NCBI GenBank assembly: GCA_958295495.1
Contig: OY282352.1
Location: 3,581,485 to 3,645,484 of the forward strand
Direction of reading: 5' to 3'
Source of the DNA: an uncultured Latescibacterota bacterium
Lineage (GTDB): Bacteria > Latescibacterota > UBA2968 > UBA8231
DNA: 64,000 nucleotides
Below are positions 1 through 64,000 of the stretch, one piece after another (the stretch's first letter is position 1; every line of letters starts with the position of its first letter). The notes beneath the pieces were generated by a model. The model was given only the letters and a program-made list of their open reading frames with translations. It did not search any database and had not been told where the DNA came from. A program made the translations under genes and the position numbers.

Positions 1-10471: not shown

Positions 10472-10476
10472 CCTGA
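9616..10476 (+). CDS. Fused MNT + HEPN domain protein, copy 2
   Basis: Same motifs; near-identical DNA to copy 1 at +951 bp. Confidence 0.88.
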   Translation: MTMPTPPTRRPPDPKACAVARAVGEAVHPDRVILFGSRARGDFNPDSDIDLLIITGPGPVNQQTYQRSRAAAHRKVEELYDHSIGVDLLRMSAGAFHDGRRARNHVAGQAVRDGLDANGDKVTYDNPQPTNWPDIRQRMTNAERELGVLKVLVEANSAQEAIGFHAQQALENALKGWISALDADYRNTHDLADLMAIVRQHPAENATSAGERLTWLTEYAVRYRYAGAEVVLDDRFALLAAATETVATILARIRVLTATEDAEELGAEMGQQKASARPDMSRGASS

Positions 10477-10518
10477 AGCGAACTGGTGAGGCGCGTCATG
10501 CGCGTCATAGAAGAATGA

Positions 10519-10690
10519 TTAGTGGTTTGTCAACAAAGTTAGCGACCCTTTTTTATCGTTTCTGTGCTCGGCTGGATGTCGCGCCTAAAGGCGCGGTGAA
10601 GCCCGCTTGCGCGGGAACGACCCCCATCATTTCCGCGCAAGTGGGAATCCAGTGCAGTAAGGCAATAAATTTACTTGACAGACCAATTAG
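10519..10690. mobile_element. MITE-like element with imperfect 18-bp terminal inverted repeats, TTAG flanks and an internal REP-like palindrome pair
   Basis: Left tggtttgtcaacaaagtt (10523-40) vs right aatttacttgacagacca (10668-85); ttag at 10519 and 10687; internal cccgcttgcgcgggaa / ttccgcgcaagtgggaatcc (10602-10650). Confidence 0.6.
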
Positions 10691-10727
10691 TGGCGCTTGC
10701 CACTGAACTTTCCCAAAGGAGCTAGAC

Positions 10728-11540
10728 ATGCTGAGCAAGGAGCAGGTGGCGCAATATCGCGAACAGGGCTATCTCAAGGTGGCCCAGCTCTTCGCGCCCG
10801 AGGAAACCGCAGAGCTGGCCTCGGAGATGGTGCGGGTGATCGAGCAGTGGGGGCAGGAATCCATCGGCTGGGTCGGCCCTTGGCGCGATCGCTACCTCGA
10901 CGAAGAAGACCGGCTCAACACGCGGGCGGTCTTCATGCACAACCCGCACTTTTACTCGGCCGCTTGGGGCCGAGTCCTCTTCCACGAGCCGATGATCGCC
11001 TGCGTGCGGCAGCTCATCGACGGGCCGGTGCAGTGGCACCACACGGTCCTGCACGCCAAGCCGCCGGAGAAAGGCACGCCCTTTCCCATGCACCAAGACT
11101 ATCCGTTCTACCCGCACGACGGGCCGGATTTTGTGGACTGCTTGCTGCACTTAGACGACACGCCGCTGGAAAGCGGGGCGCTGATGGTCGTGCCGGGCAG
11201 CCACGAGCAGGGGCCGCTGGAGCACGTGCTGGGGCCGGATACGGCCCCGCATCTGCCGCCCGAGCAGTACCATCCCGAGCACCTCGACAGCGTCGCCGTG
11301 CCGGCGCAGCGCGGCGACGTGATCTTCTTCAGCTACCAGACGATCCACTGGTCGGATTGCAACCGCACGGACGCTTGGCGCAAGTCCGTGCGCTTTGGCT
11401 ATCACAGCACGGCCCTGCGGCCGGTGGGGCGGGCTGCGGACAACCCGCAGCGGATCGACCAAGACAATGTGCTGGAGCGCAGCAACAACATCGTCGTGGC
11501 TGGGTTTCGGGAAAACGACGTCGAGCCAGCGGCGAGTTAG
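10728..11540 (+). CDS. Phytanoyl-CoA dioxygenase family (PhyH) Fe/2OG oxygenase
   Basis: YREQGYL, HQD (HxD), GALMVVPGSH, GDVIFF..IHWS..N..RK; RBS aaggag. Confidence 0.9.
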   Translation: MLSKEQVAQYREQGYLKVAQLFAPEETAELASEMVRVIEQWGQESIGWVGPWRDRYLDEEDRLNTRAVFMHNPHFYSAAWGRVLFHEPMIACVRQLIDGPVQWHHTVLHAKPPEKGTPFPMHQDYPFYPHDGPDFVDCLLHLDDTPLESGALMVVPGSHEQGPLEHVLGPDTAPHLPPEQYHPEHLDSVAVPAQRGDVIFFSYQTIHWSDCNRTDAWRKSVRFGYHSTALRPVGRAADNPQRIDQDNVLERSNNIVVAGFRENDVEPAAS

Positions 11541-11549
11541 GACAACCTG

Positions 11550-12596
11550 ATGACAGAAAAAGACGCGAGAGAAATCGGCCCGCTGCAAGAGGCCAACGAT
11601 GCCCTCGGGGACAGTGCCGAGCTGCGGCGGCGCTTGGACGAACAAGGGTACATCTTTTTGCGACAGATCATGGCCAAAGACAAGCTGCTGGCCCTGCGGC
11701 AGGAGATGGCCGAGGTGTTGCTGGAGGCCGGGTGGTTGGTCGCCGGCACGGATCCCATGGACGGCATTGCGCGGATTGGGGCGCAGTGTACTGAAGGCGA
11801 CCCCGAATACGCCGAGGTGTATCACCGAGTGTACCGCTTGGAGGCCTTCCACCAAGCCGGCCATTGGCCGGAGGTCTTAGCCGTGATGGAGCAAGTAGTT
11901 GCCGGCCCGGTCCTGCCGCATCCCCAGAAGATCGCCCGCCTGTGGTTTCCCCAATACACCGAGCACACCACGCCCAAGCACCAAGACTTCGTCCACTTCC
12001 AAGGCAGTTTCAATACCTATACTTTCTGGGCCCCCGTGGGGGATTGTCCGCTGGAGTTAGGGGGGTTGGCGGTGCTGCCTAAGTCGCACGAGATCGGCAA
12101 GGTGCGGGAACACCACTTCTCGTTGGGGGCCGGTGGCTTGGCCGTAGATGAAGCCGAGTTGACCGGGCGCTGGCTCAGCGCAGATTACGAAGCGGGAGAC
12201 GCCCTGATCTTTCCGAGCCTGACCGTCCACCAAGCCCTGCCCAACTACGCGGAAGATCGCCTGCGCCTTTCGCTCGACAACCGCTATCAGGCGCGGGACG
12301 AGCCGATTGCGCGGCACATGCTGGAGCCGCATCTGAGCGGCGTCACTGGCTTTAACTGGGAAGCCTGCTATGCGGGCTGGCAAAGCAAAGCCTTGCAATA
12401 CTATTGGCAGGACCTAGACCTGCAAGTGGTGCCGCAGTTGTCCCGGTGGGGGGATCAAGGGTTTGCCGAGGCCCTGTCCTTAGCGCGGGCTGGCGACGAG
12501 CGGGCCTTGTACCAACTGCGGCGCATTGCGCGGCGCGATCCTGAATCCGAGCGCGGGCAGCAAGCCGTCCAACTCCTACACGAGGTAAACGCATGA
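11550..12596 (+). CDS. Phytanoyl-CoA dioxygenase family (PhyH) Fe/2OG oxygenase
   Basis: LDEQGYIFLR, TPKHQD, GGLAVLPKSH, GDALIF..TVHQALPN..RLSLDNRYQ. Confidence 0.9.
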   Translation: MTEKDAREIGPLQEANDALGDSAELRRRLDEQGYIFLRQIMAKDKLLALRQEMAEVLLEAGWLVAGTDPMDGIARIGAQCTEGDPEYAEVYHRVYRLEAFHQAGHWPEVLAVMEQVVAGPVLPHPQKIARLWFPQYTEHTTPKHQDFVHFQGSFNTYTFWAPVGDCPLELGGLAVLPKSHEIGKVREHHFSLGAGGLAVDEAELTGRWLSADYEAGDALIFPSLTVHQALPNYAEDRLRLSLDNRYQARDEPIARHMLEPHLSGVTGFNWEACYAGWQSKALQYYWQDLDLQVVPQLSRWGDQGFAEALSLARAGDERALYQLRRIARRDPESERGQQAVQLLHEVNA

Positions 12597-14068
12597 AAGC
12601 AATCATGGTCATGTTCGACTCGCTCAACCGGCATCAGTTGCCGCCCTACGGCTGCGATTGGACGCACGCGCCCAATTTCCAGCGGCTCGCCGAGCGGTCT
12701 CTCACCTTCGACACAAGCTACGTCTGTTCCATGCCGTGTATGCCGGCGCGCCGCGATTTGCACACCGGGCGGCCCAACTTTCTCCACCGCTCTTGGGGAC
12801 CACTCGAGCCTTTCGACGACTCCACGCCGCGGATGCTGCGCGACGCCGGCGTCTCGTCGCACCTGATCAGCGACCACTACCACTACTGGGAGGCCGGCGG
12901 GGCCACGTACCACACCCAGTACAGCACTTGGCAGTTCTTCCGCGGCCAAGAGGGCGATCCGTGGATCGGGCAGGTGGCCGACCCGCCGCCCGTAGAAGCG
13001 CACGCGAGCAATGCCGGCCGCAGCATCTGGCACCGCCAAGACCGCGTCAACCGGCAATACATGCGCCGCGAGGAGGATCAGCCCCAAACGCAAACCTTCA
13101 AGGCCGGAGTCGAGTTCATCCGCCGCAACCACGCAGAAGACAACTGGTTTTTGCAGATTGAGACCTTTGACCCGCACGAGCCGTTTTTCACCCAGCGCCA
13201 ATACCAAGACCTCTACCCGGAGCTTTTTAAGAACCGCTCGTCCCTGCTGTTCGACTGGCCGACCTACGGCCCAGTGACCGAAGAGCAAGCACTCGTCGAT
13301 CAATGCCGGGGCCACTACGCATCGCTGCTGAGCATGTGCGACGCCCGCCTCGGCGACATACTCGACCAGATGGATCGGCTGGCGCTGTGGGACGACACCA
13401 TGCTCATCGCGTGGACCGACCACGGCTTCCTGCTCGGGGAGCACGACCTGTGGGCCAAGGTGCAGATGCCTTGGTACCGCGAGCTGTCCAACACGCCGTT
13501 CTTTGTCTGGGACCCCCGCTGCGGCCAAGCGGGCCAGCGGCGGCAGAGCTTGGTGCAGCCGTCAATTGACTTGGGGCCGACCTTGCTGGACCTCTTCGGG
13601 GTGGAGCCGACCGCGGACATGCTGGGCCAGAGCCTGCGCGAGGTCTGCGCGAGCGACTCACCCGTCCGCGAGGCCGCGATTTTCGGCAACCACGGCGGGC
13701 AGGTGAACGTCACCGATGGCCGCTACGTGTACATGCGCGCCCCCACCCGGCCCGACAACCAGCCCCTGTACAACTACACGCTCATGCCCACGCACATGCG
13801 CGATTTATTCTCAGTCGATGAATTCGCCGACGTGGAGCTAGCCGAGCCGTTTGGTTTTAGCAAGGGCTGTCGGCTGCTGCGGACGCAAGGACACCCGCGG
13901 ACCAAGCAGCACGAGTACGGGACCCTGCTCTTCGACTTGGAGCAAGACCCGCGACAGGAGGCCCCGCTCGACGACGCAGTGCTGGAGCAGCGGATGCAGG
14001 GGCTGTTGCGCGAGCAGCTAGAAGCGTGCGAAGCACCGCCGGAGCAGTACGAGCGCTTGGGTTTGTAG
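12593..14068 (+). CDS. Sulfatase
   Basis: MFDSLNR, CMPARRDLHTGR (CxPxR formylglycine motif), FDPHEPF, TDHGFLLGEH. Confidence 0.92.
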   Translation: MKAIMVMFDSLNRHQLPPYGCDWTHAPNFQRLAERSLTFDTSYVCSMPCMPARRDLHTGRPNFLHRSWGPLEPFDDSTPRMLRDAGVSSHLISDHYHYWEAGGATYHTQYSTWQFFRGQEGDPWIGQVADPPPVEAHASNAGRSIWHRQDRVNRQYMRREEDQPQTQTFKAGVEFIRRNHAEDNWFLQIETFDPHEPFFTQRQYQDLYPELFKNRSSLLFDWPTYGPVTEEQALVDQCRGHYASLLSMCDARLGDILDQMDRLALWDDTMLIAWTDHGFLLGEHDLWAKVQMPWYRELSNTPFFVWDPRCGQAGQRRQSLVQPSIDLGPTLLDLFGVEPTADMLGQSLREVCASDSPVREAAIFGNHGGQVNVTDGRYVYMRAPTRPDNQPLYNYTLMPTHMRDLFSVDEFADVELAEPFGFSKGCRLLRTQGHPRTKQHEYGTLLFDLEQDPRQEAPLDDAVLEQRMQGLLREQLEACEAPPEQYERLGL

Positions 14069-14156
14069 CCCACCCCGAGGATGCGTACCGTCAGGTACAC
14101 CTCCAGAAAGGCCATCACAAAGTGATCTACGAGGCGCTACAAGGCTTTGCCGATGC

Positions 14157-14654
14157 GAGCGTTTTGTTCCCAAAGGACAGACCGGTGGTCGCATTCCGCC
14201 CGGTGCGACCAAATGCACTAAAGCCGTTCCCGGCGACGCCGAGGGCTACCCCGAAAAATTCGCTTACAACGAAGAGACCCAAACGCTCCACATCGGCCCA
14301 GGTACGTTCGCGCCCGTTGTACCCGCGGTGTACGAATTTGAGGTTTCGGGCCTCAAGGTCGTGCCGTCTTGGCTCAAGTACCGCATGAAGCAAGGGGCCG
14401 GCAAGAAGTCGTCTCCCCTCGACGCGCTCCGCCCTGTACACTGGACCAGCCAGTTTACCACGGAATTACTCGAATTGCTCTGGGTTTTGGAAGAAACGGT
14501 GAAGTACTATCCCGAACAGAAGCGGCTACTCAAAGCCGTCGTCGCCACCGACTGCTTCCAAGCCGCCGAACTGCCGACCGTCCCAGACGAAATGCACAAG
14601 CCGCCTAAGAAGTCAACGAACCACGAGCTGTTTGACTCGAATGGCAGTCGCTAA
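14157..14654 (+). pseudogene. C-terminal fragment of a type ISP restriction-modification enzyme
   Basis: In-frame ERF..YPEKFAYNEETQTLHIGPGTFAPV.PAVYEFEVSGLKVVPSWLKYRM..SSPLD.LRP..WT..FT.ELLELLWVLE; no upstream helicase/MTase part. Confidence 0.7.
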
Positions 14655-14720
14655 TTGCAGAAAATGGCAAGGACCGAGAAACCTGACGCAATCCAACCAT
14701 CCGCAACGAGGAGCTTATCA

Positions 14721-16619
14721 ATGAACAACCCAGCCAAACGCGCCATCGTCATTGGCATGGACGGTGCCGCCATGGAGTTGGTGCAACACATGGTGGACCA
14801 AGGTCAGATGCCCCACTTGAGTCAGCTCATGGCGCGGGGCGTCAAGCGGCCCATGATCGGCGTCTTTCCAACCCTGACGCCACCCGGCTGGACGGCCACT
14901 TCGACCGGGGCTTGGCCGGGAACCCATCAGGTAATGGACTTCAACATCCGCAAGTTAGGCGGACGCCTCGACGAGACAGTGTGGGGGATCAACACCCAGC
15001 TCTCGCAGGCCGAGTACCTGTGGAACACGGTCGAACGGGCCGGCAAAAAGCCGCTCTTGGTCAAGTGGGAGATGTCCTGGCCGCCGACCGTACAGACCGG
15101 CATCCAAGTCGAAGGCACCGGCCCGGGCGTGTCCAATGTGCATCAAATCGCCGGCTACCATCTCTTTGTCGGCGGCGTCTGGACGCCCCGGCCGATCGGC
15201 GGACCGCGCGACCCCGAGACCTTGGACCCGAGCGCCCTGCAAAAGGTGCGCAGCGTCGATCCGGTGGCACTCGTCCCGGCGGAAGGGTGGCAAGAGGCAC
15301 CCACCTCCGCGCTGCCGCCAAAAGAAGTGGTGCTGGTCATCGAGCCGCTCAAGCGCGGGCGACCGGATATGCACTTAGGCCGGGAGGGGACGCCTAAGCA
15401 TTTCTACGGCCTACTATACGCCGCTGCCGACGAGGGCTACGACCGGCTGCTCGTCTGCCGCAGCCGCGATGCGCGCGACGCCGTGGCCGAGTTGGCGGTG
15501 GGCCAGTGGACCGAGTGGTGGAAGGACGGCTTTGAGATTGACGGGCAGATGCTAGAGGGCTACCTGTGCATGAAGCTCGTCAGCTTGAGCGCAGCAGGCG
15601 ATGTCTTTGAGCTTTTTGTGCCGCAGGTCTGGCCGGCGACCGGCTACACCCAGCCGGCGGAAGTGGCGCAGCAGATCGACGAACACGTCGGCAATTTCCT
15701 ACAGAATCCAGGGCGCGATGCTTTGGGCGTAGTTGATGACGCGACCTATTTCGAGCTATTGGACTTCCACCACCAGCGGTTGGCCGATGTAGCTCACTAC
15801 CTGACGGCGAGCAACGACTGGGACGTACTGTTCATCGAAACCCACGCCTCGGACTACACCAGCCACTTCTTCCTGTCGCAGGCCGACGAATGCAGCGGGA
15901 CCGACGCGCACACCCTAGCGCGCTGCCAAACGGGCGTGGCCCAGACCTACGCCTCCATAGATCGCATGATCGGCCGCGTCGTCGCGCTGGCCGACGACGA
16001 CACAGTCGTTGCGGTCGTCTCCGATCACGGCGGCACCCCCAACCAACACCGGCCGGTCGATATCGCCGCGGTGCTGGAACGGGCGGGCTTTTTGGTGTAT
16101 GCGGACGCAGAAAAAAAACAGATCGATTGGCAGCGGACGCGTGCGGCCAACGTGGGGCTGGTCCACATCTTCATCAATCTCAAGGGACGCGAGCCTACTG
16201 GGATCGTCGAGCCAAGCGCCTATGAGCAAACGCGGCTCGACCTCATCGAAGCCCTCCACGCCTATCGCCATCCCCAGACCGGACGCTGTCCTTTTGCCCT
16301 CGCACTGACGAGGGAAGACGCGGAGATGGTCAATCTGTCGGGCGAGCTCGTCGGCGACGTGGTCTATGCGCTGCGGCCCGAATACGACGGAGCGCACGGC
16401 AAGCAGCTGCCCTCGGCCACACTCGGGATTGGCGGGCAGCACTGCACGTTCGTGCTAGCCGGTGCCGGCGTAAAGCAAGGGCTGGCGCTCGGGCGGCAGG
16501 TGCGAGCGGTGGACGTCGCGCCGACCCTGTGCTACTTGCTGGGCATCCCCATGCCCGAGCAGGTGGAGGGCGGCGTGATCTACGAGGCGCTCGCAGACGC
16601 GGATTGGCATCTGCGATGA
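14721..16619 (+). CDS. Alkaline phosphatase superfamily / nucleotide pyrophosphatase-phosphodiesterase
   Basis: VIGMDGA, PTLTPPGWT..STGAWPGTH, VSDHG, VDVAPTL; RBS gaggag. Confidence 0.88.
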   Translation: MNNPAKRAIVIGMDGAAMELVQHMVDQGQMPHLSQLMARGVKRPMIGVFPTLTPPGWTATSTGAWPGTHQVMDFNIRKLGGRLDETVWGINTQLSQAEYLWNTVERAGKKPLLVKWEMSWPPTVQTGIQVEGTGPGVSNVHQIAGYHLFVGGVWTPRPIGGPRDPETLDPSALQKVRSVDPVALVPAEGWQEAPTSALPPKEVVLVIEPLKRGRPDMHLGREGTPKHFYGLLYAAADEGYDRLLVCRSRDARDAVAELAVGQWTEWWKDGFEIDGQMLEGYLCMKLVSLSAAGDVFELFVPQVWPATGYTQPAEVAQQIDEHVGNFLQNPGRDALGVVDDATYFELLDFHHQRLADVAHYLTASNDWDVLFIETHASDYTSHFFLSQADECSGTDAHTLARCQTGVAQTYASIDRMIGRVVALADDDTVVAVVSDHGGTPNQHRPVDIAAVLERAGFLVYADAEKKQIDWQRTRAANVGLVHIFINLKGREPTGIVEPSAYEQTRLDLIEALHAYRHPQTGRCPFALALTREDAEMVNLSGELVGDVVYALRPEYDGAHGKQLPSATLGIGGQHCTFVLAGAGVKQGLALGRQVRAVDVAPTLCYLLGIPMPEQVEGGVIYEALADADWHLR

Positions 16620-17638
16620 AAGCGGCCTATTACTGCGGCGACCGCACGGTCGAAATCGGCGAGTGCCGAGTACAATCCCCCAGTGCTGGTCAGGTGCGAA
16701 TTGAGGTGGCCTATTGCGGCGTGTGCGGCACGGATATCCACATTTACCTCGGCCATCAGGACGGTCGGATTGACGTGCCCCAAGTCATTGGGCACGAGAT
16801 GTCCGGGCGGATAGCGGAAGTCGGGGCCGACGTCCAAGGCTGGGTCGTGGGCGATCCGGTCGTAGTGCGTCCCTTAGAGGCTTGTGGCGCGTGCGCCGCC
16901 TGCAACGCTGGCAATGGCCATATCTGCCAGAACTTGAACTTCATCGGCATCGACAGCCCTGGGGCCTTTCAGGGGTCGTGGACGGTTCCGGCCTATATGC
17001 TGCACCGCTTGCCGGACGACATGCCCCTCGCACTGGGTGCCTTAGTCGAGCCGCTGGCGGTCGCCTGTCACGATGTGCGCTTGGGCGAGGTGGGGCCGGG
17101 CGAGAAGGTGGTGGTGATCGGCGGCGGCCCAATCGGCCTACTCAATGCGCTGGTGGCGCAGAACGCGGGAGCCGAGGTGCGGATCGCCGAGGTCAATGCC
17201 TATCGGCTCAAGGCGGCCCGTGCGCTGGGGCTGGAAACCGTCCATCCGCTCAAGGAGGATTTGGTCGCCCACGTCGCAGCTTGGACCGAGGGCGCGGGAG
17301 CCGACGCGGTCTTTGAGGTCTCCGGCTCACAGGCTGGGGCCGAGGTGATGACTCAGCTCGCCAAGGTCCGGGGGCGGATCGTGGTGGTGGCGATTTTCGC
17401 TGACGCGCCCAAAATCGATCTCTTTCAGTTCTTCTGGCGAGAGCTGAAGATGTGCGGGGTGCGCGTGTACGAACCCGAGGATTACGACCACGCCATTGAG
17501 CTGGCCGCCAGCGGCGCACTGCCGCTAAACGAGCTGATTACCGAGCACCTTCCCTTAGACGCGCTGCCCGACGCCTTGGCCCGGCTGGCGGCGGGCACTG
17601 ACGCGGTCAAAATTCTAATTGATACGCAAGGGGAATAG
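16616..17638 (+). CDS. Zinc-dependent (sugar-acid/polyol) dehydrogenase, MDR family
   Basis: CGVCGTD, GHEMSG, CGACAAC..C structural Zn, GGGPIG; ATGA overlap with upstream gene. Confidence 0.92.
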   Translation: MKAAYYCGDRTVEIGECRVQSPSAGQVRIEVAYCGVCGTDIHIYLGHQDGRIDVPQVIGHEMSGRIAEVGADVQGWVVGDPVVVRPLEACGACAACNAGNGHICQNLNFIGIDSPGAFQGSWTVPAYMLHRLPDDMPLALGALVEPLAVACHDVRLGEVGPGEKVVVIGGGPIGLLNALVAQNAGAEVRIAEVNAYRLKAARALGLETVHPLKEDLVAHVAAWTEGAGADAVFEVSGSQAGAEVMTQLAKVRGRIVVVAIFADAPKIDLFQFFWRELKMCGVRVYEPEDYDHAIELAASGALPLNELITEHLPLDALPDALARLAAGTDAVKILIDTQGE

Positions 17639-17704
17639 CATGGGGATTTTGGATATGTCGGTCCGGTTGACATCCTCATCAATAATCCAATAATAGAGGT
17701 ATGC

Positions 17705-18091
17705 GTGGAGACATCGGGTTTGCAGGTCAGTCGCAAGGCGGTCTTGGTAGTACTTTTTATACCGAGCGTCGAACGGGACGGGATTACATTGGTAAACCAA
17801 GATTACTGGGTAACGGAGGCGCTCAGAACCTTTGGACGCTTATATGGAGGAGCTACTGCATTTCCAAGGGCTAGAGGGGTATGGCGCGATGACGAAATGG
17901 GGGCAGTACTAGTCGAGGATGAGCCGGTCATCATTCACTGTTATACGACGCCCGATGATCTCAATGATCCTGAGCGTCTTGCCCAACTTGGGGGTTTCTG
18001 TCGAAGAATGGGACGTGAGGCACGTCAAGGAGAAGTGGGGCTCGTGATTGGAGACGAGTATCTAGCGTTCCGAAATTTTTCAGAGGAGTAA
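17705..18091 (+). CDS. Hypothetical protein (small alpha/beta protein) in AT-richer insert
   Basis: 128-aa ORF, LFIPS..FGRLYGGAT..GVWRDD..REARQGEV; coupled to next gene via gaggag RBS. Confidence 0.65.
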   Translation: METSGLQVSRKAVLVVLFIPSVERDGITLVNQDYWVTEALRTFGRLYGGATAFPRARGVWRDDEMGAVLVEDEPVIIHCYTTPDDLNDPERLAQLGGFCRRMGREARQGEVGLVIGDEYLAFRNFSEE

Positions 18092-18094
18092 GCC

Positions 18095-19198
18095 ATGAGT
18101 ACGACGCTGGACATGGAACGCATAGCAAAGGAATTGGGTGCAGAGCGGTGTGAAAAAGTTTCTGCACATGGGGGGTACTTTGGAGCGCTTCAGCTAGCGG
18201 CCGAAGTTGCATCGCGCTCCCGCGTGTCAGAAGGCCCACCATCCCCGAATAAATTATTAAAAAGAGACAATCTCATGTACGACGATGGAGCGCGGCAAAA
18301 GCTATTGGGCAAGTTGGACTATGAGCTTTGGCTGCTCAATCAACTGGCAGAATTCCAGGTGTTTAACGGAGGCACCGACATCGCGACGTTCAAGATTAGG
18401 AGCGGTGAGCTAGAAACAGTCATTCTGGATTCTGGGGCAGAACTCGTTACTTCGTCCCAAGTAACCACCGCCATAACCCCTCTTGTGTTTACGGCCTCCT
18501 ACAAGATGTTAGATATGATCTTCGAATGGATACTTGAAGAGAATTACAACGCGGGGAAAATCAAGAAGGTTCCTTGGGGTTTTCAGGACAAGTTAAACCT
18601 GCTCAAAAGCAACTCCACGCTCCAATATCCTCCTCTATTCACTACCCAAAAATACCTACACTCTTACTCGGAGGCTCTCTTTTGTCGGCTGCTCCCATAT
18701 CGCAATGAGGTAGTGCATAACAAGGCCTTCTCCGTCAGCGGAGGCCAATTGATCCTTTCGAGTTCAAAAAATAAGAACACCAGATTGACCTTGAGCCGCG
18801 CACAGATCGGCTGCCTAGTGCGTTTCGTGGTCGCTCTCGCTCTCGCTTTGGCAGGAGTCATTGAAATCGATGCTCATAGGGACAGGCTGCTTAAATACCA
18901 CCTCGATTCCCTCACGACAGCGCACGGGCTAACGGCTTTCAAACAGAAAGAGCCACTTCTCGTAAATGTCGAACTCGAGGTGCCTAAGCGATGTGGTTCC
19001 TTTCCAGTAAACCTGAAGCAAATACGGGATAAAGTCAGGACCCAATTTCCAACTCAAGACATAGGCTTCAATCTTACGGTGCGGGCCGTGGATGGCGAGA
19101 ATCTAATTGCAAAGTGGTACTTTAAGGAAGAAAAAGTCCCAACTTTGGACGAGGTGATCTTTGACGAGGCGTCTTACAAGGCGCATCGCGTAGATTGA
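18095..19198 (+). CDS. Hypothetical protein, possibly a fusion of a short N-terminal gene stub and a separate protein starting at MYDDG (about 18275); contains RNEVVH (HEPN-like Rx4H)
   Basis: 367-aa ORF, RBS gaggag, atypical codon usage. Confidence 0.6.
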   Translation: MSTTLDMERIAKELGAERCEKVSAHGGYFGALQLAAEVASRSRVSEGPPSPNKLLKRDNLMYDDGARQKLLGKLDYELWLLNQLAEFQVFNGGTDIATFKIRSGELETVILDSGAELVTSSQVTTAITPLVFTASYKMLDMIFEWILEENYNAGKIKKVPWGFQDKLNLLKSNSTLQYPPLFTTQKYLHSYSEALFCRLLPYRNEVVHNKAFSVSGGQLILSSSKNKNTRLTLSRAQIGCLVRFVVALALALAGVIEIDAHRDRLLKYHLDSLTTAHGLTAFKQKEPLLVNVELEVPKRCGSFPVNLKQIRDKVRTQFPTQDIGFNLTVRAVDGENLIAKWYFKEEKVPTLDEVIFDEASYKAHRVD

Positions 19199-19229
19199 AC
19201 CACTTTAATCGACACTCAAGGGAAATAGA

Positions 19230-19997
19230 ATGAGTATCCTAGATCTTTTTAAGCTCGACGGCCAGACGGCGCTGGTCACCGGATGTCGCCGAGGCATCGG
19301 GCGCGGGTTCGCGCAAGCATTGGCCGAGGCTGGAGCGGATATCGTCGGCGTCAGCGCCTCACTCGAAGCAGATTCCGAGGTCGGCAAAGACATTGCCGAG
19401 CGCGGCAAGCGCTTCAAGGGCTATGCCTGCGATTTCAGCGACCGAGCGGCAGTCCGCGCCTTCGTCGAGCAGGTCAACGCCGAGGTCGGCCCGATCGACA
19501 TCCTCATCAACAACGCCGGTACAATCCGGCGCGCCCCGGCCGACGAACACGCAGACGAAGACTGGGACCACGTCATCGAGGTCAACTTAAACGCGCAATT
19601 CGTGCTGGCGCGGGAATTCGGCAAGCAGATGCTATCCCGCGGCCGAGGCAAGATCGTCTTTACCGCTTCGGTGCTGACCTTCCAAGGCGGGATCACCGTG
19701 CCGGGCTATGCCGCGGCCAAGGGCGGGATCGGGCAGTTGACGATGGCGCTGGCCAACGAATGGGCCGGTCGCGGGGTCAACGTCAATGCCATTGCCCCCG
19801 GATATATCGCCACCGACAACAACCAAGCTCTGCGCGACGATCCGGTGCGCAACGGGCAGCTACTGGTGAGGATTCCGGCGGGGCGGTGGGGTACGCCGGA
19901 CGACTTAAAAGGCGCGGTGGTGTGGCTGTCTTCGCCAGCGGCCGACTACGTGCATGGCGCGCTTGTAATCGTCGATGGGGGGTGGATGGGCCGCTGA
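19230..19997 (+). CDS. kduD: SDR oxidoreductase, KduD-like (2-deoxy-D-gluconate 3-dehydrogenase)
   Basis: TGCRRGIG, ILINNAG, FQGGITVPGYAAAKGG, NEWA..GVNVNAIAPGY, RIPAGRWG, VDGGWMGR. Confidence 0.8.
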   Translation: MSILDLFKLDGQTALVTGCRRGIGRGFAQALAEAGADIVGVSASLEADSEVGKDIAERGKRFKGYACDFSDRAAVRAFVEQVNAEVGPIDILINNAGTIRRAPADEHADEDWDHVIEVNLNAQFVLAREFGKQMLSRGRGKIVFTASVLTFQGGITVPGYAAAKGGIGQLTMALANEWAGRGVNVNAIAPGYIATDNNQALRDDPVRNGQLLVRIPAGRWGTPDDLKGAVVWLSSPAADYVHGALVIVDGGWMGR

Positions 19998-20272
19998 TAT
20001 GGAAGCCGCCCACCTTCTGGCGTTTTGGGGCAAGACGCCGCGTGGTTGGTTGCGGGGGCAGTGTTCTCCACATTTTATAACGGCTTGGTCGCGGTGTGGT
20101 CCGAGTTGCCGCGCCAAGCCGCAGTCATCCACAAAATGCCTAGTGACTGGCAGGGTGATTTGGACTTTTGGCGCAAACTTTATTTTATTGCAACGTGCAT
20201 CCCGTCGCTCAACGAAGGCGAATGTCCTTAAAAAACAATGATTTGTTTATTTAAAAGTAAGTGCGTGTTACA

Positions 20273-20350
20273 AAGGTCTTGATTTTTGCGGGCGGCTTGG
20301 GCACGCGCCTGTCTGAAGAAAACCGCTGGTCGAAATCGGCGGGCGGCCCC
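20273..20350 (+). pseudogene. N-terminal stub of glucose-1-phosphate cytidylyltransferase (RfbF-like)
   Basis: KVLIFAGGLGTRLSEE then, after a frameshifting deletion, KPLVEIGGRP. Confidence 0.7.
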
Positions 20351-20551
20351 TAAAAACATACCAGCAGCACGGGGTGTCCGACTTTATTATGTGCGTCGTC
20401 GCGCTATAACCGGCACGCGCTTTGAACCGAATGCAGTACCTTATCAAAGCGGCCGATCCCGAGCATCCCCAATCGGGCTACGTGCCGTTTTGGGCGCGAT
20501 AGGCCCAAGGCTGCTCGGGTTTTAATTCCACCTTTCCCGCGAGGAGGCCCC

Positions 20552-21547
20552 ATGATCCGCATGGCCCAGTACGGCACCAAGCACGGCCACGCCGCCGGCA
20601 AACTCAAGGCAATGCTCGACAACCCCGAAGTCGAAGTCGTCGGCCTGTACGAACCCGACGCCGAGCGCCGCCGGCAAGTTGCCGGTGACGAACCCTATCG
20701 GCAGGTCCGCTTCTTGGACAGCGAGGAGGACCTGCTCGGCGATAGCTCCATTGTGGCTGTCGCCTCTGAGGGCCGCAACGACGAGAGCTTGAACCAAACC
20801 GAGCGCATCGTCCAAGCTGGCAAGCACGTATGGTACGACAAGCCGGCCGGGGACGATTGGGCGCAGTGGCAGCGGGTCGTCGCAAAGGCGCGGGCCGCCG
20901 ACCTGCAAGTGCAGATGGGCTTTATGCTGCGCTACCATCCCGGCTTCAGCCAGATCGCAGAGTGGGCGCGGTCGGGGTTTTTGGGCCATGTCTATTCGGT
21001 GCGCGCCCACATGTCCACCCACATCACCACGGCCGGGCGCGAAGTAATCGCCGCCGGGCACCACGGCGGCATCTTCTACGATTTGGCCGGGCACATGCTC
21101 GATCAAGTGGTGTGGATTCTGGGGCGGCCGGAGAAGGTGACGACCTTTCTGCGGAACGACACCGGAGTTGTGCCCGCGTTTCAGGACAACACGCTCGGCG
21201 TTTTTGAATACGAGCGAGCCATGGCTTGGGTCGATATTGCGGCGATGGAGCCACAGCCGATGGCGCGGCGCTTTGAGGTCTATGGCGAGCGAGGCAGTGC
21301 GATTTTGCTCGAGCCTTTTGAGCCAGGCCACGCCATCCGGCTCTGCCTGACCGAGGCCGCCGACGGTTATGCAGAGGGCGCGCAGATGGTGCCTTTTACA
21401 GGGGTTTCGCGGCAGGGACTTTACGAACTCGAATTGGCGTCTTTCCTAAGAGTGCTAAAGGACGAACACGGGCCAGACCGCGCACTCGACCACGAGCTTT
21501 TGGTGCAGGAGACCTTGCTGCGCGGGACCGGGCTTATTGCGGGTTGA
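20552..21547 (+). CDS. Gfo/Idh/MocA family oxidoreductase
   Basis: AGKHVWYDKP, QMGFMLRYHP, GGIFYDLAGHMLD; RBS gaggag. Confidence 0.9.
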   Translation: MIRMAQYGTKHGHAAGKLKAMLDNPEVEVVGLYEPDAERRRQVAGDEPYRQVRFLDSEEDLLGDSSIVAVASEGRNDESLNQTERIVQAGKHVWYDKPAGDDWAQWQRVVAKARAADLQVQMGFMLRYHPGFSQIAEWARSGFLGHVYSVRAHMSTHITTAGREVIAAGHHGGIFYDLAGHMLDQVVWILGRPEKVTTFLRNDTGVVPAFQDNTLGVFEYERAMAWVDIAAMEPQPMARRFEVYGERGSAILLEPFEPGHAIRLCLTEAADGYAEGAQMVPFTGVSRQGLYELELASFLRVLKDEHGPDRALDHELLVQETLLRGTGLIAG

Positions 21548-22529
21548 GCCATGCCTCGACAAGCACGCGCTTGATCGGTGGAGTCGCTAGCTGGAAGTTG
21601 CGGCCGACCGGGCGCGGATGCGGGAACCACTTCCACAGCAAGGCTCCAACGATGCGCGGCTCGGCGGCGATGGCGGCAAGTGCGGCGCGCATACAGGCCA
21701 CTTGGACGGGAAGCGCGTCCTCGCCATCCACCGGGTACTTCCACGGCGCGAGCGGAGCCTGATGCGACTGGTTGTAGCCCAGTTCGGTGAAGAGGATGTT
21801 GCGGTTGTGTCGCTCGCCAAAGGCCCGCAGCTCCCATATCCGCTCCGCCCAGCCGGCGCGGATATCCTCCTCGTCGAACGCGGGATCGTCGGTGAGGGGG
21901 AAATAAGCTTGGATGCCAATGACGTCGAGGGCGTCCCAAAAGGGCACTTGGCGGTAGTCGGTCCAATTGGCCGCGTAGGTCAGGGGGGCGTCGGTGCGCT
22001 GGCGCACCTCGGCGATGAGCGCGCGCCATTCCTCCTCAAAGGCCAACATGCGGTCGAGCTCGGTGCCGACGACGAAGCCATCGGCCTCCCGGCAGACGGT
22101 AGCCAACAGCGCGATCCACTCCCGATAGCCCCGCCAAAACCGCTGCCAATCCTCGGCGCGCGTAAAGGCGATTTCGCCCCGCCAAGAGAAGGGCGAGCGC
22201 CAATAGGCGATATGGGGCTTGATGCAGATGCGCAATCCCAAGCGATGGGCCTCGCGGATGGGGCGCACGATATGGGCCGGCGGATCGGCCGGATCGAGGT
22301 CCGACCACCGGAGGGTGCCGTCGGCGCGGATGCTGGCGTAGGGATGGATCGCCACCCAGTTGGCACCGACGGCGCGAATATCCTCTAGCGTCGGCACGAT
22401 GGCGTCGGTGCCCCAGTCGCGGCCGATGCCGTGCGTGGAGATGGTGATGCCGCGGACTTGGGTGTCGCTAGCCAAAGTCGATCCGGCGAGAGCGAGAGCG
22501 AGGACGAGGGCGTTGATCGCGTTGGACAT
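21534..22529 (-). CDS. Secreted TIM-barrel glycoside hydrolase, GH113-like
   Basis: Signal peptide; GANWVAIHPY, IKPHI, WRGEI, VGTEL, TYAANW, IQAYFPL, ILFTELGY. Confidence 0.75.
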   Translation of the reverse strand: MSNAINALVLALALAGSTLASDTQVRGITISTHGIGRDWGTDAIVPTLEDIRAVGANWVAIHPYASIRADGTLRWSDLDPADPPAHIVRPIREAHRLGLRICIKPHIAYWRSPFSWRGEIAFTRAEDWQRFWRGYREWIALLATVCREADGFVVGTELDRMLAFEEEWRALIAEVRQRTDAPLTYAANWTDYRQVPFWDALDVIGIQAYFPLTDDPAFDEEDIRAGWAERIWELRAFGERHNRNILFTELGYNQSHQAPLAPWKYPVDGEDALPVQVACMRAALAAIAAEPRIVGALLWKWFPHPRPVGRNFQLATPPIKRVLVEAWLNPQ

Positions 22530-22577
22530 CTGGTAAATATACAGAAACCACGCACAGACAGGATGGGAGCTAGAACC

Positions 22578-23963
22578 ATGCGTCCGAACATTCTTTGGAT
22601 CTGCACCGACCAGCAGCGCTACGATACGATTGGCGCGCTGGGCAACGAGCACATCCGCACGCCGAACATCGACCGCCTAGTCGGCGAGGGCACCGCGTTT
22701 ACCCACGCCTTCTGCCAAAGCCCGATCTGCACCCCCAGCCGCGCCAGTTTCCTCACTGGCATGTATCCGAGCAGCGTCCACGGCTGCACCAATGGCAATG
22801 CCTACTGGGCGGGCGCGGCCCCGCTGGTCACCAAGCTGCTAACCGATGCCGCGTCCTACGACTGCGGACTGGCCGGCAAGCTGCACCTAGCCGGCGCACA
22901 CGGCCGGATCGAGCCGCGCGGCGACGACGGCTATCGCGTCTTCCACTGGAGCCACGACTCGCGTGACCAGTGGCCCGCAGGCCACGCGTACGCCGATTGG
23001 GTGCGCGCCCAAGGCCGCACCTTAGCCGAACTGCGCGAGGATCCAGCCCAGATGCCGCCGGCCCTGCACCAGACGACTTGGTGTGCGGACCAAGCCATTG
23101 AGTTCATGCGCGAGGAGCGCACCACGCCTTGGCTGATGAGCGTCAACATGTTCGACCCACACGCGCCCTTCGACCCGCCGCACGCGTACTTGGACCGCTA
23201 CGACCCGGCGGCACTGCCCGAGCCGCTGTGGAGCGCGAAGGATCCCCAAGCCCATGCGAAACTGGGGCCGGTGGACGGAGCCGCGTCCATTGGCTTGGCT
23301 CAGGCCAAGGAGGTCATGGCGGCGTACTACGCGATGATCGAGCTGATCGACGACAATGTGGGGCGCATGATCCAAGCCCTAAAAGAGAGCGGTCAGCGCG
23401 AGAATACCCTAGTGATTTTCACTTCGGATCACGGCGAGCTGTTGGGCGATCACCAACTCGTGGGCAAGGGGTGCCGGTTTTACGAGTGCTTGGTGCGGGT
23501 GCCATTGATCTGCTCTTGGCCGGGGCATGTGCGCGAAGGAAGCGTCTGCGATGCGCTGGTCGAACTGATGGACATTGCCCCGACCTTGCTGGAACTGGCC
23601 GGGGTCCCCGCGCCCGATAGGATGCAGGGGCGCTCGCTGTGGCCGCTGCTGACCGGCCAAACCCAGACGCACCGCGCCTACGTCCGCAGCGAGTACTACC
23701 GCGCCCTAAATCCCGACGCACCAGGTCGGGAGCATCTTCAGGGCACCTACGGCACGATGATCCGCAACCGACGCTACAAGCTGGTCTGCTACCACGACCG
23801 CGCCCAAGGCGAGCTGTTCGACTTAGAGACAGACCCAAGCGAGTTCGACAACCGCTGGGACGACCCAGCCTACGCAGACGTGCGCTTCGCGCTACTGAAA
23901 CAGAACTTCGACGCGCTGGCCCAAGCTGTGGATATTGGCCCCAAGCAGGTCGTGCAGTTTTAG
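22578..23963 (+). CDS. Sulfatase
   Basis: PNILWICTDQQR, CTPSRASFLTG, GKLHL, DPHAPF, TSDHG. Confidence 0.93.
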   Translation: MRPNILWICTDQQRYDTIGALGNEHIRTPNIDRLVGEGTAFTHAFCQSPICTPSRASFLTGMYPSSVHGCTNGNAYWAGAAPLVTKLLTDAASYDCGLAGKLHLAGAHGRIEPRGDDGYRVFHWSHDSRDQWPAGHAYADWVRAQGRTLAELREDPAQMPPALHQTTWCADQAIEFMREERTTPWLMSVNMFDPHAPFDPPHAYLDRYDPAALPEPLWSAKDPQAHAKLGPVDGAASIGLAQAKEVMAAYYAMIELIDDNVGRMIQALKESGQRENTLVIFTSDHGELLGDHQLVGKGCRFYECLVRVPLICSWPGHVREGSVCDALVELMDIAPTLLELAGVPAPDRMQGRSLWPLLTGQTQTHRAYVRSEYYRALNPDAPGREHLQGTYGTMIRNRRYKLVCYHDRAQGELFDLETDPSEFDNRWDDPAYADVRFALLKQNFDALAQAVDIGPKQVVQF

Positions 23964-23974
23964 CGGAGCACACA

Positions 23975-24877
23975 GTGGCGGTTGCCGACCAGAAAAGGGC
24001 TTATCTGTGCGGGTTGGCCGCAGTGTTGCTGTGGTCCACCGTGGCGTCGGCGTTCAAGATCACCCTCCGCTACATGGACTACGCCGAGCTGCTGTTCTGG
24101 GCTAGCTGCACTTCGACATGGATGCTGGGGGTGCTGGTCGTCGCGCAGGGGAAAGTGGGGCAGGTGCTCAGGAGCCGGCCGACCGCCTTAGCGCAGTCGC
24201 TGGTGCTGGGGGCGTTAAATCCCCTGCTCTATTATCTAATCCTCTTCAAAGCCTACCAGCTTCTGCCAGCCCAAGAGGCGCAGGCCCTCAACTATACTTG
24301 GGCGCTCACCTTGACTTGGCTCTCCATCCCGCTCTTGGGACAGCGAATCGGCCGGCGCGACCTGACCGCGGGCTTGGTCTGTTATGCCGGCGTGCTAGTC
24401 ATCGCCACGCGCGGCGAAATCTGGACCTTGCGCTTTTCCGATCCGCTCGGAGTGGCCCTAGCGCTGGGCAGCACGGTGGTATGGGCCTTCTATTGGCTCT
24501 ACAATATCCGCGACCGGCGCGATCCCGTGGTGCGACTCTTCCTCAATTTTGCTCTGTCGCTGCCGCTAGCGCTCGGCTGTGTCCTGCTGATGGGACAGTG
24601 GCGGGCACCTGCTTGGCCGGGTTTGTTGGGGGCGGCGTACATCGGCCTCTTTGAAATGGGGATCACTTATGTCCTGTGGCAGTGGGCACTGCGCTATGCG
24701 GAAAACACCTCCAGAGTAGGCAACCTAATTTTTATTTCCCCGTTCTGCTCCCTAGTGCTGATTCACTTCGCGCTAGGAGAGGCAATTCGCTGGGCGACCC
24801 TAGCGGGACTTGTGCTCATCGTCGTCGGTTTGCTCTACCAACAAAAGGGCGCAAAGGCTCGCCCTACCAGCCCGTAG
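23975..24877 (+). CDS. DMT/EamA family transporter
   Basis: About 10 hydrophobic segments, two EamA-like halves; GTG start after ggag. Confidence 0.85.
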   Translation: MAVADQKRAYLCGLAAVLLWSTVASAFKITLRYMDYAELLFWASCTSTWMLGVLVVAQGKVGQVLRSRPTALAQSLVLGALNPLLYYLILFKAYQLLPAQEAQALNYTWALTLTWLSIPLLGQRIGRRDLTAGLVCYAGVLVIATRGEIWTLRFSDPLGVALALGSTVVWAFYWLYNIRDRRDPVVRLFLNFALSLPLALGCVLLMGQWRAPAWPGLLGAAYIGLFEMGITYVLWQWALRYAENTSRVGNLIFISPFCSLVLIHFALGEAIRWATLAGLVLIVVGLLYQQKGAKARPTSP

Positions 24878-25105
24878 TGGAAGGTTTTCTGAAAATCGGC
24901 TAAGGGATATGCCTAGGGCTTTGAATATTATTTGGTTGGACGACCCTGCAAGCAGTACGAGGGAACTAGTCGCGGCCCAAGGGATTCGCCGGGCGCGTCA
25001 GCGGCTGGCAGGGCAACGCTAGGCGAAGGAGCACCGTGCATTTAGATGGTGAGCTTGTGTGGGTGTTTGCAGAGGAACTGTTTGCCGTGGCGGTCCGATT
25101 CCAAA

Positions 25106-25522
25106 CTATTCTTTTCGCAGCTCTTCCGTTGCCAGCGGTATTTTTTCAATCCCCACGCGCTTGGCCACCTCGAAGAGGTCCAGTAGGTACTTGTGCGGGG
25201 TCTCCTGATCGGTCCGCACTACCAGCGTTAGACTCCGGGTACCTTCTTTTTCCCGCAAAAGGACCTGCTCCAAATTGTCCAAGGTCACGAGCTGGCGGTT
25301 GATCTCCATGCGGCCATCCTCGGTGATCGTCGCCACTAGTTTCTTCTCTTCGACAATCTGCGCTTGTTGCGCTTCGGGTAATAGGACCTGGAGGCTGTAG
25401 GGCTGCTTAAACACTGTAGTTACCATAAAGAAGATCAACAGCAAAAAGACGCAGTCAATAAGCGGCGTCATGTTCAATTCTTGTTCTTCGTACAGGGATT
25501 TGCGCCTAGGCATCGGATTCAT
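25106..25522 (-). CDS. exbD: ExbD/TolR family biopolymer transport protein
   Basis: LNMTPLIDCVFLLLIFFMVTT with conserved TM Asp. Confidence 0.92.
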   Translation of the reverse strand: MNPMPRRKSLYEEQELNMTPLIDCVFLLLIFFMVTTVFKQPYSLQVLLPEAQQAQIVEEKKLVATITEDGRMEINRQLVTLDNLEQVLLREKEGTRSLTLVVRTDQETPHKYLLDLFEVAKRVGIEKIPLATEELRKE

Positions 25523-25935
25523 TCCTCTTGTTCCCGCACAAAAGCGATGCCCTCAACCCCGACCTCTTTGGCTTTATCCACCACAAACACTACGTGTTTC
25601 TGGGCGCACTCGCCGTCCGCCTGAATAATGATATTCTCGTTGTTGGCCTCTTCCATGGCCGCGACTAGCTGGGCTGCCAACGCCGCTGGCACCACGTCCT
25701 CTCCCTTGATTTGAATTTTGCCATCGCGGTCCAGCAAGACGTTGATATCTTTTTTCTTTTCTTCTGTAGCTTCGCTTTTGGCCGGCATGTCCACTTCCAG
25801 CCCTTTGGTGTGTATAAACACCGTGGTTACCATAAAAAAGATCAGCAGCAAAAAGACGCAGTCAATCAGCGGCGTCATATCCGGGCCGCCTTCTGCGAGA
25901 AAGCTCTCCGACCGCTGTTTTCGGTGTCTGGCCAT
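25519..25935 (-). CDS. exbD: ExbD/TolR family biopolymer transport protein
   Basis: DMTPLIDCVFLLLIFFMVTT; IIIQAD. Confidence 0.92.
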   Translation of the reverse strand: MARHRKQRSESFLAEGGPDMTPLIDCVFLLLIFFMVTTVFIHTKGLEVDMPAKSEATEEKKKDINVLLDRDGKIQIKGEDVVPAALAAQLVAAMEEANNENIIIQADGECAQKHVVFVVDKAKEVGVEGIAFVREQEE

Positions 25936-25959
25936 TGGGTGAACTCCTCCGAGCAGGAG

Positions 25960-26706
25960 CTACTCTGTCGTTCCGTATTGTTGGCGCTGTCCCATAGTGA
26001 TCAGAGCATTTGCAAAGGCATGTCCGTACATCTCGGCGTCTTCTAGCAGATTGTCCGCTTTGCGCGCTAGATAGCGGTACAATACAATCGTCGGGATGGC
26101 GACGATCAGCCCCGATGCCGTAGTGACCAAGGCTTGGGAAATCCCGCCGGCAACGACTTTCGGGTCTCCTGCACCAGCTATGGCGATGGACTCAAAGGCG
26201 ATGATCATCCCCATAATGGTGCCGAGCAATCCCAACAAAGGGGTTATATTGCCGATGGTATTCAGGATTGCCAAGTTTTTGCCCAGATAGGTCCGGGCGG
26301 ATTCCTCGGTCTGAATGACCAGCTCTTCTTTGAGATCGGCGAGTTCCCGTTGCATCACCATAAACCTGCCCACCTCGCCACCGCCGGCGGCATCAGCGAG
26401 GCGGATGATCTCCTCGTTCGTCTCTTTGAATTCTCGCTGTTCGATCATCAGCGTATGGTATCGTTTCAGCAGCGAAGCAAATACATAATTGAGTAGGCCC
26501 TTGCCGCGGTTGCACTCTTCCACGACCGCCTGTTCCCCGCCGTTGCGCAGCGCGGTTTCGAGCTTGTCCAACTCATTTTGGGCCTCTTCAGGCGTGGGCA
26601 ATTGCTTGAAGATCCACAGGCGTTCAATAGAGTAGGCAATGGCTAGAATAGCACAGGCGATTAGGGGGACCATCATCGGACCGCCACTTTGAATTATATC
26701 CCACAT
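25960..26706 (-). CDS. exbB: MotA/TolQ/ExbB proton channel protein
   Basis: GGPMMVPL; TPLLGLLGTIMGMIIAF; GGISQALVTTASGLIVAIP. Confidence 0.92.
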   Translation of the reverse strand: MWDIIQSGGPMMVPLIACAILAIAYSIERLWIFKQLPTPEEAQNELDKLETALRNGGEQAVVEECNRGKGLLNYVFASLLKRYHTLMIEQREFKETNEEIIRLADAAGGGEVGRFMVMQRELADLKEELVIQTEESARTYLGKNLAILNTIGNITPLLGLLGTIMGMIIAFESIAIAGAGDPKVVAGGISQALVTTASGLIVAIPTIVLYRYLARKADNLLEDAEMYGHAFANALITMGQRQQYGTTE

Positions 26707-26738
26707 TGCTATTGCTCCTTTTTGGCAAGAGAAGAGTT

Positions 26739-27677
26739 CTAGTCGTCTTCTTTGGCGTTTCTAGATAAGCGCTGCCCTATGCGCAAACCGGCATCGATGA
26801 CACCGAATTTCTCAACGACCTCGGCCTTGCACAAGTGCGGCCCGATAATCTGATGCACCCGGACCAGAGCGATTCGGATCTCTTTATCATACAACGGTAG
26901 GACATCGCCGTACTCGACGCGATCCAAAATACCGATGCCTAGATACACCTCGTCGGCTTCGACCGCCAAGACCTGGGCCTGCGCGCCGGAAAGGTCGATG
27001 GGGGGGCGCTCCGTCAGACTCGTAATCATTTGGCTGCTGAGGTCTCTGAAGGCGACATCGACGAGCTTGCCAAAAGCCAATTCAAAAAAACGCTCGGAAC
27101 CGAAGTCAACCTTGAAGAGTTCGCGGAATACCCGATCCTGTTTGCGCGGTCGGCCGAACAGGTCTAGGCCGTACGACTTTTCCGTGGAGTCCCTGAGCGT
27201 TTCAAAGGTCTCGACTATTTCTCCGGTCGCTACTCTGATTAGCTGCACTTGGCTGAGGTGGATCACTGAATTGTAAGATTTATAGCCGGCCAGATTGGGG
27301 TTTCCCACTGTCACGCGACGCATCCCCAACTGCTCCACCACACCGGTAATGACCAAGTCGGCACCCAAGCGTTGCCCCAGCCGCACAGCCTGGTCAATGC
27401 CGTAGTATTTTTTTACTTGTTTGTTTAATTGAACGGCCTCGACTTCCCGTGGCGGAATAACAAAGACCGCATCGTCTGCATCCAGATATCGACCTAGCAA
27501 ATCGGGTACATCCCTAGATAAGTGCCATTCCGCCTGAAAACCGGCTCGGTCCTCAAAATCGAGCAGGGCAAGGCGCAGGGTCGGCAGCGGTCCCTCGGCC
27601 GCGACCGCCATGTCGAGTGTTAGGGGGTCGGCCCCTGCCCAGATATAAAGGAATGAAATGGTTAGAAGCGGTTTCAT
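26739..27677 (-). CDS. Exported protein with CsgG/TolB-N/FlgT-like architecture
   Basis: LALLDFED..AVRLGQRLGADLVITGVV..LIRVATGEIV (CsgG/FlgO-like) plus C-terminal VLAVEADEVYLGIG..GD (FlgT-C-like); start MKPLL. Confidence 0.6.
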   Translation of the reverse strand: MKPLLTISFLYIWAGADPLTLDMAVAAEGPLPTLRLALLDFEDRAGFQAEWHLSRDVPDLLGRYLDADDAVFVIPPREVEAVQLNKQVKKYYGIDQAVRLGQRLGADLVITGVVEQLGMRRVTVGNPNLAGYKSYNSVIHLSQVQLIRVATGEIVETFETLRDSTEKSYGLDLFGRPRKQDRVFRELFKVDFGSERFFELAFGKLVDVAFRDLSSQMITSLTERPPIDLSGAQAQVLAVEADEVYLGIGILDRVEYGDVLPLYDKEIRIALVRVHQIIGPHLCKAEVVEKFGVIDAGLRIGQRLSRNAKEDD

Positions 27678-27783
27678 AACGGTCTTCGTATCTAAAGGCG
27701 CGGTGAACCCCCCGCACCCCACTACACAGCACCCACAAAATATCTTCAAACACGGGCGATTGGCAAGGGGCTTGCTGCACTTC

Positions 27784-27882
27784 TTAGGTTGCGATCTTTT
27801 GGTCGAATTCGAGGGCGATATCCACCATTTCCAGCGGCTGCCCGGAAGCGTCAAATTTCAGGACAAAGTCTTTGAAGAGTAT
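27784..27882 (-). pseudogene. 3' remnant of a paralog of the lipoprotein gene at 45727-46488
   Basis: ILFKDFVLKFDASGQPLEMVDIALEFDQKI vs LVLKDFVLKFDASEQPIETVDIIVEFDQQI. Confidence 0.85.
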
Positions 27883-27987
27883 AGGAGGGCACTTGGGTGG
27901 GCGGTTCTAAGATCCGGTCGGGCCACTCGGAGGCCGCCGACCAAGTGGCTATGAACAAAAAACAGAAGCTTGTTCGCGTCGCGGCCT

Positions 27988-30072
27988 TCACACCTCGACG
28001 TTCAACGCGCTGACCACGCCCGACACGCCCATGTTATTCAAGGCGCGCATCTCTAGCACGTTTAGTCCTTTGTGTAGGGACCAGTCAATTTGGGCCGGCC
28101 GCTCCTGCCATGGCTGCCCATCGATCCGCACCTCGAAGGTCAGAAAACCGGGCGTTTCCGTGTCCAGATAAATGCGTAGCTGGCGTTCGTCAATGGCCTC
28201 GGCGACATACCGCGTTTGATTGAGCGTCGGATAGAAATCCGCCCGCCGGTTAGTGTGCTGGGTAAAGTGGGGTAGCGGCGGGACCTGATCGTCGGCCCAG
28301 TTGAGATAGCCGTTCCACGACCACACTTCAGTACCTTGGCTCACCGGCAGGGGACGGGGCCGGCTGAACACGTCAAAACGCGGCACGATGCGGAAGTGGC
28401 AAAACGAGCGGAACAAAAAGAGCGCGCCCTCCGCGGTGGAATGTTCGTAGTCCCCATCGTAGAAGGCGATGGGCAGGTCTTTTACCACCGCCTCCAAGTC
28501 TTGGTGAAAAAGATAAGGGCGATCCCAGCGTTCGGGACGCTCTAGCCGTGCGGCCAGCACTTGGTGGATTTCTTGGGTGTCCAGCGGCACCAAGGTTTTG
28601 GGGTCGTACCAGTAATAATCGCGGGTGGCGTCTTGGTGCATCCACTTGCCGTAGTCATTGGACCAGACCTCGGCGATTTCGTGGCCGGTCATGCCCTCGC
28701 TGTGGAAATTGAGGTGGCGGGCGGGGATGCCCATGCTCAGACAGGCGGCCACCAGAACCACATTGGGATAAAGGCACATCTGGTCGCGCCGCCGCTGCTT
28801 GTACTGGTTCATCCGAATGGCGCCGTTCTCGTCCCGTTCAAGACAAACCCAGGCGAGTGGATCCCACGGAAAATGGCTGCACTCGCTCAGGGGGATGTGA
28901 TACGCCCAACGGTGCAGCCGCGCGATTTTATCGAATTCAGTCTGTGCCCCAGCCACTACCGCGTCCAATTCGCATTGCTGGCGCAAATCCCGCAGTATCT
29001 GGGCGCGATAGTCTTCATAAGGCATGGGGATAGACGGCCTTAGAATTTGGGCGTTCTTGGTGCTGACTAAACGACCTGTAAACCGCTCCCCTTGCTGGAA
29101 GTCGGCGTTGATCTGGACACTTTTGAGCACCGGGGATTGCAACCCGTCCGCGACTGAAAAATCGACTTTCCACTGGAGATAACGGCCTCTGACTGTTGCC
29201 GGTTGTCCGTCATAGACCTGCCAGCCGCTCCAGTGGTCTGTATCCCAGACAGGACGAGAGCCGGTTCGCAAGGCCCAAGCAAGCTGGGTGCCCTCGGGGA
29301 TATCCGCGTCCCAGTCTAGGGTTATGCGCTGCAGACTACGCTCGCTTTTAACAGCGTCTTCCGCTTCGCCAGCCGCGTCGATTACCTTAGAGACCAGCTC
29401 GCCATTGCTGCGAAAGCGGTCGAGGACCAAGCGCAGTACGTATTCCCCGCGCTCTGCTTTCGAGGTTTGGCCGCTGTCGATACTATGGCGGCTGGCGTAG
29501 GGAAGCGTTACTGGATCGTCCATGCCCTTGTAAAAGTCGCGGTAGTCCGCCACCATTAGCTGCCAGCCAGCCAAGCCTTCTACTGCGGCCACTTCAATCA
29601 CATTTTCGCCTAGCCGTAGCGTCTCCGGCGGAATATCCACATAGTACCAGCGGCTCCAACTCCACTGCCCCACCATCAACCCCCAGTATTGGTTGGCTTG
29701 GGGCGCGGCTTGGCGCGAGGGGGGGCGCAGGACTGGTTGTCCGTTTATTGTAAACCGGAGGGTGGACTGGTTGTCTTGGCGTTCCTTGGCTATAAACGCT
29801 AGCTGGGCCCCAAGTGCAGCCGGATCATCCAAATGCAGGGTTTTGCGGCACGCCGTCTGGCCGCTCACCTCGACAAAAGGCTCGATGTGTTCTTGGTCTG
29901 AACGGCCCGAGCCGGGCGCGTCGTTTTCGACCACTTGGCCGTCAAACAGGCGGATGCCCTCGTCCTGCCGACCCATCCACAAATCCGTCGTCTTGGCGGC
30001 ACTAGTATAGACCTCTTCGGCTTGCATAAAAATGGTAACGCGTTGCTCTTTGAGGGCAGTAGAGACAGTCAT
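27988..30072 (-). CDS. Transglutaminase-like domain protein
   Basis: Putative Cys-His-Asp triad: QMCLY, GHEIAEVWSNDYGKW, HQDAT; preceded by beta-rich domains. Confidence 0.7.
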   Translation of the reverse strand: MTVSTALKEQRVTIFMQAEEVYTSAAKTTDLWMGRQDEGIRLFDGQVVENDAPGSGRSDQEHIEPFVEVSGQTACRKTLHLDDPAALGAQLAFIAKERQDNQSTLRFTINGQPVLRPPSRQAAPQANQYWGLMVGQWSWSRWYYVDIPPETLRLGENVIEVAAVEGLAGWQLMVADYRDFYKGMDDPVTLPYASRHSIDSGQTSKAERGEYVLRLVLDRFRSNGELVSKVIDAAGEAEDAVKSERSLQRITLDWDADIPEGTQLAWALRTGSRPVWDTDHWSGWQVYDGQPATVRGRYLQWKVDFSVADGLQSPVLKSVQINADFQQGERFTGRLVSTKNAQILRPSIPMPYEDYRAQILRDLRQQCELDAVVAGAQTEFDKIARLHRWAYHIPLSECSHFPWDPLAWVCLERDENGAIRMNQYKQRRRDQMCLYPNVVLVAACLSMGIPARHLNFHSEGMTGHEIAEVWSNDYGKWMHQDATRDYYWYDPKTLVPLDTQEIHQVLAARLERPERWDRPYLFHQDLEAVVKDLPIAFYDGDYEHSTAEGALFLFRSFCHFRIVPRFDVFSRPRPLPVSQGTEVWSWNGYLNWADDQVPPLPHFTQHTNRRADFYPTLNQTRYVAEAIDERQLRIYLDTETPGFLTFEVRIDGQPWQERPAQIDWSLHKGLNVLEMRALNNMGVSGVVSALNVEV

Positions 30073-30214
30073 TGCACTTCCTTCCGTCAATGGGGCTTAC
30101 TGGCAAATGCAGAGAACGATCTATAGTATATATGGCCTGACAGCACAAGAGGCTTTTCATCCCTTGCGGAGGTTGCGCATCCGATCCATCCCTTGCAAGC
30201 ATTGGAGTTAGCGG

Positions 30215-32176
30215 ATGCAAGTTCCAAAAAAGAAGAATCAGGACGCGGCTTCTGCAGCGGGCGTTACGGTGCGCTCTCTGCTGGTCGGGTCTCTGATGAC
30301 TCTGGGTATCAGCACCATAGCACCCTACAGCAACATGATCCTGCGCGGCTCGAATTTTGCCCTCGATTTCAGTACGGCCGGTGCTATTTTTTTATTTTTT
30401 CTCTTTGTGTTCTTTATTCAAACCGGGCTCAAGGCCCTGCATCCCCGCTTGAGCCTGCGGCGTCAGGAACTGGTGGTCATCTATATCATGGCCATCGTGG
30501 GCTGCGCCATCCCCAGTATGGGGCTCACCGAATACCTCTTGCCCATCACTAGCGGCGTGCTCTACTACGCCACTCCAGAAAACGAGTGGGCGGAGCTGAT
30601 TCATCCTTTTGTTCGCCCTTGGCTCGTACCGCAAGACTACGATGCAGCCCGGTATTTCTACGAAGGTCTGCCCGAGGGGATGCCCATACCGTGGTCCGCT
30701 TGGTTGGTGCCTCTGTTGGCTTGGATCCCCCTCATTCTGTGCGTGTATGTGGCCATGATTTGCATTGCGGTCATCTTGCGGCGTCCTTGGATCCAGGACG
30801 AACGCCTGAATTTTCCGCTCATTCAGGTGCCCATCGCCATGATTGCCGAGGGCGGGCCAACGGACCGACTCAGTCCCTTTTTTAAGAATCCGATCATGTG
30901 GGCCGGCTTTGCCATTCCCTTCTTCATCGGCTCCATCCGCGCCCTGCACAACTACTACGATTTTGTCCCTGACATCGTTCTGGTCACCAGCATCCCGCTT
31001 TTCCGCAATACCACCAACCTACAGATCGCCCTGAGCTTCCCCATGGTGGGTTTCGCCTTTCTGGTCAATCTCGATATCGCTTTTAGTATCTGGTTTTTTA
31101 ACTTAGTCGGCCGCGTCCAAGAAGGGACCCTTGGCATTCTGGGTGTGGCGAGTACGGAAAAGCTCAATTTCGCCACCATCCCGATCTTCGCCCACCAAGG
31201 CATGGGTGCCATGATCGTGCTGGTATTCTTCAGCCTGTGGATGGCCCGCCGGCATCTGGTGCGGGTTTTTCGCAAGGCGTTTACAGGGCTCCCGGATGTC
31301 GATGATTCGGACGAGATGCTCTCCTACCGGACCGCTGTTTTCGGCCTTATAGGCACGAGTCTTTTTATCGGGGTTTGGCTGGCACTGGCGGGTTTGGCGT
31401 GGTGGGTGGTGCCCATCTATTTGTTCGCCATGTTCACGCTGTTCGTCGGCATTACCCGGGTTGTGGCCGAAGGCGGTATTGCCGCCACCCGGGCGCCGCT
31501 GATCGCCGCGGATTTTGTCACCTCGGGTCTGGGCTCTGCAGTGCTCGGAGGCCAGACCCTCACAACGCTAAGTTTCACCTATGTTTGGGCCGCTGACATC
31601 CGCACCTTTGTCCTAGCCTCCTGCGCCAATGGCCTCAAATTGGCCGAAGAGTATTTGCGCGGGAGCAAACGGGCACTTTTTGCCGCTATCATGCTGGCCA
31701 TCTGCATTAGTCTGGGGGCTTCGATCTGGATCGTACTCTATCTGAGCTATACCTACGGAGGTGTTAATCTAGAGCCTTGGTTTTTCATCAGCGGCCCCCA
31801 AGTGCCCTTCAAATTTGTGGCGCACGAGCTCCATAGGCTAGACGGTCCCGATCTGGTAGGCTGGATCTCAACCCTAGTCGGCGGCGGGGTCATGGCCCTG
31901 TTGATGATTGCGCGTCAGCACCTGTTCTGGTGGCCCCTGCACCCTCTTGGGTATGCCGTCAGCGCCAGCACCTACCTGACCAACTACATTTCTTTCAGTG
32001 TCTTTTTGGCTTGGCTAATCAAAGCCATCATTCTCAAGTACGGAGGCCCGGCCTATTTTCGGCAGGCCTGTCCTTTTTTTTTGGGATTGATTCTGGGCCA
32101 ATTTTCCGTGGCCGGGGCGTGGCTGGTTATCGACTACTTTACGGGCATGACCGGCAATTCCATTTACTGGGTCTAG
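30215..32176 (+). CDS. DUF6785/DUF6784-like polytopic membrane protein (putative peptide transporter)
   Basis: ELVVIY, W..PLLAW, ERLNFPLIQVP, WWPLHPLGY, ILKYGG..PFFLGLILG; many TM helices. Confidence 0.75.
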   Translation: MQVPKKKNQDAASAAGVTVRSLLVGSLMTLGISTIAPYSNMILRGSNFALDFSTAGAIFLFFLFVFFIQTGLKALHPRLSLRRQELVVIYIMAIVGCAIPSMGLTEYLLPITSGVLYYATPENEWAELIHPFVRPWLVPQDYDAARYFYEGLPEGMPIPWSAWLVPLLAWIPLILCVYVAMICIAVILRRPWIQDERLNFPLIQVPIAMIAEGGPTDRLSPFFKNPIMWAGFAIPFFIGSIRALHNYYDFVPDIVLVTSIPLFRNTTNLQIALSFPMVGFAFLVNLDIAFSIWFFNLVGRVQEGTLGILGVASTEKLNFATIPIFAHQGMGAMIVLVFFSLWMARRHLVRVFRKAFTGLPDVDDSDEMLSYRTAVFGLIGTSLFIGVWLALAGLAWWVVPIYLFAMFTLFVGITRVVAEGGIAATRAPLIAADFVTSGLGSAVLGGQTLTTLSFTYVWAADIRTFVLASCANGLKLAEEYLRGSKRALFAAIMLAICISLGASIWIVLYLSYTYGGVNLEPWFFISGPQVPFKFVAHELHRLDGPDLVGWISTLVGGGVMALLMIARQHLFWWPLHPLGYAVSASTYLTNYISFSVFLAWLIKAIILKYGGPAYFRQACPFFLGLILGQFSVAGAWLVIDYFTGMTGNSIYWV

Positions 32177-32182
32177 ACTCCC

Positions 32183-32908
32183 TCAGCCTTCGTCGTATCC
32201 CTTTACGGGCCGCGCCCAGATATTGCGATAGCGCACGAGGTCGCCGTGGTCTTGCAAGCGGAGCGGGCCGGTGGGGGGATGCGCTTCGTAGCGATAGACG
32301 CCGCGATGGCCTGTGGGGCCTAAGACCTCGACGTGGTGGTGGACTAAGACGCCGTTGTGGGCCAAAGTGAGATAGGCCGGGCTGACTAGTTCAGTGCCAT
32401 TGAAGCGCGGGGCCTTCCAGAATATGTCGTAGGTCTGCCATTCGCCGGGCGGGCGGCAGGCGTTGACTAGCGGCGGGTACTCGCCATAGACGGCGGCCGT
32501 GGTGCCGTCGGCATACGTGGGGTTGTCGTATCCGTCGAGGACTTGGATCTCGTATAGGCTCATGAGAAAGACGCCGCTGTTGCCGCGCCCTTGGCTCTCG
32601 CCTTTGATCTCGCTGGGGCAGGCGAATTCGAGGTGGTACTGGACATCGCCAAAGCGCGCCGTGCTCACGATGTCGCCGGAACGGGGCGCGACCTCCATGT
32701 ATCCGTCGGCCACCTGCCAAGGGGCGTCGCCGCCGTTTGCGCTCTGCCAGCTGTCGAGGCTAGTCCCGTCGAAAAGGACGACCGCGTCTGAGGGGGGGCT
32801 GTTGTGGCTGCCGGGGGTCACAACCGCCGGAGCGGGCCGCTGGTGATCGTGGACGCAATAGGAAGAATTGGGTAGTAGAGGGGTATCGTCGTAGCCTGAT
32901 TTGCCCAT
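32183..32908 (-). CDS. DUF1080 / 3-keto-disaccharide hydrolase family protein
   Basis: PPSDAVVLFDG, GRGNSGVFL, YEIQVLD, PGEWQTYDI, LQDHG..YRNIW. Confidence 0.88.
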   Translation of the reverse strand: MGKSGYDDTPLLPNSSYCVHDHQRPAPAVVTPGSHNSPPSDAVVLFDGTSLDSWQSANGGDAPWQVADGYMEVAPRSGDIVSTARFGDVQYHLEFACPSEIKGESQGRGNSGVFLMSLYEIQVLDGYDNPTYADGTTAAVYGEYPPLVNACRPPGEWQTYDIFWKAPRFNGTELVSPAYLTLAHNGVLVHHHVEVLGPTGHRGVYRYEAHPPTGPLRLQDHGDLVRYRNIWARPVKGYDEG

Positions 32909-33002
32909 TTGGAAAAGCTCCTTGTTGGGGTGAGATAGGTTGGGATATAAAGGGAGTAGGACGCGCTCGCGTCAATGGCCCGCTCTTGAGCACCACATTA
33001 TA

Positions 33003-33017
33003 TTGAATGCCATTCAA
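33003..33017. promoter_or_regulatory. Perfect inverted repeat TTGAATG-C-CATTCAA, candidate operator in a divergent intergenic region
   Basis: Palindrome 12 bp upstream of ATG 33030. Confidence 0.4.
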
Positions 33018-33029
33018 CGGGAAGGCGCG

Positions 33030-35024
33030 ATGGTACGCACACCGATGTACAGAGTTGCTCTGATCGCGCTGGCGCTATGCTCCTCGGCGGAAGCGCAAAT
33101 ATCGCTGTGGCAAATCGGCGGGGCCGGGCTGGCGTGGGACGGAAGCGACACCACGCGGATCATCATGGACATCAACGCCGATCGCATCCGGCCCGTGTAC
33201 TTTGCCGATGGCGACAACATGTTCCTGTCGGTAGCGGGTTGGTCCGAGCTGATCGCCCCGCGCGAGTTGGGGTACCTCGACGGGCATCAGCCGCGGCTGT
33301 GGTATGGCGACGGCACGAATGTCAACCAGACCTCGTACTACGACAGCCCGCTCTACGTGGATGGAAAGCGGAGCACGTACAACACGGCCCGCGACGGCTG
33401 GTGGACCATCGACATCGGCGTACCTGTGCCGGCCACGCGCTTTGGGTTTGCCACGCCGACTGAGGGAATCCGCTCCGACGGCGTGCCGCTCAACCAAGAC
33501 CCGGTGCCGGCTTTTGAGGTGAGCATTGCCGCCGAGGCGAGCGACATCCTCGCGCAAAAGGGCTATCGCCGCTTGAACACCCTCATCGCCGATGTGCCAG
33601 TCAACTTCGCCCCAGAGGTCGAGATCGAGTTCCCCCAGCAATACGTGCGCTTTGTGCGCTACCAGCGCAAAGCATCCGCGCTCGACGAGCAGCGCACCAC
33701 CGACAGCAACACAGTGCGCGGCACTATCGCCGAGTTTGTGCTCACCGGTCGCGGCGTACCCAAGCGGGCCATCTATCGCAGCAAAATCCTCGACTTGGGG
33801 GCCGAGGTGAACTTTGGCCGCTTGGCGTGGGCAGCGCGCACCATGCGGATGGTCGGCGCAGAGGCCGTAGCCGCACCAGATGCCGAGGCGTGGGTGGAGG
33901 TGGAGGTGCGAACCGGCCGCGACGGCGATCCCAACATCTACCGAGAATACACGGACTCGGGCCGGGAATTTGCGGTGACGCGCCAGCGCTACGAAGGCCA
34001 ATTGCGCCTGCCCGAGACCGAGGGAATCCTGCAAATCGACCGCCAGCCCGGCATCCGCGCCTCCATTGGCTACGACAGCGAGAATTGGTCTTTTTGGTCC
34101 AGCCCCATCGCGGCCTCCGGCGCGCAGCTCGACCTGCGCAACGGCTCGCATTTGCAGGTCCAAATCACCCTGCAAAGCCGGGCTTTCAGCACTTGGGTCG
34201 CGCTCGACTCGCTATGGATTGAGACCTCGCCGCCGCTGGCCAATCAGGTCGTGGGCGAGGTCGCACGCGCAGCCGACATGCAGCCTGCCCCGGGTTTTGT
34301 CCAAGTTGATTTGGGGGCGCGGGAAACGTTTGTGTACGACGTGCGCGCCTCGTTTGCCAACGCCGCCGAGGGGGGCTTTGACCGGGTGCGGATCCACACG
34401 GGTATTGCGCCCGAGTTTGCGCGCTTGGAAATGGGCCAGCCGCTCGCGGCTGTCGAGCCGCTGGCCGTGGTCGAAGGCCGCGAGAGCTTGGAGGTGCTCC
34501 TGCCGCGCAAGGTGACCGCCGAGTCCAACGAGCCGCTGCGGGTGGTCTTTGCTGCGGAGGTCTTTGCGCGCGCGACGACCTTTACCGGCGAGGTGTTGAC
34601 CGAGGACGAGAGCCTGCTGCCGCAGCCGATTGAGCCGGGCGACGCCAGCGCAACCGTCTCCACCAATAGCCTGCGAGTGCTCGGGGCCGCGGACCCGGCC
34701 GCGGAGATCGTCCAGCGCGTGCGCTTGTCGAGCGGGGCCGTCACGCCCAATGGCGACGGAGTGAACGACCGCTTAGCTATAGAGTATGCGCTCTTCCTCC
34801 TGCCCGCGCCCGTGCCGGTGGTGCTCGATGTGTACGACTTAGCGGGTCGCCGCCGCGCCCGCGTGGAGGTCGGCGCACAGGGCACCGGCCCGCAGCGGGC
34901 CTTTTGGGATGGCCGCGACGCCCAAGGTGCGCTCCTGCCCCCGGGCTTGTACGTATTGGACTTGGCGCTGGTGACCGAGGCCAAGCGCGGGCGGGCACTG
35001 CGGCACGTCGGTTTGGTCTATTGA
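33030..35024 (+). CDS. Secreted protein with discoidin-like region and C-terminal FlgD/type B CTD-like domain
   Basis: Signal peptide (AEA-Q); VTPNGDGVND..VYDLAGR..WDGRD..PPGLY..LVY. Confidence 0.75.
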   Translation: MVRTPMYRVALIALALCSSAEAQISLWQIGGAGLAWDGSDTTRIIMDINADRIRPVYFADGDNMFLSVAGWSELIAPRELGYLDGHQPRLWYGDGTNVNQTSYYDSPLYVDGKRSTYNTARDGWWTIDIGVPVPATRFGFATPTEGIRSDGVPLNQDPVPAFEVSIAAEASDILAQKGYRRLNTLIADVPVNFAPEVEIEFPQQYVRFVRYQRKASALDEQRTTDSNTVRGTIAEFVLTGRGVPKRAIYRSKILDLGAEVNFGRLAWAARTMRMVGAEAVAAPDAEAWVEVEVRTGRDGDPNIYREYTDSGREFAVTRQRYEGQLRLPETEGILQIDRQPGIRASIGYDSENWSFWSSPIAASGAQLDLRNGSHLQVQITLQSRAFSTWVALDSLWIETSPPLANQVVGEVARAADMQPAPGFVQVDLGARETFVYDVRASFANAAEGGFDRVRIHTGIAPEFARLEMGQPLAAVEPLAVVEGRESLEVLLPRKVTAESNEPLRVVFAAEVFARATTFTGEVLTEDESLLPQPIEPGDASATVSTNSLRVLGAADPAAEIVQRVRLSSGAVTPNGDGVNDRLAIEYALFLLPAPVPVVLDVYDLAGRRRARVEVGAQGTGPQRAFWDGRDAQGALLPPGLYVLDLALVTEAKRGRALRHVGLVY

Positions 35025-35035
35025 GAGAGCAACGC

Positions 35036-37369
35036 ATGGCGATCTTGTTCTTGTGCGCTGGTCTCGGCCTGTGGGCCGGCCCCCTCGCCGCCGAGGTCTT
35101 TACCTTTGACAGCGCCGAAAAGTGGCAGACTTGGCAACTGGGGCTAGTGCAGTTTGGCGCGTCCGGGCACCTAGAACTGGTCAAGTTCCGCAAGGACATC
35201 GACCCAGTGCGCGATGCGGGCGACTTTTTCCACGATACGATGGAGCGAGAAGCCGTGCAGGGCGGCATCTTTCGGGCCGGGTCCAATCCGGGCGACGCCT
35301 TCAAGATCATCGACGGCAACGCCAATACCTTCTGGCAGCCCGACCCGGCCGATCCGCTGGCCAAATGGGAAGTCGAGATTGACCTCGGCCGGGCGGTGTT
35401 GGCCCAAGAGTTGCGCTTGCACTTCCCCGACCAAGAGGGCGCACGCCCCTTGCGGCAGTTTACGGTCTATGTGGCCACCGGGGCGACGATCGACCCCCGC
35501 AAGGACCTCTTCCGCTTCGAGTCGGTGTATCAGACGACCTTGCCCAACCAAGAGACCCAGCTCCGCATCGGGCTGAGCGGGCGCAACGACACCACGCGGG
35601 TCTTAGACCCCGGCCTCGATGTGGTGCTGGAGGACGCGGCGCGTTTCCGGGTCATCCAGTACATTCGCATCGGCGTCGATGAGCAGAACGCGGACGCAGC
35701 CCTCGCCGAGGTCGAGGTGCGCGCTGTTGGCGACAACCTCAGCCTCGGTGTCCTAGAGCGCGGCGGGGCCTTCGCCACCGGCTTGGTAGTCCGCGACGTG
35801 GTGGGCTTGGTTGACGGCGACATGAATACCTATGCCAACAAGTTCACTACCTATCGAGCCACCTCTGGCTGGCGCAACGAAGGGCTGTGGTGGGAGCTAG
35901 ATCTAGGGGCCCAGTTCTGGATCGACGAGATCTTCCTCTACTTCAACGACCGGGGCGAGGGGGCTTCCGGCTCTTCGGTGCGCAACGGGGGCACGGGATT
36001 CGCCTTTTTGGTCTCGGACGGTCGGCGCACGACCTCGGGCGAGGTGGACTACGATCGACTGGTCGGCCACGGCAACGAGCAGGACCCCGCTGCCACTCCA
36101 GAGCGGCACTATCGCTACCTGTTTGAGCCGCGCAAAGTGCGCTACCTATTCTGGCACGGCTTTCTCACCGCGCAAGAGTGGCACGCGCGCACGGCCGAGT
36201 TGATGCTTTTTTCGCCCGGCTACCCCGCCCAAGTAGTGCTGCGTTCGGGCTTTATCGACTTGGGCCAGATCGTCGGCGACGGCCGCCCCAAGGCCATCAA
36301 GCACCTGTCGTGGGATGCGGATTTGCCGGTGGGAACGCGGATGCAGCTGCGTTCTCGCTCGGGCGTGGTGCTCAGCGAGGAGTACGCGTTTTACAACAAG
36401 ATCGGCGAAGAGGTCACCGAAGAGAAGTGGCTCAGCTCGCCGAAGGTGCTGCGCGGTCGGGTGGATACCGCGCTGGTCGTAGGCGAAGATTGGGGCGAGT
36501 GGAGCAATGTTTATCAGCTTTCGGGCGAAGCCTTCCAGTCGGATAACCCGCGCCGCTTCGTCCAGCTAGAGGTCCTGCTTTCGACCGAGGATCCGCGGGT
36601 CGCGCCCGCGTTGCGCTCGCTGTCGATTGAGTTTGAGGACGCCTTGGTGACCGAGGCCAAAGGGCAGATCTGGCCGCGCCAAGCCCAGCCTAACGAGGAC
36701 ACGCGCTTTACCTATACGCTGTGGCCGGCAGTTGCCGGAGACGACCGGGGCTTCGACCGGCTGCGGCTCATCGCCCCCGGCGGCTGGCTGGAAGCCGGAG
36801 AGGTGGAGGTGAACCTCGCCGGCGAGGCCATTTCCCCAGAGGAGGTCGCGCTGCGGGGCGACTCCCTATTCGTGACCTTGGGCCAGCGCGTTGGCGGCGA
36901 CTCGCTGGAAGTCCACTTTACTGCGCGTTTGTGGCGCAATGCCACGGTCTTCAGCGCGGAGCTTGGCCACGGAGACCGGCCGGGCCTTTGGCAGTCCGTG
37001 GAGGCCGCTTTCCGGCGCGCCAACGTGGTGCTTCTGCCGGCCCTGACCGGTAGCGACCAACTCATCGGCGACTTGGAGGTGTCTCCCGTCGCCTTCACGC
37101 CCAACGGCGACGGCATCAACGATCAACTGCATATCCGGTTCGTGGTTTTTAAGGTCGAGGAAGCCATGCCGCAAGTGCGTATCCTCGACTTGGCGGGGCG
37201 GGTGGTGGCCGAGTTGGCCGGAATGAGCGGGGACTTTGCCTCCTACACGTGGTCCGGGCGCGATGCCCAAGGAGTGCCGGTGCCCCCGGGGCTGTATTTG
37301 TGTCACGTCGATCTCGGTGCCGCAGCCGGCGAGGACGTGGCTGTGCGCTCCGTCGCGGTCATCTACTAA
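35036..37369 (+). CDS. Secreted protein with two discoidin/F5-8C-like domains and C-terminal FlgD/type B CTD-like domain
   Basis: IIDGNANTFW..EIDLG; LVDGD..WELDLG; FTPNGDGIND..ILDLAGR..WSGRD..PPGLY..VIY. Confidence 0.78.
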   Translation: MAILFLCAGLGLWAGPLAAEVFTFDSAEKWQTWQLGLVQFGASGHLELVKFRKDIDPVRDAGDFFHDTMEREAVQGGIFRAGSNPGDAFKIIDGNANTFWQPDPADPLAKWEVEIDLGRAVLAQELRLHFPDQEGARPLRQFTVYVATGATIDPRKDLFRFESVYQTTLPNQETQLRIGLSGRNDTTRVLDPGLDVVLEDAARFRVIQYIRIGVDEQNADAALAEVEVRAVGDNLSLGVLERGGAFATGLVVRDVVGLVDGDMNTYANKFTTYRATSGWRNEGLWWELDLGAQFWIDEIFLYFNDRGEGASGSSVRNGGTGFAFLVSDGRRTTSGEVDYDRLVGHGNEQDPAATPERHYRYLFEPRKVRYLFWHGFLTAQEWHARTAELMLFSPGYPAQVVLRSGFIDLGQIVGDGRPKAIKHLSWDADLPVGTRMQLRSRSGVVLSEEYAFYNKIGEEVTEEKWLSSPKVLRGRVDTALVVGEDWGEWSNVYQLSGEAFQSDNPRRFVQLEVLLSTEDPRVAPALRSLSIEFEDALVTEAKGQIWPRQAQPNEDTRFTYTLWPAVAGDDRGFDRLRLIAPGGWLEAGEVEVNLAGEAISPEEVALRGDSLFVTLGQRVGGDSLEVHFTARLWRNATVFSAELGHGDRPGLWQSVEAAFRRANVVLLPALTGSDQLIGDLEVSPVAFTPNGDGINDQLHIRFVVFKVEEAMPQVRILDLAGRVVAELAGMSGDFASYTWSGRDAQGVPVPPGLYLCHVDLGAAAGEDVAVRSVAVIY

Positions 37370-37388
37370 TTCTTGCCCAAGAAGTTCC

Positions 37389-37421
37389 ATGCCCCGTCCC
37401 AATATCCTCTTCATTATGACG
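37389..37421 (+). pseudogene. Sulfatase N-terminal stub
   Basis: MPRPNILFIMT just downstream of the 37369 stop, then unrelated sequence. Confidence 0.5.
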
Positions 37422-37624
37422 ACTCCTACCAGAATCGGGCGGCAGGAGCTAAGGCCGCCAAAACGCGGATTGACCGCGCTGTACTACCGCTACTAGATGC
37501 ACTTGGCGCATCATCCGCGCCCGCTACCGAAATAGTTGGGATGCTCCAGAACCCATCGCATGTGGTTTTGCCCATTCTTGAGCACTAAGCGAGCTCACAA
37601 ACGCACAAGTGAAAAGTCCGCTGC

Positions 37625-38632
37625 TCACAAACGCATTCCCTGCTCTTTGAACCAATCGAAGGCGTCGCGGATCGACTCTTCAAGTGGCCGAGATTCGTAG
37701 CCCAATAGTTCCCTTGCTGAGGATTCATCAACGGACACCGGGCAGTCGCGCAAGAGTTTGAGCCAGTTGCGGGAGTAAAGAGGCGATGGGTTGCGCCGCG
37801 CGGCATATTTAATCAGGGGCAAACCTGCCCGAGCCAGAGAATAGGGTATGACAGGGCACGTCGCCTTATGCCCTAAGATCCGGGAACACATACGCGCCAG
37901 TGCAGCGGTCTTTGCGTATCGCCCCGCAGTAAAATGGACCTCGCCTCCGTATTCGTTGGTCCCCACCGCATTCGCTACGGCATGCGCCACGTCGCACACG
38001 TCGCTCCACCAAAATCCCCCGTTGACCAGACACGGAAGCCGCTTGTGCGCTATGGCGAGCAACATGCTGCCGACGAGGGTCGCCTCGCTGTCGCCGGGAC
38101 CTATGAGGGCCGAAGGACAGACGATAGATGCATTGAGCCAACCACCTCTCGTCGCGTCAAGCACACTTGTATGCGCTTCGGCTTTTGTGGCCTTGTAGGG
38201 AATTTTGGAATGCTGATCCAGTTTTGAACTGACACTTAGAGTCGTTCCACGCAGCGGGCTAAATGCGTGGATGGAACTGATATATACCAGTTTGCGGACG
38301 CCGTTGCCGATACATGCTTGAATCACATTGCGGGTGCCCGTCAGGTTGACTGCATCCGCCAAACCTGTGGGATCAGCGTCGATTGTCACAACCTCGGCAC
38401 TGTGGACGACGGCGTGAGCATTTTGGAGTGCTTGATTCAACGACTCAGGATTGCGGACATCGGCAGTCCGCAATTCAATCTGTTCGCTCAGGTCCTCGGG
38501 AAGTTTGCGATTGCGGCCCTCGCACGTAACAGCGCACACCGCATACCCGCAGCGCAACAAGGCGCGGCATATATGGCTGCCGAGAAAGTCCGCAGCACCG
38601 GTCACCGCCACTGTGCTATCTGTGTCTCCCAT
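37625..38632 (-). CDS. NAD-dependent epimerase/dehydratase (dihydroflavonol reductase/HpnA-like)
   Basis: VAVTGAADFLG (deviant Gly motif), VNLTGTRNV, YKATK (YxxxK), DVCDVA. Confidence 0.8.
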   Translation of the reverse strand: MGDTDSTVAVTGAADFLGSHICRALLRCGYAVCAVTCEGRNRKLPEDLSEQIELRTADVRNPESLNQALQNAHAVVHSAEVVTIDADPTGLADAVNLTGTRNVIQACIGNGVRKLVYISSIHAFSPLRGTTLSVSSKLDQHSKIPYKATKAEAHTSVLDATRGGWLNASIVCPSALIGPGDSEATLVGSMLLAIAHKRLPCLVNGGFWWSDVCDVAHAVANAVGTNEYGGEVHFTAGRYAKTAALARMCSRILGHKATCPVIPYSLARAGLPLIKYAARRNPSPLYSRNWLKLLRDCPVSVDESSARELLGYESRPLEESIRDAFDWFKEQGMRL

Positions 38633-38652
38633 GATCGCTATTCGGCCTTTCC

Positions 38653-40026
38653 CTACGACCAATTCTTTGGCCAGGAAAAATGTGCGTTGATATCTTCCAC
38701 GTACTTCATCGGTGCATTGGGCTCGATATTAAACAGCGCGTCCAGCGTCTCCAATCCATGCTGATAAGATTTTGTCTCTTTGCTTTCGAGTACGCCAAAT
38801 AGCATCATCGATTTATCGCCGGACAAGACCGCTTCGAGGGTGCGCTCCATGTCGAGCCAATCGGGATAGATGCATTCCAGCATAATTTTCTTAGGCAATG
38901 GCGGTACGCGCAAAGGCTGAATGCCCTTCTTATTGACAATCGCGGGAACTTCCACTGCCACGTCGTCGGGAATGCCCGGCAGGGCACCGCAATTGGGCAC
39001 ATTCACCTGAAACTGGCCTTCCACGTTGTTGACCAGTCCGTTCATAATGGGAATATGCTGCTCGGGCGTCATCTGATCGCCAAACAGATCAATCGGGCGG
39101 ATTTTCTCGTCATAGGCCGCCGCCTTCATCTGCTCGTATTTTTTTGCCTTGCCCGCTAGTACCGCATCGCGGCCGGCTGGCGTGTCTTTGCCGCCATTGG
39201 GGTCATACCAGTATTGCCGCGCCTCCAAATCCGTGTGATACCACCAGCCGCCGCGCCGAGGCGTATCGCCAATGGGCATCAGGCCATACATCTTGTATTG
39301 ATGAATCGCCGCACGCGACATCTGCGTGGGGATTGCCTTGCCGGCGCGGATCATCCTCTCCCAATACGCCTCGCTCTCCTCGGCAATCCACTGATCTAGC
39401 CTTGGATACATGTCTTCGTTTTCATAGATGAAATCCGTCAGCCAGATATTGTGATTCAACCCCGGCGCCTGCCAAGTCACCGCAGCGGGATTTAATTTTA
39501 GTGTGTGCGCCACACCTGCGTAGCCGTAATGCCCGTGACACAACCCACACACCTTAATCCCCGTCTCCCGCGTCATCAATGTCGTTCCGGCAAAGACCGG
39601 ATTGCCCGCCAGCAAAATCCACGCAGCGGGACACAGCTTCTCCATGTCCTTTGCCACATTTAGCATCAGTTGCAGATTGTGATATTCGGGCATCCCGGTT
39701 CTGTCGTAAAAATAGCCGAGTTGGGCCGTCATTTTGCGCCGGTGCTGCATGAAGTACTCATTGTGCGTCACCGTTGCCGTATTGATCACAAAATCGGCGT
39801 CTTTTAGCGCAGCTTCCCGATCCGTGGTTTTCGCAAACGTCATATCTGCACCCAAGTCCTCGGCATAGTGCCGCCCGAGTGCGTAAATGACATCGAGCAC
39901 TTCCTCGTTGATGTCCATAAAACAAACGTGGCTGCCGTTCAACTCCTTTGTCAGACACAAATCCTTCACTAGGCCGAGCGAAAACACCACGCTGCCCGCG
40001 CCAAAAATCGTCACCTTATTGTTCAT
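38653..40026 (-). CDS. Glycoside hydrolase family 4 (NAD-dependent alpha-glucosidase/alpha-galactosidase)
   Basis: IFGAGSVVF, ALKDADFVINT, GNP, GLCHG, GLNHNIW, NVPN.G..DDVAVEVPA. Confidence 0.92.
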   Translation of the reverse strand: MNNKVTIFGAGSVVFSLGLVKDLCLTKELNGSHVCFMDINEEVLDVIYALGRHYAEDLGADMTFAKTTDREAALKDADFVINTATVTHNEYFMQHRRKMTAQLGYFYDRTGMPEYHNLQLMLNVAKDMEKLCPAAWILLAGNPVFAGTTLMTRETGIKVCGLCHGHYGYAGVAHTLKLNPAAVTWQAPGLNHNIWLTDFIYENEDMYPRLDQWIAEESEAYWERMIRAGKAIPTQMSRAAIHQYKMYGLMPIGDTPRRGGWWYHTDLEARQYWYDPNGGKDTPAGRDAVLAGKAKKYEQMKAAAYDEKIRPIDLFGDQMTPEQHIPIMNGLVNNVEGQFQVNVPNCGALPGIPDDVAVEVPAIVNKKGIQPLRVPPLPKKIMLECIYPDWLDMERTLEAVLSGDKSMMLFGVLESKETKSYQHGLETLDALFNIEPNAPMKYVEDINAHFSWPKNWS

Positions 40027-40190
40027 TGCACCCTCCTCGATGAAAAATTCCAATAGTGATCTAAAAGGAAAGGAATCATTCTCATTATACGCAAATCCAT
40101 CCTAGGCCTTCACTGGCCTTTCACACAAAATTCGGTAGTAATTCGGTAGTATCAAAAAATTCATCTTGACATCTACACTACAGGATGTCG

Positions 40191-40361
40191 CTGCATATAG
40201 ATCAACGAGGCCACCGACGAAATGGTCGCGCAGACCTTGACCCCCAATAGCCAAGATGACTCAGGGCAGGTGGAACCGCTGCTGGGACACGTCGAAGTGC
40301 CCGTGGACCGGTTGGGCGGCGATGGGGCTAGGACCAACGCAAGGTCTTCGACGCCTTGGCC
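40191..40361 (+). mobile_element. IS5-family (IS903-group-like) transposase fragment
   Basis: LHI..INEATDEMVAQTLT..QDDSGQVEPLL..LGGDGA/DQRKVFDALA with frameshifts, resembling the DGAYD segment. Confidence 0.6.
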
Positions 40362-40444
40362 GCGCCCGAGCGGGGCCGCCCATTTGGCCGATTATTGGTA
40401 CTTAAACCATCGGCGGCAGGGGCCAAAAAGCTCGGCCGGTTTTC

Positions 40445-41962
40445 ATGCAACATAGTCCCCCCACAACCTTGGTAATCCGGGAGCTTTCAGATATCGCGGA
40501 TTATGCGTTTGACGGCTCGGATCTGGAGATTCCCTTCACGCTTGAGGGCACTGGAGCCACGGTGTTTCTGGTTATCTACACCGTTGATCAGCACCCCCCG
40601 CTGACCGTAGAGGGCGAAGGACCCGGACCGTATAACGATCCCGAGCACGCGGCGGCTGGCATGTGTTTGAGGATGTGGATTGGCTGGTCTTCAAGTCCGA
40701 CGGTGTGCGCTTAGAAGAGGGTGCCAATACCATCGTGTGGAACGGCCGCGACCTGAACGGCGAGATCGTACCTGCGGGCAGCTACGATCTCTTCCTAGCC
40801 GCCTTTGACGACGAGGCGACCCCGCATATAGTCGGAACGATTCGTCCCAACTTTGGAGGGGTTCACCAGCTAATCGTCGATACGGATCGGGGGCTCATGT
40901 TTGGCCCTTCCGAATACGTGCATACTATGGAGAACGACTGGATTGAGAACCTGACGGGCAGAGACGAAGTCAACCGGCAGGAGGTGGAAGCCGCGTGCGG
41001 TGATAATTGTTCCAGCAACATCCACAATGGAACCCCGTTGAACGACGATTACACCGAGTGGATCGGCAATATAAACGGCGGCGGTGGTTGGCTCGTGCGC
41101 TACAATTTTGATTGGGATGCACTCCAGGTTATTCCCCAGAGCGATTGGGCTCTGGACGCGGGTGCCGTAGATGGAATCCTCAGTTGCGGCGACGCGCTTC
41201 CGGGTCGCCAGTACGCCAGCATCACCAATCCGGAAAAAACGATCGTCTGGGCTGGCGGTGGGGTATCCGGCACCGTGGCCAAACTCACCGGCTGGGATGT
41301 GGAGACCGGCGAATTGGTCCCCGACCAAGTGGGGCTGGACCGTGTATCCCGCAGGGGGAGCAGATGTCGTCAATTACGGATACGTGCTGGGGGAAGATGG
41401 CTCGGGCCTATTCAAATTCCAGCCCAAGGCCATCCCGGCGACCTTTCCGGACCATCTAATGATAGTTGACGAGGGTGAGAGCGATTGGGACGGCGTCTAC
41501 CTCAACATAGGTGCGGGCGAAGGGGGAGCAGCGACCAATGACTGGATTAGTCAATTGGGAGATGATCCAAATCCGTTGGTACCTCTCCTCTTTCCCATCG
41601 TGCACATGCCGTACGACCAGAAGCGGGTGAGCTTGGGTGGGACGGCTACCGCAGTGAGCCAAATGGAGACGGAGGCCCTGCCTACCTCTTACGAGTTGGG
41701 CAATGCCTATCCCAACCCGTTCAATCCGGAGACCACCATCCGCTTCTCCCTGCCGTGGGAGGCCGACATAACGGTCAAGATCTTCAACGAGCAGGGGCAA
41801 TTCGTGCGCGACTTGGTCAACGACCGCATGGGGCCCGGAGAGTTCAGGGTGACTTGGGATGGCACGGATGCCAACGGTGCTCAAGTGGCCAGCGGCGTGT
41901 ACATCTACAAGATTCAAGGTCCCGACTTGCGGATGAGTAAGAAGGTTACGTTGCTCAAATAG
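40445..41962 (+). pseudogene. Degraded paralog of the 43419-45329 FlgD/CTD protein
   Basis: Three frames match the intact gene (LSDIADYAFDGSDLEI; LVFKSDG..WNGRD; YDQKRV..GNAYPNPFNPET..KKVTLLK); frameshifts near 40655 and 41325, internal deletion, no signal peptide. Confidence 0.88.
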
Positions 41963-42020
41963 ACAATGTGGTAGGGATCACAAGACAAAGAAGTTAGGTC
42001 GCGTACTGGAGTGCGTGGAG

Positions 42021-42056
42021 AAACAGAGGATTTAATCGTCCTCTGTTTTTCTTTTT
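42021..42056 (+). terminator. Rho-independent terminator
   Basis: aaacagagga-tttaatcg-tcctctgttt followed by T tract. Confidence 0.8.
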
Positions 42057-42076
42057 AGGCTAACGGTGCAACCGGA

Positions 42077-43147
42077 TTGGTAGTATGTCCAATATTCAAC
42101 ATGCCGCCGCTCTTGCGCTCGGCCTTATTCTGGTTTGGAGCGGGCATTCCCTTCACCATTGGCAGTATCACGGCTTTGCACGCCTATTATCCTGTCTTTC
42201 CGAAGATCGAACTCTATACGCTCCTGCCAATTTTCCGCCGCAGCACTCTACTTCGACCCGGCCTCTACTTTACAACCATCAGTTTTACTTATTTTCTGAG
42301 TCGGGACATCTCCCTGGGGATCTGGTTTTTTAACCTGCTGGCCAAGCTTCAGGAAGGGTCGTTCAATCTTCTGGGGGTTTCCAGCACCGAATATATGGAG
42401 TGGGTTACGGTGCCTATCCTGGCGCATCAGAATATCGGGGCCATGATTGTCTTCGTGCTCTTCGGTCTATGGATGGGCCGCTCCCATCTGAGGGCGGTGG
42501 TGTGCAAGGCGTTCAGGGGTGACGCGTCGGTGCAAGATGCGGACGAGGTGATGTCGTACCGGACCGCGGTCGCGCGTCTTCGTCATGGCCGCCTGTGCCA
42601 ATGCGCTCATGATGGCGGAGAAGATCCGCGGCAGACGGAGGATATTGCTGTGGGCTATGCTGGTCGCGATTCTGGTCAGTGCGCTAGGTTCTATCTGGGT
42701 TGAGATGGCACTGAGGTATCGCTATGGGGGCATTAACCTGAGCGGGTTTTTCACGGGACTGGTGCACTATCCATTCAGATTCATCGCGCGCAATTTGTCA
42801 AATCCCACGGGCCCTCAGTGGGGCGGGTGGTTGTGGACAGCGTACGGCGGCGTCTTGATGGGGGGCTGATGTTGGCCCGGCAACGCTTGTCGTGGTGGCC
42901 CATCCACCCCATGAGTCTGCCGATCAGTTCAATGTGGATGACGGACTCCATTATGCTGAGCGTCTTTCTATCCTGGTTGATCAAAGGGGTTATCTTGAAG
43001 TACGGGGGACGACGACTCTACGACCGAGGCAAGCCATTTTTCATCGGCTTGGTCATCGGCCAGTTTGCCTGCATGGGGTGCTGGCTGATTATAGATTATT
43101 TTACCGGTATGACAGGTAATGTGGTGTACCGGTTGAGTGGAGATTGA
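42077..43147 (+). pseudogene. Degraded paralog of the DUF6785-like transporter (30215-32176)
   Basis: Fragments in 3 frames: DISLGIWFFNL..EVMSYRTAV / ACANAL..YGGINL / WWPIHP..ILKYGG..IDYFTGMTGN; N-terminal third and an internal block missing. Confidence 0.88.
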
Positions 43148-43348
43148 CTCATGACAAATATGTCCTTACTCGGGTAGTGCTCCCGTCGATCAACTAGGCC
43201 AATACGGTGGCACCTAGCACGGAATGATCACCACCGCCTGCGCCAAGGGCCTGCCGGAAATACGCCGTGCGCGTGTCCATCAACCTCACCGCGTTGTACT
43301 GCCACCCACCTGAACCGCACGAGATCGGCGACAATCACCTCTTTGAGC

Positions 43349-43382
43349 AAAAAAAGCGCCGCCGGCAAAACCGGCGACGCTT
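43349..43382 (-). terminator. Rho-independent terminator of 43419-45329
   Basis: Minus strand aagcgtcgccgg-tttt-gccggcggcgc-ttttttt. Confidence 0.8.
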
Positions 43383-43418
43383 GGTGTAGGCCCATCTAGG
43401 CGATTGGCCGCGAGAACC

Positions 43419-45329
43419 TCATTTGAGGAAAGTCACCTTCTTGCTCAAACTCAGGTTCGGCGCATTGATCTTATAGATGTACACTCCGCTGGCGACCTGA
43501 TGGCCCGCGTTGTCCGTGCCGTCCCAAGTCACCTCGAACTGCCCCGCGTTCAACGTCTCGTCAACCAGTGTGCGGACGAGCTGACCTTGGTCGTTGAAGA
43601 CGTCGATCTTGACGTCAACGCTCCAAGGCAGGGAGAAGCGAATGGTCGTCTCGGGGTTGAACGGGTTGGGATAGGCATTGCCCAACTCGTAGGCGTCCGG
43701 CGTGTTCCCTTCCTGCTCGGTAACCGCCGTCATCATCGTACCTAGGTTGACCCTCTTCTGATCATAGGGCCAGTGCGCGATGGGATAGGTATTGGGAAAA
43801 GGCGTATCAGCGGGTATCCAGTCGTTGGTGGCGGCTTCGTCCTGAATGCCGCCCACGGCTAAGTACACGCCGTCCCAGTTGGTGTCGTCGTTGACGATGA
43901 TGGTAAACTGCGGCCAAGTCAGGGGGGCTTGCTTGGGTTGGAAATTGAACAGACCCGAGCCGTCCTGGCCCAGGACGTATCCGAAGTTGACATTGTCGAG
44001 ACCGTTGGCCGGCAGCGAGACCCAGCCCCAGTCGGTGACATAGACCGAGTACTTGAAGTTGGGTGCCTCGGTGTGGCCGTAGATCAAGTCGGCAAAGCCG
44101 GCCTCCGCGCTCCAGGGCTTCTGGTCGCCAAAGCCGTCGCCGTTGCGGTTGATCCACTTCAAGTTGCCGTCCCAGTCGTGGCGCGTTATCAACGAGGTGT
44201 GGTGGCTAGTGGCGGCAATGCCAAAGGGATCGGGCTCGCCGTTGTACTGCTTGGCCACCCAACCGGGGCCGCTGCTGCGGTCGCTGCCCTTGTTGTCGTA
44301 GAGCCACAGATCTGACTGATCCCACTCGAAGAGCTTTTCGCCGGTCTCGACCGACCAGCCGACCATGGAACTCTGGGTGCCGGAGACCCCGCCAGTAGTC
44401 AGCAGGATGGTCTTGTCCGGATTGAGGTATGAGCCGTAGGAACGGCCGGGCATGCCGTTCTCGATGACGCCGTTTTCGGCACCGGCGTCCAAGCCCCAGT
44501 CCTCGTCGGCGATGAGTTGGTTGGAATCCCAGTCGATGGAACCGCGCAGCATAAAACCCGTCCCAGACTGGATATTACCGATCCAGTCATTGCCACTGAG
44601 CAGGTTGATGGTCCTGAGGGCCTCGCCGTTGCAGCGCTCGCCGCAGGCATCGCTCAGGGAGGTAGCATCAAAGGCGTCGAGTGACTCCGTCTGGGCGGCC
44701 CAGTCGTGCTCAATCCAGTCGTCGGTCATAGTCGCCTTGTACAGGGCACCGTACAGCAGGTCGCGGCTCGGGTCGATGGCGACAAAGCGATACGAACCCG
44801 TGGTCCGCTTCACCGGACCGACGAGATGGGGCGTGGCCTCGTCGTCATAGGCGGCCAGGTACAGGTGGTACGCGCCGGCCTCCACGACATTGCCTTCCAT
44901 GTCGCGGCCGTTCCACACGATGGTGTTGGAGCCCTCTTCAAAGCGCTGGCCCTCGGACTTGAAGACCAAGAAATCGACGCCGTCGTACACGTGCCAACCC
45001 GGAGCGCCGTGCTCGGCGTCTTGGTACGGGGGCGGCCCTTCGCCCTCAATGGTCAGGGGTGGATTCTGGCCCACGGTGTAGATAATGAGCCACACGGTGG
45101 CACCGGCACCATCGAGGGTGAAATTGATCTCCAGATCCGAACCATCAAAGGCGTAGTCTTCGATGTCGCTTAGCCCTTCGATGGTGAGGATGGTGGGAGC
45201 TATGCCGCCGCTGGTCATATCGGCCAAGCCGACGTCGGCGCTACCGGCGTGCAGAAAAGCGCTGGCAGACCCCACAGAGAGGAATAGAGCCATGACGGCC
45301 ATTCCCAAAATTTGCAATACTTTCATCAC
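43419..45329 (-). CDS. Secreted acidic protein with N-terminal FlgD-like domain, beta-rich core and C-terminal FlgD/T9SS type A-like CTD
   Basis: Signal peptide; NTIVWNGRDMEG..GAYHLYL; AYPNPFNPETTIRF..WDGTD..ASGVYIYKI..KKVTFLK. Confidence 0.82.
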   Translation of the reverse strand: MMKVLQILGMAVMALFLSVGSASAFLHAGSADVGLADMTSGGIAPTILTIEGLSDIEDYAFDGSDLEINFTLDGAGATVWLIIYTVGQNPPLTIEGEGPPPYQDAEHGAPGWHVYDGVDFLVFKSEGQRFEEGSNTIVWNGRDMEGNVVEAGAYHLYLAAYDDEATPHLVGPVKRTTGSYRFVAIDPSRDLLYGALYKATMTDDWIEHDWAAQTESLDAFDATSLSDACGERCNGEALRTINLLSGNDWIGNIQSGTGFMLRGSIDWDSNQLIADEDWGLDAGAENGVIENGMPGRSYGSYLNPDKTILLTTGGVSGTQSSMVGWSVETGEKLFEWDQSDLWLYDNKGSDRSSGPGWVAKQYNGEPDPFGIAATSHHTSLITRHDWDGNLKWINRNGDGFGDQKPWSAEAGFADLIYGHTEAPNFKYSVYVTDWGWVSLPANGLDNVNFGYVLGQDGSGLFNFQPKQAPLTWPQFTIIVNDDTNWDGVYLAVGGIQDEAATNDWIPADTPFPNTYPIAHWPYDQKRVNLGTMMTAVTEQEGNTPDAYELGNAYPNPFNPETTIRFSLPWSVDVKIDVFNDQGQLVRTLVDETLNAGQFEVTWDGTDNAGHQVASGVYIYKINAPNLSLSKKVTFLK

Positions 45330-45340
45330 ACTTCCTCGCT

Positions 45341-45361
45341 TTTTAAGTTTTAAGTTTTAAG
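45341..45361. repeat. 7-bp tandem repeat TTTTAAG x3 directly upstream of the 45329 RBS
   Basis: Direct reading. Confidence 0.85.
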
Positions 45362-45442
45362 TTGTGCATGGATTTTTCGGTTGCCATGTTGCTCAATCTT
45401 GGCATCCTTGCGGGGCGGAATGATCGGCCGAATGGGTGGCCC

Positions 45443-45484
45443 CCGCGCCGACTCCTCGGTCTGAATCACCAGTTCCTGTTGCAG
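45443..45484 (-). pseudogene. exbB remnant
   Basis: LQQELVIQTEESAR vs intact ExbB LKEELVIQTEESAR; DNA similar to about 26293-26334. Confidence 0.8.
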
Positions 45485-45486
45485 CA

Positions 45487-45630
45487 TCATGCCTCCTCTA
45501 CGCTGTCCCTAGACACTGCGGCAATGGCCTCGTCCGCCGCGAGGTATTTTCCCAGAAGCGCGGGAACGTCCCCGGCCAATTTCCACTTTCCCTAAAAGCC
45601 TGCCTTGTCTTCAAAGTCGAGAACGGCGAC
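45487..45630 (-). pseudogene. 5' remnant of a paralog of the CsgG/FlgT-like gene (26739-27677)
   Basis: VAVLDFEDKAGF*GKWKLAGDVPALLGKYLAADEA vs LALLDFEDRAGFQAEWHLSRDVPDLLGRYLDADDA. Confidence 0.85.
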
Positions 45631-45726
45631 GCACACGATAAAATCCGCACTCTCTTGCCGCCCCCGGGTCGCTCCAGCGGCGAAGATGCAGAGGAGCGCC
45701 CCTCGGCGTGCCCCTCGGACCTATCC

Positions 45727-46488
45727 CTAGGGCGCGGCGGTCGCCTGTTGCACTGCCTTCCTTTCGATTTGTTGATCGAATTCGACAATGATGTCCACTG
45801 TTTCTATGGGCTGTTCGGAAGCGTCGAATTTCAGGACGAAATCCTTGAGTACCAAGCGCACCTGCCGCACTTCCTCGTCGAGCCGTTCAAAGGCTAGCAG
45901 ACCAGTGTAGTTTTCTCCCTTGAACACTTTCTGGTCCTCTATATAAGCGGTGCTGCGTACATTGCCCATGCGCAGGTCGAAACGGTAGAACTCGTTGCCG
46001 CTCTGGCCCCGGATGGCCCGGTAGTAGCGCTCGAAACTATTGTGCGGCGAGAAAGACGGCAGGCCAAAGGAATGTAGCACCTCGCCCCGATCAGTGTAGA
46101 GCAGGGCCTTGATGGGGTCCAGCATGACCTTGGCGTACACATCGTTGGTGACGCTGATGCGGAATACAGTGAAGCGCTTGGGCGTATGGCCCACGAGCGG
46201 GTCGATCCAGTCCCCGTATGTATAGGGGTTGGTGGAGAAGAAACCCCGGTGCGAGTCCTCGGGGAATATAGCGTTTAATTCCGCGTCGGTCATGGACTCG
46301 ACTTTGACGCGCAAGCCTTCGACGGCGTAGGTGATGGCTCCAGCCTCCTCCACATAGTCCTTCGGGCTGGCCTGCTGGGCACTGGGGATCAGGTCGTTAT
46401 TGTACAGAATACTAGGCGGCGTGAAGAAACTGCACCCGCTGAAAACCAGCAGTAAGGCGGCAAAAAAACGCATGATCGCGTACCTCAT
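45727..46488 (-). CDS. Hypothetical lipoprotein
   Basis: Lipobox-like LLVFSGC; ATGA coupling to upstream gene. Confidence 0.75.
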   Translation of the reverse strand: MRYAIMRFFAALLLVFSGCSFFTPPSILYNNDLIPSAQQASPKDYVEEAGAITYAVEGLRVKVESMTDAELNAIFPEDSHRGFFSTNPYTYGDWIDPLVGHTPKRFTVFRISVTNDVYAKVMLDPIKALLYTDRGEVLHSFGLPSFSPHNSFERYYRAIRGQSGNEFYRFDLRMGNVRSTAYIEDQKVFKGENYTGLLAFERLDEEVRQVRLVLKDFVLKFDASEQPIETVDIIVEFDQQIERKAVQQATAAP

Positions 46489-47720
46489 TGACTACTGACC
46501 TGACTGTAAAAGTCGATTTGCTGCTGGGCGATGGAGCCCTCTTGGGTGAGGGCGAAAATAACGGCATTGATGCCAAAGCGCAATTGCGGCTCGTTGCCGT
46601 ACAACTGAGCCCAGTTGTGCACATATCCCTTGTCCGAATAAATTCCCACCAAGCGGTTGTCCAAGAAAATCCCCTCGAGGTTGTACACCGACTCGGCAAT
46701 AGTCTGGAAATTCTGGCCTCGCTGATCGGCAAAGGAGCCGACCTGCAATTCCGAACCGACGGGCGGACCGTCGAAATCGTAGAACGTGTGGTAAATGGGA
46801 TGCGTATTGTGGATGGGCCGCAGGGTCCCTTGGGCACCCAAGGCATCGCGGAAAATCTGCCGCAGCGAGGCCTCGGCTTGGCTGAATTCGAGCGTGGGGG
46901 TGGCGTTGTCGACAAAGATAAAACCCCCGTTGTGCAGGTAAGCGCCCAAGTTGTGCATTTCGCGCTCGGTCAGCTCAAAAGCTTCGTTCGCGGTGATGTA
47001 CACAAAAGGCGTGCGGAAGAGTTCCTGCGAATCGAGGAAGAGGTGCTCGTCGACTTTGGCGGTGATGCCCGTCTGCTCATTGAGCGCATCGACCAGATTG
47101 GGCACGGCCTTGGCGGCACTGTCAAAGATCGGCTCTAGGTCCGTGGCCCAGGCCGTGCCCAGATAGACGAAGCCCTTGACGTTCTTCTTGTCCGTCGGGT
47201 CTTGGATGATTAGGCCCTTGTACTTGCCCGTGTCCAGCGCATCGAGGTCGAGCAATTCTTCGCGCATGGCAATGCGCTTCTCCGGCTCCTTGGTACCCTT
47301 GACCCGGGCGGCCGACAGCTCGATGGAAGTGGTCTGCAAATCAATCTGCACGTCGGCTTCCGCGGCGTATTCAAAAGTCTCAATGCGGCCGAACACCGAG
47401 GCACCGGGCAGGCGACGGGCCGTGGGCGCAGCCTGCCGGGGTTTCATGGTGGTCACCTGCTTGGTCATGGCCCGGGGGCGCAGGCGATGGCGTTTGAGGG
47501 CAAACGGCTTAGTCGATTTGGGCTTGCGGATGATGAGCCGGGTGACCGCCGGCGGAGGCGCGGCCCGCTCCTTGGCCACCACGATGAAATAGGCTATCCC
47601 CCCCGACGATAACACTAAGGCGATGGCCAATCCCCAGATGGTGGCGCGATAGGTCTTGAGCAGGCGACTCAAGCGCAGCTCGTCGCTCGGCACCCTGAAA
47701 CGAGTTCGGTCTAGCGGCAT
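46485..47720 (-). CDS. Membrane-anchored DUF4159-domain protein
   Basis: N-terminal TM, Pro/Lys/Arg-rich linker, PFVYIT..LGAYLHNGGFIFVD..HPIYHTFYDF..GINAVIFALT. Confidence 0.75.
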   Translation of the reverse strand: MPLDRTRFRVPSDELRLSRLLKTYRATIWGLAIALVLSSGGIAYFIVVAKERAAPPPAVTRLIIRKPKSTKPFALKRHRLRPRAMTKQVTTMKPRQAAPTARRLPGASVFGRIETFEYAAEADVQIDLQTTSIELSAARVKGTKEPEKRIAMREELLDLDALDTGKYKGLIIQDPTDKKNVKGFVYLGTAWATDLEPIFDSAAKAVPNLVDALNEQTGITAKVDEHLFLDSQELFRTPFVYITANEAFELTEREMHNLGAYLHNGGFIFVDNATPTLEFSQAEASLRQIFRDALGAQGTLRPIHNTHPIYHTFYDFDGPPVGSELQVGSFADQRGQNFQTIAESVYNLEGIFLDNRLVGIYSDKGYVHNWAQLYGNEPQLRFGINAVIFALTQEGSIAQQQIDFYSQVSSQ

Positions 47721-47737
47721 GGGATCCTATCCCTCTT

Positions 47738-48121
47738 CTAGGGCACTTCTAAGATAAAGGGCTCGGATTGCGGCCCGAAAAAATCGCGGGCGTTGACCGC
47801 CCACACGCGAATCTGCCAAACGGTCCCCGATTCGGTACTCAACGATCCATCGTCGGCAAAGGCGCGGGCTTCCGGGTCTGGTACTGCCTTGGTCTCCATG
47901 CCGCCGCTGGCGTCCGTGAAGCTGACGACGAAACCGGCGACATTCTCCGCGGTGGCCATCTGCCAAGACACGCTCACGACCCCTCCCTCTACCCCCGCCT
48001 GCACATCGGTGGGTTGGGCGAGGAGACCTCGATGGTACTGGGAAGGCATCTCCGTGTCGTTGCTGCAGGCGACTAGGGCCACTAGCGCCGTTCCTGCAAA
48101 AAGGCATATCGCTCTATACAT
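47738..48121 (-). CDS. Small lipoprotein with FN3-like fold
   Basis: Lipobox LVAC; PTDVQA..VSVSW..GFVV..IRVWAVN. Confidence 0.7.
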   Translation of the reverse strand: MYRAICLFAGTALVALVACSNDTEMPSQYHRGLLAQPTDVQAGVEGGVVSVSWQMATAENVAGFVVSFTDASGGMETKAVPDPEARAFADDGSLSTESGTVWQIRVWAVNARDFFGPQSEPFILEVP

Positions 48122-48146
48122 GCCCGAACTCCCTACGAGGATGCTG

Positions 48147-48698
48147 TTAAAAACGGGCCACTAAGCCCATGCCCAAGGCGTTGGCAGCGGCCATGGGCAC
48201 CAAATTGACGGCTTTGCCCACCACGGGTGCGCCGCCGTAGAACAGCACATCCAGCACATTGTAGCTGTACGTCGCCAAGCTCAGGACGCCAAAGATGCGG
48301 CGCAACAGATGGGACCGGTCGAGATCGTCTTTCTTGTCCGCCAGTCGTTGCCAACTCTCCTCGGCTTGGGCAAAAGTGCCGGCATCCCGCAACGCTTGGT
48401 AGCGCTCCTTTTCCAGTTTGAATTGCACTTCCTGGGTATTGAAGTCCTCGTGCGACGTCAACCAGATCACCAGACAGCCCATCTCGGCTACCATCAGGGT
48501 CGTGCCCTTGGGCTTGTGGCCGGTGGCCAACTGGCCCAATCCGGGAAAGATCAGGGATAGACCAATAGCCTGCAGGCGCGAGACACCGCTCTGACGCACC
48601 TCAAAGCGCTTTGCCGGTGCCTCTTGGGCCCAAAGCCCTTGGCTGGCGAGGAGCAACACGGCGCTGCCCAAAATGATCGTCAAGGGTCGTATCAACAT
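48147..48698 (-). CDS. DUF5683-like exported/membrane protein
   Basis: SLIFPGLGQLATG, YNVLDV, C-terminal F; RBS gagga. Confidence 0.6.
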   Translation of the reverse strand: MLIRPLTIILGSAVLLLASQGLWAQEAPAKRFEVRQSGVSRLQAIGLSLIFPGLGQLATGHKPKGTTLMVAEMGCLVIWLTSHEDFNTQEVQFKLEKERYQALRDAGTFAQAEESWQRLADKKDDLDRSHLLRRIFGVLSLATYSYNVLDVLFYGGAPVVGKAVNLVPMAAANALGMGLVARF

Positions 48699-48746
48699 AG
48701 CCAAATCCTCATTTGTTGTCTCTACCTCCGGCGGTGCAAAGCAAAT

Positions 48747-51700
48747 TCACAAGCGCGTACTGACGATCCAATCCCGGTGCGACTTGGCAAATTGGAAGGC
48801 TTCTCGCGAAGCCCGTTTGTCCTCGTACAGGCCGATGACTTGGTCGTATACTTCGACGGCGTCTTTCCACTTGTTCAGTCCCTCCAGACACACGCCCAAG
48901 TTGCTGAGAGCTCCCAAGGCACTCTCAGTCTCGGGGTAGCGCTCCATCACCTCCTCGAAAACCTCTATCGCCTCCTCGAAATAGCGCTGATCTTTGGTCA
49001 CATCGGCCGAATCCATCAAGGCCACGCCCCGCTCGTAGAATTCGTAGGCCACCGACTCCTCCAACTCGGCGATCAAGCGGGGGACCTGCTCGGCCACCGG
49101 CGCGTCGGCGTAGCGCTCCCGCACCTTATTGTACGCGTCTATGGCCTCCTGATATGCCCGGCGGTTGTACGCGTAATCGCCCAGCGTAAACTGTGCCGAG
49201 GCGGCAAATTCGCTCTCGGGATAGCGGCGCAGCAATTCGGCCATGGCCTCCATGGCCTCTTCATCGCGCTTTAACTCGATGAGGCACCAGGCTTTGTTGT
49301 ACTGGGAGTTGTCCGCCGCTGTCTCGGCGGGGAACTCGGCGAGGATGCGGTCGTACAGATCGAGCGCTGGGGCGAACTCCCCGAGCTGATAATAACTTTC
49401 GGCCGCGCCAAAGAGCATATCCGGCAATTCGCTCGCCCGCGGGTAATCGCTCAACAGCCCGAGAAACTCGCGCTGGGCGTCCTCGAATTCGCGCATGCTG
49501 TAGTGCGTGTTGGCCAAGTAGAAGCGCACCAGTAGGTCCTGACTCAGCTCGAGGCCAGCTTGGCGCAGGGCACCAAAGACCTCCTTGGCCCGGTTGAGCT
49601 GGTCCCGGTCGAAGTAGTGGATGCCCAGCGCCAAGCGCATATCCGTGGCGAATTCCGATTCGGGATACTGGTCTAAGGCTCGGCCAAATACCTCGACCGC
49701 TTCATCCCCCCGCCCCAAACGCGACAGGGCATCCCCCAAAACAAAGTACGTACGCTCCCTGAGTAGGATGGTCTGACCGGGGGCCAATTCGTCGGCAAAG
49801 GACAAACGGAGTACTCGCCGGGCAAAGCGGACGGTCTGCCCGTAGTCATCGCGCTCGTAGTGCAGATCCATCATGCGGCCCAAAATTTCGGCCTGCTCCT
49901 CCAAGCTCTTGGCATTAGTCACCATATCTTCAAGGACCTGTATGGCCTCGCCGCCCCGGTCCTGCTTCAGGTAGGACAGGGACAGAGCGTTTTCCGCCGA
50001 GCGCACTTTCTCTGGGTCTTCGACATGGTCAATGATCCATCTGAAGTCCTCCTCGGCTAGGGCGTAGTTTTCCATGACAAAGGCCGCATTCCCCCGGCTG
50101 AAGCGCAACGCTTCTTCCAGCCTGCTGCCGCCCTCGACATGCTCGAGGGCCTGCGAAAAGTGGTCGATGGACCGCTGGTACGCCCCCTCTCCGTTATGCG
50201 CCTGTCCTATCAAATAGTGGAAACTAGCGCACTGGTCAGCGTCGGCCCGCTCCAGACCCGCTATTAGGACTGGAATGGCCTCGGTTAACTGGCCTTGGGT
50301 CACTAGGGTGTGGCCGCTGCCCAGCCGCGCTCGGGCAAAATGGGGCGACTCTGGGGCGACGGCCAAAAAAGCCTGGATAGCTCCATCTGGATCGCCCAAA
50401 GTTTGGCGAGCCAAGGCCAAGCGCATATAGGCGTCGTCGGCGTAATTGCTTTCCGGGAAGCGGTCCAACAATTGTCGCGCCCGCTGTGCCGACGCCTCGT
50501 ATTCGCCGCGCCCGTAGTGCAGTTCGCCCAATTGCACCAAGGCGCGCTGCACATAGCCCCAGTTGCGCCCTTCCCCGACAATGACTTCAAAAGTGCTCTG
50601 GGCCCGGTCGAGAGCCTCTTGTCCGCCCTGCGACTGGTGCGCCAGGGCGCGGTTGAAACGAGCGTCCAAGCCATAGGGCGAGCCTTCATCGCTCAGCACG
50701 GTATCGTATTGGGCGATGGCCCGCTCGAGCAAGTCGTTGGCACCGGCCCGGTCGTCCTCGCCCAGCCGCGCCTGGGCCATCTGCTGGTACGCGCTGCCGA
50801 TGCGATAGCGCACCCGTTCGAGCGAAAAACCCGCGGCGGCGGCAATATCGCCATAGCCCCGGAGATAGATGCGGTATTCTCGGATCGCCTGCTCATATTG
50901 GCCGTGGGCGAAGAGGCGCTCGGCCAAGGCATATTGAATGCGAGCCCTCAGAGTGCGATCGGCCGATTGGTCAATGGCCTCGCGGTACGTCTGCAGGGAC
51001 GTCGCCAAATCGCCCTGCTCTTGGTAGAGATCGGCCATGCGCAAATAGGCCTCTTCGACTAGCCGGCGCTCCGTGCTAAAGAGGACGATCACCCGCCGAT
51101 AGGCTGCCACCCCCTCGTCGTACCGCCCCAGCTTGGTGAAACAATTACCCACGCGAATCTCGGCCTTGGCCGCCAGCTCCAGCGCGGTTTCGTCGACCAG
51201 ACCGGCCAGTTTCTCCCGCCGCATCTGATTGAGTTGCTCTTCGGTGAGTTTCTCGATGCGCTGGCGTTTGACTAGGCGGCGGTAGTGTTCAATGGCCTGT
51301 AAGTACTCGCCTTGTTCCTGATAGGATTCACCTATTTGAAAGAGGCTGCGGTCGGCTTGGTAACCCGTGGGATAGAGTTCGAGCAACTCTTTGAAGGCGG
51401 CAATCGCCCGGGTGTAATTCTGCACTTCGTAAAAGGCCCAGCCTCGGTTATAATAGCCGCCCACGGCTCGCGGATCGCCCGGATAGGCCGCGATCATGGC
51501 GTCGGCGGCCTCAATCACCTCGAAGTAGCGCCCGGCTTCAAAGTACAGATCGACCAGCCGACCAAAGGCCTGGACGCGCAACACCTCGTTGGCGGCCATT
51601 TCGCTGATCTGGCGAAAGGCCCTCACCGAGCGGGCAAAAGCGCTGTCGGCCTGCGCCTGAAAGCCCTCTCGGCGCTCCCGATCGCGCGCCTCCCCGGCAA

Positions 51701-52043
51701 AGCGGGAAAAATCGGTGAAGAGCTTGCTGTACGCATTGCCAATCTGGTAATTGGCGGCTTCCAGCACGGGAAAACTCTCCGATCCCACGCTCACCGAGAT
51801 CTTCTGTGTATCGAGCAAGCGGCTGCGCACCTGCAGGATTTCCTCATAGCGGACAATGGCCTGATCATACGCGCCTTCGGCGTAAAATGCCTGGGCGTCG
51901 CGGAAGGAAGCCACCAAATCGTCCCGGTTCGGGGTGCGCCCGGCAAACTGCGTCCCGAGGACCGTGACCAGAGCCAAGACAAGGACGAGATTCATGTGCC
52001 GACGCCTCCTGTGGAAAAGTAAAAGCTCATCACTCGTATTCAA
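48747..52043 (-). CDS. Large periplasmic tetratricopeptide-repeat protein (BamD/CpoB-like repeats)
   Basis: Many TPR units with YP.S..A spacers over about 1050 aa; N-terminal hydrophobic segment; alternative start at 51995. Confidence 0.88.
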   Translation of the reverse strand: MNTSDELLLFHRRRRHMNLVLVLALVTVLGTQFAGRTPNRDDLVASFRDAQAFYAEGAYDQAIVRYEEILQVRSRLLDTQKISVSVGSESFPVLEAANYQIGNAYSKLFTDFSRFAGEARDRERREGFQAQADSAFARSVRAFRQISEMAANEVLRVQAFGRLVDLYFEAGRYFEVIEAADAMIAAYPGDPRAVGGYYNRGWAFYEVQNYTRAIAAFKELLELYPTGYQADRSLFQIGESYQEQGEYLQAIEHYRRLVKRQRIEKLTEEQLNQMRREKLAGLVDETALELAAKAEIRVGNCFTKLGRYDEGVAAYRRVIVLFSTERRLVEEAYLRMADLYQEQGDLATSLQTYREAIDQSADRTLRARIQYALAERLFAHGQYEQAIREYRIYLRGYGDIAAAAGFSLERVRYRIGSAYQQMAQARLGEDDRAGANDLLERAIAQYDTVLSDEGSPYGLDARFNRALAHQSQGGQEALDRAQSTFEVIVGEGRNWGYVQRALVQLGELHYGRGEYEASAQRARQLLDRFPESNYADDAYMRLALARQTLGDPDGAIQAFLAVAPESPHFARARLGSGHTLVTQGQLTEAIPVLIAGLERADADQCASFHYLIGQAHNGEGAYQRSIDHFSQALEHVEGGSRLEEALRFSRGNAAFVMENYALAEEDFRWIIDHVEDPEKVRSAENALSLSYLKQDRGGEAIQVLEDMVTNAKSLEEQAEILGRMMDLHYERDDYGQTVRFARRVLRLSFADELAPGQTILLRERTYFVLGDALSRLGRGDEAVEVFGRALDQYPESEFATDMRLALGIHYFDRDQLNRAKEVFGALRQAGLELSQDLLVRFYLANTHYSMREFEDAQREFLGLLSDYPRASELPDMLFGAAESYYQLGEFAPALDLYDRILAEFPAETAADNSQYNKAWCLIELKRDEEAMEAMAELLRRYPESEFAASAQFTLGDYAYNRRAYQEAIDAYNKVRERYADAPVAEQVPRLIAELEESVAYEFYERGVALMDSADVTKDQRYFEEAIEVFEEVMERYPETESALGALSNLGVCLEGLNKWKDAVEVYDQVIGLYEDKRASREAFQFAKSHRDWIVSTRL

Positions 52044-55000
52044 ATCCCAGAATCACATTTATATAGGCGGCGATAAATTCCACATTGGCCTCGCCAGCCA
52101 CATCCAGATCGTCGAACTCCTTGACGCGGCGGCGGAGACCCATATTGGTCGAGATCAGATAGCCGAAGTACTTTGAATCGTTGGTCAGCATAAACACAAT
52201 ATCGCTCTGTTCGAAGTCCCGGCGCACGTCGGCCAGATCGTTCACGCTGTAGGGGAGCAGCGACCCCAGTCCTTGGACGCCGAGTTGGAAGCGGGTTCGG
52301 CTGGTCAGGCGGTACTCCAGCTTGGTCAGCGGGATCAGATTGCGCTCGTGCAGGGTGGGCAACTTTAGGCTGCGTCGCCACTCCTTGAGGTAGCGGAATT
52401 TGAAACCGGCGAAAAGGGTCAACTGATCGGCCAGCGGCCAAGTGTAGTCGATCTTATGCACCATGGCCCAGCGGCTCAGACGGTCGCTCTCCTGAAAGGT
52501 GCCGTCGAAGAGTTCGCCCTCGCGCTGGGCATTGATCTCGTACTTGACTTTATTGCGCATATTGAGCCGGGGGATCGCATTCCAACGGGCATCGGTGAAA
52601 AAGCGCAAATATCTGCTGTCCTTGAAAAGCAGTGGATCATCGCGCTCCTCTTCGATAAAGGGGGCGAGTTGGATATTGCGCTGGAAGCCCGGGAAATCGA
52701 GTTCGAATAGTTCGGCCGTGGTCAGCACCCGGTCGCTGTACACACTCAGCGGATCCTCCACCCCGTCCTCCACTTCCTCCAGCGAGGCAACGGCAAAAAA
52801 CTGGCCCACCGCCGGTACTTTGCGCCAGTAGGTCAAGCGGGTGTAGAGTACGTTGCTGGGGGCCCCGCCGGCATTCTGTTCGGCATCCATCAAGCCTACT
52901 GACCAAGTCAGACCAAGCGCTGGGTTGAACTGGCCGTACACGTGCAGCCCGCGCAAGTCGGGATCGTACGGATAATCCGGGTCGGTGTCGTTCTCGCGCG
53001 CGTCGAGGAAGTCGTTGTGGTTCATGTCGAGGTCGTAGTCGTAGACTTGGGCGTCGACATCGTACATGAGGAAGGGCTCGACGTCGTCCGGCGTGCCGTT
53101 GATGTTCTTGTTCTGGTCTGGATAGCCGTCGTTGTCCTCGTCCAGGCCCGGGAAAATGCCGTCGATGTCAGACTGGCCCAAGAAGAACATGCCCGGACTA
53201 GCGTGGTTGGTGTACCAGCTATCGGGGAAGCGATCGTTGTCGTCGTTGTCCTCGACCAACCGGTGGATGAGGGCGTCGTTCTGGGTGATCAGACTCCCCG
53301 TACAGCAACCTTCGTCGCGGCCGATAAAAGAGCGCAGCTCAGTATTGTAGTGCGGCCCCATGGAAAAGTATTCGCCGCCGAAGCCCCATAGCGGAAAGTC
53401 GCGCTTCACCGTGACGTAGAAGGCGTTGTCGCTGATGGTGCCGCGCTTGCCGGGACGCGCCTCGCGGTCGAGGGCGTTGATGCTGAGCGCGTCCCCGGGC
53501 ACCCGCACCCCGGGAGGACCGCTCACGTAGTGGGAATAGCTGTTGCTGCGGGCGAATTCAGCGTTGATCTCAAAATCCTTGAGCACACCGTACACATTGG
53601 CGCTGTACAGGCGCACCCCTGTGGGCGTGCCGGCCCTGACCCGCACCCGCTCGACCGGCCCCTGCGGCGATGGCGTACCGTCGGCCCGCGCCACCGTGCG
53701 GAAGAAGGAGGCATAACGGTACTTATCGCGGTAATTCGACTCGGGCTCGTTGGGCTGTATGCCCCCGATATCGATCTCCGACAGTTCGATGTGGTAATCG
53801 CCCGAGATGAACAGGTCGACGTCGACCGACTCGATCCACTCGCCAAAGGGCTCCAAATCGACGTAGAGAATGCCGTACTCCCGGCCGTCAAAGGCCTGCG
53901 GCAGATCGGCCCGGGTGTGCAGACCGAGAAACTGTCCGTCGGGGTTTTCCGCGCTGCGCTCGGCCGCTTCGTGGGCGAACTCCTCGTGTACGGTGATGGG
54001 ATCTTCGTCCTCGCGGTCGGCGTTGATCGCGTAATCCGGGCCGAACAACTTGAAGTCGCGGTAGTAGAGATGGCCGATCCAGAAGGGGAACTCATAGCCC
54101 CGGTAATAGACATTCGCGTCAAAGGCCGCGTAATTAATGTACGGGTCGTACGTGCTGGCGATGGCACCCCGGTTGATCGACTGGTAGTCGTTGCCGGTGC
54201 GGGGAAGGGGCTTGCGCTCGCCCGAACGGAGCAGATCTTGGGCGTAGGGCTGGCGTGCGGCCCCGCGCGTATCCAAGCGGACGATAAAGGGCTCGAGTTC
54301 CGGCTGTAACTCGCCGTTGACATATACGTCCACTCGGTGCAGCACCGCCCCGGTTACCCCTAGGCCGGGGGCGTCGTCGGCAATGCGGATGGCCAGCAGG
54401 GCCGGGGCGTTCTGGGCCGCCCCAGCTACCCCTTTGAAGGACAGGTCGTTGCTCGACATCAGCGGCTCGAATTGGTGGGCGTTGACAAAAGTACCGCCAA
54501 AGTGGAGAAAACCCACTTGGCGCTCGTAGTGCGCCCCGCCGATGAGAGCACCGGGGATGACTCCGCCGCCCGTGTGGCGGTTTCTCGAAATCAGGGCCGA
54601 GAAACTGTCCCGCTCGGTGCCCATGTCGAACCGCAAACCGTCGAGATTGGCCATCTTGAAGGTCAGGGGCGTAAACTTGGTGCGAATCTCATTGGCCCAG
54701 ATGACCTTGGCCTGCCAAGCGTCGGTGCCGTCCGTGCCCACGATGACATTGTTGAACAGCCGTTCAAAGGCGACCCCGGCCTGACCGTGGCCCCCCCGTT
54801 CGCCTATGGAGGAGAAGCCGCGCTGGGCGCCCAGTCCCCGGCGCTCCCGCCAGTTGACCGAGTTCGAGCCGTAGATGAGGAAATCTCCTAAATCGCTGTA
54901 ATAGGGCCGCAGCGTATTAGTAAAGGGCGGCAGCCGGGGGTATTCGGCAAAGCCGTAATTCTGGTAGAGCGTCTCGCCGTAGCGCCCCACAAAGCTCTGG

Positions 55001-55155
55001 TAGGGCATGAGCCGCTGCGGGCCCAAGGTGGGCTGCTCTGGAGTGTCTTCTGCCGACTGGGCCTTCAAACTCCCGGCCAGCAGCAGGGCCGCCCCCAGCC
55101 ACACCCAAGCGAGCCTGGCCAATTGGTCAATGCCGATGATCACTTGCCGTATCAT
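52030..55155 (-). CDS. Uncharacterised large exported protein, putative outer-membrane beta-barrel (paralog C)
   Basis: Signal peptide; IRTKFTPLT, GGEYF, VEDNDDNDRFPD, GIFPGLDEDNDG, PDYPYDPDLRGLH; amphipathic C-terminal strands. Confidence 0.65.
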   Translation of the reverse strand: MIRQVIIGIDQLARLAWVWLGAALLLAGSLKAQSAEDTPEQPTLGPQRLMPYQSFVGRYGETLYQNYGFAEYPRLPPFTNTLRPYYSDLGDFLIYGSNSVNWRERRGLGAQRGFSSIGERGGHGQAGVAFERLFNNVIVGTDGTDAWQAKVIWANEIRTKFTPLTFKMANLDGLRFDMGTERDSFSALISRNRHTGGGVIPGALIGGAHYERQVGFLHFGGTFVNAHQFEPLMSSNDLSFKGVAGAAQNAPALLAIRIADDAPGLGVTGAVLHRVDVYVNGELQPELEPFIVRLDTRGAARQPYAQDLLRSGERKPLPRTGNDYQSINRGAIASTYDPYINYAAFDANVYYRGYEFPFWIGHLYYRDFKLFGPDYAINADREDEDPITVHEEFAHEAAERSAENPDGQFLGLHTRADLPQAFDGREYGILYVDLEPFGEWIESVDVDLFISGDYHIELSEIDIGGIQPNEPESNYRDKYRYASFFRTVARADGTPSPQGPVERVRVRAGTPTGVRLYSANVYGVLKDFEINAEFARSNSYSHYVSGPPGVRVPGDALSINALDREARPGKRGTISDNAFYVTVKRDFPLWGFGGEYFSMGPHYNTELRSFIGRDEGCCTGSLITQNDALIHRLVEDNDDNDRFPDSWYTNHASPGMFFLGQSDIDGIFPGLDEDNDGYPDQNKNINGTPDDVEPFLMYDVDAQVYDYDLDMNHNDFLDARENDTDPDYPYDPDLRGLHVYGQFNPALGLTWSVGLMDAEQNAGGAPSNVLYTRLTYWRKVPAVGQFFAVASLEEVEDGVEDPLSVYSDRVLTTAELFELDFPGFQRNIQLAPFIEEERDDPLLFKDSRYLRFFTDARWNAIPRLNMRNKVKYEINAQREGELFDGTFQESDRLSRWAMVHKIDYTWPLADQLTLFAGFKFRYLKEWRRSLKLPTLHERNLIPLTKLEYRLTSRTRFQLGVQGLGSLLPYSVNDLADVRRDFEQSDIVFMLTNDSKYFGYLISTNMGLRRRVKEFDDLDVAGEANVEFIAAYINVILGFEYE

Positions 55156-55156
55156 A

Positions 55157-57949
55157 TCAAAACAGGGGACTCAGGCCGGCGATCATGCGCAGGAAAACGC
55201 GCGAAAAGTCGATATCTTGGTCGTAGCGCGACCGGTCCTTGAACTTGCGTGTGCTCCTCTGATAACCCGCTTCGACATTGATCTGGTAGCCTGTGTACGA
55301 GGATTTGTTGGTCACCAAGGCCACATAGTCCTCCCCGTCGAAATCCGCTCCCGGAGCCGCATTGTTGCGGTACAGGCTCTTGAGGAAGGGCAAACCCTGG
55401 GCGCCCACCTTCACGGCGGTGCGGTTCGAAATCGGGTACTCCATCCGCAAGATGGGATAGACGAAGTCCTCTTCAATCGGCAGTACTTGGCCCTCGTCGT
55501 TGAGGCGCTGGCGCAACCACTTGAACTGCAGCATCACCCGCGACTGCTTCCACGGCATCCACAGATAATCGGCCTTGAAGACCGTGGCCAGATCGGCGAT
55601 GCGGTTGTCCGGCTGGAGGGGCGTGCGGCGCTGGAAGTTATTTTCCGACTTCAGGCTCACCTCGACATTGAGATTGGGCACGCGGATAAAGCGGGTGCGC
55701 ATATAGAAGGTATTGACCCAACTATTGCGCATCAGCAGTGGATCGACCAGCAGCCGCGATGTGCCCAGCGGATGGCGCAATTCCTCCTCGGTGGGTAGGC
55801 GCAAGGGGATTATATCCGGGGTGAAGTATATGGGATCGCGCCCCAAGCCAAAGACTTCGTCCCCAATCTCGTCCTGCACTCTCTTGAGCCGCTCGACGGC
55901 GTAGAGCTCAACCAAGAAGGGCAGGCGGCGTTCGTACTCGTAGCGGCCGTAGTACACTTCGGCTTGGTCGCCTCCAAAGGGTGCCCAGGTCCGGTGGTAG
56001 CCCAGGGTCACTTTCATGTCCGAACGCGGCCGGTAGCTGCCAAAGCCGTGCAGCCCTCGTCGGTCCTGGTCGTACGGGTAATCGGGCTTCAAATCGTCTT
56101 CGCGATCGTCGATGACGCCGTTGTTATTGGTATCTTCGCCGTAGTCGTACGCGTCGGGATTGACCTCGTAGAGCAGGAAGGCTTCGTAGTAGTCTGGGAT
56201 GCGGTTGTTGTTCTCGTTGATATCGGGCCGGCCATTCAAATCGGCGTCGAGTCCAGGGAAGATGCCGTCGGGATCCTCGATGAAACGCCCGCCCTCCAGA
56301 CTGGTGGTTTTACGCAGGAAAAAGGTGTCGGGGAAGGGGTCTTTGTCGTCGTTGTCGTCCACTGTATCAAATTCGAGGGTGCGGGTGGCGTCGGCCCGGT
56401 TGGGGCCGAGGAAATCCGGCAGTCTGGGCTCTTGGAAATTGGTGGGGAACTGGAAGGGGCTGTTAATCAACTGGAAATAGGTCTGGTACGAGTCATCCTG
56501 CACGGACAGGCGGGTGGTGTACTCTGCGTCTATGTTAAAGGCTTCGCCGCCCCAACTGAAGTGCCCGAGATCTCGCCGCAGTACGGCGAACCAAGCCTGG
56601 CTCTGATCGAGCTGGTGCTGGCCCAAGGTGCCCAGCAGGGCCGGATAGGCGCGATACGAGAAATTGCGCACGTACTCAGTCCGCAGCGAGTACCCCTTGA
56701 CGTCTATATTGGCATGCACACTGGCTAGGGTGCGCCCGGTCTCCCGGCCGTAGCGCACTCGCACTCGGCGGAAATTGTCGAGGTTGTCGGGCTTGCCCCG
56801 CGCCTGCCCGGCGGTATAGAAATATGTCGCTGGGTTAAAAGAGGCCCCATCGAATATCTCCGACAATTCGAGCAGATAATCCCCGGCCACGTCGATCTCT
56901 ATATCGGCTTTGTTGACGATGAGGGTATCGAGCCCATGGACAAAGGAGGAAGGCACCTGGAACCAGAACAGTAGCGACCCCTCGCCCCGAGTTTCATAAA
57001 CTCCCTGCGGGGTCGGTTCAATGTGTGGGAAGTTGATGGCTAGGTCGTTGCTCGAATCGCGAAAAATAGGCGGAATGATGGTGCGGTCCGGGTGTTCGGT
57101 GACCGTGAGCCGCAAGGCGACCGCGTCGAGTTTGTTGTAGGGCCCGGGCATGTGCACCAAGCGGCGGCCGTTGAGCACGACAGCGGCCCTGCGGACCCGC
57201 ACACCGATGGCGTCGTTGGGGTCCTGGTCGGCCACGCGCAACACTAGCCACAGAGGGGGAGCCCCGGTGGTGGGCAGGGTCCCTTTGAAGCTGTTCTCGC
57301 CGAGAGTCTTAAAACTGTCGGTGCGGTACTGGTTGACCCAGCTCACGCCCAAGTCTAGGCCCGGCCGCTTGGTGCGCAGGTCGGTGCCCAGCAAATAGGT
57401 ACTCCACGACGGCCTGAACTGCGACCCCTCGCGGCCGTGGACCACGAAGTCGGCATTTCTGATGGCCTCGAAAATGGGTCGATCGACGCGTGATACAGCC
57501 AGCACCAGCGAGGCGTCCCTGAAGTTGCTGTCCACCCGGAGCCCGTTCATAGCCGCCAAGTCGAGGGTCAGCGGAGTGAATTTGGTGCGGATGCGATCGC
57601 CGACAATCAGGCGGGTATCCACGCCTTTGTACGAGTCGTTGGCAATGACCAAGCGATTGAGAAAATCACCGTACTGCCGCTCCTTGCCGATGATGCTTCC
57701 GGGCGTGGTCTGCAAGGAGCGGAATTCCTGCAGTTCAAAGACATTGACCCCGTTCATCACGAACTGCCCCATATTGTCGAACTGCGGTGTGCGATCGCGG
57801 CCGAATACCAGACTCTCATACGGCCGGTATCCCTCGTACGCATAGTTGCGGTACGGCTCGGTGTTGCGAATGATCAACTGGGCATCCACTGCCGCGCCGC
57901 ATGCGAGGGCCAAGGCCAGGAAGGATAGATGTCGGTTCGCGCCGCGCAT
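55157..57949 (-). CDS. Uncharacterised large exported protein, putative outer-membrane beta-barrel (paralog B)
   Basis: Signal peptide; IRTKFTPLT, GGEAF, VDDNDDKDPFPD, GIFPGLDADLNG, PDYPYDQDRRGLH; ends in F. Confidence 0.65.
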   Translation of the reverse strand: MRGANRHLSFLALALACGAAVDAQLIIRNTEPYRNYAYEGYRPYESLVFGRDRTPQFDNMGQFVMNGVNVFELQEFRSLQTTPGSIIGKERQYGDFLNRLVIANDSYKGVDTRLIVGDRIRTKFTPLTLDLAAMNGLRVDSNFRDASLVLAVSRVDRPIFEAIRNADFVVHGREGSQFRPSWSTYLLGTDLRTKRPGLDLGVSWVNQYRTDSFKTLGENSFKGTLPTTGAPPLWLVLRVADQDPNDAIGVRVRRAAVVLNGRRLVHMPGPYNKLDAVALRLTVTEHPDRTIIPPIFRDSSNDLAINFPHIEPTPQGVYETRGEGSLLFWFQVPSSFVHGLDTLIVNKADIEIDVAGDYLLELSEIFDGASFNPATYFYTAGQARGKPDNLDNFRRVRVRYGRETGRTLASVHANIDVKGYSLRTEYVRNFSYRAYPALLGTLGQHQLDQSQAWFAVLRRDLGHFSWGGEAFNIDAEYTTRLSVQDDSYQTYFQLINSPFQFPTNFQEPRLPDFLGPNRADATRTLEFDTVDDNDDKDPFPDTFFLRKTTSLEGGRFIEDPDGIFPGLDADLNGRPDINENNNRIPDYYEAFLLYEVNPDAYDYGEDTNNNGVIDDREDDLKPDYPYDQDRRGLHGFGSYRPRSDMKVTLGYHRTWAPFGGDQAEVYYGRYEYERRLPFLVELYAVERLKRVQDEIGDEVFGLGRDPIYFTPDIIPLRLPTEEELRHPLGTSRLLVDPLLMRNSWVNTFYMRTRFIRVPNLNVEVSLKSENNFQRRTPLQPDNRIADLATVFKADYLWMPWKQSRVMLQFKWLRQRLNDEGQVLPIEEDFVYPILRMEYPISNRTAVKVGAQGLPFLKSLYRNNAAPGADFDGEDYVALVTNKSSYTGYQINVEAGYQRSTRKFKDRSRYDQDIDFSRVFLRMIAGLSPLF

Positions 57950-57950
57950 A

Positions 57951-64000: not shown

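What the first reader, a model, noticed from the sequence alone, without database searches (positions are those of the whole stretch)
25106..46488. One ancestral operon split between two reciprocally eroded copies
Locus A (46.5-45.4 kb) has the intact lipoprotein gene, then a stop-containing stub of the CsgG/FlgT-like gene (45487-45630) and an exbB stub (45443-45484). Locus B (27.9-25.1 kb) has only a stub of that lipoprotein gene (27784-27882), then intact CsgG/FlgT-like, exbB, exbD, exbD. The stubs are diverged paralogs, not identical copies. Each locus kept what the other lost, which links exbBDD to the barrel operon and suggests selection kept one complete set.
Basis: partly seen in the sequence, partly recalled or inferred. 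Interest (0 to 1): 0.85.

Follow-up and report, generated by a model that had tools for sequence, protein, structure and literature searches.

The report
Two half-eroded copies of one operon
This bacterium holds two diverged versions of one large cell-envelope gene cluster, each has lost the part the other kept, and related genomes preserve the intact cluster and intermediate stages.

Summary
All three stubs exist at the stated places. Contigs built from public reads bridge both junctions, and five other genomes share them.

The history differs from a simple in-genome duplication. Locus B is the resident "R-type" 15-gene cluster: TGase-like, 636, 742, 884, 933, 1041, TPR, 185, 127, DUF4159, lipoprotein, FlgT/CsgG-like, exbB, exbD, exbD. 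It is intact and contiguous in 4 related genomes. In this genome about 21 kb of it is gone, leaving a 106-nt lipoprotein stub that is 84-90% identical to R-type genes but only 75-80% to the locus-A gene.

Locus A is a second, divergent "A-type" copy on a 23-kb insert. Its own FlgT-like/exbB genes are reduced to stubs, at one junction shared by all 6 carriers. Its nearest intact relative is a metagenome contig. An exclusive A+R clade is rejected (p-AU 0.002).

The kept genes are under purifying selection. That selection kept "one complete set" is plausible but unproven, and genome G001 has no complete set.

Verdict: a clear natural case of complementary loss that produced a split, mosaic operon. 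Moderate interest.

The parts
25106..25522 (-). exbD (second), intact, resident R-type module
   Evidence: Pfam PF02472 E 8e-30. 92-96% aa identical to 10 relatives. dN/dS 0.04-0.11.
25519..25935 (-). exbD (first), intact
   Evidence: Pfam PF02472 E 2e-28. dN/dS 0.05-0.12.
25960..26706 (-). exbB, intact
   Evidence: Pfam PF01618 E 2e-28. dN/dS 0.06-0.20.
26739..27677 (-). FlgT/CsgG-like periplasmic protein, intact, 312 aa from the ATG at 27677
   Evidence: No Pfam hit at E <= 0.01. AlphaFold model pLDDT 83.7. Best PDB folds are FlgT 3w1e/8z5n at E 1e-12, then CsgG at 3e-6 and the TolB N-domain. Orthologs are 86-93% identical in 8 genomes. dN/dS 0.11-0.18.
27678..27775 (-). Segment of about 95 nt found only in the split-type genomes. 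It supplies the new ATG start and holds a fragment of a genomic repeat.
   Evidence: Shared by G000, G010, G013, G021 and G022 and absent from 6 R-type loci. It contains 22 of 23 nt of the core of a repeat with at least 29 copies. A promoter-like match lies at 27766-27737, but such matches are no more frequent here than in shuffled sequence.
27770..27882 (-). Stub of the resident (R-type) lipoprotein gene: last ~33 codons plus stop
   Evidence: 83.5-89.6% nt identity to R-type genes against 75-80% to A-type. 24-28 of 33 aa match the six R-type genes, against 21-22 for the three A-type genes and 22-23 for the two metagenome genes compared.
27988..30090 (-). Transglutaminase-like 700-aa gene. 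It is the first gene of the resident cluster and now directly precedes the stub.
   Evidence: Pfam PF01841 E 8e-5. In G007, G008, G043 and G044 it is followed by 636R, 742R and the rest through exbD.
40065..63480 (.). A-type island: a 23.4-kb segment where R-type genome G044 has an unrelated 3-kb segment
   Evidence: blastn synteny stops at 40064 and resumes at 63481. No tRNA gene in the window.
43419..45329 (-). 636-aa FlgD-Ig / T9SS-tail protein (A-type), downstream of the stubs. A terminator-like hairpin follows at 43382-43354.
   Evidence: Pfam. Terminator scan. 92-95% identical in the 5 other A carriers.
45374..45446 (-). Fragment of a short repeat element abutting the exbB stub
   Evidence: 67-72-nt matches at 86-89% identity at many sites in G001 and G022. 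G005 keeps a 376-nt version. Single copy in G000.
45443..45484 (-). exbB stub of the A-type copy (ExbB residues 125-138)
   Evidence: 12/14 identical. Same junction in 6 of 6 A carriers, and G005 keeps a longer piece.
45494..45696 (-). FlgT/CsgG-like stub of the A-type copy, with an in-frame TAG
   Evidence: Best DNA match is metagenome L080 at 79.6% over 142 nt, with tblastx extending to 68 codons. Further deleted in G010, G013, G021 and G022.
45727..46488 (-). Lipoprotein, A-type, intact (253 aa, Cys19 lipobox)
   Evidence: No Pfam. Family found in Latescibacterota and Gemmatimonadota MAGs. Beta-sandwich model pLDDT 84. dN/dS 0.12-0.33.
46485..47720 (-). DUF4159 protein, A-type, intact
   Evidence: Pfam PF13709 E 1e-28. 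94-96% identical in A carriers against 72-74% to R-type.
47738..62890 (-). Upstream A-type genes: 127 aa, 185 aa (weak DUF5683), 1098-aa TPR, three paralogous 1041/933/884-aa proteins, and a 742-aa F5/8-type-C protein with a T9SS tail
   Evidence: ORFs. Pfam. Paralogy of the three large proteins. 46-65% aa identity to R-type counterparts. Atlas lead to a TonB-dependent-receptor-like barrel family at 0.89 only.

Best explanation
The window holds two homologous versions of one 15-gene envelope-machine cluster, and each has been cut down to what the other lacks.

The intact cluster runs: transglutaminase-like, 636, 742, 884, 933, 1041, TPR-1098, 185, 127, DUF4159, lipoprotein, FlgT/CsgG-like, ExbB, ExbD, ExbD.

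Shown:
- The resident (R-type) version lies at a conserved chromosomal position and is contiguous in related genomes. Here about 21 kb, from just after the transglutaminase-like gene to lipoprotein codon ~211, has been deleted. That leaves a 106-nt lipoprotein stub followed by intact FlgT-like, exbB, exbD and exbD (locus B).
- A second, strongly diverged (A-type) version lies on a 23-kb insert about 12 kb away (locus A). It keeps 742 through lipoprotein plus 636. Its own FlgT-like, exbB, exbD and exbD genes were reduced to stubs of about 200 nt and 42 nt by deletions. All six carriers share this junction, so the A-side erosion happened once.
- The R-side erosion happened at least twice, with different end points: once in G005 and once in the split type.

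Inferred:
- The A copy arrived after the resident one, by transfer from a related lineage.
- Redundancy then allowed complementary deletions. Both deletion junctions abut fragments of short repeats, so repeat or mobile-element-mediated deletion is likely.
- The result is a hybrid system: an imported, variable upstream module served by the conserved resident FlgT-like/ExbBDD motor module, which now has a new ATG start.
- The split arrangement has since moved between species of the genus by recombination.
For: Stubs and their specificity.

Contiguous R-type cluster:
- It is complete in G007, G008, G043 and G044, with the same flanking genes as in the window (DUF6785, 3-keto-disaccharide hydrolase and others).
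- 12 of 30 metagenome loci show lipoprotein, FlgT-like, exbB in that order. A further 8 of 30 carry exbB, exbD, DUF4159, lipoprotein in another order.

Stages of erosion:
- G005 has the A copy plus a resident copy with DUF4159 truncated at residue 180, a frameshifted lipoprotein gene that has lost invariant residues, and intact FlgT-like/exbBDD.
- G000 keeps only the 106-nt stub. G022 equals G000 minus the stub. G010, G013 and G021 have none.
- On the A side, G005 is the most complete and the others carry different further deletions.

The A copy is not a recent in-genome duplicate:
- It is 46-74% aa identical to R-type, while the downstream module is 89-96% identical between genomes.
- The A lipoprotein is sister to metagenome L080 (bootstrap 97 / SH-aLRT 94). 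L080 carries an intact contiguous downstream module.
- An exclusive A+R clade is rejected (p-AU 0.0022).

The A copy is younger than the core genome. dS between G000 and the other carriers is 0.09-0.23 for four A genes, against 0.27-0.40 for rpoB. For the B module it is 0.18-0.77 over all ten genomes compared. Nucleotide distance is 0.032-0.057 against 0.069-0.105.

The A island is an insert relative to G044.

The types interleave on an rpoB-rpoC tree. G010 (split) is sister to G044 (R-type), G013 (split) to G002 (neither type), and G022 (split) to G001 (R-type), each with support 100.

The kept genes are constrained: dN/dS is 0.04-0.20 for the B module and 0.12-0.34 for A genes.

Junctions are verified by independent contigs.

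Repeat fragments lie at both junctions.
Against: - No experiment or expression data show that the A upstream module uses the locus-B motor module.
- G001 keeps 185, 127, DUF4159, lipoprotein, FlgT-like and exbBDD of R-type but has lost 636 through most of the TPR gene. It has no 1041 ortholog above 35% identity anywhere. The downstream genes can therefore persist without a complete set, at least for a time.
- The genome has 14 lipoprotein paralogs, several DUF4159 paralogs, 4 exbB loci and 3 FlgT-like genes. The B module might serve other clusters.
- G010 carries an extra orphan 1041-like gene at 62-65% identity, which this model does not explain.
- Transfer versus an old paralogy with differential loss is not settled. 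No donor genome is identified. The closest outside lipoprotein is only 83% identical. The AU test group was named after a first tree had been seen.
- The species tree rests on one 9-kb locus.
- The local tree of the B module does not group the split-type genomes, so a single origin of the B junction requires later recombination close to the junction.
Confidence: 0.8

Rival explanations
1. In-genome duplication of the whole operon in an ancestor, followed by long divergence of the two paralogs and reciprocal decay. Both copies would be vertical, and R-only genomes would have lost the A copy entirely.
For: A and R are homologous gene for gene, and in the genus searches (31 genomes) each is the other's closest relative for DUF4159 (72-74% identity, next best at most 58%). 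They lie within 20 kb of each other in all 6 carriers. No integrase or tRNA gene marks the island.
Against: The A lipoprotein groups with metagenome L080, P0070 and P0071, and R groups apart. An exclusive A+R clade is rejected (p-AU 0.0022). dS among A carriers is about a third to a half of rpoB dS. A is present in 6 of 31 genus genomes and R in 11 of 31, interleaved on the rpoBC tree, so vertical descent would need many independent whole-copy losses.
Confidence: 0.12
2. The complementarity has no functional meaning. The FlgT-like/exbBDD module works on its own or with other paralogous clusters. The A cluster no longer needs such a module. The two deletions are unrelated neutral events in a rearrangement-prone region.
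For: G001 keeps the downstream module without a complete upstream set. There are many paralogous lipoprotein, DUF4159 and exbB loci in the genome. The region is rich in rearrangements and pseudogenes.
Against: Loss of resident upstream genes is seen in 6 of 6 A carriers, through at least two different deletions, against 1 of 5 genomes without A. These numbers are small and the genomes are related. The gene set is kept together in 20 of 30 metagenome loci. The retained genes on both sides are under purifying selection.
Confidence: 0.2
3. Assembly artefact: the stubs or junctions are chimeras of a collapsed or misjoined repeat.
For: None found. The window differs from read-derived contigs by a few indels at 40.1-42.9 kb.
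Against: Contigs from 4 public runs bridge both junctions. The same A junction occurs in 5 other genomes and the same B junction sequence in 4 others.
Confidence: 0.01

Closest known systems
Mosaic operons by xenologous gene displacement (Omelchenko et al., Genome Biol 2003;4:R55). I saw only the title, in the reference list of PMC1779527. The paper itself is not held, so its content is recalled.
   Same: Part of an operon ends up with a different evolutionary origin from the rest, after a homologous foreign copy comes to coexist with the resident one and the redundant genes are lost.
   Different: Here the incoming copy did not replace genes in place. It sits 12-17 kb away, so complementary loss split the system into two loci. 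Both sets of stubs and several intermediate genomes survive.
Reciprocal gene loss / duplication-degeneration-complementation after duplication (yeast whole-genome duplication, recalled; Hodgkinia lineages in cicadas, PMC10287537, search listing and start of abstract seen).
   Same: Two redundant copies lose complementary parts, so that both become indispensable together.
   Different: This case is within one free-living-type bacterial chromosome, at the level of modules of one operon, and the second copy is most likely a xenolog rather than a duplicate.
Vibrio FlgT (H-ring of the flagellar basal body; PDB 3w1e, 8z5n)
   Same: It is the best structural match of the locus-B protein (Foldseek E 1e-12). 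Both have a CsgG/TolB-N-like alpha/beta domain followed by beta domains. Both are encoded or act beside a MotA/ExbB-family motor (the FlgT-stator link is recalled knowledge).
   Different: 14% identity, TM-score 0.38-0.40, and profile-to-PDB sequence E of only 0.25. None of the 30 window proteins scanned matched a flagellar-structure Pfam family other than the FlgD Ig-like domain in two T9SS-tail proteins.
ExbB-ExbD-TonB and TolQ-TolR-TolB-Pal envelope energy-transducing systems
   Same: ExbB (PF01618) and two ExbD (PF02472) genes are present. The FlgT-like protein shares the TolB N-domain fold. One large upstream protein has a weak lead to TonB-dependent-receptor-like barrels (0.89).
   Different: No TonB or TolA family was detected in the cluster. 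Partners are DUF4159, a beta-sandwich lipoprotein, a TPR protein and T9SS-tail proteins. The function is untested.

Membership tests
MotA/TolQ/ExbB proton channel (PF01618) | Significant match to the family profile over the channel domain | tested here: met
   25960-26706: E 1.8e-28, 99 bits against a cut-off of 22.9.
ExbD/TolR (PF02472) | Significant match to the family profile | tested here: met
   Both 138-aa proteins: E 2e-28 and 8e-30.
CsgG curli channel (PF03783) | Match to the Pfam profile | tested here: not met
   No Pfam family at E <= 0.01 for the window protein. One homolog (P0015, 61% identical) carries a precomputed PF03783 hit.
CsgG curli channel (PF03783) | CsgG-like fold of the periplasmic domain | tested here: met
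   Foldseek hits to CsgG chains at E 3e-6 to 2e-5, but TM-score only 0.24-0.32.
CsgG curli channel (PF03783) | Lipoprotein anchor and membrane-spanning hairpins forming a nonameric barrel | not tested
   No lipobox cysteine is visible in the N-terminus of the window protein or of L080 (read). Oligomer and membrane insertion were not modelled.
FlgT (flagellar H-ring) | Whole-chain fold similarity | tested here: met
   3w1e and 8z5n are the top hits at E 1e-12 and 4e-12, covering 304-311 alignment columns, TM-score 0.38-0.40.
FlgT (flagellar H-ring) | Sequence homology and a flagellar gene context | tested here: not met
   Profile against PDB sequences E 0.25. None of the 30 window proteins scanned matched a flagellar-structure Pfam family other than the FlgD Ig-like domain.
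DUF4159 (PF13709) | Match to the family profile | tested here: met
   46485-47720: E 1.4e-28.
Complementary (reciprocal) loss between two homologous copies | Two homologous copies of the same multi-gene unit in one genome | tested here: met
   Stubs of each missing part lie at the expected position in each copy. The full unit is seen in relatives.
Complementary (reciprocal) loss between two homologous copies | Each function retained exactly once, with no third close copy | tested here: met
   Whole-genome tblastn: no other FlgT-like gene above 30%, no exbB above 46%, no lipoprotein above 55%, and no second copy of the upstream genes at 38% or more.
Complementary (reciprocal) loss between two homologous copies | The two remaining halves work together | not testable with these tools
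   Only purifying selection on both halves was shown.
Xenologous origin of the A copy | Gene tree places the copy with another lineage rather than with the resident copy | tested here: met
   A is sister to L080 (97/94). An exclusive A+R clade is rejected at p-AU 0.0022. The group was named after a first tree had been seen.
Xenologous origin of the A copy | Identified donor, or mobility genes on the island | tested here: not met
   Nearest outside lipoprotein is 83% identical. No tRNA gene. No integrase or transposase family among the island genes scanned.

The most novel reading that the evidence does not exclude
The locus is a trans-species structural polymorphism of an uncharacterised ExbBD-powered envelope machine of Latescibacterota-like bacteria. 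A conserved motor module (FlgT-like ring protein, ExbB, two ExbD) is interchangeable. It can drive alternative, strongly diverged upstream modules: three giant putative outer-membrane proteins, TPR, DUF4159 and a lipoprotein. These upstream modules are swapped between species by recombination, perhaps under diversifying selection on surface parts. The split arrangement in this genome would then be a working hybrid of a foreign upstream module and the native motor, encoded in trans.
Probability: 0.3. Interest if true: 0.65.

Novelty: new member of a known kind. Interest (0 to 1): 0.5.

Why it matters
Operons are usually thought to break up by insertions, rearrangements or simple deletions. Mosaic operons are usually inferred from gene trees alone. 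Here the physical traces of the process survive in one genus:
- an intact ancestral cluster;
- a genome with both versions, one partly decayed;
- genomes with complementary stubs;
- genomes where the stubs are gone.

This series shows how a redundant second copy can turn one operon into two interdependent loci. It also marks which part of an unknown 15-gene envelope system is exchangeable (upstream genes, 46-74% identical between types) and which is conserved (FlgT-like/ExbBDD, about 90% or more). Finally, it ties a FlgT-like protein and an ExbB-ExbD-ExbD motor to a DUF4159, lipoprotein and TPR gene set that recurs many times in these genomes and has no described function.

Tried and rejected
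- Chance or paralog noise: rejected by E-values and by the type-specific identity of each stub.
- Assembly chimera: rejected.
- First AU test: flawed, because two R-like database proteins (P0081, P0084) were left outside the constrained group. It was repeated without them, and only the second result is used.
- Local tree of the FlgT-like/exbBDD DNA: star-like, and it does not group the split-type genomes. It therefore gave no support for one origin of locus B. That inference rests on the shared junction sequence.
- Promoter and terminator scans: counts were not above shuffled expectation. The promoter-like site at 27766-27737 is only a lead.
- Rfam: no family for the window or for the repeat. 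One sub-threshold CRISPR-DR hit (E 0.69) was ignored.
- tblastx of the 376-nt G005 insert against intact exbB/exbD genes: nothing, so it is not recognisable exbD remnant.
- The 67-72-nt element next to the exbB stub is single-copy in G000.
- Complex prediction of A-type lipoprotein with the locus-B FlgT-like protein: no verdict (score 0.13, mark 0.32). Not evidence either way.
- Lipoprotein fold search: only weak beta-sandwich matches (YjhA, ApaG; best E 4e-4), with no functional lead.
- Protein Atlas for the 1041-aa protein: nearest named cluster scores 0.89, a lead only.
- Literature: 'DUF4159' occurs in 1 paper, the Pfam database paper. 'Reciprocal gene loss' + operon + bacteria gave 8 papers, none on a case like this judging from listing and abstract starts. 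I found nothing in print on this cluster with these two searches. Supplements were not consulted.
PMC193655 is not held.
No habitat claim is made.

Full report
1. Observation.

- Locus B (25.1-27.9 kb, minus strand) has intact exbD, exbD, exbB (Pfam PF02472 twice and PF01618) and a 312-aa protein with no Pfam hit. Before them lies a 38-codon match to the C-terminus of the locus-A lipoprotein (25/38 identical, E 5e-10), which ends in its own stop.
- Locus A (45.3-46.5 kb, minus strand) has the intact 253-aa lipoprotein. After it come a 45-codon match to the 312-aa protein (24/45 identical, one TAG, E 5e-10) and a 14-codon match to ExbB residues 125-138 (12/14 identical).
- Contigs assembled from four public runs of one sample, about 0.5% different from the window, run across both junctions. 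The same junction sequences occur in other genomes. The stubs are therefore real DNA, not assembly errors.

2. What the genes are.

The 312-aa protein folds with confidence (pLDDT 83.7). Its best solved matches are Vibrio FlgT (E 1e-12), then CsgG, the TolB N-domain, PelC and GNA1162. Membership of either family is not established: there is no Pfam hit and the profile-to-PDB E is 0.25.

The lipoprotein is a beta-sandwich with a helical insert and no informative match.

Upstream of locus A, on the same strand, lie:
- DUF4159 (411 aa);
- a 127-aa and a 185-aa protein;
- a 1098-aa TPR protein;
- three paralogous proteins of 1041, 933 and 884 aa without Pfam hits;
- a 742-aa F5/8-type-C protein with a type IX secretion tail.

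A 636-aa FlgD-Ig/T9SS-tail gene and a strong terminator-like hairpin follow the stubs. Database homologs that carry a source name are called hypothetical proteins of Latescibacterota or Gemmatimonadota MAGs, or one "TolB-like protein".

3. Relatives show the undivided cluster.

In G007, G008, G043 and G044 the order is, on one strand: transglutaminase-like 700, 636, 742, 884, 933, 1041, TPR, 185, 127, DUF4159, lipoprotein, FlgT-like, exbB, exbD, exbD. The neighbours (DUF6785 gene, 3-keto-disaccharide hydrolase and others) are the ones that flank locus B in the window. I call this the R (resident) type.

Of 30 metagenome loci found with the lipoprotein:
- 12 show lipoprotein, FlgT-like, exbB contiguous;
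- 2 more show lipoprotein, FlgT-like up to the contig end;
- 8 carry exbB, exbD(, exbD), DUF4159, lipoprotein in another order;
- the remaining 8 are either too short to tell (5) or lack exbB nearby (3).

The link between exbBDD and the upstream operon is thus well supported. The contiguous order is the ancestral one.

4. Locus B is the resident cluster with a hole.

In the window the transglutaminase-like gene (27988-30090) is followed after about 100 nt by the lipoprotein stub and then the FlgT-like gene. Compared with G007, everything from 636R to lipoprotein codon ~211, about 21 kb, is missing.

The stub is 83.5-89.6% identical in DNA to the six R-type lipoprotein genes, but 75-80% to A-type genes including the window's own. 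At protein level it matches the six R-type genes at 24-28 of 33 residues, against 21-22 for the three A-type genes and 22-23 for the two metagenome genes compared.

Between the stub and the FlgT-like start, the five split-type genomes (G000, G010, G013, G021, G022) share a segment of about 95 nt that is absent from R-type loci. It replaces the coupled TTG start, which in R-type lies 9 nt after the lipoprotein stop, with an ATG.

That segment contains 22 of 23 nt of the core of a repeat with at least 29 copies in this genome. One family of that repeat, about 145 nt long, has some 19 copies. There is no Rfam match.

Only G000 still has the stub. G022 is identical in layout minus the stub, and G010, G013 and G021 have a different left junction.

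5. Locus A is a second, diverged version.

Its genes are 90-97% identical to those of G005, G010, G013, G021 and G022. They are only 46-74% identical to the R-type genes of G001, G007, G008, G043 and G044. Across the same genomes the FlgT-like/exbBDD genes are about 89-96% identical.

All six A carriers share the same fusion of FlgT-like codon ~79 to ExbB codon ~116-125, and the same end of the exbB piece. G005 keeps the longest remnants. The others have further, differing deletions.

The best DNA match of the A-side FlgT-like stub is metagenome contig L080, at 79.6% over 142 nt. There is no blastn match to the resident gene. L080 carries a lipoprotein 83% identical to the A type, followed by intact FlgT-like, exbB, exbD and exbD. 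The A type therefore once had its own downstream module.

A 67-72-nt element that is multi-copy in G001 and G022 abuts the exbB stub.

6. Origin and order of events.

- In lipoprotein trees, A is sister to L080 and then to P0070/P0071, while R groups apart. Forcing A+R into one exclusive clade costs 29 log-likelihood units (p-AU 0.0022). The caveat is that I named the group after seeing a tree.
- The A island (40065-63480) replaces an unrelated 3-kb segment of G044.
- Synonymous divergence between G000 and the other carriers is 0.09-0.23 for DUF4159A, lipoA, TPR and 636A, against 0.27-0.40 for rpoB. For the locus-B genes it is 0.18-0.77 over all ten genomes compared.
- On an rpoB-rpoC tree the split type, the R type and genomes with neither type interleave, with fully supported sister pairs of different type. 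This is one locus only.

I conclude with moderate confidence that the A copy entered later and has spread between species. The alternative is an old paralogy with many losses.

G005 shows the intermediate state. It has an A copy with stubs, plus a resident copy with DUF4159 cut at residue 180, a frameshifted and decaying lipoprotein gene, and an intact downstream module.

7. Is one complete set kept by selection?

In favour:
- All 6 A carriers have lost resident upstream genes through at least two different deletions.
- None kept the A downstream genes.
- G000 has no other close copy of any of these genes.
- Both retained halves show dN/dS of 0.04-0.34.

Against:
- G001 has the R type cut inside the TPR gene and no 1041 ortholog elsewhere, so an incomplete set exists in nature.
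- G010 has an unexplained orphan 1041-like gene.
- The genome has many more distant paralogous cassettes.
- No expression or interaction evidence is available.

8. Comparison with what is known, and novelty.

The process matches complementary loss between redundant copies and the formation of mosaic operons by xenologous displacement. That literature is recalled; I saw only the title of Omelchenko et al. 2003, in a reference list. What is unusual is that both stubs and a graded series of intermediates survive, and that the outcome is a split hybrid system rather than an in-place replacement. The cluster itself has no described function. 'DUF4159' occurs in only one held paper, the Pfam database paper.

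I rate this a new member of a known kind, with interest 0.5.

Noticed in passing
window 40460-41962 (+): Inverted, diverged copy of the 636-aa T9SS-tail gene, read in three different frames here (45-73% identical pieces). The corresponding gene is one open frame in G022. Read-derived contigs of a close strain differ by small indels at 40653 and 40888 and by a replaced stretch at 41321-41470.
   Followed up: partly
window 42077-43147 (+): Fragments of a DUF6785/DUF6784 gene (profile positions 200-360 of 498, plus the C-terminal part). A full-length copy of 93-99% identity is intact in G022 (L053 943-2874). The family has about 30 full-length members in this genome.
   Followed up: partly
genome-wide; one variant in window at about 10585-10600; core also at 27692-27707: A repeat with the exact 16-mer TTCACCGCGCCTTTAG occurs 29 times in the genome. 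About 19 copies belong to a ~145-nt unit with hairpin-forming parts and a sharp 3' boundary. There is no Rfam family. Its nature (MITE, small RNA or other) is unknown.
   Followed up: partly
window 45374-45446; G001 and G022 genomes: A 67-72-nt element next to the exbB stub has 10 listed copies in G001 and at least 8 in G022, but one in G000. G005 holds a 376-nt version at the same place.
   Followed up: partly
window 8590-9520 and 9541-10470 (+): Two adjacent genes (284 and 286 aa) are about 90% identical at protein level, a recent tandem duplication.
   Followed up: no
window 668-4501 (-): The 1277-aa ORF contains several internal tandem repeats of about 100 residues (50-90% identical) and a C-terminal T9SS-type tail similar to that of the 636-aa protein.
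   Followed up: no
G001 (L058 12221-13807; L114 3414-6005): In G001 the R-type cluster is cut inside the TPR gene and joined to a DUF6785 gene that lacks its first 222 codons. The nearby GH4 gene is interrupted by about 1.2 kb.
   Followed up: partly
G010 (L116 13485-16625): An orphan gene 62-65% identical to the 1041-aa protein lies upstream of the A-type cluster, beside a DUF6785 paralog and without the other cluster genes.
   Followed up: no
G000 genome 3505071-3516476, 5883416-5885719 and 102469-104938: There are more distant paralogous cassettes of the same parts. One has DUF4159 (47%), then about 8.5 kb further a lipoprotein (55%) followed by a FlgT-like gene (27%). A second has exbB, exbD, exbD, lipoprotein. 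A third has exbB, exbD, DUF4159. The genome holds 14 full-length lipoprotein paralogs.
   Followed up: partly
window 46485-47720 (-): The DUF4159 protein has an N-terminal membrane helix followed by a basic, proline-rich spacer before the DUF4159 domain. This layout is reminiscent of TonB. It is read from the translation only.
   Followed up: no
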